A stretch of 31,824 nucleotides of DNA from positions 1 to 31,824 of the forward strand of contig JBEKDF010000032.1 in the NCBI GenBank assembly GCA_050014495.1. Reading direction: 5' to 3'. The DNA comes from Candidatus Bathyarchaeia archaeon (GTDB taxonomy: Archaea > Thermoproteota > Bathyarchaeia > TCS64). Each line of letters begins with the position of its first letter. Position 1 is the stretch's first letter. Positions 1-31,824 of the stretch are shown piece after piece. The position numbers and the translations under genes are program-made. The notes below the pieces were generated by a model that saw only the letters and a program-made list of their open reading frames with translations, was not told the origin of the DNA and ran no database searches.

Positions 1-369
1 TCCATAGAAGTATGCGTATCCAGTCTAGGTCGAGTGAGTCAAGCACACGCTCAACGTTCAACCTACACTCAAGGAAGAGTTATGCGATGTATTATTTAAT
101 TTCTAAACAGCCTTGCGCGCGCGCAAGCTATAGTTTAATGCGAAGAGATAAATAACCAATTAGAGAGAGCACTCAAATTATGTGGATTTGAGGCGCGCAC
201 ACAGAGGGAAACATTACATACTATGGGGAGGGTGCGTGGAGATGGCATTTCCCTCCATATTCAACAAGTCTGGCGTGACATAATCTTATCCTCACTTTCA
301 TCTAATAGTCAATCGTGATTTGTTGATCCGTTGATTATCAGATATGAGTGCCTGCGTATGCAACTTACA

Positions 370-561
370 CTATTTCCTTCTCTTCCTATAATTAGCTAGG
401 ACAATGATTGTTACGAGCAATCCCGCTACGATGAAGCAGGTTGGGAACCCAGGTACACCGCCTCCACTTGACGTCTGCGATGTTCCTCCACCACTGCTTG
501 TCTTTGTTGGCAGAGAGAGTGTACTAGGCGGTGAGGGGAGAGTTCCTATGATCTTGAAGTC
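370..561 (-). pseudogene. C-terminal remnant of a surface protein with PGF-type sorting signal
   Basis: Manual translation DFKIIGTLPSPPSTLSLPTKTSSGGGTSQTSSGGGVPGFPTCFIVAGLLVTIIVLANYRKRRK*: S/T/G linker, VPGF, TM helix, basic tail. No start codon; begins at the (CG)n tract 561-569. Confidence 0.75.
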
Positions 562-620
562 GCGCGCGCCTCATGCGCAAAGTCTTAAGTCCATTTCCCT
601 TACTTTAACAGCGAATCTAC

Positions 621-2192
621 ATGGATCTTAAAGGGTGCTACATGATGGCCGCTGGCAAGAAAGCCACGGCCGACGGCTCGGTAATGGTTGCCAGGAGCTG
701 TGACTCCATTGGGGGCGACGACGTCGTTCAGGTCTTGGCAGTCCCAAGGAGAAGCCACAGACCCGACGAGTTGATAACAATCCCTGAGGCTGGAGGAACA
801 AGGATAAGTCAAGTAGAGGAGACCTGCGCATACATTGGCGTGATGATGGTCGCTGAGAACGTCGATATCCATGAGGCTGAGGGAGGAGTAAACGAGCATC
901 AGGTAATGGCTGGAGCTTCAACGGGTGGTTGGCTTAATCCTAGGGCTCAGGAATTATGCCCGAAGATGCTGACGAGCGTTGGAGACTACAGGATGACCCT
1001 CGTCCTAGAGCGGTGCAGGACTGCGAGGGAGGCCGTGGATCTGATTGGGGAACTAACAGATAGGTATGGTGCGAGGACCGACAACTATATAGTTGCGGAC
1101 CCGAAGGAGGCTTGGTTCTACGAGGAATACCAGGGAAACCTCTGGGTCGCGGCGAGGGTTCCAGACGAATGTTTCGTTGTACAGGCTAACTCGGTGCGAA
1201 TCGACTTTGTCAGCGATGACCCCGATGTTTACAGGTGTTCAAGTAACCTTGTGAGCTTCGCTAAAGAGAAGGGGTTATACGACCCAGATAGGGATGGGGT
1301 CTTCAACCCTGCGAAGATTTATGGCGCCCAGACGGGGAAAAAAAGGCACAACATCTCGGCCCCAGATTACGACCGGAGGCGAATCTGGAGGGGCATCAGC
1401 CTACTGGCACCCTCGGCTAAACCGGAACCTGAGGAGCCGAGTTGGATGTATCCCCTCTTCATAAAGCCAGATGAGAAGCTCACCCCCAGAGACTTCTTGG
1501 CGCTTTTCGAGGACCACTATCAGGATACGAGGTATGATCCATATGGCGTAAAGACTAGTCAGTACAAGCCCACGTATAGCCCCATGATTGCACAGGGGGA
1601 GGGGCACGAGGTAAAGGAGTCGTTATTCCACATAAACGATCAGAGGGAGTACCAGTTAGCACCCAACTGGGGAACTGAGCGGCTGATCGGGACCCCCCGG
1701 AGCGTAACAAACTGGTGCGCTCAGCTCAGAGACTGGATGCCCAACCCCATCGGGGGTCTCATCTGGTTAGGCATAAGCGAGGGTGCGACGACTGGGAGGA
1801 TACCCTTCTATTGCGGCGTCAAAGATACGCCGAAAGCCTTCGCCACCGGGATGAGGGCCTTTGTGGAGAGTAAAGACCCGACTATGATGAACCCATATGA
1901 CCCAGCGTCGGCATACTGGAGCTTCAGGATAGTAACCAACCTTGTGAACCTGTTTTACACAGCTACGAAGGACGAGGTGATACCCATATGGAGAAGCTGG
2001 GAGGCAGATAATTATCATCTTCAACCCGCGGTTGAGAAGGCGGCGTGTATGCTATACCAAAACGACCCAGAGTTGGCACGAAAATTCCTGACGACGTACA
2101 GCTGTGCTAAAGCAAACGAAGCGCTGGTGATAGCCAAGGAGCTGACAGCAAGGCTATACACCATCATCAGCCACTACAACTCTCCCCTCTAG
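621..2192 (+). CDS. Peptidase family C69 (dipeptidase/secernin-like, Ntn-hydrolase)
   Basis: N-terminal GC nucleophile followed by GKKATADGS..ARS; GVNEHQV; LVLERCRTAREAV; ADPKEAW; WVAARVPD motifs. Confidence 0.9.
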   Translation: MDLKGCYMMAAGKKATADGSVMVARSCDSIGGDDVVQVLAVPRRSHRPDELITIPEAGGTRISQVEETCAYIGVMMVAENVDIHEAEGGVNEHQVMAGASTGGWLNPRAQELCPKMLTSVGDYRMTLVLERCRTAREAVDLIGELTDRYGARTDNYIVADPKEAWFYEEYQGNLWVAARVPDECFVVQANSVRIDFVSDDPDVYRCSSNLVSFAKEKGLYDPDRDGVFNPAKIYGAQTGKKRHNISAPDYDRRRIWRGISLLAPSAKPEPEEPSWMYPLFIKPDEKLTPRDFLALFEDHYQDTRYDPYGVKTSQYKPTYSPMIAQGEGHEVKESLFHINDQREYQLAPNWGTERLIGTPRSVTNWCAQLRDWMPNPIGGLIWLGISEGATTGRIPFYCGVKDTPKAFATGMRAFVESKDPTMMNPYDPASAYWSFRIVTNLVNLFYTATKDEVIPIWRSWEADNYHLQPAVEKAACMLYQNDPELARKFLTTYSCAKANEALVIAKELTARLYTIISHYNSPL

Positions 2193-2551
2193 ACGATAAC
2201 GTATTCTCCGCCGATAGGGTAGGTCCCGACTGAGGCCCTCTTGTTGGCGACCCTCTCACGCGCGTACAGCTAAGACCAATCCCGATGAACCTCTGAGGGC
2301 ACCTCCTGAAGGTAGAATCTTCTAATCTGGTCTGGCGTAAGCACAGGGAAGCCCTAGGAATCATGAATAAAAACGAAACCGCATCTACCGAGAGGACGGA
2401 TGGGAGAATGAAACTGCGAATCACACACACATTCCCGTATACTATAATTAATAACTAGGGTGCGCGCGCGTTCGTCGATTGGCTCTTGGTCTGATGCCTA
2501 TCGCTACTTATGGATAGGCGAAAAAGGAATAGCTCCACATTATTTCTAGGA

Positions 2552-2712
2552 GCCATAGCCTTATCCTCACTTCCACCTGAGTGTTACCAGTGATTCTATG
2601 GTTGACGCACAGACGATTGGAGTATGCGTATAACATGATTGGTTGATGTCGTAGCGTTCTACTGCAGGATGGTTTTAGCGCTAGAGATGCGCGCATAGGA
2701 TAAGGCTATGGC
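2552..2712. repeat. 161-bp segment bounded by a perfect 16-bp inverted repeat
   Basis: GCCATAGCCTTATCCT at 2552-2567 and its reverse complement AGGATAAGGCTATGGC at 2697-2712. Confidence 0.85.
2555..2580 (+). repeat. 26-bp dispersed repeat ATAGCCTTATCCTCACTTCCACCTGA, copy 1
   Basis: Identical to 19880-19905. Related copies at 279-300 and 18286-18309. Confidence 0.9.
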
Positions 2713-4160
2713 ATAGTCGCATATCTACAAAGAATGCCTGCGGCGCTCTTCTCACACTCACGAAGACCCTTAACCACACCATTCCCCTCCATTACAAAAT
2801 ACTCGTTAGGAGCATGGGCTCGCGTTCCGTGGCCCAGCATCCCATAACCGAATCCGCCGGGGAGGTTCAAAGGCGTATTAGTGAAGAGGCTGAAGGGGGC
2901 ATATCCAACGTTTCGAACATCTATATGTGGTTTGAGCCCGAAGCGCTCATATGTCTCGCGGATACTGCTCCAGAGGCTGCTGTTGATGCTGGTTCTCGCC
3001 CACTCGCCACCCGTGATGTCCCGGATCCGGATGTCAGAGTAGCCATGCTTGTCCAGGTGAGCTCGGACCTTCGGGAGGATCTCACTTGACCGCTGATTAG
3101 GCACCAGTCGGACATCCATCTTCACAGTCACCTTATGTGGGAGAAGCGTCTTGCTGCCCTCACCGGTATACCCGCCATAGATGCCGTCGATGTTGATTCC
3201 GCTGGGCTCGCAGAAGTACTTAGTCAAGAGCTCACGCGACTGGGTCTTCTCGTCTAAGATGAAACGATCAACACTGTTCGATGCCTTCTGAGGCCCCCAG
3301 TCATACTCCTCTGCAAGCTTCGCGATTATCTCCCTCTCCTCCTCGTTCGGAGGCTCAACGTTATCATACCAGCCATCGATGAGGCACCTGTTTCCATCCT
3401 CGGTCGTCATGGTCTCAAGGGCGTGAATCATCCGCCAGACCGGGCTGTCTACGATGACCTTCATGCTGCCGTGGATGTCAAACTCTTTTGGTCCGCGTCC
3501 CCAGCTTGCCCCGCTGCACTCGAGCTCCCAGTATCTTATGCCCTTTGTTCCCGGAGTGATTGTGATGTTTCCGTCGAGGGACTGGTTTGCGGATGGGAAG
3601 AACATGGCGTCGGCTTCGTTGAGCTCTTTTTTGTGTTCACTAAGAAATAGTGGGAGGTGTCTGCTGGCCTGCTCCTCCTCCCCCTCCGCGACGAGTAGAA
3701 GGTTGACTGGTAGTTCTCCGTTTGTTTCTCTGATGCTCTCGCAGGCGTTTAGGAACGCCATTAATGGTCCCTTTGTGTTGATTGTGCCCCGGGCAACCAT
3801 AGCAGTTTTGAACGGTGGATAGTCCCCCACCTTGTAGTCGTGGACGAGTGCGGCGTCGAATGGTTTTACCGTCCAGCCCGGCTCGTCAGCTGGCATGCAG
3901 TCGTACATCATGTAGATTAGCAGCGTTCGTTTGGCTCCTGCGTCGTAGTAGCCATATACTACAGGCCACCCTGGAGTTTGGGCGATCTCTGTCTTCTTGC
4001 AGCCAAGGTGCTCAAAGTAGCTGAGGAGGAGCGTGGCGCCTTTCTCCATACCTATGCCTGTGTTGCTGATGGTTGGCTGCCTAATGAATTCCCGGATTCT
4101 CTCGACGTGGTGCTCGTAGCTTGCATCTATGTGGTCATACACTTTTTCGAGGTTCATCAC
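2706..4160 (-). CDS. M20/M25/M40 family metallopeptidase (ArgE/DapE/CNDP-like)
   Basis: YMMYD, ARGTINTKG, EGEEE, DIHGS, KMDVRLVP and AHAPNEY motifs. Confidence 0.9.
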   Translation of the reverse strand: MMNLEKVYDHIDASYEHHVERIREFIRQPTISNTGIGMEKGATLLLSYFEHLGCKKTEIAQTPGWPVVYGYYDAGAKRTLLIYMMYDCMPADEPGWTVKPFDAALVHDYKVGDYPPFKTAMVARGTINTKGPLMAFLNACESIRETNGELPVNLLLVAEGEEEQASRHLPLFLSEHKKELNEADAMFFPSANQSLDGNITITPGTKGIRYWELECSGASWGRGPKEFDIHGSMKVIVDSPVWRMIHALETMTTEDGNRCLIDGWYDNVEPPNEEEREIIAKLAEEYDWGPQKASNSVDRFILDEKTQSRELLTKYFCEPSGINIDGIYGGYTGEGSKTLLPHKVTVKMDVRLVPNQRSSEILPKVRAHLDKHGYSDIRIRDITGGEWARTSINSSLWSSIRETYERFGLKPHIDVRNVGYAPFSLFTNTPLNLPGGFGYGMLGHGTRAHAPNEYFVMEGNGVVKGLRECEKSAAGILCRYATMP

Positions 4161-4224
4161 TATCTACAGTAAATACGATTTACTTAGTGCTTAACTTTTG
4201 GGCGCGCTCATCTTTAAGGGCAAA

Positions 4225-4722
4225 TCACCATACATTTCTCTTATTGAGATAGGGTACGAGGCCTCCCGCTTCGAGCACATCCATCATAAAAGGGGGCAGT
4301 GGTGTAAACAGCAACTTTGTACCCTTGCTCATATTAGTAACTGTCCCAGCTCCAAGATCAAGTTCTAAATCGTCTCCCAGCTCGACGGACTTTGTTATTC
4401 TGGGGCATTCAAGGGCAGGTAAGCCGATGTTGACCGCGTTCCTGTAGAAGATTCTGGCGCAGGATTCAGCTACTACGCAACCGACCCCCGCATACTTTAA
4501 CGCGAGCGGCGCATGCTCCCTACTGCTGCCGCATCCAAAGTTTCTACCCCCGACCACGACGTCGCCTTTCTTCACGTTTAGGACGAAGGCGAGGTCAATC
4601 CCCTCCATAGCGTGTCTCCCCATCTCCTCGTGGTCGGTTAGTTCCATGTATCGACCTGGAATTATGTAGTCCGTGTTGACGTTGTCTCCATACTTCCAGA
4701 CTCTTCCAGATATCTTCATCAT
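4225..4722 (-). CDS. leuD: 3-isopropylmalate dehydratase small subunit (archaeal type)
   Basis: GDNVNTDYIIPGRY, NFGCGSSREHA, ARIFYRNAVNIGLP; coupled to leuC. Confidence 0.93.
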   Translation of the reverse strand: MMKISGRVWKYGDNVNTDYIIPGRYMELTDHEEMGRHAMEGIDLAFVLNVKKGDVVVGGRNFGCGSSREHAPLALKYAGVGCVVAESCARIFYRNAVNIGLPALECPRITKSVELGDDLELDLGAGTVTNMSKGTKLLFTPLPPFMMDVLEAGGLVPYLNKRNVW

Positions 4723-5981
4723 TAGACCTTCCTGGGATCTGTTATATGTCCAGTTAGCGCGGAAGCGGCAGCTACAAAGGGTGAACTTAGGTAAACCTCG
4801 GACTCGGGGCTACCCTGCCGACCCTTAAAGTTCCTGTTGCTTGTAGCGAGCCCTACCTCACCGGGTGCTAGTAGACCGATACTGCCTCCGAAACATGCCG
4901 CACAGCTAGGGTTACTTACAACAGCTCCCGCCTCCATGAGTTCTCTCAGGACGCCTCTTTTCTCAGCCTCTAGGTAGACTTGCTTGCTTGCCGGCACAAC
5001 TAGCATTCTCACATCTGGAGCGATCTTCCTGCCTTTTAGAATTCTGAGTGCCATCTCAAGATCCTCAAGACGGCCATTCGTACAGCTACCCAGAAACACC
5101 TGGTCAACCTTGATATGTTCGACCTCCTGGATAGACTTCACGTTGTCGACGTTATGGGGGCAGGCGACCTGAGGCTCAAGCCCAGATATTGGGACATCTA
5201 AAGTGTACTTGTAAATCGCGTCCTCATCAGCTGTGATCGGCGCTGTATTTTCGTCCGTATCCTCCCTCAGCCACTCGTAGGTTTTCTCGTCGGGCTCACA
5301 TATCCCTGCCTTGGCCCCGACCTCGATAGCCATGTTGCAGAGAGTCATTCGACTGCTTACACTCATATCAGTAACGGCTTTTCCTCTGAACTCGAGTGCA
5401 GCATAGGTTGCCCCATCGACTCCGAGAAGTTTAGCGACGCGAAGGATAACATCCTTAGAGGTGATGAAGTCGGGCAACGTGCCAGTGATGTCGACCCTTA
5501 TCGTCTCAGGTACCTTGAACCAGAGCTTCCCGAATGCGAGGGCCGCCCCCGCGTCTGTGCTGCCGACGCCTGTGGCAAATGCTCCGAAGGCGCCGTAGGT
5601 ACAGGTGTGACTATCCGCGCCCACAAAAAGATCACCGGGTTTAACCATGCCGTACTCAGGGACTAGTTGGTGACAGACTCCCTCACCAACATCGAAGTGG
5701 TGAGAGATGCCTTGCTCGCGGCTGAATGCCCGTAGCTCCCTATGAACTTTAGCGGACTGAATTGTGCAAGCCGGCGAAACGTGATCGAGCACAACGATTA
5801 CCCTGCCTGAGTTCCAAACCTGCTTCTTACCCATATCTTTCAGGGCCCTCACGGCGAGGACGCCGGTTGCATCATTGATCATGCAGGCGTCGACTCTTGC
5901 TTTGACAACCTCTCCAGCCTTAACTGAGTCGACTCCGCTGTGTGCGGCGAGTATCTTCTCGCTGATGGTATGGCCAGTCAT
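4722..5981 (-). CDS. leuC: 3-isopropylmalate dehydratase / homoaconitase-family large subunit
   Basis: GADSHTCTYGAFG, FLGSCTNGRLEDL, CAACFG, TSNRNFKGRQG aconitase-family motifs. Confidence 0.93.
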   Translation of the reverse strand: MTGHTISEKILAAHSGVDSVKAGEVVKARVDACMINDATGVLAVRALKDMGKKQVWNSGRVIVVLDHVSPACTIQSAKVHRELRAFSREQGISHHFDVGEGVCHQLVPEYGMVKPGDLFVGADSHTCTYGAFGAFATGVGSTDAGAALAFGKLWFKVPETIRVDITGTLPDFITSKDVILRVAKLLGVDGATYAALEFRGKAVTDMSVSSRMTLCNMAIEVGAKAGICEPDEKTYEWLREDTDENTAPITADEDAIYKYTLDVPISGLEPQVACPHNVDNVKSIQEVEHIKVDQVFLGSCTNGRLEDLEMALRILKGRKIAPDVRMLVVPASKQVYLEAEKRGVLRELMEAGAVVSNPSCAACFGGSIGLLAPGEVGLATSNRNFKGRQGSPESEVYLSSPFVAAASALTGHITDPRKV

Positions 5982-7486
5982 TTCTTTCCCCTCTTCGTCA
6001 TGCCACTGAATACATTCACGCCCTTTAGATAGGCATCAACACTCGCTAGAACTATGTCCTCATTTGTGCTGCGGCTTGAAACCACGTATTCGCCTTGTCG
6101 AAGATTGACCTCAACGTTCACCCTGGCGTCGGTTCCGCCTGTGATTGCCTCAACGTTGTATACGTCTAGGTGGACGCTCTGGTCATGGATCGCCTTGTTG
6201 AGGGCTTTGATGCATGCGTCGACGGGGCCGTCCCCTGTGGCGGCTTCAAGAACAGTCGAGCCGTTCCGTCTAAGCTTCACACTAGCTGTAGGAGTGATCT
6301 TGTTCCCCGTTGTTACTATGAACTCCTCGAGGACTAGTGGGGCCTCAACGCGATTCCCTGTTACTTCCTCGGCTATTGCGTAGAGTTCTGTGTCGCTGAT
6401 GTGTTGGCCGCTGTCTCCTAGATCCTTGACCTTCGCGAAGATGGCGTCAAATTGTTCGGTGGTGGGTTCAAAGCCCATCTCTTTCAGGCTCTTGGTGAGT
6501 CCTGCGCTTCCTGTATGTTTGCCAGTGACTATTCGTCTAGATGCGCCGACCAGGGCTGGGTCTATGGACTCGTAGGTGTGAGGGTCTCTCAGTATCGCAT
6601 GTGTGTGGATCCCGGACTCGTGGGCGAAGGCGTTTGCACCGACTATCGCCTTGTTAACCTGAACCACTATACCCGTAGTCCTGCTGACGACTTGACTCAC
6701 TTGCTGCAGCTGTTCAAGCCGTACACTTGTCTCCACCTCGTAGAGAAGCTTGAGGGCGACAACCATTTCCTCGAGACTCGCGTTTCCAGCGCGCTCACCT
6801 AGTCCGTTGACTGTTCCGTGGAAGTGAGTTGCACCGCCCTCTACCGCCGCTAAGCTATTTGCTACAGCCAAGCCAAAATCATCGTGGCAGTGTACTCCTA
6901 GAGTCAATTTTGGGAAGACGCTGTTGATGTGTTTGTAAAAGTGGTAGCTTTTCTCAGGAGTTAGTGCGCCAACTGTATCGCAGGGTGTGACCCTGTCGAC
7001 GCCTGAGCTGATAGCTCTTCGAATTATTTCCTCTATGTAGGGAAGCTCTGTTCAACTTCCGTCTTCGAGGCAGATCTCTACTACGAGTCCGTGACTTTTC
7101 GCGTAGCTGACAACGTCTGAGGTAATGTCCAGGACCTTGTCCCGTGTTTTTCCCAGCTTTTTCTTGATGTGTAGGTCGCTTGTAGGGATGATGATGTTAA
7201 CAGAGTCTACATTGGCATCTATAGCCGCGTCTATGTCTTTTTTGACGCTCCTAGTCGCGCTACAGATCTCGGCGTCGAGTTTGGCGTTGGCTATTAGTTT
7301 AACGGCTTCCTTCTCCCCCGCTGAGACCGCCGCGAATCCCGCTTCGATGACGTTGACTCCGAGGGCATCTATGGCTCTAGCTATTGTGAGTTTCTTTTCC
7401 TTTGTCAGGGAAACGCCGGGTGTCTGCTCTCCATCACGGAGTGTAGTGTCTAAAATTGTTACTGACTTAGGTTTTTCACCAAATAA
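5978..7486 (-). pseudogene. leuA: 2-isopropylmalate/citramalate synthase (LeuA/CimA), interrupted by an in-frame TGA at 7052-7054
   Basis: One frame reads [23 protein letters not shown]...[13 protein letters not shown]...HCHDDFGLAVAN...NGLGERAGNA...AHESGIH...GDGPVDA. No ATG/GTG/TTG in the N-terminal part of that frame; TTA at 7484-7486 sits where the start is expected. Confidence 0.85.
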
Positions 7487-7606
7487 AACGATACCCCATT
7501 ATTTCACGCTCACGTAGCTATTCGCAGTCTCTCAGTGACATTTAAGCCTATGCGTTATGCAGGCGCTAGATAGATTCAACTGTTTCGAGCGCGCTGAGAT
7601 CGAACC

Positions 7607-8026
7607 CTAGGTACCCTGCATATGACCCATGATCAGGGCTTCAAGCCCTTGACGCCCAACCGCCCCAAGTACTTGGTCGACCTGCCTCCCACCTTTGAAA
7701 AGTATGAAGTTTGGGATACTCATCACCCTGAACCTCGCAGCCGTCACCCTATTCTGGTCAGTGTTTATCTTCGCAAAGTAGGTTCGTCCCGAGTAGTCTC
7801 GTGCTAGTGCCTCGACGATGGGTGCCATCATCTTGCATGGCATGCACCAGTCGGCCCAGAAGTCGACGAGCAGTGGAAGATTTGCTCCTGAAACGACCTC
7901 ATCAAAATTCGCGTCTGTTAGAATGTTCACGACTCCTTCTTGTAGGGTGCTAGGCGTCGACTTCTTGATCATCATCTTCTCCAGCATCCGGTGCTTGATC
8001 TCCTCAAGCTCCTTGTCCTCAGACAT
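7607..8026 (-). CDS. trxA: Thioredoxin
   Basis: VDFWADWCMPCKMMAP, SIPNF; archaeal-style N-terminal extension (DKELEEIK). Confidence 0.92.
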   Translation of the reverse strand: MSEDKELEEIKHRMLEKMMIKKSTPSTLQEGVVNILTDANFDEVVSGANLPLLVDFWADWCMPCKMMAPIVEALARDYSGRTYFAKINTDQNRVTAARFRVMSIPNFILFKGGRQVDQVLGAVGRQGLEALIMGHMQGT

Positions 8027-8096
8027 ACGGGTATGACTCGCGGGTGCTTGTTAAAAAGTGGTTACTTCTTGAGGAAGTTGGGTTTGGTCGCGCGCG

Positions 8097-8355
8097 GGGC
8101 CTTCCTCGGTTTATGCGAGATGCCTTAAATCATGCCATTCATTCCTGGGAACACATACCACAATCTGAGAGGCTTTCGGTTCACGTATTTCTTGAGGAGA
8201 TTGAGAACAGCCCCCTTCTGCGGAAGCAGTTTATGGATATGATAATCAAGGAGCTTTACCAAGAATCCGAATTGAAGGCGTGTTTAACAGAGGTCATCAA
8301 CAACCGTATTTTATGTATCGATGAAGAGCGCACGCAACCAAGTAAGGTACCCTAA
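8097..8355 (+). other. Possible gene fragment between (CG)n tracts
   Basis: Open frame with protein-like helical composition between tracts at 8089 and 8328/8369; no family recognised. Confidence 0.3.
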
Positions 8356-8494
8356 TTCGGGGAGATGCCGCGCGAGCAGAGAGAACGCTGAGAGTTTCAC
8401 AAGCCAGGGTCCGTGAAAGCATTGCGGGAGAAATTGTGCATTTAACAATAATTTTTAATTATATGGTATTTACTGTAATTTATTTGATTATGTT

Positions 8495-9682
8495 TTGTCC
8501 GACGATAAAACCTCGCCTAAGGCGAGTGATACACTTCTCATCCTACCCCTCGCAATATCGAGGGGAATAACCAACCTACCGACAGTGGTCGTCAGCATAC
8601 TCCTAATAGAGATAGCGGCTACCTACAACGTTACACCACCAATAGCCAGCCAGCTCAACACGGCATCATCACTGATGGGGATAATATTCGCACTGATCAT
8701 GGGGATCCTCAGCGTGAGATACGACCACAGAACTATGTTACTCCTCGGCCTCATCATCTACGTTCTCTCAGCTGCGTCAGGATTCGTTTCTGGCTCCCTA
8801 ATGATCCTCCTACTCCTATATGCGACAACAGGCGTCGCGTACGCCATAATCAACCCAATGATAAACTCCCTGATTGGTACCAACATCCCTGCGGAGCGTA
8901 GAACGAGCGTCATTGGCTACACCATGGGTTGCCTCGCCTTCATCTACGCAGTAGGTTCGCTGAGTGCAGCCTACCTCTCGAAGGTCGTGGACTGGCAGAT
9001 GGCCCTCCTACTAGTAGTGGCCCCCATCTCAATCGTAAACCTGGTCCTAGCCCTTCTCTTCATACCGCATACCAAGAGACAGGCTTCGGGGAATACCTCC
9101 CTGAATCTCTTATCGGGGTATAGGGAGAGTCTGAGGAACGTCTCGGTCCTAGCATGCCTCATTGGAACTGCGATAGGGATGGCGGTCTGGAACATCTATC
9201 TCCTCTACAGCTCTTCCTATATGAGACAGACCTTCGGCGTCTCCGCCTCATTCTGCTCCGAGGTCGTTATCTCCTTCGCCTTCATGTACATTGTCGGTTG
9301 CCTATTGACTGGTCGCCTGGCGAGGAGACTCGGCAGGAAGACCTTGACGGTCTACTCGATATCCTTAGTGAGCTTTCTCAGCCTCTTCGCGATGGTTTCG
9401 AGTAGTGTCTATATGTACATAGAGATTGGAACCGTTGTCAGTGTTTTCGCGGGCATGTTAGTCACCATACAGGCCAGTCTTACCCTTGACCAGGTCCCAC
9501 AATTCCGAGGCACCGTAATGTCTCTCAGCTCAGCCTCGGTGAGCCTAGGCAGTATGATGGCCGCAGTAGCTGGAGGAATAATCATCTCATTTTTTGGATA
9601 CGGCATCTATGCTATCACTATGGGCGTAATTGGTTTCATAGGTGCAGCCACCTTCCATTTTTTCGCGAAGGAACCACATTAA
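8495..9682 (+). CDS. MFS transporter
   Basis: About 12 hydrophobic segments; motif-A-like GRLARRLGRK; 395 aa. Confidence 0.88.
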   Translation: MSDDKTSPKASDTLLILPLAISRGITNLPTVVVSILLIEIAATYNVTPPIASQLNTASSLMGIIFALIMGILSVRYDHRTMLLLGLIIYVLSAASGFVSGSLMILLLLYATTGVAYAIINPMINSLIGTNIPAERRTSVIGYTMGCLAFIYAVGSLSAAYLSKVVDWQMALLLVVAPISIVNLVLALLFIPHTKRQASGNTSLNLLSGYRESLRNVSVLACLIGTAIGMAVWNIYLLYSSSYMRQTFGVSASFCSEVVISFAFMYIVGCLLTGRLARRLGRKTLTVYSISLVSFLSLFAMVSSSVYMYIEIGTVVSVFAGMLVTIQASLTLDQVPQFRGTVMSLSSASVSLGSMMAAVAGGIIISFFGYGIYAITMGVIGFIGAATFHFFAKEPH

Positions 9683-9720
9683 TCCTACTATGCCCGTGCG
9701 CGCTCTTCGCTAGCCACTAC

Positions 9721-10938
9721 TCAAGACGGCCAACAATCCTTCATCATCCTGAGCGCGTTGAGGCCCATGACCTTTGCGATCTCACCATCAGAGTAGCCAT
9801 CCCTGATTAACCCTTTCGCGATATTGATGAACTCACCTGGGTTCTCAAGGCCCTGTACATGGGGATGCTCGGGAGGCGTCTTCGCACGCATCTCGTAGAA
9901 GTCAAGTCTCGGTGGAATGTCAGCCCTGCGTTGACGCGAGTCGCTGGGCCTCGGGCGACGACTCTCCCCGCTCTCCTTGTACATCAGCGCGTGATCCCCG
10001 TAGAAGGTGTCGGGGCCACCTCCCACGTGGTCCACTCCCAGCAAATCGATCAGATACTTGATGTGGTCCAGTGTGCATTCTATCGTCGCCTCAGGGTGGT
10101 TCTTCGTTCTGGGAGCGAAGCCCGCTGCCTCGACTCCAACGAGGCCTCCCCTCTCAGCGATGGCTTGAAGGACTGGATCAGGTAGCATCCTCTTGTTATA
10201 CATTAAGGCCCTGGAGCCAACGTGGCTAGCCATTATGGGCTTCTGGCTCCCCTCTGCAGCATCCTTCGCAGTCAGGTCACTACAGTGAGCAACATCAACG
10301 ATTATGCCAAGCTTGTTCATCCTTCTAACGACGTCGAAGCCAAAGTCGGTCAGGCCACCATCCTCATGCTCGTCCCCTCCTGTACCCACCGAGTTGGAGT
10401 AGCTGTAGACCAATCCACATGCTCTAAGCCCAAGGCCGAAGTAGAGATCCACCATATCGATGTTGTATCCTATGCCGTTAAGATGCTCAAACGAAAGAGC
10501 CACGGCGACTCTTCCTTCTCTATGAGCTCTTACAACGTCGTCGACCTTCAAGGCTGGTATGACCAGGCTCTGATGTGCGTAGTCAGCCTGGCTCATACCG
10601 AGAAAGTTGAGTGATGAATCGGGGCCTGGGTGCGTCAAGCCACCGTTGCTTATTACTGCGTCGAGGCCGGAATATGCGAGGCCCTCGTAGGCCTGAAAAA
10701 CCCGAGTCCTCGGACGACTTATACCCTCCATCGGGAAGACGTTAAGGTGTTCATGAATGTCGATTATCATGTTCTTCTCGATGAGCTCTTGAAAGCGTTC
10801 CTCCTGCGATTTGGACAGTTTAAAGTCATATTCGGGGAACCTGCTCAGCTGCGATTCGAGTGGGTATTGCTCGTAGTCCACCCCGGGTTCGAGGAAACTC
10901 CACGACTTGTAATCATCCCACTTCTTACTCTTGTTCAT
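9721..10938 (-). CDS. Membrane dipeptidase-like, peptidase family M19
   Basis: IDIHEH, DGGLTDFG..VVRRMNKLGIIVDVAH, ASH, GVDHVGGGPD, KVMGLNALR. Confidence 0.9.
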   Translation of the reverse strand: MNKSKKWDDYKSWSFLEPGVDYEQYPLESQLSRFPEYDFKLSKSQEERFQELIEKNMIIDIHEHLNVFPMEGISRPRTRVFQAYEGLAYSGLDAVISNGGLTHPGPDSSLNFLGMSQADYAHQSLVIPALKVDDVVRAHREGRVAVALSFEHLNGIGYNIDMVDLYFGLGLRACGLVYSYSNSVGTGGDEHEDGGLTDFGFDVVRRMNKLGIIVDVAHCSDLTAKDAAEGSQKPIMASHVGSRALMYNKRMLPDPVLQAIAERGGLVGVEAAGFAPRTKNHPEATIECTLDHIKYLIDLLGVDHVGGGPDTFYGDHALMYKESGESRRPRPSDSRQRRADIPPRLDFYEMRAKTPPEHPHVQGLENPGEFINIAKGLIRDGYSDGEIAKVMGLNALRMMKDCWPS

Positions 10939-11111
10939 ATCCCTATTTTATTATCTATAATTCAATATAAAGTGCAGGACTAGACAAATGTGTTCGCGAC
11001 GATTCATATGATCAGATTAGTGTGGCACAGTATCAGGCTTCGCTTGATGAGAGGGCCTATTCCATCGCGGAGAGCTTTCTACATCTATTTTGCGCGCGCT
11101 TGGTATAGTTT

Positions 11112-11966
11112 CTAGGGTCGCTTGTGGAGCGCCCAGTTGGGCCTCCAATCAACGTGTTGTAGAATATACTTCTCAGTTGATATTAGGGGGCGGTAATCGA
11201 ATCCTCCTGGCCTGAGGTCCTGCTGGCAGAAGGCCCAAGCTGAGCCGAACATCGGGAACACGACTCTGCCGATCTTGGAGGGCTCACCCTGACTCATCAG
11301 CTTGAACGGCACCTTCAGCCTCTCGCTCAGCGCAACGTTCGCCTTCAGGGTATCGCTGAGATCGTACAACGAATCGTTCCAGACAACTATCTTAACCAGG
11401 TCCGCGCCGCGTCTAACCAGCTCCTCGCCAACCCTAAGCACGCCCTCGGTGGTCGTTCGGATGAGTAAGTGTGCGGATAGGAGTACCTCGCCCCCCATTG
11501 AGTGAACCTTATCGATGACCTCCATCTGCTTACGCGTCGCCTCCTCGTCGAAGCTGCACTCGCGTGGGAGATCCGATTGGTTAATCGAGATGCCCCTCAG
11601 CCTGGTGAGCTCCCTCTCAATCCTCTCCTTTTGCCATAGCCGCCACGGGTCGAATGTGTCCATCTCCATGTCGAGGCAAGCTGCGCCAGCCTCAACGGAT
11701 TTTAGCATGAGGTTCACCCTGTCCTCATCGCTCTCAGCCGATGTTGGTCTCCTTCTGTTTGTTACCCAGACGGGCTTGGTTGTGGAGGAGACGACCTCCC
11801 GTATCTCCTTCAGCGTCGGAGGGTATCCCTTGAATCCCTGCAGTTCAAGTTGAAACCCGTCTGCGCCGTCGAACTCTCCCAGCTTCATTGATCGGACGCA
11901 GTGTGAGACGTCGTCATCCGAGATCACCCCAACTATGAATGGCCGTGGAAGCTCCGTGAACTTCAA
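11112..11966 (-). CDS. Type I 3-dehydroquinate dehydratase-like protein
   Basis: TNRR, LLSAH, GADLVKIV (Schiff-base Lys) and MSQGEPSKIGRV resemble AroD motifs; contains an insertion. Confidence 0.65.
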   Translation of the reverse strand: MKFTELPRPFIVGVISDDDVSHCVRSMKLGEFDGADGFQLELQGFKGYPPTLKEIREVVSSTTKPVWVTNRRRPTSAESDEDRVNLMLKSVEAGAACLDMEMDTFDPWRLWQKERIERELTRLRGISINQSDLPRECSFDEEATRKQMEVIDKVHSMGGEVLLSAHLLIRTTTEGVLRVGEELVRRGADLVKIVVWNDSLYDLSDTLKANVALSERLKVPFKLMSQGEPSKIGRVVFPMFGSAWAFCQQDLRPGGFDYRPLISTEKYILQHVDWRPNWALHKRP

Positions 11967-12318
11967 ACTTGACCCCTTCCTAAATATCCTAGAGAGTGGA
12001 TAAAAGACTGCATTAATTACTTTAGTGTTAACGATTTTTTTACCAGCGCGTGTATCAATGACAAAAAATAAACCATTTTTCCATGCGCGCGCTTCGTGGG
12101 TGGTAAGAAGAAACCATCAGACAAGCTTGGAGAAAAACCATGAATATGTTTAGAGGTGTTCCGGTTTTTAAGGCGATGAAGCTCGCCTTCAATTGTATGC
12201 GCGCGCTTATCTCATTGTCTATGTTAATTTGATCGGTACGCACATAACCAAGCATCGCGCGCGGTTTCCTTAGCTTTAAGGTGTAGCCTTTCACAACCCT
12301 ATCTATGCTTGGGGTCTC

Positions 12319-12918
12319 ATGAAATTGAGTAATACACCTGGTTACTATGATAAGAGAGGCGAGTTTTGGAGGAAGCACTTCGAAGCCGGTCTCGAGCTTG
12401 AGTCCTTCATCAAATCAGGAAAACCCGAGGAGGTTGTTAATTGGAGGGAGCGGGCTGAGAGAATCCCGGACCTCACACCCGAGCAGAGGGCTCGGTTGGA
12501 AGGTTATGACAGGGAATTAAACATCTTGATGTATGCTGGTACATGGTGTGGAGATTGTTCTCGGCAGGCGCCGATGCTTAAGAAGATAGCTGATGCTGCC
12601 GGTGATAAGGTGAAGCTGAGACTTGTTGAGAGGGAATCCTCTAAGGAGCTACAGGATGAGTTGAGACTAGTTGGCGGGTTGCGGGTGCCTGTTGTCGTCT
12701 TCTTGACGGAGGACTTCTGGGAGGTGGGTCGCTTCGGGGAGCGACTTCTTCACGTTTATCGTTCGAAGGCGGCTAGGGAGATTGGGCGGGGCTCAGATGA
12801 GGGTGTGCTTAGTCCTGGTGCCCTCGAGAAGGAGATGTCGGATTGGCTTGACATCTTCGAGAGGATGCTTCTTATGGTCCGGTTATCTCCTCCTCTTAGA
12901 AAGAGACATGGCGATTAG
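12319..12918 (+). CDS. Thioredoxin-family protein (WCGDC type)
   Basis: AGTWCGDCSRQAP and RVPVVVFL..DFWEVGRFGER. Confidence 0.8.
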   Translation: MKLSNTPGYYDKRGEFWRKHFEAGLELESFIKSGKPEEVVNWRERAERIPDLTPEQRARLEGYDRELNILMYAGTWCGDCSRQAPMLKKIADAAGDKVKLRLVERESSKELQDELRLVGGLRVPVVVFLTEDFWEVGRFGERLLHVYRSKAAREIGRGSDEGVLSPGALEKEMSDWLDIFERMLLMVRLSPPLRKRHGD

Positions 12919-13039
12919 GTAGTTGGTTGTGCGCTTGCTCGTCTACAGGTTCCTTTTCTAGCCGCAATATAATGAAGGTGCACGCGCGCGCAAGTTTTAT
13001 GTATACACAAATTCTAGAGCAATAATAGCAACCGAATTC

Positions 13040-13651
13040 GTGGTGGTGGTAGAGTTAATGAGTAAAATGACAATCATCTCTGTGATAGCGCTGGGAATTA
13101 TCGTGGGGGCGGTGCTGGCATTCATCACTGGAGGCTTTCTCACTTACTATGAGGCACACTCCATGTTTACGACTGTCAATGGCTGGAGCACCAGCTTGAA
13201 TTATGGTGAATGGGGTAACAACATTCTCTTACGAGCAGCGTTTGCCCAAGTCCTTACCGCCGCTAACGTGCCAGCGGAGGCAGTTTACTGGTCAACAACC
13301 GTGGACAGCACGGGTAGCCATCTGAACGGAACACATGACTATATAATGCACTTCCCCGCCGGAGGGCTCCCTCCCAACGATGCCTTCTGGTCGTTGACAA
13401 TGACCGACTTAAAGAGTTACATGGTGAACAATTCGATAAACCGTTATAATGTCGGTTCATTGTCGAACCTTGTACCGAACGCCGATGGGTCCATTGACAT
13501 ATACATACAAAACGCACCTCCATCCGGCAACGAGTCCAACTGGCTGCCGGCGCCCTCAGGCGACTTCAAGCTGTGGCTGCGCGCCTACCTGCCCGGCCCA
13601 GCAATCCTGAATGGTGAATACCAGGTGCCGCCCGTTGTGGAGATGAGCTGA
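13040..13651 (+). CDS. DUF1214 domain protein with N-terminal membrane anchor (start may be 13058)
   Basis: EAVYW, LPPNDAFWSLTM, NADGSIDIYIQ, ESNWLPAP, LRAYLP. Confidence 0.85.
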   Translation: MVVVELMSKMTIISVIALGIIVGAVLAFITGGFLTYYEAHSMFTTVNGWSTSLNYGEWGNNILLRAAFAQVLTAANVPAEAVYWSTTVDSTGSHLNGTHDYIMHFPAGGLPPNDAFWSLTMTDLKSYMVNNSINRYNVGSLSNLVPNADGSIDIYIQNAPPSGNESNWLPAPSGDFKLWLRAYLPGPAILNGEYQVPPVVEMS

Positions 13652-14226
13652 TGCCGAATATTAAACACAAGCAACTGCTCATGTTCGCCTTGATAGTGCT
13701 CGTAGTGTGGGGAGTAGGCACCGTCGCCTACATCTACTATTATCCGCATCTAATTTACGACGCGTGGGATAAGGCGATAGTCAATAACGGCGACGGGGCA
13801 ACGGCAAATTCCTCCGGCATTCCCGTTAATACGCTCTACACGTTGCCCACCCTCGCTTCCCCATCTACACACAACAATTTGGCAGGAGGAAACCACGACA
13901 CGCTCTACACCTTGGGTGTGCTTGATCTGAGCAAAGGGCCGCAGGTTTTGCACGTGCCGAACATGGATGGACGATACTACAGTATCGAGTTCGTCGACCC
14001 TTGGGGTGACGCCTCCTATGTCGGCCAACGCACCACCGGTACTCAGGCGGGTGACTATCTCATCAGCGGACCAGGCTGGAAGGGGAATCTACCCATGGAA
14101 ATGACGCAGATAGCCTTTTCGGACAATTCAGTGCTCATCATCGGAAGGGTGCTCGTGTATAATGATAGCGACCTGACGACCGCCTATAACCTTTCGAAAC
14201 TGATACAGCTCACGCCACTGACATAA
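13651..14226 (+). CDS. DUF1254 domain protein with N-terminal membrane anchor
   Basis: NHDTLY, LDLSKGPQVLHVP..GRYYS, G.RTTGT.AGDYLI.GPGWKG; TGATG coupling to the upstream gene. Confidence 0.85.
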   Translation: MPNIKHKQLLMFALIVLVVWGVGTVAYIYYYPHLIYDAWDKAIVNNGDGATANSSGIPVNTLYTLPTLASPSTHNNLAGGNHDTLYTLGVLDLSKGPQVLHVPNMDGRYYSIEFVDPWGDASYVGQRTTGTQAGDYLISGPGWKGNLPMEMTQIAFSDNSVLIIGRVLVYNDSDLTTAYNLSKLIQLTPLT

Positions 14227-14427
14227 CTGATTAATGCGCGCGCGAAGAATGATGAGGAAACGATAATATGTACCGCCAAAGCCTTTGGTAGAAGGGCTCT
14301 CTCCTCTTGTGAATATTACCTAATAGTTGGTTGCTGTGTCCGTCTGTCTGTTTGTCTTAGAGAGTATAGGAGAGAGTGTAGAGGAGAGAGTTGGTTATTG
14401 AGTTAGGCGTAGTTAATAGCAGGGTTT

Positions 14428-14460
14428 GGGTTTGGGGCCATAATCTTATCCCCCAAACCC
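14428..14460. repeat. Hairpin with 10-bp stem whose loop is the CCATAATCTTATC core motif
   Basis: GGGTTTGGGG (14428-14437) pairs with CCCCAAACCC (14451-14460). Confidence 0.65.
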
Positions 14461-14615
14461 CAGAAAATCCTACTGGAGACAACGGGTACCCGATTTGAGA
14501 CTTGCCTGAAATGAGCTGATTATTCAACTATTCAGATAGAAGTGTAAGAGATACAGTGAGGAAAGCAACAAGGTCTATATATTCTAATGAATATTCTTGT
14601 CAAAGAGTGATTTTT

Positions 14616-16364
14616 ATGCGGTTTAAGATAGGGGTATTCCTCATACTCTGCCTCTACACATCAACGATCTTCGCCGGTGCCGTATCAGCGGACGATTGGC
14701 CGATCGTCCGCCATGATCCAAGCCACACAGGCTACACAACAGATGGCGGCTCCCCCTCAAACAGCACCGTCTGGAGCTACACCACAGGCGCCAGTATAGG
14801 ATCCTCCCCCGTAATCTCGGGCGGCTACGTCTACTTCGGCTCAGCAGACAACAACATCTACTGCCTCAACGCACAAACAGGCTCAAAGGTGTGGAACTAC
14901 ACCATCGGCAAAGGCACATCCACCAGCGGTGGTTCATACACACCCGCCGTCTCAGGTGGCTACATCTATGTAGGCTCCAATGATCATAACGTCTACTGCC
15001 TCAACGCACAGACCGGCGCCAAGGTGTGGAGCTACCCAACTGGTGGCACCGTTTACACCCCAGTCGTCTCAGACGGCAACGTCTACGTCGGCTCCAATGA
15101 TCATGACCTCTACTGCCTCAACGCACAGACCGGCGCCAAGGTGTGGAACGACACCGCCGGCAGCTGGGTCTTCGTCCCCGCCATCTCCGGCGGCAACGTA
15201 TACGTCGGCTCCGCAGACAAAAACGTCTACTGCGTCAACGCGCAGACAGGTGCATTGGTGTGGAGCTACCTAACCGGCAGTTATGTACTATCCTCACCCG
15301 CAGTCGCTGGAGGATACGTCTACGTCGGCTCCGATGACCATAATGTCTACTGCCTAAACGCACAGACGGGAGCCAAGGTTTGGAGCTACACAGCCAAAGC
15401 CAATGTAATCTCCTCACCAGCCGTCGCAGGTGGCAACATCTACATCGGCTCTGATGACCATCACGTCTACTGCCTGAACGCCCAAACAGGCGCTATGGTG
15501 TGGAACTACACAGCCGGCAGCAACGTGTACTCCTCACCAGCAGTCGCAGGCAACTACGTCTACTTCGGCTCCTTAGACCATAAAATCTATTGCCTCAACG
15601 CACAGACTGGCGTTAAGGTTTGGAGTTACACCACCGGCGGCCAAGTGTCCTCCTCACCCGCAGTCTCAGGCAGCGTCGTCTACGTCGGCTCAGATGACCA
15701 TAAGGTCTACGCCTTCGGCGCGACCACCGGCGGGATCAAGGTAATGGTCGCTGACAATAATGGCAACCCAATAGTTGGTGCGAGTGTATCATCAACAAGC
15801 ACACCAAACGGACAAGCTGCTCTAAGCGGAGTGACGGGGTCAGATGGGTCCAGCTCGTTCACGGGCGTAACCCCAGGCTCATACACATTCCAGGTCACAA
15901 TGAGCGGCTACGTGACGAACACGGGAACCACGAGTGTATCAGTAGGGAGCACTGCCAACCTGTCGATCACTCTTCAGACCCAACCCACCATTACCACAGG
16001 TGGAATCAAGGTCACGGTCCTTGATAGCGGTGGCAAACCCATAGTGGGGGCAAGTGTATCCTCAACGAGCACGCCAAACGGCCAAGCTGCTCTGAGCGGA
16101 GTCTCCGGGTCGGATGGATCCGTTACATTCAACGGCGTCGCTGCGGGTAGCTATACTCTCCAAGCGAGCATGAGCGGCTACGTTACCAGCTCCGGATCCG
16201 CCACCGTTGCAGCCGGCAGCGTGATCACCTCATCATTAACCCTTCAGACTCAGTCCACCGGAGGCTCATCCTCTGGGGGAGTGCCCGGTTACACATATGA
16301 AGAGATCATGGCTGGAATCTTCATAGGTATCTTAGTGATCATATGGCTGCGGAGAAGACAATAA
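14616..16364 (+). CDS. Secreted PQQ-like beta-propeller repeat surface protein with two carboxypeptidase-regulatory-like domains and a VPGY C-terminal anchor
   Basis: Signal peptide; about 8 repeats of SSPAV.GG.VYVGS.DHNVYCLNAQTGAKVWSY; two GGIKV.V.D..G.PIVGASV repeats; ends GGVPGYTYEE-TM-RRRQ. Confidence 0.9.
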   Translation: MRFKIGVFLILCLYTSTIFAGAVSADDWPIVRHDPSHTGYTTDGGSPSNSTVWSYTTGASIGSSPVISGGYVYFGSADNNIYCLNAQTGSKVWNYTIGKGTSTSGGSYTPAVSGGYIYVGSNDHNVYCLNAQTGAKVWSYPTGGTVYTPVVSDGNVYVGSNDHDLYCLNAQTGAKVWNDTAGSWVFVPAISGGNVYVGSADKNVYCVNAQTGALVWSYLTGSYVLSSPAVAGGYVYVGSDDHNVYCLNAQTGAKVWSYTAKANVISSPAVAGGNIYIGSDDHHVYCLNAQTGAMVWNYTAGSNVYSSPAVAGNYVYFGSLDHKIYCLNAQTGVKVWSYTTGGQVSSSPAVSGSVVYVGSDDHKVYAFGATTGGIKVMVADNNGNPIVGASVSSTSTPNGQAALSGVTGSDGSSSFTGVTPGSYTFQVTMSGYVTNTGTTSVSVGSTANLSITLQTQPTITTGGIKVTVLDSGGKPIVGASVSSTSTPNGQAALSGVSGSDGSVTFNGVAAGSYTLQASMSGYVTSSGSATVAAGSVITSSLTLQTQSTGGSSSGGVPGYTYEEIMAGIFIGILVIIWLRRRQ

Positions 16365-16383
16365 AGACATCTTTGTGCGCGCG

Positions 16384-16604
16384 ATGTAGTCGGTCTGGAG
16401 CCGCTCCAGGGAAGTCTTCAGATAATGATCAAAATCCCCGCTGCTTCGGACCAGAAAGGTGGGAAGCTTGGTGGCGATCCTAACCCGCTTTCGATACTCA
16501 TCCTTCAACACGATCCAAATTATCTTCTCGCTGTCGCCGAGATGATGCATCCAGGTCGAGTCAAGATAATTTATGCCAAGATCTATTCCGTGATGTATGA
16601 TCGT
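16384..16604 (-). pseudogene. Internal fragment of an aldo/keto reductase
   Basis: IIHHGIDLGINYLDSTWMHHLGDSEKIIWIVLKDEYRKRVRIATKLP...LKTSLERLQTDYI matches the AKR pattern GINY.DTA..Y...SE...ATK...SL.RL.TDYID; both ends abut (CG)n tracts. Confidence 0.85.
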
Positions 16605-16703
16605 CGCGCGCGCTGACTTCCATTCTAGAGACTGTATCATTATTGGAACCTATCTCGGTTTAATACTACTCGTTAGAACAGCTCAAAGTTTGCGAACGAA
16701 CGC

Positions 16704-16793
16704 TTAGAATATGTCAACAATTCTAGGAGTCCAACTCTTGCTTTCTCCCCTAAGATACATCGCGAACAATAATGCCTCCTCGTTGATCAGCGT
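16704..16793 (-). pseudogene. C-terminal remnant, probably of an archaeal solo Cas1
   Basis: TLINEEALLFAMYLRGESKSWTPRIVDIF*. Resembles from memory the C-terminus of archaeal solo Cas1 proteins; not searched. Starts at tract 16794-16803. Confidence 0.5.
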
Positions 16794-17092
16794 GCGCGCG
16801 CGCCGGAGATTGCAGGGCTCTGTTCAATGTAATAATCCATTTGACATTGTATTCTTCTGACTGAGCCTAGTTCAGCTGTCTGCTCAAGGAATCAGCTCCT
16901 TCTGTAAGAGCTGGAGAGTGCATCTCAGTTTTCCGAGATGAAAGATTCCTGAGTGCAACGTATCCTCTCAAATCGAGAAAACATAATCGTCTCTACGAGA
17001 TTCCGTGCACAAATTGATTGCTTAAAGGCGCACGCTTGTATGTATCGCTCACAAAAAGCTACAAATGATCTACCAAATACGCAACTAAGGCG

Positions 17093-17656
17093 TCATTTTA
17101 ATAGCTTTTTCCCTACACTGAACGCCTTCTCGAACTCCTGGCCAGACCCCATGTATACAGCCGCCGGGCTTTCTATCAGGGAGAACTGTTCAGTCTTAGG
17201 GACGTCCAACTTCCCATTAGTCAAATATTTTTCATCGGCGTAAGCCGTGACGACCTCCCCGATGAAGAGCCGTGAGTCGGGCAACTCGACCGTCTCCTTC
17301 AACTTTAGCTCAAGGCACACCGGGCACTCGCCGACCATAGGCGCCTTGAACTCCCCGTACTCGACCTTAAAAACTCCCGATTTGTCCGTCTTCCTACCCG
17401 AGACCATGCCACAGTAATCAGTCTTCTCCACGAGGCTCTTACACGGGAAATTGATGCTGAAGACCTTGTTCTCCTTGATACCCTCTGCGGTGTACCGTGG
17501 ATTCTCCAGCGATACCATAAACATCGGGGGATTGACGTTGACCTTGGAGAACCACGCCGCCGTCATGAACGTAGGTTTTCCCTTCACATTTGCCCCAACC
17601 AGGCATACGGGCATGGGGTATGCCTGTGTGTTTGCCTCGATCTTTACCTTAGCCAT
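17093..17656 (-). CDS. Flavin reductase family protein (flavoredoxin-like)
   Basis: YPMPVCLVGA, FSINFP, DYCGMVSGRKTDK, APMVGECPVCLE, LFIGEVV; start placed at MAKVK. Confidence 0.88.
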   Translation of the reverse strand: MAKVKIEANTQAYPMPVCLVGANVKGKPTFMTAAWFSKVNVNPPMFMVSLENPRYTAEGIKENKVFSINFPCKSLVEKTDYCGMVSGRKTDKSGVFKVEYGEFKAPMVGECPVCLELKLKETVELPDSRLFIGEVVTAYADEKYLTNGKLDVPKTEQFSLIESPAAVYMGSGQEFEKAFSVGKKLLK

Positions 17657-17789
17657 TTCATATGATGCCTCCACAGTCTGTTGCGATGAAGCTTCCTTCA
17701 CTCACAGTAGTGTAAATTTGGAAGTATTTAAACGGGAAAGGGTAAAGCATTACAGTTGGTGTAGCGATGGGAAGCGACACGCTTGATAT

Positions 17790-18098
17790 TTGTCTGGGCT
17801 CCGGGAGTGCTCTGATCCAATGCTGGGAAGTAGGGGGACATTGGATATATTATGCGTTTTCAGCTGTGGGACAAAGACTGTACGCTTTAATCAGCTGAAC
17901 AGTCTGCTTGGGCACATAAGCACCAAGACGCTGGCATCTAGGCTTAAGGAGTTGGAGAAAAACGGTATACTTAGGCGAACAGCTTACAATGAGATACCTC
18001 CAAGGGGGGAGTACTCGATAACGGAGAAGGGGCAAAATCTCACCGAGGTACTGGTACCACTGGTGCTGTGGGTGGAGAAGTGGGCTGAGAAAGAATAA
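17790..18098 (+). CDS. HxlR-family winged-helix regulator
   Basis: RFNQL...ISTKTLASRLKELEKNG...YNEIPPRGEYSITEKG; divergent from the flavin reductase. Confidence 0.88.
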   Translation: MSGLRECSDPMLGSRGTLDILCVFSCGTKTVRFNQLNSLLGHISTKTLASRLKELEKNGILRRTAYNEIPPRGEYSITEKGQNLTEVLVPLVLWVEKWAEKE

Positions 18099-18263
18099 GC
18101 TGTAGGCGAACTAGTCTCGCTTCCCATTCAGGATAGTAGCTATTCTTAACCTACTCGCACCGATGAAACCATTTTACGAAAATTTACCTTTCATAGTCTT
18201 CTCATCTGCATGCTCGAGTTCCATCAACTTAAGAAAATCTTATCCCAAAGTTATTTTTGGTAG

Positions 18264-18309
18264 AAGCCTCATCTTATGCGCGCTCAAACTTATCCTCACT
18301 ACCACTTGA
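18264..18309 (+). repeat. Composite motif (CCTCATCTTATGCGCGC + CTTATCCTCACTACCACTTGA)
   Basis: Same two-part arrangement as 19864-19905. Confidence 0.7.
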
Positions 18310-18383
18310 ATGCGCATGCTACCTGCAGAGTTTGCATAAAAAGAGATTCCTATAAAACCCACCTCTCATAAGCATAGAAGATT

Positions 18384-19196
18384 ATGGGTGAACGCTTGGA
18401 GGCTCTCGAATTGATAGACACACATTGTCATCTTGAACAGTCAGTTTACGACGAAGACAGGGAGGACCTCATAGCAAAGTGCAGGAAACAAATGTCCGCA
18501 GTCATCACTGATGCGCCTGATCCCCAGCATTTCGGCATCACCTTCGACATGGTGAGCAAACACCCAGGCTTCCTATTCGCAATGGGAGGCATTCACCCCG
18601 AATACGTGGACAAATTCACCGATAATGCCGTCGATGAAGCATTCAACACACTCAGGGAAAATAGGCATAACCTGGTTGGCATCGGTGAGACGGGCCTAGA
18701 CTACGCCTACATCCGCGGCGAGGCGGAGAGGGAGGAGCAGAGGCGACTATTCACCAGATTCATAGATCTGGGCAGGGAACTAGGCCTCCCCATAGTCGCC
18801 CACCTGCGCAACGGCGGAGATGAGACTGATGTCTTTGACGACGCCTTCGAGATACTGAGAGGTAAGGACGCTCGAAGGGTGCAGCTCCACATGTTCGGGT
18901 GCAGGCGACTCGTAGATGAGGCCATAGGACTCGGGTATTACATCTCTATGAACGCCATTGTGCTGCACAGTAAGACCTATCAGAAGGTGGTGCGCGACGT
19001 GCCGCTGGAGAGGCTGATGCTGGAGACTGACGCCCCGTGGCTTCACCCAACTCTCGACAAGGAGAAGCGAAACGACCCCACACATGTCCGTGAGGTCGCT
19101 GAGAAGATAGCGGAGATAAAGAAGATACCTGTGGAGAAGGTGATCGACTCCACGTCGAGAAATGCAGTGGATTTCTACGACCTAAAACTCCGCTAA
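18384..19196 (+). CDS. tatD: TatD family hydrolase
   Basis: IDTHCHL, GIHP, GIGETGLDY, LETDAPW. Confidence 0.93.
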   Translation: MGERLEALELIDTHCHLEQSVYDEDREDLIAKCRKQMSAVITDAPDPQHFGITFDMVSKHPGFLFAMGGIHPEYVDKFTDNAVDEAFNTLRENRHNLVGIGETGLDYAYIRGEAEREEQRRLFTRFIDLGRELGLPIVAHLRNGGDETDVFDDAFEILRGKDARRVQLHMFGCRRLVDEAIGLGYYISMNAIVLHSKTYQKVVRDVPLERLMLETDAPWLHPTLDKEKRNDPTHVREVAEKIAEIKKIPVEKVIDSTSRNAVDFYDLKLR

Positions 19197-19288
19197 ATAT
19201 GTGGCTACGTGTTCTAGTCGTTAGAACTGGTTAAGTAGTCCTGATCTGAGTCTGCACGCTTTGTGGTATGCATTTTGGAGTAGCGTTT

Positions 19289-19807
19289 TCACTCGATTAG
19301 TATTAGTCCAAAATAACTTCCTTGGCTTTCTTTGTTATTCAAGACATTGATGCTGAAACCATTTCCCCTCACAGTTTCATAAACATCAATTCCAGCCCCC
19401 TCCATGGAAGGTCTAGCCTGTTCGGCATGAACACAGGTTTTCAAGTTACATTTTTCGCACAATCCACAGCCACCTCCCTTAAAGCTGAAGGCTTTATATT
19501 TTCCGTCTAGAAATAGGGCTTTCTCTATTTCTGGGGCAATTTTTTTTGCATCAGTTAATGATTTGAACTTGACTAATAACGCGTGGCTGTATTCGTTGAT
19601 GGCTTTCTGGGTCTCATCGGCTGTGGGTGTGAAGGGTGGGCAGCAGAGGTTTGTTCCGTAGTTGCTGCAACCATATTGGCATCGTAATCTAGTCCAGGCC
19701 GCGGTTTTTATTGATGAGGTGGGAATTATCTTCGCTTCTACTGCTCCTTTATCAAGAGCGAGTTTGGTGTAATCGGAGTATTGTTTTTTGTCAGTTATGG
19801 TTGCCAT
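19289..19807 (-). CDS. DUF2284 predicted metal-binding protein
   Basis: RLRCQYGCSNYGTNLCCPP, GGGCGLCEKC, ARPSMEGAGIDVYETV. Confidence 0.85.
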   Translation of the reverse strand: MATITDKKQYSDYTKLALDKGAVEAKIIPTSSIKTAAWTRLRCQYGCSNYGTNLCCPPFTPTADETQKAINEYSHALLVKFKSLTDAKKIAPEIEKALFLDGKYKAFSFKGGGCGLCEKCNLKTCVHAEQARPSMEGAGIDVYETVRGNGFSINVLNNKESQGSYFGLILIE

Positions 19808-19863
19808 GGTTCTAGTCAATTTTACTTGATTTAAAGTCTTTTTTTCGGAGTCTGGTGTGCGCA

Positions 19864-19960
19864 CCTCATCTTACGTGCAATAGCCTTATCCTCACTTCCA
19901 CCTGATCCTCGAAAATTTAACCCAAATTGAATTTGGCATAAGCCTCATCCTAGTGTGCAA
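19864..19960 (+). repeat. Cluster of the dispersed motif, including the 26-bp copy at 19880-19905
   Basis: CCTCATCTTACGTGCA, ATAGCCTTATCCTCACTTCCACCTGA and CATAAGCCTCATCCTAGTGTGCA (19937-19959) in direct orientation. Confidence 0.8.
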
Positions 19961-20089
19961 TAACGATTCAGAGCATCGATAAGAATCACCGTGAGGAGAT
20001 TGGAGACGCCCTCGCATCAGTTTAAATCGATACGACTTTGCATGTGCAACGTTCTATTAGATTCGGATAGGCTATTCAAAAATATACAT

Positions 20090-20106
20090 ATTTAAATTCA
20101 TTAAAT
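20090..20106. promoter_or_regulatory. Putative ArsR operator upstream of arsR
   Basis: ATTTAA-ATTCA-TTAAAT inverted repeat; the 15-mer ATTTAAATTCATTAA recurs at 21013-21027. Confidence 0.6.
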
Positions 20107-20122
20107 GCATTATGTGATCAAT

Positions 20123-20503
20123 ATGACTAAGACCGAGGCGACGCTTGAGAATCTAGCCTCCCGCGGGAAGTTTAACTGCCTCAACGTGAAAGACTACGCG
20201 GAGCAGCTCAGACAATTGGCTGAGCAGAAAGCCGACAAAGGGGACGCGAAGAAGAGGGGTAGATTCTTCAAGGCACTCGGTGACGAGACCCGGCAGAGGA
20301 TCCTTGGCCTCCTCATGGACAGGGAGATGTGCGTCTGCGAGATGATGACTGCCCTCAACATGACTCAGCCAACATCCAGCCACCACCTGAAGATCCTGGA
20401 AGATGGCGGCTTGATCCAGGGCAATAAAGATGGAAGGTGGGTATTCTACAGTATCCGAGATAGGCAGCGGGTATCCGTGCTTATCGACGCTGCGGTTGAG
20501 TGA
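20123..20503 (+). CDS. arsR: ArsR/SmtB metalloregulator
   Basis: FKALGDETRQRIL, EMCVCEM alpha3 Cys motif, SHHLKIL, GRWVFY. Confidence 0.9.
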   Translation: MTKTEATLENLASRGKFNCLNVKDYAEQLRQLAEQKADKGDAKKRGRFFKALGDETRQRILGLLMDREMCVCEMMTALNMTQPTSSHHLKILEDGGLIQGNKDGRWVFYSIRDRQRVSVLIDAAVE

Positions 20504-20507
20504 CCAA

Positions 20508-20915
20508 TCAAGTTGATGGTGGCGCCTCGTTAAGCTCGACTATCAGGGCTTTGACTCTTCGTAGGATCTCGTCTCTGATTAATCTAACCTCATCAATTAG
20601 CTTCCCATGCGGATCATCAACCTGCCATTCCCTGAGATCATTCGGAACAACGGGACACGCCTCCTCCCCACACCCCATCGTGATTGCTAGGTCAGCATCG
20701 AGAACCATCTCCTTGGTCAGCTTCTTCGGCTTATTGCCACTGATATCGATCCCAACCTCATGCATCGCCTCCACAACTACTGGGTTAACGACCTCTGCAG
20801 GCTTGCTTCCGGCGTTTATTCCCCTATGGCGCCCCCCAGACAGCTTATTGAAGAACGCCTCAGTCATCTGGCTCCGGCCAGCGTTATGAACGCAGATGAA
20901 TAGTACGGTGACCAT
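20508..20915 (-). CDS. arsC: Arsenate reductase, LMW-PTP / thioredoxin-coupled type
   Basis: LFICVHNAGRSQM P-loop; TMGCGEEACP; DDPHG; next to arsR. Confidence 0.88.
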   Translation of the reverse strand: MVTVLFICVHNAGRSQMTEAFFNKLSGGRHRGINAGSKPAEVVNPVVVEAMHEVGIDISGNKPKKLTKEMVLDADLAITMGCGEEACPVVPNDLREWQVDDPHGKLIDEVRLIRDEILRRVKALIVELNEAPPST

Positions 20916-21012
20916 AATTTAGGGAGTAGAAGCGGCTTTGAAATACTTTTCAAGTAACTGGGGTGGACCGCTAGCGTGCACAAAAAATATCAGGAAAATA
21001 ATATATCATAAC

Positions 21013-21027
21013 ATTTAAATTCATTAA
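21013..21027. promoter_or_regulatory. Putative ArsR operator upstream of the HMA/ATPase operon
   Basis: Identical 15-mer to 20090-20104. Confidence 0.6.
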
Positions 21028-21038
21028 TATGGTATGTC

Positions 21039-21305
21039 TTGGTGAAACCGATGAATATTGAGAAAGTCATCCTGAATGCTTCAAAAACAGACTGCATTGG
21101 ATGCAGCACATGTGCTGTTTTTAAAGCAGACAACCTCCAACACGCAATAGCTAGGTTAAACGGAGTCTCAAAAGTTAAAGTTGACGAAATAACCGGTAAG
21201 GTCACAATAGAATACGATAAACAAAAAATCATTCTATCCAAGATCACTGAACGCATTGGAAAGTTAGGCTACCAAGTTGAGATAGTATCAGAGGAAGAAA
21301 TCTAA
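21039..21305 (+). CDS. Heavy-metal-associated (HMA) domain metallochaperone
   Basis: DCIGCSTC, then L.GV..V.VD..TGKVTIEYD...I.KLGY; coupled to the ATPase. Start may be 21051. Confidence 0.8.
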   Translation: MVKPMNIEKVILNASKTDCIGCSTCAVFKADNLQHAIARLNGVSKVKVDEITGKVTIEYDKQKIILSKITERIGKLGYQVEIVSEEEI

Positions 21306-23224
21306 TGAGAGAGCATGTCAAAGGCATTATTTTGGTAATTTTACTTGGGCTATTCGCTTTAGCAGGGGCATTAATATCTGGGATTCAAGTTGCTTACGCG
21401 CATGAAATTAGTATTGCTTTGACGCTTGTCGCCGTTGCATTAGGCTACCGCATCTATTTGCATGGCATTCGATCGCTGATGCATGGAAACGTTACCGCCC
21501 AATTGTTTGCAACTATCGCCATCTTTATTTCCGTAATAGCTGGTTTCGTCCTACCTTCAGCATCAGCCACTGGTACAACAGAAGCAGTTGGTTACCTCAC
21601 TGCATCAGCAATAGTAGCGTTCATAATACTCGCAGGTATGACGCTTGAAGACTATATCATCCATAGAACGAGAGGTGCGCTTGAGAAGCTCATTAAGATG
21701 AGCCCAACCACAGCTCGCATACGTCGAGACGGTGCAGAAGTTGAGGTACCCATAGACGAGGTCAAGTTGGGCGAAGTCGTCTTGGTCAAACCGGGCGATA
21801 AAATACCCGTTGATGGAACAGTAATTTCCGGACACAGCACCGTCAACCAGGCAACGATAACGGGTGAATCAATTCCTATAGAAAAGACAGCGGGGGACCA
21901 CACATTTGCTGGCACACTAAATGAACAGGGAGCATTGGAAATTAAAGTTGAAAAGATAGCTGAGGACACTACGCTCGCTCACCTCATTCAACTAGTCGAA
22001 GAGGCTCAAGAGAAAAAAGCACCCATACAGAACGTTGCAGATCGGTTCACCACTTACTTCTTGCCAATCATGGCTGTTTTGGCATCTTCTGTCTTTGCGA
22101 TCAGTTATTTCACATTTGGTTTTGAGGTGGCACTAGCTAGAACTGTAACTGTTCTCTTAGTCGCATGCCCTTGCGCTCTTTCAATAGCTGTTCCCGTCGC
22201 TGTTGCCGCAACAATCGGTAATGCTAGCATGAACGGCATAATAATCAAGGGCGGTACACACATCGAAAAGCTAAAAGACGTTAAGCTGGTCGCATTCGAC
22301 AAAACTGGAACGTTAACCGTCGGCGAACCCAAGGTTGTTGAGATCAAAACCTTCGGTAATTACTCTGAGGCGGATACTATCAAGTATGCGGCAATTGCTG
22401 AGAAATTCTCAGAGCATCCCCTATCCAAAGCCATCATCGCCAAGGCAACTGAGATGAGCATGAAAATCCCTGACCCCACAGACTTCAAAACTATTCCTGG
22501 ACACGGCGTGGATGCCCATTACGGAGACGAGCATATCCTGATTGGAAGAAAGATGATGGAAACGGAGATTTCAGAAGAAGCGAATCTGTTGATGAGTCGG
22601 GTTGAAAGTGAGGGGAAAACAGCTATTCCCGTAGCACTAGACAAAAATATTATCGGTATAGTCGTTGTGGCTGACACAGTCAGGGAAAATTCTTTGGAAG
22701 CTATTCAGAGGCTTAGGCGTTTAGGAGTCAAAACTGTTATGATAACTGGCGACAATGTGCGGACTGCCAAATCTATTGCTGAACAGATCGGGGTTGATGA
22801 GTACCTTGCTGAGCTTTTACCTGAACAGAAAGTTACGGTCATTGGAGAACTGAAAAAGGGCAATGTTGTTGCGATGGTTGGCGACGGTGTGAATGATGCT
22901 CCTGCGTTGGCTAATTCGGATGTTGGGTTTGCGATGGGTGCTGCTGGCAGCGATGTAGCGATTGAGACTGCTGACGTGGCTCTGCTTGGGGATGACTTGA
23001 CTAAGGTTGAGTATGCGATTAGTCTGAGTCGGAAGGCGTTTGGCAGAATGAAGGGGAACATAGCTTATGCTTTTGTTTGGAACATAGTCGCATTGAGTTT
23101 AGCCGCATTTGGTATCTTAAACCCAGTCCTAGCTGTTGTTCTTGCGGAAGCTGGATGCATATCAGTGGTAATCAATTCCTCGTTACTGTTGCTGAGTAAG
23201 CCAAAGCCATTTGCTAAGATTTGA
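21305..23224 (+). CDS. P1B-type heavy-metal translocating ATPase
   Basis: TGES, ACPCAL, DKTGTLT, SEHP, TGDN, GDGVNDAPALA. Confidence 0.95.
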   Translation: MREHVKGIILVILLGLFALAGALISGIQVAYAHEISIALTLVAVALGYRIYLHGIRSLMHGNVTAQLFATIAIFISVIAGFVLPSASATGTTEAVGYLTASAIVAFIILAGMTLEDYIIHRTRGALEKLIKMSPTTARIRRDGAEVEVPIDEVKLGEVVLVKPGDKIPVDGTVISGHSTVNQATITGESIPIEKTAGDHTFAGTLNEQGALEIKVEKIAEDTTLAHLIQLVEEAQEKKAPIQNVADRFTTYFLPIMAVLASSVFAISYFTFGFEVALARTVTVLLVACPCALSIAVPVAVAATIGNASMNGIIIKGGTHIEKLKDVKLVAFDKTGTLTVGEPKVVEIKTFGNYSEADTIKYAAIAEKFSEHPLSKAIIAKATEMSMKIPDPTDFKTIPGHGVDAHYGDEHILIGRKMMETEISEEANLLMSRVESEGKTAIPVALDKNIIGIVVVADTVRENSLEAIQRLRRLGVKTVMITGDNVRTAKSIAEQIGVDEYLAELLPEQKVTVIGELKKGNVVAMVGDGVNDAPALANSDVGFAMGAAGSDVAIETADVALLGDDLTKVEYAISLSRKAFGRMKGNIAYAFVWNIVALSLAAFGILNPVLAVVLAEAGCISVVINSSLLLLSKPKPFAKI

Positions 23225-23239
23225 TGGAGAGTAAGTGAA

Positions 23240-23686
23240 ATGGAAGAGTACACCTACCAAGCTGACAAGTTCATCTTCCACGTGAGGAAGGATCGGCTCT
23301 ACTCACGTGATGAGGTCTGGGTTAAGGCGGAAGGTGATCACGTGCGTATCGGGCTAACCGACTTCGCTCAGCGAAGAGGCGGCGACATAGTCTTCGCGGA
23401 GGCCCAGCCCATTGGGACTAGGGTTGTGAGCGGTGGATTGCTGGGTAGCTACGAGAGTATCAAGTTGGTACAGGACATAATAAGCCCAATTGATGGCGAC
23501 ATCACGGAGACTAATCCACTATTCGATTCTAGTCCGGAGTTCATCAACAGTGACCCCTACGGTGAAGGTTGGGTGGCCGTCATCAAACCATCGTCAGGAA
23601 GTGAAGGCCTCCTCTCGGCGGAGGAATACTTTGAGTTGATGAAGGGTAAGGTCGACGAGGAGCTGAAGACGATCATGGGGCTATAA
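23240..23686 (+). CDS. gcvH: Glycine cleavage H-like lipoyl-carrier protein
   Basis: W.K....VRIGLTDFAQ...GDIVF, ESIK lipoyl-Lys, SPIDG, INSDPYGEGW. Confidence 0.85.
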   Translation: MEEYTYQADKFIFHVRKDRLYSRDEVWVKAEGDHVRIGLTDFAQRRGGDIVFAEAQPIGTRVVSGGLLGSYESIKLVQDIISPIDGDITETNPLFDSSPEFINSDPYGEGWVAVIKPSSGSEGLLSAEEYFELMKGKVDEELKTIMGL

Positions 23687-23689
23687 GCC

Positions 23690-24094
23690 TTGAAGAAACC
23701 TATACTTATTCTACCATGCAGCGGCATCGGGAAGCCCTTCGGCTCCATCGCACGTGACGCCACATTCCGCGTCTGCGATGAACTCCGACTAGGTAAGGCG
23801 GATACACTATGCCTCTCGCTCCTCGTCATGGGCGACGAGGAAGCCAGAAACAGAGTCGCCTCCAGTCAGTGCATCGTGGTAGATGGTTGTCCAATGGCGT
23901 GCTCCAGGAATAATGTTGATCGCAGCGCGGGGAATATTGTCACTGAGTTCAAGGTCATGGATCTGCTCAGGGAGAACCGGGGCTTTAAGCCCAGGGAGGT
24001 TACATTCCTCGACGAAGACGGAGAAAAACTGTCCAAGATACTTGCGGATAAGATTGCTGCGAAAATAGACGAGCTGATGGAGGAGTCTGAGTGA
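23690..24094 (+). CDS. DGC domain putative zinc-binding protein
   Basis: PCSG, LCL, VVDGCPMAC. Confidence 0.85.
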   Translation: MKKPILILPCSGIGKPFGSIARDATFRVCDELRLGKADTLCLSLLVMGDEEARNRVASSQCIVVDGCPMACSRNNVDRSAGNIVTEFKVMDLLRENRGFKPREVTFLDEDGEKLSKILADKIAAKIDELMEESE

Positions 24095-24498
24095 AGATAA
24101 AGCCAAAGGTAGGAGTCGTGTCCTGTAGCGGCGAGTGCTGTAGCCTAGGCACATTAAGCAGGGTGGCGACGCGCTTCGTGCTGGAGGATCTCCGATATGA
24201 CCAGACAGTCACCATATGTCTCCCCCTATTCCTAGCGGGTGAGACTCAGGAGCATGGCTTCGCCAAGGAGCATCCTACGATTGCTGTGGATGGCTGTGGG
24301 AAGCTCTGCGCGAAGAAGGCGATCACTAAGTATAGCAATAAGCCTGCTGCAGGAGTCGATGTCGAGGCGCTGCTGAAGGAGTGGGGCGTTGATCCACCGA
24401 AGAATAGAAGGATTCTGGATTCAGTGGAGTTGGGGGAGGCGAGGCGCTTAGCCGAGCTCTTGGCTGCTAAGGTTGATGAGATACAGGAGGCAGACTAA
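24091..24498 (+). CDS. DGC domain putative zinc-binding protein
   Basis: SCSGECC, ICL, AVDGCGKLCA; GTGA overlap with the previous gene. Confidence 0.85.
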   Translation: MKIKPKVGVVSCSGECCSLGTLSRVATRFVLEDLRYDQTVTICLPLFLAGETQEHGFAKEHPTIAVDGCGKLCAKKAITKYSNKPAAGVDVEALLKEWGVDPPKNRRILDSVELGEARRLAELLAAKVDEIQEAD

Positions 24499-24921
24499 CT
24501 GGTCACCTACAAGACCGTTACTGAGTGGAAGAGCGGTCACCTAGGTGAGGTACGACTCAGTAATGGCCCGGTGCTCCCATTCTCCGCCCCAGTATCTGCT
24601 CATGGTGTTGAAGGTGTACTCACCCCCGAAGATGCTTTCGTGGCTGCCCTGAATACTTGTTATATGTTAATGTTCATCTGGAGCGTTGAACGGCTCAAGA
24701 TAGATCTGTTGAGTTACTCATGCGAGGCTGAGGGGCATGTCGAGGAGTTCCTCGACAGGACCTCAACCTTCGACAAGGTGACGCTCAGGCCAAGGATTGT
24801 CGCGAGAGGTTGCGATGAGATTAGGGTTAGGAGAGCCTTGGAGCTGGCTGAGAAATACAGCTTGGTATGGCAATCCATTAAGGCGAATGTTACCTTGGAG
24901 CCTGATATAGTCATTGAATGA
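24499..24921 (+). CDS. OsmC/Ohr family protein, probable CTG start
   Basis: Frame is open from CTG 24499 (VTYKTVTEWKSGHLG...FSAP...TPEDAFVAALNTCY...VTLRPRI...AEKYSLVWQSI); GGAGG 8 nt upstream. Confidence 0.82.
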   Translation: MVTYKTVTEWKSGHLGEVRLSNGPVLPFSAPVSAHGVEGVLTPEDAFVAALNTCYMLMFIWSVERLKIDLLSYSCEAEGHVEEFLDRTSTFDKVTLRPRIVARGCDEIRVRRALELAEKYSLVWQSIKANVTLEPDIVIE

Positions 24922-24936
24922 GTTGGGTGATATGAT

Positions 24937-25005
24937 GTGAGCGGCATTGTGGAGATATGGGAGGCAGATCCTAGGGGTATCTCCGGGTGTGCATGCAATC
25001 CGGTA
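24937..25005 (+). pseudogene. N-terminal remnant of a Cys-containing protein paralogous to 28198-28428
   Basis: MSGIVEIWEADPRGISGCACNPV versus MKVEIWDSDPTSGCCCGPG; SD-like GGGTGA upstream; cut at tract 25006-25014. Confidence 0.65.
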
Positions 25006-25014
25006 CGCGCGCGC

Positions 25015-25259
25015 ACCTCAAAGTATACGTAGCACAGCTTCATAGAACTATAAGGAATAATGGTTCACTATTGATCATAGAAATCGAAAAATCTGATAAC
25101 ATTTTCACTAGACTTTTCTTTGAGGATATCATTGGTTTTAAAGAGCCACCGGGTTTGAGTCGGGACGAGTTAGTTAAATGTTTAGGAGATAGCGGATTCG
25201 AAAATATCGAGGTAACATGTAAATCTGGATTACTGTATTCCATATCAAAGAAAAAATGA
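25015..25259 (+). pseudogene. C-terminal remnant of a class I SAM methyltransferase
   Basis: LHRTIRNNGSLLIIE...LSRDELVKCLGDSGFENIEV is a typical methyltransferase C-terminal half; visibly AT-richer than the DNA left of the tract. Confidence 0.7.
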
Positions 25260-25274
25260 GAAATAAAAATAAGT

Positions 25275-25403
25275 TCATCCACAGCAGTTCGTGCTTACGC
25301 TTGGAATTTCCTTCTTTTTCTTGTCCTTTGAAGTATCCTGAGAGGAATCCTTTGTAGAACCTTGTGCAATACCCGAACAACCACATCCCCTTTTTTCGCT
25401 CAT
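25275..25403 (-). CDS. 42-aa Cys-rich peptide
   Basis: MSEKRGCGCSG...STNCCG*, with AT-rich promoter-like DNA upstream. Confidence 0.45.
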   Translation of the reverse strand: MSEKRGCGCSGIAQGSTKDSSQDTSKDKKKKEIPSVSTNCCG

Positions 25404-25538
25404 AGCATTATCGCCAAAAATAATTAAGAACACTAAGAATATAATCATACTTAACAAAAATTTAAACCAAAAAACGCATATAACTAAAATTATTAGGTGA
25501 GTTAAGTGAGTCCGACCTGATTACTTAAAAAAGAAAAG

Positions 25539-25973
25539 CTAACCATGGAAAATCTCGGTAGACAACGAAATAACGCTCCGAGTCTTACCGACACCCTCTA
25601 TTGAGGTAATCCTTGCCAATAGCTTAAGGAAGGCTGACGTATCTTTACAAACTACCTTCACAATCATATCCTCATCACCATCGGTATAATGAGCCTCGAT
25701 TATCTCTGACATCGTCCTTAGTGTCATAACTACATCTTCTCTGCAGCACGATGGATGATTAAGAGTTACCCCGATGAATGCTGTCAGAGTGAGTCCTAGT
25801 TTAGCATAGTCAAGGATCGGAGCGTACCCCCGTATGATCCCGTCCCCCTCCATCCGAATGATCCTATCCCTAATCGTAGGCGTTGAAAGGCCAATCTCTA
25901 AGGATATGTCCGAGTAACCTGTCCTAGCGTTCTTCTTCAGGATCTCGAGAATTTTATAATCACTTTCATCCAT
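25539..25973 (-). CDS. Lrp/AsnC family transcriptional regulator
   Basis: MDESDYKILEILKKNART...IGLSTPTIRDRI..ME..GIIRGY; RAM domain ending IEGVGKTRS. Confidence 0.92.
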   Translation of the reverse strand: MDESDYKILEILKKNARTGYSDISLEIGLSTPTIRDRIIRMEGDGIIRGYAPILDYAKLGLTLTAFIGVTLNHPSCCREDVVMTLRTMSEIIEAHYTDGDEDMIVKVVCKDTSAFLKLLARITSIEGVGKTRSVISLSTEIFHG

Positions 25974-26118
25974 GTTCTATTTTCCTTCTTTTTTTAAGTT
26001 GCCCCCCGGTGAAACAACTACTCTCCTAATATTTTACAGATATTTACCTTTTATCATTAATATTTTAATGAATATAGATATAACTCCTAATTATCTTAAT
26101 CTGCGACAGGTGTACGGT

Positions 26119-27051
26119 TTGGTGGAGGGTTGGACCCTATTCGGAATCTTCCTGCTTGGAATACTCGCTGTGATACTGTTAACCTCGAAGGCCAAGGTGC
26201 ATCCGTTCCTGGCCATGTTTACGGTATCAATTGTTGTCGGCCTCGTCGCAGGCATTTCTCCCGCGAAGATGACTGATGTCATCATCTCGGGTTTCAGTAG
26301 TTTCATGGGTTATATTGCCATCATCATCGTGTCTGCGACTATCATTGGGGAGCTTATGGAAAAGACCGGGGCAACCATCGTAATATCGAAGGCTCTCCTG
26401 AGCCTCGTTGGGAGAAATAGGTCACCGGTTGCAGTAGGGCTCGCGGGTTTCATTGTGTCTATCCCGGTGATATGCTGTGACACCGCCTTCCTGGTTCTCT
26501 CACCGCTTGCCCGCGCCCTCTCAAAGGGCAGCGGATTCAGTCTTAGACTCTATAGCCTTGCCCTTGCAGCAGGCGCCCTCACCGGTTTTAAGCTGATCTT
26601 CCCCTCTGGCCCCCTGTTCCCTGCTACAATGTTTGGCGCCGATGTCACAAAGGTACTCATTTTGGGAGCAGCGGCATCGATCCCTGTACTGGCAGTTGGT
26701 CTGCTCTTTTCATACAGGTTCGGGGGAAGCAATGATGTAAAAGATGATGAAGAGATAGTGAGTTTTGAAGAACTAGCTAAGAGCTATGGTAAACTGCCTG
26801 GTATCGTGGCATCGTTTAGTGTACTCCTCGTCCCCATTATCCTGATTGTTAGCCGTTCGATATTCGACAATCTACTCGAATCATCCAACTCGATTCGCAT
26901 CGTCTTTGATCTTATTGGTCATCCAGTTCTAGCATTGCCGATTGGAATTGGAATAGCATTGTTATTGGCCAAGGATAAGCCCCGGGATGATGTAAACAAC
27001 TGGATCACAGGCGGTATACAAAGGGCAGCCACCATCTTAGTCATCGTAGGT
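26119..27051 (+). pseudogene. GntP-family permease, C-terminally truncated
   Basis: KVHPFLAM, IIGELMEKTGA, GFIVSIPVICCDTAF, IGHPVLAL. Homology stops at ILVIVGA, where tract 27052-27061 starts. Start position approximate. Confidence 0.8.
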
Positions 27052-27212
27052 GCGCGCGCGCAACTGGGTACAGGACAATTACCCTCATGAGCATATTACT
27101 AGGAATAACTGCACTCGCAGCAATCGTTATTGTTGCACCTTTAATCGGAGCTTAGAACCATGCAAAAACAATTTCAAGGAGCAAACACTGAGCAATCCCC
27201 CGAGGGAGTTTC

Positions 27213-27914
27213 ATGACATCGAAGACACTAATCGGTATCATAGGAGACTACAAACCCAGTTATGATAACCATAAGATGACGGACCTCTCCCTTCAACATT
27301 CCTCGGGCCGCCTCGGGTTAAGTGTTGAAGCTGAATGGTTACCCACACCAACCCTCAAAGATGATGCCAAGCATATAATGGGCAAATTTGACGCCATTAT
27401 CTGCGCGCCGGGGAGCCCATACATGAGCTATGAGGGAGCACTCAACGGCATAAGATACGCCCGAGAAAACGACCTACCCTTCATAGGCACATGCGGCGGC
27501 TGCCAACACGCAATAGTCGAATACGCTCGAAACGTCATGGGCATCCACGATGCGGAGCACGCTGAGGAGCACCCCGACGCCAATACCCTCTTTGTCACCC
27601 CACTCACATGCTCGCTCGTGGGAACAGTCGCTGAAGTAATGATCCTTCCAGGGACACATGCCTCCAAGATCTATAATTCAAAGACCACGATGGAGCGATT
27701 CTACTGTAACTACGGCCTCAACCCCACCCGTAGAAAAGACATCGAGGCCGCTGGACTTCACATCTCAGGACTAGACGCAGAAGGCGAACCAAGAATACTC
27801 GAAATACCAAAAGCAAGATTCTACTTCGCAACGTTATACGTTCCCCAGGCCACCTCAACCGCTGAACACCCGCACCCCATGATGACCAATCTACTCAAAG
27901 CCACACAAACCTAG
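27213..27914 (+). CDS. Stand-alone CTP-synthase-like glutamine amidotransferase domain
   Basis: PGSPY, IRYAREN.LPFIGTCGGCQHA.VEYARNV.GI.DAEHAE, CNYGLNP; no synthetase domain. Confidence 0.85.
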   Translation: MTSKTLIGIIGDYKPSYDNHKMTDLSLQHSSGRLGLSVEAEWLPTPTLKDDAKHIMGKFDAIICAPGSPYMSYEGALNGIRYARENDLPFIGTCGGCQHAIVEYARNVMGIHDAEHAEEHPDANTLFVTPLTCSLVGTVAEVMILPGTHASKIYNSKTTMERFYCNYGLNPTRRKDIEAAGLHISGLDAEGEPRILEIPKARFYFATLYVPQATSTAEHPHPMMTNLLKATQT

Positions 27915-28197
27915 CAAACCCAATACCAACTAAATTCAACACTATAACAAGCACAGATCACCATGCGTGCGCTCAAATAAGGGGAGATTTTGATAAAGAA
28001 ATTAATGATTAAGTACTACACTTTGGGTTTGTAAAATATTCTTTAACCGCCTCAATGATGCTCCTATCGGCCAAGATACGTGCAGACCTACCCGGAACCT
28101 CAGAGATTGTGATAAGGTTACGGGAGTCGGAGACAAATACGTTGCAGTGGTCCAAGTTCCACGGAAGCCTTGCCAATCACATCAGCAACGATTCCCT

Positions 28198-28428
28198 TCA
28201 CTTCCTCTGAAAGAGCGATCTCAACCTCAGGTAGCTACTCATAGGCCCCCGGTGGCTCGCAATGTCTACTTCGAACTTGATATCCTTGAACTCGTTTCTC
28301 AACCTCTTCACGATCATATTCTTCTCATTGATGACGTCCATGATCAGTTGGATAGCCTGACGTAACATCATCCCAGGCCCACAGCAACAGCCACTCGTAG
28401 GATCCGAGTCCCAAATCTCAACCTTCAT
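28198..28428 (-). CDS. Small CCC-motif protein, ArsD-like N-terminus, possibly truncated
   Basis: MKVEIWDSDPTSGCCCGPG; follows the Fe-S protein gene on the same strand. Confidence 0.55.
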   Translation of the reverse strand: MKVEIWDSDPTSGCCCGPGMMLRQAIQLIMDVINEKNMIVKRLRNEFKDIKFEVDIASHRGPMSSYLRLRSLFQRK

Positions 28429-28448
28429 GTTTTCACAATCCGTTAGTT

Positions 28449-29009
28449 TTACAGTGTTATCGGTTGAAGCAGCCTCTTCATACCCGTGGCGTCCAGGTAG
28501 GGGCAGTTCTCGACGCTTTTCTCACCAATGAACAATTTGGAGGCGAAGGTGTAGCAGCCGCTTTCGCCACACTCCTTACAGTTTGTCTGTGGCAGTTTCT
28601 TATTGATTACCATTGGGCTCAGTTTCTTCTTCTCCTCGACTAAGTCGATAGGTATCTTTGAGTGGGTGGCCTTGTAGGCTAGGCAACGGTTCAATAGGTC
28701 AGTAATCTTCTTCTTTAGGTCCTTGAGCTCATCATCGTCCTTGATGAACGTCACCGCGACCTCTCCATTGTAACCGACGACCACATTATGTCTGTCGAAC
28801 GAGTAGCTTGTGGTCTTGGAGGACTCGGAGTACCTTGCGTTGGGCGCTGCTAGGAAGAGGATGGGTAATATGCTCTCCAGTTTCTTGTCAGTCTTGGCTA
28901 TGATTTTAAATCTCTCTGGTTCTGCCAGGCATGGTGAACGGTCGACTTCCTCGAACTTCTCTATGTATATGCCTTTGAACAGGAGCCCTCGAAAATTGTC
29001 TTTGCTCAT
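28449..29009 (-). CDS. (Fe-S)-binding protein with C-terminal putative FeS domain
   Basis: LPQTNCKECGESGCYTFASKL...CPYL; N-terminal PCLAEPER. Confidence 0.82.
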   Translation of the reverse strand: MSKDNFRGLLFKGIYIEKFEEVDRSPCLAEPERFKIIAKTDKKLESILPILFLAAPNARYSESSKTTSYSFDRHNVVVGYNGEVAVTFIKDDDELKDLKKKITDLLNRCLAYKATHSKIPIDLVEEKKKLSPMVINKKLPQTNCKECGESGCYTFASKLFIGEKSVENCPYLDATGMKRLLQPITL

Positions 29010-29141
29010 GCTCCTACTCCAACACTAGAGTTGTATGCGCGCGCGTGGATAGTAAGTGTATCAGTCATGTAATTGGTGCATTTATATGACTTTTTGCTGT
29101 GCGCACGCAAAAAGGGTCCCATGTGCGAGTGTTTTAGTTCT

Positions 29142-29369
29142 CTACTTTTTCTTGATCACGATGATTGTCTCGTCGCCATCCTTTTTGAGGGAGACGACTT
29201 CGTCGCCGAGGCGTTCGGCTAGGCGGCGTAGGTCCTCGTAGGCGGCGGGGTCGTCGGCGTGGACCTCGATGGTCTGGCCGGCGGCGATCTCGTCGAGTGC
29301 CATTCTTGTGCGGAAGACTGGTTCGGGGCAGAAGAGGCTCGTGCAGTCCAGAGTCATGTCGGCCATCAT
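29142..29369 (-). CDS. tusA: Sulfur carrier TusA/SirA family
   Basis: LDCTSLFCPEPV, ADDPAA.EDL; 75 aa. Confidence 0.9.
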   Translation of the reverse strand: MMADMTLDCTSLFCPEPVFRTRMALDEIAAGQTIEVHADDPAAYEDLRRLAERLGDEVVSLKKDGDETIIVIKKK

Positions 29370-30082
29370 TCTTCCTCCTCGGTGCTTCTGACTCTTGGGG
29401 GTTGGGTCATCGGGATCACTTCCTCCCTCACGTATTGTAGGTATTGTCCCTGGTCGACGGTGTTGAATATTGTGACTGAGCCGTCTCGGACGAGGCCGAC
29501 AGTGTAGCCGTACTTCTTGCTCTTGGCGAGTACGTACCAGGGGTCGCCGATGCTGTCGTATTCCTTGAAGAGTTTGGTGTCGACGAGGTCTGGTCCGTAG
29601 AGGCTGAGTTTGTTGATGTTTGGGATGTTCATGTTCTCGAAGAAGATGACTTTGGTGCCCTCCTTGTTGGCGATGTGGAACTTCTTGAGGGTCTCTGGGA
29701 GGATGCGGGCCTCGACTATTACGCCCATTTCGCCGAAGATGATCTCGCTTAGCCTGTTGGCGATCCTGTTTGCTATTGCCTTCTTGTCTACGACTGCTAG
29801 GTAGGTGCGGTTGTCGTGTTCGCTCATGCTGAAGAGTATCTCCTTCGTGGCTGCTGCGGGTAGAATTTTACCGCGGTGGTAGTTGTAGACGATGTGGTCG
29901 TAGCTGTAGAGTCCCGTGAGGACGCCTTCGGTGACGTTGACGTTCGCTACTTCTGTTAGGAGTGTGAGTTTGAAGTCGCCTTCGGCGTAGTCCTCCTCCT
30001 GCTTGAAGCCCTCGAGGGCGGCGGCGACGTCGGCGAGCTTCTTGTACTCCGTTGAGACGAAGACCTTCCCGGCTGTGGGCAT
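29366..30082 (-). CDS. Hypothetical protein coupled to tusA
   Basis: 238-aa ORF with strong codon bias, ATGA overlap with tusA and a TATA-like CTTAAA upstream. Confidence 0.75.
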   Translation of the reverse strand: MPTAGKVFVSTEYKKLADVAAALEGFKQEEDYAEGDFKLTLLTEVANVNVTEGVLTGLYSYDHIVYNYHRGKILPAAATKEILFSMSEHDNRTYLAVVDKKAIANRIANRLSEIIFGEMGVIVEARILPETLKKFHIANKEGTKVIFFENMNIPNINKLSLYGPDLVDTKLFKEYDSIGDPWYVLAKSKKYGYTVGLVRDGSVTIFNTVDQGQYLQYVREEVIPMTQPPRVRSTEEEE

Positions 30083-30226
30083 TGTTTACACCTTACTGGA
30101 GGGGAAGACTGGGCCCAATTTAAGGGTAATGAGAAACCAATCGCGCGCGCAACCCGAGGGGCATCAAACGATGGGACCTTTGAGAGTATGGAATCCGCGT
30201 AGGCACTGCAACCGATCGCGCGCGCG

Positions 30227-30415
30227 CTAGCTGGGTTATCTGAAGACAATATTAGCGGTTACTTCTATTTGGTTAAACTTGGGCCTGCATCGCAGGCTTC
30301 ACAAACTTCATCGACGGGTGGTGGCTCCGGGGTTCCGGGCTTCCCGTATGAGTCAATAGTTTTAGGAATCGCACTGATGGGATCACTTCTTTGGATTCTT
30401 GATCGCGATAAGTAG
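30227..30415 (+). pseudogene. C-terminal remnant of a surface protein with VPGF sorting signal
   Basis: LAGLSEDNISGYFYLVKLGPASQASQTSSTGGGSGVPGFPYESIVLGIALMGSLLWILDRDK*; begins at tract 30217-30227. Confidence 0.75.
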
Positions 30416-30614
30416 TACCGCAATTATTACCCCAATCACAATAGCTTCGGGTGTGTAAGTGGGTAAGCTTCCTCCAGAGGTTGGTGATGATGCCTGATGT
30501 AGACGAAGTGGGTGGTGTAGCCGTCTGTCCAGTGCTGTGCACCTTTACTATACTGGATGCTGCACCACATAATGACTGCTGCCATAGTATTGCACTCTAA
30601 AAGTCCAGTCGCTT
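30383..30614 (-). pseudogene. Frameshifted C-terminal remnant of a second, convergent surface protein
   Basis: Ends SGGSLPTYTPEAIVIGVIIAVLLIAIKNPKK*, preceded by S/T/P-rich pieces in shifted frames; starts at tract 30615-30624. Confidence 0.55.
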
Positions 30615-30648
30615 GCGCGCGCGCAAAGAATCAGTCATTATCTTCTTT

Positions 30649-30783
30649 CTATAACTTTTCTCCCGCTAGAGCCCTGTACCATTTTTCGTTTATCTCGGTT
30701 GTCTTTCCCTCATCTACATCAAAAAACTTGTTCTCAGTTTCACACTTCCACAGCTTAAACCCGTTTACCTCCAACTCTTTCAT
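30649..30783 (-). other. 44-aa ORF or gene remnant between tracts
   Basis: MKELEVNGFKLWKCETENKFFDVDEGKTTEINEKWYRALAGEKL*. Confidence 0.35.
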
Positions 30784-30795
30784 GGGAGCGCGCGC

Positions 30796-30947
30796 ATTTC
30801 CAGTATACCGATATCTTTCATTGTTTTTTCTGTGACTAGAAACGCTTTTTTCGCTTCGATGTGTTTCACTTCTACATCAATTTTAGCAACACGATTCACA
30901 CCAAAGATAATTTTCTCTGGGTTTCCAAATTCAGCTGTTTTGGCGAT
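30796..30947 (-). pseudogene. N-terminal fragment of an iron-containing alcohol dehydrogenase
   Basis: EFGNPEKIIFGVNRVAKIDVEVKHIEAKKAFLVTEKTMKDIGIL matches the Fe-ADH start F..P..I.FG......G.KKA.LVTD......G; tracts on both sides. Confidence 0.7.
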
Positions 30948-31016
30948 GCGCGCGCGCATTTTTAAATTAAGTCTAGTTTAAATATTTTCAAGTTTAAAAT
31001 TAATTGTGAGATCTAA

Positions 31017-31601
31017 TTGAGAAAAGACTACTTTAGAATAGCGTTTATAGGATTCATAGCGTCGCTAATTTTTTACTTTATTTCGTATTATTTTGAACAC
31101 TCGGGTGTTTCTCTAGTTATCGCCTTAGTTCTTCTCGTAGCTACAATCTACATTTTCGTCCTTAGTATAATTAGGTCAAAACCTACGCCACCATCACCCC
31201 AACCGACGTCTCAACCTTCGCCACCATCTCAAACATCAACTCCTCAACCTTCGCCTCCACCTCAAACGGTGTCTCCATTTCAAACAGAGATGATTGAGGA
31301 AACCGCAAAGCCTGAGCAGTCTTCCACTCCGCCCTCGCCACAATCTTCGACACCGATCTGCCCAACTTGCGGACAGCCACTTGTTTTCTTGGAAGATTCC
31401 AAGAAGTGGTATTGTCAGAATGAGAAAAAGATAGTTATCACACCATCTCAGATAATCGAGAAAGAATTGGAGGCTGAAAAAAGGGAACTGCATAAAGAGC
31501 TTGATATTCTGGATAAACATCTGTCAGAAGGAAAAGTGAGTAAAAAAGTCTATAGGGAGCTTAAACACAAATATAAGTCACGATTAAAAGAAATAGAATA
31601 A
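31017..31601 (+). CDS. Membrane protein with Pro/Ser/Gln linker, zinc-ribbon-like motif and coiled-coil tail
   Basis: Two N-terminal TM helices; PSPPPQ repeats; CPTCGQPL...WYCQNE. Confidence 0.75.
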   Translation: MRKDYFRIAFIGFIASLIFYFISYYFEHSGVSLVIALVLLVATIYIFVLSIIRSKPTPPSPQPTSQPSPPSQTSTPQPSPPPQTVSPFQTEMIEETAKPEQSSTPPSPQSSTPICPTCGQPLVFLEDSKKWYCQNEKKIVITPSQIIEKELEAEKRELHKELDILDKHLSEGKVSKKVYRELKHKYKSRLKEIE

Positions 31602-31755
31602 AGAGCACCCACCAATCCTAGAAGATGAGATAAATTAATAGAACTTCATTGTACCTATTTTTTAATCCGAGTTTTTAAAAAAAGAGTATAATAGAAAAAA
31701 ACGCGCGCGTATTTCAGTTTATATTCTAGGCTTTCCAGATAGAATTGGATATAAA

Positions 31756-31824
31756 ATGCCAGAGGAAAAAAAGACCTTAGGGGAAAAGGCGGAGCATGCA
31801 GGAGCAGTTGTAGTAAACGGAGTT
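31756..31824 (+). CDS. Partial CDS running off the window end
   Basis: MPEEKKTLGEKAEHAGAVVVNGV..., with TTTATA about 37 nt upstream. Confidence 0.5.
   Translation, partial: MPEEKKTLGEKAEHAGAVVVNGV

Follow-up and report, generated by a model that had tools for sequence, protein, structure and literature searches.

Lineage-specific GC-repeat filler at DNA joints in a peat bathyarchaeon, and a small primase with its own RNA that may write it

Tracts and gene remnants in the window

The window, i.e., the whole 31,824-nucleotide stretch of a Candidatus Bathyarchaeia contig that we analysed, opens within a mobile element. Bases 1–114 (minus strand), where the contig breaks, are the end of an IS5/IS1182-like insertion sequence of the DUF772/DDE clade and hold its first transposase codons (tblastn 88-2 at 86%); the same end is common, at 99-100%, to the ends of contigs C1, C31, C43 and C71. 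Because these bases are an insertion-sequence end, the impression of the first-pass annotation that no integrase was in view must be corrected: a transposase is present. Adjoining the IS end is a (GC)5 tract (115–124), one of 21 perfect C/G alternations, each 8-11 nt long, between 115 and 31709, exactly the number that the annotation had given. Its chance level of about one was also borne out by order-2 Markov simulation of the window (mean 0.9, maximum 4 in 200 runs), and the other five alternating letter pairs supply only 0-2 runs of at least 8 nt each.

Several tracts are free, including those of 9 nt at 561–569, at 2462–2470 (upstream of the primase remnant described below) and at 12983–12991, as well as one at 8089–8096, matched by a tract at the corresponding place of a paralogous thioredoxin region on C40. 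Two other free ones are AT-flanked (14236–14244, 9 nt past a stop codon, and 29037–29045), and another (25006–25014) lies where GC content drops. Others are grouped: three tracts (12085-12092, 12199-12206 and 12256-12263) surround pieces of 106 bp and 49 bp at 12085–12263, all bridged by contigs of sequencing runs X3, X5 and X12, and the pair at 30142-30150 and 30217-30227 surrounds 66 bp, the second tract being 2 nt shorter in run X14. At the right edge, the DNA behind tract 31702-31709 (31702–31824) has two counterparts elsewhere, one on C76 that follows an IS end and one on C30 that lacks a tract.

The annotation had counted at least eight gene remnants that begin or end at a tract; we confirm seven, close to that claim. 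An internal fragment of an aldo-keto reductase gene (16377–16613, minus strand) is cut at both ends, by tracts 16377-16383 and 16605-16613, and neither end coincides with a GC run in the intact paralogue on C25. Likewise, a 162-bp copy (96%) of C30 DNA lies between tracts 30615-30624 and 30788-30795 (30615–30795), and its donor has no run at either end. The 5' fragment of a gene (30798–30957, minus strand) sits between tracts 30788-30795 and 30948-30957, where its relative on C49 continues. One Cas1 fragment (10989–11099, plus strand) ends 10 nt before tract 11092-11099, and a 3' piece of Cas1 (16719–16803, minus strand) starts at tract 16794-16803. A GntP permease gene (25972–27061, plus strand; profile positions 5-310 of 440) is truncated at tract 27052-27061, and in run X12 the DNA to the right of this tract has a different left neighbour and no tract. 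The seventh is the remnant of a small PriS-like (AEP) gene with its upstream region (2194–2415, minus strand; 81-82% to C53), which has lost about 160 bp internally; a 6-mer at 2259-2264 seals this deletion and is flanked by collinear tblastn matches. As the annotation had noted, no tract lies in a recognisable intact gene: three of the 21 fall within ORFs of at least 100 aa (8089, 16605 and 27052), and these are an ORF without a Pfam match, the aldo-keto reductase fragment and the truncated permease. The genome as a whole (G000) holds 459 tracts, mostly of 8-10 nt and mostly non-coding.

That the joints were made by chimeric assembly or library preparation has practically negligible probability. 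The genome is a metagenome bin with 7.5% contamination, but the same joints recur in contigs of six other runs (X3, X4, X5, X10, X12 and X14; 2017-2022), joints common to several strains differ by point changes and 2-nt slips, and the tract excess is also seen in many other genomes. The check for spanning sequence that the annotation had proposed succeeded for 16 of the 21 tracts, which contigs of other runs bridge with at least 31 letters on each side; the comparison covered the tracts other than 115, 561, 2462 and 8089, and at 31702 one flank was too short. An artefact is thereby refuted to the extent that contigs allow, and the GCGCGC runs of this peat archaeon are real and located at sites where DNA was rejoined.

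Tracts as filler where DNA ends were joined

For 75 tract flanks there is an intact relative (at least 80%), and in 70 of these cases the relative lacks the run at the breakpoint; the overlap in these 70 flanks is 0, 1, 2, 3, 4 or 5 nt in 25, 25, 15, 1, 3 and 1 cases, respectively. In eight collinear cases 109-455 bp have been deleted with a tract in their place, and the lost segments are mostly without GCGCGC. The tracts are thus filler at places where DNA ends were joined: they are foreign to both neighbours, seal deletions as well as captured fragments, and seldom exceed 10 nt. The earlier interpretation therefore stands in part. Its view of the tracts as scars of a recurrent joining process is upheld by the 70 relatives and the eight sealed deletions, and its option of end joining with GC-repeat fill-in suits runs that are foreign to both sides; crossover at pre-existing palindromes and a nuclease or recombinase acting at native GCGC do not fit, because the run is absent from 70 of 75 relatives and mostly from the deleted segments. 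Nor is the mosaic a cassette system, since breakpoints fall inside genes; an integron-like array in particular was rejected, as we saw no whole-gene exchange at conserved sites and the free tracts share almost no flanking sequence. Among the enzymes that the annotation had named as suspects, Ku/LigD and Cas1 are both present in G000 yet do not follow the tracts across genomes, and the primase-polymerases proved to be the productive lead.

The insertion sequences deserve separate consideration. Elements of the clade (PF01609 and PF05598) measure about 1.1-1.3 kb, with derivatives of 290-680 bp that have matching ends; they have a single DDE transposase and terminal inverted repeats. The longest exact repeat flanking 47 elements was 6 bp in 25, 4 bp in nine, 8 bp in eight and 0-2 bp in five, and no pair of filled and empty alleles of one IS site was found. 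If the tracts were the termini, targets and excision scars of this clade, no separate writing enzyme would be needed. Consistent with this, GCGC occupies positions 3-6 past the IS end in 90-96% of GC-beginning ends (n = 243, in part chosen by pattern), an IS end of this kind is found at 37 of 184 contig ends in G000, counts of ends and tracts correlate across 25 genomes of the family (Spearman 0.60, kinship uncorrected), and for 40 of 41 elements the emptied site would measure 6-10 nt, as free tracts do. However, just 31 of the 459 tracts touch an IS end; no clean excision footprint in an intact gene was found among 721 free tracts (473 of which have no comparable relative); and the target motif is mostly native neither to the breakpoints nor to the lost segments, which speaks against the clade as source of the free tracts. 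The clade was not found in the scar-rich genomes G103, G154 and G215 (93-99% complete) and G106, and G015 (20 contigs, 177 GCGCGCGC) has no DUF772 match; the IS ends of G292 stay on GC runs despite the presence of CGGCCG-type palindromes; and the ATGCATGCAT scars and lineage-specific flanks are left unexplained. An origin of the tracts in this clade, already weakened on these grounds, seems to us unlikely. In G021, no cluster of repeated elements accompanies the tracts (280 arms, 400 kb). A further element, an IS110 of G000, inserts at the boundary of IS end and GC run; its left non-coding end contains matching stretches.

Two further systems could be considered as sources of the filler. The genes for Ku, LigD polymerase and ligase-phosphoesterase lie together on C3 of G000, and this pathway may well do the sealing; that it also fills the joints with GC repeats is very unlikely, and it was set aside as the writer, because in the five genomes examined its presence does not follow the tracts (G001 and G010 have Ku and a single GCGCGCGC apiece, and no Ku was found in G021, which is rich in tracts). 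Still less probable is a solo Cas1 that would integrate fragments at GC runs and duplicate the run: there are 11 Cas1-like matches on nine contigs of G000, two of them the window fragments, and fragments are indeed bracketed by tracts, but Cas1 was not found in the single-contig genomes G021 and G106, its pieces are themselves cut at tracts, and it would leave unexplained those deletions in which the sealing run matches neither side.

A small primase gene and its RNA

The gene whose remnant lies in the window encodes our candidate enzyme, a PriS-like protein of 270 aa; a conserved RNA comes after the genes of this family. D99, D101, S148-G149, H154, H156 and D205 are invariant across 49 homologues and presumably correspond to the PriS catalytic motifs. 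These motifs, together with a match to PF01896 (27.8 bits, cut-off 26.8) and PriS as the best sequence match in the PDB (E 4e-13), place the predicted protein in the archaeo-eukaryotic primase superfamily; its structural model has a pLDDT of 91.6. At E 1e-15 only 16 of 301 genomes yielded the gene, in most cases as a remnant, and another PriS-like family accounts for four of these matches; in viral contigs the family has only four, distant matches. G000 holds a single intact copy, on C53, whose attached RNA has been lost. In G106, G137 and G103 the RNA is present and the gene was not found, and in G021 (one contig, 92% complete, 250 GCGCGCGC) neither was detected. Two other candidates were rejected: a 439-aa PriS-like gene on C20, which five of the 18 genomes from the genus have in full length and which was not found in G011 and G016, both rich in tracts, and a reverse transcriptase, PF00078 (RVT_1) having no match in G000, G016, G013, G001 and G010.

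The RNA is pseudoknotted and about 110 nt long, with a central linker at a fixed position before an A-run. Its predicted fold pairs in 91.7% of cells, with six two-sided changes, a level that none of 500 shuffles reached, and it has no Rfam match. In G119, G111, G155 and G164 it begins within the terminal codons of the gene, and its translated 5' end appears as a loose His-Pro-Glu-Pro-like pattern at the C-terminus of 50 of the 80 homologues that reach that end. We thus regard it as a structured RNA with a template-like linker between stems, linked to the enzyme gene in these four genomes. Among the best 48-100 candidates scored per search, it was found in at least 15 of 80 and at least 12 of 40 genomes; a fixed-word search of 301 genomes gave 14 matches, one being the known G111 copy. 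G000 has eight copies, all away from the primase gene and behind other genes, with none inside the window and no match to the f17/f23-type model.

In most lineages the end of the central linker is the reverse complement of the local scar edge, in the copying direction: GCGCU goes with TA(GC)nTA, GCAU with ATGCATGCAT, and GCGCAU with the T/AT-flanked tracts of G000. Counts of ATGCGCGC/TAGCGCGC/TACGCGCG on both strands are 273/84/87 (G000), 177/68/74 (G016), 140/59/93 (G011), 125/41/28 (G005) and 66/44/47 (G012) with linker GCGCAU, and 35/325/35 (G111), 25/256/32 (G137), 35/329/17 (G113), 56/472/60 (G106) and 33/248/119 (G119, which also has a GCGCGU copy) with linker GCGCU; these cases include kin and amount to about four motif states. 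The linker end of G103 predicted ATGCATGCAT, which occurs 192, 138 and 68 times in three genomes of that genus (reversed word 0; G000 3), a test that is partly circular because all three RNA copies are cut at the linker, merging scar and template. In G000, T precedes the tract in 359 of 575 that start with G (expected 36%), and the next base is A in 158 of these 359 (expected 28%); the preference for AT is about 3:1, compared with at least 7:1 for TA in the GCGCU lineages. Without slippage the G000 linker accounts for only six letters, and since just four of them alternate, tracts of 8-10 nt need slippage; read-through past the template is not apparent (ATGCGCC, 282 vs. 318 expected). Linker and scar disagree in some cases: TACGCGCG does not mirror the GCGCGU copy that is gene-linked in G111, the copy of L032, beside TA-flanked tracts, ends in GCGCC, G164 (40 kb) has no matching scar, and ACGGCCG is not enriched in G155 itself (111 vs. 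137). Moreover, a difference of 400 bp seen in run X14 is without a tract.

Taken as sequence comparisons, these patterns make it fairly likely that a small primase-like enzyme adds the tracts to broken ends, its template being a short stretch of its own structured RNA. A resected 3' end would pair with the final linker bases, be extended by a few nucleotides and slip back one repeat unit once or twice; tracts that exceed two plain copies of the template would imply such repeat addition by realignment. In the G000 lineage, the linker end GCGCAU would yield (A)T-GCGC plus extra GC units. Because the tail would be self-complementary, any two tailed ends would be cohesive, and they could anneal over 2, 4 or 6 bases and be sealed by host enzymes. 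The IS clade would be a tenant, its insertions into GCGCGC giving rise to duplications of 4-8 bp.

As an alternative, the repeat could come from a polymerase that relies on slippage or protein templating and needs no RNA template; the linker would then derive from scars, or the RNA would guide a mobile module to them. Many RNA copies are truncated exactly at the linker, the G000-type RNA is located behind unrelated genes as a mobile module might be, and G021 bears tracts without a detected RNA; moreover, RNA-guided use of GC-run sites exists in G000, because IS110 there has guide-like matches to the GC run. Against this, intact gene-linked copies with an unbroken fold differ in the linker by lineage (G119, G111 and G155), the linker keeps a fixed position ahead of the A-run and its end agrees with the scar edge in the copying direction, and an untemplated enzyme would not be expected to change its motif from lineage to lineage. 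We therefore doubt the alternative and retain copying from the RNA linker. The wider proposition, to which we give even chances, is that Bathyarchaeia carry a mobile module of primase and RNA whose telomerase-like end-tailing writes a lineage-specific self-complementary repeat on any DNA end, drives deletions and fragment capture, and makes landing sites now used by the IS clade and by an IS110 directed at that clade.

If this were true, it would be a new, homology-free way of joining DNA ends and a second origin of telomerase-like chemistry, in a fold with no relation to that of reverse transcriptases; the seam could be reprogrammed by altering a handful of letters in the RNA. Each seam would mark a past break, and the shuffling of accessory DNA in a very widespread archaeal class would be accounted for. 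The hypothesis is cheaply testable, as it concerns a 270-aa protein and an RNA some 110 nt long, whose natural variants should give different products. A literature search, with most subscription journals and supplements outside its scope, found no account of these GC tracts or of a template-RNA primase. Should the mechanism fail, the literature searched would still offer no explanation for the lineage-specific filler that marks hundreds of joints in a genome.

Comparison with known systems

The IS clade resembles IS1272 (IS5/IS1182 families), which has a DUF772 DDE transposase, terminal inverted repeats and palindromic targets (PMC5678879); it differs in apparently keeping the target on both sides as a 4-8 bp repeat, where IS1272 replaces the stem-loop. 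This comparison covers the tenant element, not the free tracts. The IS110 of G000, with matching stretches in its left non-coding end, resembles the bridge recombinases (PMC11208160); it requires an existing target and cannot write filler at arbitrary breakpoints. The PriS-like domain of PolpTN2, from Thermococcus plasmid pTN2, is active in vitro as reverse transcriptase and terminal transferase without a PriL-like part, and our candidate would likewise be an archaeal AEP domain acting without one; PolpTN2 is a plasmid replication primase, however, and the part of its description consulted mentions no dedicated template RNA or genomic scars (PMC3973330).

Non-homologous end joining is alike in joining ends with an AEP-family polymerase, and its genes are present in G000. 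The archaeo-prokaryotic pathway combines Ku, LigD polymerase, phosphoesterase and ligase, and its joints have short overlaps and filler. That filler is not known to be a fixed lineage-specific repeat, and the distribution of Ku differs from that of the tracts.

The closest parallels to the proposed module are telomerase and the bacterial RT-ncRNA system DRT10. In these, a short template lies in a structured RNA, bounded by stems; repeats are added through realignment on as little as 2 nt; and the products of homologues differ as their templates differ. Our module has a comparable linker between stems and would share the other two features. DRT10, an antiviral system, uses protein priming; 2-nt homology suffices for its resetting, and the spacer can be lost without abolishing this (bioRxiv 10.1101/2025.10.16.682844). 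The putative product considered here consists of 1-3 self-complementary units inside the chromosome, at joints, and the putative enzyme is a PriS-like primase rather than a reverse transcriptase.

Abundance and distribution of alternating C/G tracts

The window corresponds to contig C32 in a 3.1-Mb bin, the source genome; the runs that best match its DNA are peat metagenomes, and nearly all of the named records closest to its transposase belong to Bathyarchaeia. The first-pass annotation had counted 21 alternating C/G tracts of 8–11 nt where about one was expected by chance, and both figures hold: there are exactly 21 perfect runs against a simulated mean of 0.9, whereas other alternating base pairs give only 0–2 runs. 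Genome-wide, we found 459 tracts of at least 8 nt (192 of 8 nt, 144 of 9 nt, 111 of 10 nt and only 12 longer), and the most over-represented 8-mer is GCGCGCGC (1024 observed vs. 60 expected). When the tracts were split between coding and non-coding DNA, as the annotation had proposed, only 42 of the 459 fell within ORFs of at least 150 aa, although such ORFs span 76% of all sequence in the bin; of these 42, 30 sit no more than 150 nt from an ORF end. Density is uneven, at 6.6 per 10 kb in the window vs. 1.0 on contigs longer than 80 kb, and the class is a patchwork in this respect: some genomes have hundreds of tracts, but G001, G010 and G024, which belong to the source genome's family, have 0–2.

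Of the 21 window tracts, 16 are spanned by contigs from other runs, so the joints are not assembly chimeras. Two tracts (30217-30227 and 30615-30624) have lengths reduced by 2 nt in runs X14 and X12, which shows that tracts slip once formed. The window also holds three short multi-copy repeats with copies in relatives, at 2552-2625 (many copies in the source genome), 14336-14460 and about 19880-19963, and an isopropylmalate synthase-like ORF (5978-6907) with only the last 70 positions of the catalytic domain in that frame.

Tracts are filler sequence at joints

Comparison with relatives shows that tracts are filler sequence at joints. Among 887 tract flanks in the source genome, 75 were usable, in that a relative of at least 80% identity extended to the tract. 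The annotation had suggested that synteny breaks might coincide with tracts, and in 70 of these 75 flanks the relative does run on into unrelated sequence, overlapping the run by 0–2 nt in 65 of the 70; the run is common to the relative in 5. Both flanks were collinear in one relative for 31 of the 721 tracts of at least 7 nt that lack an insertion sequence (IS) end: 8 are deletions of 109–455 bp with a tract in place of the lost DNA, another 23 reflect a chance 7-mer or the identical site seen again in a relative or duplicate record, and none of the 31 is a clean insertion. Of the many relatives examined, just two had a perfect GCGCGC in the lost segment, both for the same site. Within the window, a 162-bp copy of DNA from contig C30 and an aldo-keto reductase fragment are each bracketed by tracts absent from the donor, and the DNA to the right of tract 27052 is joined in run X12 to a different neighbour, with no tract. 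Not every difference has one: a 400-bp gap in run X14 is without a tract.

GCGCGC adjoins most ends of an IS5/IS1182-like clade that encodes a DDE transposase with DUF772, one end of which occupies window 1-114. We read this clade as a tenant of tracts. IS ends are in contact with just 31 of the 459 tracts, the run at IS ends is likewise foreign to the flanking DNA, and searches of four scar-rich genomes did not detect the clade. Counts of IS ends and of tracts correlate at 0.60 over 25 kin genomes, which fits either causal direction. The longest repeat around an intact element measures 6 bp in 25 of 47 cases, 4 bp in 9 and 8 bp in 8, and a non-consensus base duplicated at one element (L021) points to a 6-bp target duplication. 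Emptied sites would measure 6–10 nt in 40 of 41 elements, a result that is partly true by construction and that agrees with elements inserting into tracts already present; no site was seen in both filled and empty form.

In short derivatives of the clade, about 460–490 bp (loci L004, L012 and L022, and C48:7153-7515), the transposase is replaced by a gene of about 120 aa, which by eye is helix-turn-helix regulator-like. A Jordarchaeia record (L043) holds a fragment of a transposase relative, with GCGC ahead of an end-like sequence. An IS110 element (361 aa; PF01548, PF02371) has five insertions exactly between a DDE-element end and its GC run (C17:57461-58773, L411; C48:5777-7090; L201; L118; L035), and within its left non-coding end are segments that match the target on either side, as in a bridge RNA.

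A small primase gene, its RNA and the scar motif

A 268-aa PriS-like gene lies on contig C53 of the source genome, and the window retains a remnant whose internal deletion is sealed by a 6-mer. The 91 homologues are nearly all on short contigs, catalytic residues are invariant in the family, and the nearest solved sequences are PriS. The gene was detected in 16 of 301 genomes, mostly as broken copies; because intact genes are rare, this suggests a module that comes and goes, leaving scars behind.

A link between this gene and an RNA is shown by four genomes (G119, G111, G155 and G164) in which a conserved non-coding stretch begins in the last codons of the primase gene. The RNA consists of two hairpins with GA motifs, which we take to resemble kink-turns, then a linker and an A-run; its 5' end pairs with the second loop, and the pairing sequence differs among lineages. 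Over nine copies of the type found in the source genome, pairing is kept in 91.7% of cells and 6 changes are two-sided, many of the changes stemming from one divergent copy, and 0 of 500 shuffles scored as high, the structure having been drawn from the same sequences that were scored. Rfam gave no match. Searches that scored 48–100 candidates each found the RNA in at least 15 of 80 and at least 12 of 40 genomes; in them, the source genome has 8 copies, none of them downstream of the primase gene or in the window, G292 yielded no RNA, and tract-rich G021 neither gene nor RNA. RNA of the source-genome type also begins in the last codons of unrelated genes, those of a 351-aa protein and a 93-aa family (C62:3400-4455; C53:9948-10229; C56:4541-4822), in the manner of a mobile 3' module.

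Across lineages, word counts show linker and scar to covary, with only about four independent motif states behind the pattern. Scar words were counted on both strands (ATGCGCGC/TAGCGCGC/TACGCGCG), the ten genomes compared being those counted for both words out of 38 counted for the first. Where linkers mostly end GCGCAU (five genomes of the source genus, with single deviating copies in G016 and G011), counts are 273/84/87, 177/68/74, 140/59/93, 125/41/28 and 66/44/47; where they end GCGCU (five genomes of two other families), counts are 35/325/35, 25/256/32, 35/329/17, 56/472/60 and 33/248/119, the last being G119, which has a GCGCGU copy besides. In G103 the RNA halves end GCAU ahead of the A-run, and the scar ATGCATGCAT was therefore predicted; three genomes of that genus have 192, 138 and 68 occurrences (reversed word 0; source genome 3), a test that is partly circular since the G103 RNA copies break off at the linker. 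The linker of G155 ends CCGGCCGU; in G292, from the same genus, ACGGCCGGCCGT occurs 7 times among the first 100 matches listed, a word equal to two ACGGCCG tails that share a CG. In G155 itself, ACGGCCG shows no enrichment. Local scars are unmatched by the linker at one G111 copy, the L032 copy and the G164 copy. In the source genome, the base before tracts starting with G is T in 62% vs. 36% expected, and the next base out is A in 44% vs. 28%. Its linker contains just four alternating letters; copied twice without slippage, they would yield 4–6 nt, not the observed 8–10.

Candidate enzymes and a proposed mechanism

The source genome carries Ku and LigD, and no reverse transcriptase was found. 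Ku was rejected as the tract writer, being present in two tract-poor genomes and not found in G021. A 439-aa PriS-like gene and solo Cas1 were also rejected, as neither tracks tracts across genomes. The former (C20:26050-27366, L216) lies beside a gene for a 670-aa membrane protein, and just 5 of the 18 genomes in the genus carry it at full length; the Cas1 family has eleven matches in the source genome, many fragmentary, with pieces at window 10989-11081 and 16719-16793 and on C18, C80, C46, C6, C79, C24, C73 and C17.

On balance, we favor RNA-templated tailing of broken ends by the small primase, followed by annealing and sealing, as the most likely mechanism. A broken, trimmed 3' end would pair with the last linker bases; the primase would copy a few letters of the linker and realign once or twice; and two self-complementary tails would then anneal and be sealed. 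We infer the chemistry, the identity of the enzyme, the slippage and, in the source genome, action in trans. Excerpts of two reports describe a PriS-like domain that reverse transcribes in vitro (PMC3973330) and the resetting of DRT10, a bacterial RT–ncRNA system, on 2-nt homology (bioRxiv 2025.10.16.682844). The literature searched describes no such system, nor do the excerpts of PMC11529989, PMC5678879 and PMC11208160. Without an RT domain, the proposed system falls outside the company of telomerase and DRT10, yet it would work as they do.

Follow-up and report, generated by a model that had tools for sequence, protein, structure and literature searches.

We propose that a 13-bp core, repeated throughout a 3.1-Mb Bathyarchaeia genome, is the insertion site of a casposon-like transposon, and that the same Cas1 also exchanges DNA between cores, excising and re-inserting single-gene units in an integron-like manner; we put the probability of this reading at roughly 0.55. 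The core is likely to be an insertion site because it is found at the ends of solo-Cas1 elements as well as at the head of gene units; that Cas1 also moves the units without terminal repeats we infer. The window, i.e. the whole stretch of 31,824 nt that was analyzed, belongs to a genome bin (G000) of 92 contigs that is 96% complete with 7.5% contamination. Relatives of G000 carry other G-numbers, its own contigs C-numbers, and metagenome cas1 loci L-numbers.

A matrix built from 160 seed copies detects 191 sites in G000 at a threshold of at least 18 bits, compared with none in an order-4 Markov null at the same threshold (1 Mb sampled, both strands). These A sites, almost all in one orientation, are 28 bp long and consist of the 13-bp core C(A/C)ATAG(C/T)CTTATC and a 15-bp arm A; 6-7 bp in the centre are invariant. 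The original prediction, made from the window alone, had described a core CATAR(C)CTYATC followed by either of two arms. Every core copy that it listed is found where it had placed it, the 26-mers at 2555-2580 and 19880-19905 are identical, and the genome-wide profile scan that it proposed reveals more sites than it had noted. The core is thus real, though in the form given above, and so is arm A; the second relevant arm is the repeat GGGTTTGGGG / CCCCAAACCC seen at 14438, a position left unclassified there, while the former "arm B" mixes the 7-8-nt linker of a gene-less unit of ~80 bp with GC scars that truncate a site (2689-2698). The proposed link to (CG)n tracts is not borne out: tracts of at least 7 nt lie within 60 nt of 10 out of 191 sites, compared with 17.8 (95% range 11-27) at random intergenic positions of the same contigs, which indicates that tracts and sites are unlinked. 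In the dominant A form, the arms are not inverted repeats and there is no dif-like dyad; a CACCTGA-N6/7-TCAGGTG dyad occurs in a few copies only, where it overlaps the ribosome-binding word. An origin of the site from tRNA genes was rejected (0 of 40 tRNA 3' ends are similar, and the closest site is 572 nt off). Neither the site nor a relative of the solo Cas1 was found in the viral collection, and no paper on such arrays in Bathyarchaeia is among the matches listed in a search of the literature outside subscription journals.

Table. Sites, relics and genes of the window that bear on the proposed insertion site
Feature	Position	Strand	Evidence or remark
Degenerate A site (core + arm A), then decayed leader	278..305	+	31.3 bits
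Peptidase C69 gene	621..2192	+	ORF, PF03577; in 2,275-bp unit between A sites 278 and 2553
Near-consensus A site	2553..2580	+	50.5 bits; 26-mer same as at 19880
Leader with GTGA and 11-codon DUF4760 start stub (ATG 2598, stop 2631-2633)	2581..2633	+	
Core (2711-2699), right arm swapped for GC scar (2689-2698)	2689..2711	-	sequence
Solo cas1 relic (residues 82-112)	10986..11078	+	tblastn E 1e-5; stops at GC tract, directed to 14438 junction
Cas1-element end: ~100-nt purine-rich subterminal tract terminating in GGGTTTGGGTTTGGGG	14337..14437	+	
13-bp core common to two abutting element ends	14438..14450	+	sequence
Terminal repeat CCCCAAACCC of second element	14451..14460	+	sequence
cas1 3'-end relic (residues 314-338)	16719..16793	-	tblastn E 3e-6, 80% identity; begins at GC tract, directed to 14438 junction
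B unit: core 18232-18244, collapsed repeat pair CCAAA..TTTGG, core 18261-18273, 8-nt linker	18232..18281	+	sequence
Degenerate A site, upstream of TatD gene	18282..18309	+	21.0 bits
B unit remnant: truncated second core + 7-nt linker	19864..19877	+	sequence
Consensus A site	19878..19905	+	51.5 bits
Gene-less B unit: core 19909-19921, repeat pair, core 19937-19949, linker, 6 nt of next core	19906..19963	+	

At 14438 of the window, a core is flanked by GGGTTTGGGG and CCCCAAACCC in a repeat-core-repeat arrangement, with cas1 relics on either side; the junction folds into a 10-bp stem around a 13-nt loop. Over ~100 nt, the element end to its left shares 70-81% identity with those on C81, C6 and L096, and the relic at 10986 is 82.5% identical over 80 nt to the intact cas1 gene on C80. 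The leader and stub at 2581 match the starts of intact units (89-96% identity over ~70 nt), and the 84 nt at the B unit of 19906 recur at C7:91904-91987 with 98.8% identity between other neighbours. The TatD gene was found in only 2 of 17 relatives with that query.

Across the genome, the sites set off same-strand single-gene units of ~640 bp in long arrays. The 117 units below 3 kb have a median length of 642 nt, are co-oriented and contain a single ORF. The gene units lack terminal repeats. Most array genes belong to one hypervariable family of membrane proteins, DUF4760, with 127 matches in G000 (84 near full length); in the Atlas, DUF4760 matches fall into DUF4760 clusters only. A DUF4760 gene (89 cases) or a DUF4760 5' stub (28 cases) follows 117 of the 191 sites. 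A fixed distance from the start, which the original prediction had regarded as evidence against recombination sites, is in part what we observe: the start codon lies at +46 to +49 from the site in 98 of 112 copies that have a start motif, and the core coincides with the peak position of TATA-like words (-40 to -30) in 619 ordinary upstream regions. Because most copies keep this distance, the A site probably doubles as a promoter/start module. Unrelated passenger genes and a gene-less unit of ~80 bp, the B unit, are bounded by the same A sites. Fourteen copies of the B unit are recognized by pattern, the copy at 18232, which may be a collapsed element, was seen directly, and matches occur in G000 and in relatives. 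Diverged versions of the site lie upstream of DUF4760 genes in G001, G007, G010 and G021.

Solo-Cas1 elements of 5.7-6.3 kb, too, have the 13-bp core next to their terminal inverted repeats (GGGTTTGGGG). Among 49 distinct metagenome cas1 loci, some of which (L101, L120) come from the same organism as G000, the nearest repeat with core faces outward in 21 out of 21 loci that have one downstream and in 9 out of 9 that have one upstream. Ends are missing downstream in 28 and upstream in 40 of the 49 loci, many of which lie on short contigs; both outward-facing ends are present in L102, L105, L106, L109, L144 and L149. The original prediction had suggested a test for enrichment beside xerA/integrase or cas1 genes, and enrichment is seen with cas1: the cas1 loci contain 57 repeat-plus-core sites in 259 kb, against 0.02/kb genome-wide, whereas integrase and CRISPR-cas1 control loci (109 kb, mostly integrase) contain none. 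Five of twelve cas1 pieces in G000 have a repeat end within 3 kb downstream (2% at random), and a sixth has one at 3.4 kb. The core varies with the Cas1 lineage; the repeat is constant. Pieces of the solo Cas1 family are present in 8 of 10 site-bearing relatives; no match was obtained in site-bearing G004 and G005, nor in G021, yet G021 has diverged start modules and DUF4760 tandems.

The solo Cas1 scores 152 bits with PF01867 and 162 bits with TIGR00287, under every subtype cut-off, and retains the E, H and D/E catalytic motif positions. Its best solved match is the CRISPR Cas1 4n06 (E 1e-23), ahead of 6opm (E 4e-13), which we take to be a casposase; in our tree, a branch with 100/100 support separates 16 copies of this Cas1 from eight CRISPR-type Cas1 of relatives. 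No cas genes, including those for Cas2 or effectors, were seen among the cas1 neighbours. The elements encode an MCM-like ATPase and a small primase-like protein, whose profiles have no solved relative at E<0.1. Of the ORFs in nine bounded elements, a single one is longer than 450 aa, and this one groups with an HTH protein; PolB is absent from 46 scanned ORFs, which include part of the 88 representative ones. G000 has one intact cas1 copy only, at 1672-2697 on the minus strand of C80, without helicase and primase neighbours.

Out of 360 classified sites, 28 are repeat|A, 37 repeat|repeat, 29 other|repeat and 236 other|A (left|right); every combination of halves occurs and neighbours change at the sites, as the predicted exchange of arms would have it. 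The repeat stands immediately before position 1 in 18 of 320 A sites (0.3 expected). Positions 1-2 are CA in none of these 18, compared with 158 of the 302 others, which fits an element that carries its own core. One DUF4760 3' end is followed by core and arm A in four copies, and by core and repeat in L192. After element ends (n=21), the core is forward in eleven cases, reverse in nine and palindromic in one. Sixteen repeat-bounded segments have direct-repeat cores, which are identical in seven, including lineage-specific variants (L095, L105, L109), and differ at 2-3 positions in nine; in L102 and L149 the cores are inverted. Neither a pair of empty and filled alleles with both flanks nor a circular form was seen.

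The point of exchange is less sharply defined. In 16 site pairs with a common left flank, differences jump at position 29 in ten and at positions 1-4 in none; however, a crossover fixed at position 28/29 is weakened by arm-A differences in the same pairs that approach the random rate. In some pairs the arm-A variants track the left flank, whereas in others they differ, so the exchange point is not pinned, and homologous recombination would fit a variable point too. A sites that are neighbours resemble each other no more than random pairs do (3.05 vs 3.13 differences at positions 7-28; 76 pairs, p 0.38). Hence, nothing indicates a fresh duplication on arrival of the gene units, and duplication of the whole 28-mer upon insertion was rejected.

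Our model has three steps. Very probably, Cas1 links the repeat ends with the two edges of the core, arm A serving as a leader-like recognition segment. Arm A and the next 20 nt would also provide the DUF4760 genes with a promoter and a ribosome-binding region, so that each unit brings a new landing site together with its own expression signal. In the third step, for which we see an even chance, reciprocal cuts at two cores would free a unit as a circle, along the lines suggested for the M. mazei casposon, leading to shuffling and amplification of units. The more far-reaching notion of a Cas1-run integron – a domesticated casposase whose own landing site, in ~190 copies between which it recombines directly, doubles as the promoter of captured genes – is tentative and somewhat short of even odds; with such a system, over 100 hypervariable, membrane-anchored DUF4760 proteins could be built into a library, together with passenger enzymes, and reshuffled. 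Precedents exist in the casposon literature. The A. boonei target spans -15 to +14 (PMC6614799), against 15 + 13 bp here, and tandem casposons with one duplication in common are described in PMC4779613. Casposon excision is unsettled: according to PMC10359463, it leaves one site in M. mazei, an inverted replacement also occurs, and a circle formed via cuts in both target copies was hypothesized and went undetected.

In a rival model, the 28-bp site is the promoter/start module of DUF4760 genes and has multiplied through tandem duplication and through homologous or microhomology recombination, while Cas1 elements use its core for landing only and do not move the gene units. The sites preceding DUF4760 genes and stubs, the constant distance to the start codon, the TATA-like position, the diverged versions in four relatives, the missing duplication signal and the variable exchange point are all in agreement with it. 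Nevertheless, we consider it unlikely, since unrelated passengers and the gene-less unit have the same boundaries, and paralogues with only ~32% protein identity would offer short homology tracts. Furthermore, in 29 of 180 cases the upstream gene has its stop codon inside the site, and in 57 the stop is no more than 40 nt away; 55 of the 191 sites lack a same-strand gene within 70 nt (31 have one farther away, 24 an opposite-strand gene).

The predicted att-like character of the sites holds insofar as they are recombination or insertion junctions. Assigning them to a tyrosine recombinase (XerA or an element integrase, with Cas1 as passenger) as dif-like or att sites is improbable, despite the 28-bp length, the invariant centre, the combinatorial arms, and 13 PF00589 matches in G000, several of them 1-4 kb from arrays, with another beside the G002 array. 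Tyrosine recombinase sites have arms 6-8 bp apart, in dif/Xer 11 bp each and inverted, with a fixed orientation of exchange; here, the main form has no inverted arms, those of the palindromic form are 13 bp apart, and a core next to an element end may point either way. Cas1 is encoded by the bounded elements, whose scanned ORFs include no tyrosine recombinase. The integrases on C40, C18, C9 and C48 are located at tRNA genes, PF00589 has no match in site-bearing G011 (88% complete, 22 sites) or G015, and the integrase-rich control loci are devoid of repeat sites. Least probable of all, and very improbable in itself, is a pattern made by IS/MITE ends or by assembly misjoins at a repeat. The fragmentation and contamination of G000, many arrays that span entire small contigs, and a core-like word in an IS end could suggest it; but G016 has arrays too, as does the interior of a G002 contig of 81 kb. 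With contigs from four peat runs, coverage of the C72 array extends to all 30 bins, and in two of these runs a piece of 1,476 nt crosses a site; peat-run contigs aligned to this array end at sites. Two intact IS110 copies in G000 have ends unrelated to the site, and G000 yields no match to a Y1 transposase or a reverse transcriptase.

With ~190 copies of one target, a matching intact Cas1, and units with and without repeats, target rules and the excision model are directly testable. If Cas1 exchanges repeat-less units, it would recombine cassettes without being related to IntI, and would offer a means of moving genes by way of short sites; if Cas1 drives landing alone, the system is a modest extension of PolB-less casposons. 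A large and unexplained DUF4760 expansion in an archaeon is also tied to a mobile element.

By the usual features – a stand-alone Cas1 outside CRISPR-cas loci, catalytic motifs kept, terminal inverted repeats (TIRs) enclosing cas1 – the elements are casposon-like. Casposon families 1-4 (A. boonei AciBoo-C1, M. mazei MetMaz-C1; PMC6614799, PMC4779613, PMC10359463) share this Cas1 within TIRs, a direct-repeat core (13 bp here, 14-15 bp there), reuse of one site with repeat-core-repeat junctions, and a duplicated segment that is better conserved on one side than elsewhere. They differ in that here no PolB is seen, the MCM-like ATPase and primase-like protein taking its place, the site is a gene start module in ~190 copies rather than a tRNA end, and most units between cores lack terminal repeats. 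The proposed "family 5" casposases (Salgado et al. 2022, PMC9755687) are close to type I-A Cas1, lack a C-terminal HTH, keep the catalytic residues and mostly have no PolB, with TIRs in five contigs; the likeness is one of description, our tree comprising this Cas1 family and the eight CRISPR-type Cas1 of relatives. The words "cassette", "primase", "helicase" and "Bathyarchae" do not occur in the main text of that paper.

Integron arrays, including archaeal ones (Ghaly et al., 10.1101/2022.02.06.479319), likewise consist of same-strand single-ORF units split by a repeated site, with stop codons often within the site, ORF-less units, neighbour exchange, and more than 100 sites across many contigs. 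The present arrays differ by having no IntI (0 of 7 matches in G000 above the TIGR02249 cut-off, the best at 53 bits vs 265) and no attC-type fold (z -0.83 and 0.39 for the two strands of one flanked A site; -0.04 and 0.30 for two B units), and each unit appears to have its own start module. The dif/pdif modules of XerC/D and XerA also have 28-bp sites flanking accessory genes, with one side better conserved, as here; in our case, however, the sites adjoin Cas1-element ends, nearly all share one orientation, and their centre is invariant instead of variable. CRISPR arrays differ in that the units here are whole genes of ~0.6 kb, with no Cas2 or effector genes seen beside cas1 and no neighbour duplication signal, but they share a Cas1-family enzyme and the repeat-unit-repeat layout. 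CRISPR adaptation has been proposed to derive from casposons, and a Cas1-run integron would be a living intermediate of casposon, integron and CRISPR array.

All motif copies named in the original prediction are present in the window, which is contig C32 of a 3.1-Mb Bathyarchaeia bin of 92 contigs (G000). A matrix scan of this bin finds 191 copies of the 28-bp site CAATAGCCTTATCCTCACTTCCACCTGA, a 13-bp core followed by a 15-bp arm A, at a score of at least 18 bits, against zero under a Markov null. Exact matches occur in 39 stretches of the GTDB collection, every one from Bathyarchaeia; allowing up to two mismatches, 10 of 17 genomes from this genus have the site and none of 23 more distant ones does. 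The predicted linkage to (CG)n tracts was not borne out: a tract lies nearby at 10 of the 191 sites, where 17.8 are expected.

The majority of copies sit in same-strand runs. Units of less than 3 kb between sites (n = 117) have a median length of 642 nt, and contigs C72, C74, C75, C77, C84 and C86 are made up largely of such units. Misassembly is unlikely to explain the arrays, since comparable ones lie within an 81-kb contig of the relative G002 and in G016, and the C72 array is covered by contigs from four peat runs. Behind the site comes a leader of about 20 nt with GTGA; the start codon falls at +46 to +49 in 98 of the 112 sites with a start motif. A gene of DUF4760, a hypervariable membrane-protein family, follows 89 of the 191 sites and its 5' stub another 28; of the remaining sites, 12 are followed by a different gene no more than 70 nt away and 31 by one farther off, 24 look onto a gene of the opposite strand and 7 onto the end of a contig. 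Profile searches give 127 matches to the family on 36 contigs of G000, 84 of them almost complete in length; pairwise identity has a median of 32%, and the hydrophobic N-terminal stretch of its proteins is read as a putative membrane anchor. In 29 of 180 cases the stop codon of the upstream gene falls inside the site.

G000 further possesses one intact stand-alone Cas1 gene and eleven pieces, two of them within the window. This solo Cas1 keeps the catalytic motif positions, and groups separately from the CRISPR-type Cas1 of relatives in a tree. Its own relatives number 2,065 at E<=1e-40, of which the organism-named ones are Bathyarchaeia. Pieces of it occur in eight of ten site-bearing relatives and were not found in the other two, G004 and G005; in G001 and G007, whose sites have diverged, it is present as small pieces. 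Our element survey covered 49 distinct metagenome loci of solo Cas1 (L101 and L120 are from the same organism as G000). The nearest GGGTTTGGGG-type repeat with its core points outward in 21 of 21 loci with a downstream one and in 9 of 9 with an upstream one; the remaining loci, many of them short, showed no such end, and control loci contained no repeat-plus-core site in 109 kb. The core differs by Cas1 lineage and the repeat is constant. Sixteen segments are flanked by cores in direct orientation, identical in seven; in L102 and L149 the cores are inverted.

Bounded elements are mostly 5.7-6.3 kb long. An ATPase with MCM-like motifs, read from the alignment, occurs in 12 of 24 loci, a small basic protein in 11, and nine have a small protein whose AEP-primase match is weak (E 8.5e-4) and misses the cut-off; PolB was not seen among the element ORFs scanned. 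Cargo includes TIR/CAP12, Schlafen and DUF4238 genes among others. In the interiors of L102, L105, L109, L125, L128, L129 and L144, a conserved protein of 140-195 aa, carrying a DxD motif and weakly matching AEP primases, adjoins the ATPase and the basic protein, possibly as a minimal replication module. Defence-type genes (CAP12/Pycsar TIR, Schlafen AlbA_2, DUF4238, weak Shedu) often lie beside cas1. The ends of the elements resemble telomeres: GGGTTT or GT repeats, variable in number, follow about 100 nt of purine-rich low-complexity sequence, and their three or four runs of G might fold into a quadruplex.

The start module of the DUF4760 genes and the probable landing site of the element are one sequence. 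The element repeat stands directly before position 1 in 18 of 320 A sites (0.3 expected), and in 10 of these the leader still lies behind arm A. The same DUF4760 3' end runs into core and arm A in four copies and into core and repeat in L192, and in G007 a diverged core occurs both ahead of DUF4760 genes and behind a repeat. On the opposite strand, the site reads as a 15-bp G-rich segment and then 13 bp conserved best beside it, a geometry close to the A. boonei casposon target, which spans -15 to +14 according to the available part of PMC6614799. The core position is also the peak of TATA-like words upstream of 619 ordinary genes, and we infer a promoter role for the site. Positions 1-2 are CA in none of the 18 repeat-adjacent sites versus 158 of the 302 others, which fits either an element that brings its own core or preferential use of CC targets.

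With site anatomy, counts, arm combinations and repeat orientation around cas1 as direct observations, we consider it probable (roughly 85%) that the core is where Cas1 inserts elements bounded by the repeats. Cas1 may also exchange DNA between two cores and thereby move repeat-less units, a step to which we give even odds; its precedent is the M. mazei casposon, for which the available part of PMC10359463 describes an excision that left one site, a proposed circle carrying its own target, and a target replaced by its reverse-complemented copy. Sixteen site pairs of G000 with a common left flank have zero differences at positions 1-4 and few inside the site; their divergence begins at position 29. 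Adding relatives gives 18 left-sharing pairs, one of which is a duplicate locus. Their differences amount to 1.0 at positions 1-7, versus 2.33 for random pairs, and to 1.61 at positions 14-28, versus 2.64; only three right-sharing pairs passed. These differences place the exchange point inside the site, its exact position not being pinned. The 84-nt gene-less unit at 19880-19963 is found again on C7 with other neighbours.

According to the main alternative, the start module spread by tandem duplication and homologous recombination, and Cas1 merely lands there. In its favour stands G021, the complete genome of another genus: tandem DUF4760 genes (L216, L219) lie there behind a diverged, pyrimidine-rich module, and solo Cas1 found no match. 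Adjacent sites are no more alike than random ones, which is evidence against a new duplication arriving with every unit. Overall, we regard spread of the start module with Cas1 only landing as rather unlikely. Tyrosine recombination, as originally predicted, is very unlikely: the core behind the right element end occurs in both orientations, 11 to 9, as expected of a symmetric transposon and not of a tyrosine recombinase, and no such recombinase was found in the site-bearing G011 or G015. G000 itself has 13 tyrosine recombinase matches, four located at tRNA genes; integrase-at-tRNA loci like that of C40 are also seen on C9, C18 and C48. IS110 was examined as the agent, a Y1 transposase, a reverse transcriptase and IntI were looked for, and all were set aside.

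Within the window, the junction at 14438 and the cas1 relics likely represent two decayed elements, tail to tail, and the B units, from which the predicted arm B partly derives, would be shrunken elements. Both relics (10986-11099, 16719-16803) end at a (GC)n tract or no more than about 15 nt from one, and the same is true of several cas1 pieces outside this contig. On four other contigs of G000, the left end of the DDE-type IS holds GAATAA.CTTATC, a word that resembles the core; it lies ahead of the start of the transposase gene and is probably the IS promoter.

Coordinates of features in the window, in other contigs of G000 and in compared loci
Location	Strand	Feature	Remark
Window 1-125		End of repeated IS-like element	Closed by GC tract; also at ends of C1, C31, C43, C71
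Window 278, 2553, 18282, 19878		A sites	11-codon DUF4760 stub retained at 2553
Window 2689-2711		Core cut by GC scar	
Window 5978-6907, 16332-16640		LeuA-like and aldo-keto-reductase ORFs	Apparently 5'-truncated or fragmentary
Window 10986-11078	+	cas1 relic	Points at 14438 junction
Window 13040-14226		DUF1214/DUF1254 gene pair	~70% identical paralogues on C34, C24
Window 14337-14437; L102:127-230, 5830-5937		Telomere-like element ends	
Window 14438-14450		Repeat-core-repeat junction	~100-nt element end on its left
Window 14556-16364		602-aa PQQ-type beta-propeller	Two carboxypeptidase-regulatory-like domains, C-terminal anchor; in right-hand decayed element
Window 16719-16793	-	cas1 relic	Points at 14438 junction
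Window 18232-18281, 19906-19963		B units	Two cores around collapsed CCAAA..TTTGG pair
Window 20105-24921		Metal-handling cluster	ArsR, low-molecular-weight phosphatase/arsenate-reductase-like, HMA protein, P-type ATPase, GcvH-like, two DGC-domain, OsmC-like genes
G000:C40:4931-6563		XerA-like integrase and 173-aa partner	Immediately behind tRNA-Leu, 650 nt from array
G000:C17:58804, C61:6062, C66:9277	+	DDE-type IS left ends with core-like word	
G000:C5:83866	-	DDE-type IS left end with core-like word	
L036:316-1143; L092:9608-10288; L106:7786-8919; L125:1521-2654, 5990-6970; L144:2429-3169		Defence-type cargo	
L216 (G021:C1:840000-858000)		Tandem DUF4760 genes	

Our literature search found no description of these Bathyarchaeia site arrays. 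What is new is their scale, together with the evidence that element landing site and DUF4760 start module are one site. The Cas1 elements differ from casposon families 1-4 in that no PolB was seen; PolB-less casposases have been proposed as family 5, according to the available part of PMC9755687. The arrays differ from integrons in that no IntI was found in G000, nor an attC-type fold in the sites examined. As a whole, the system is casposon-like in its working and integron-like in its layout.
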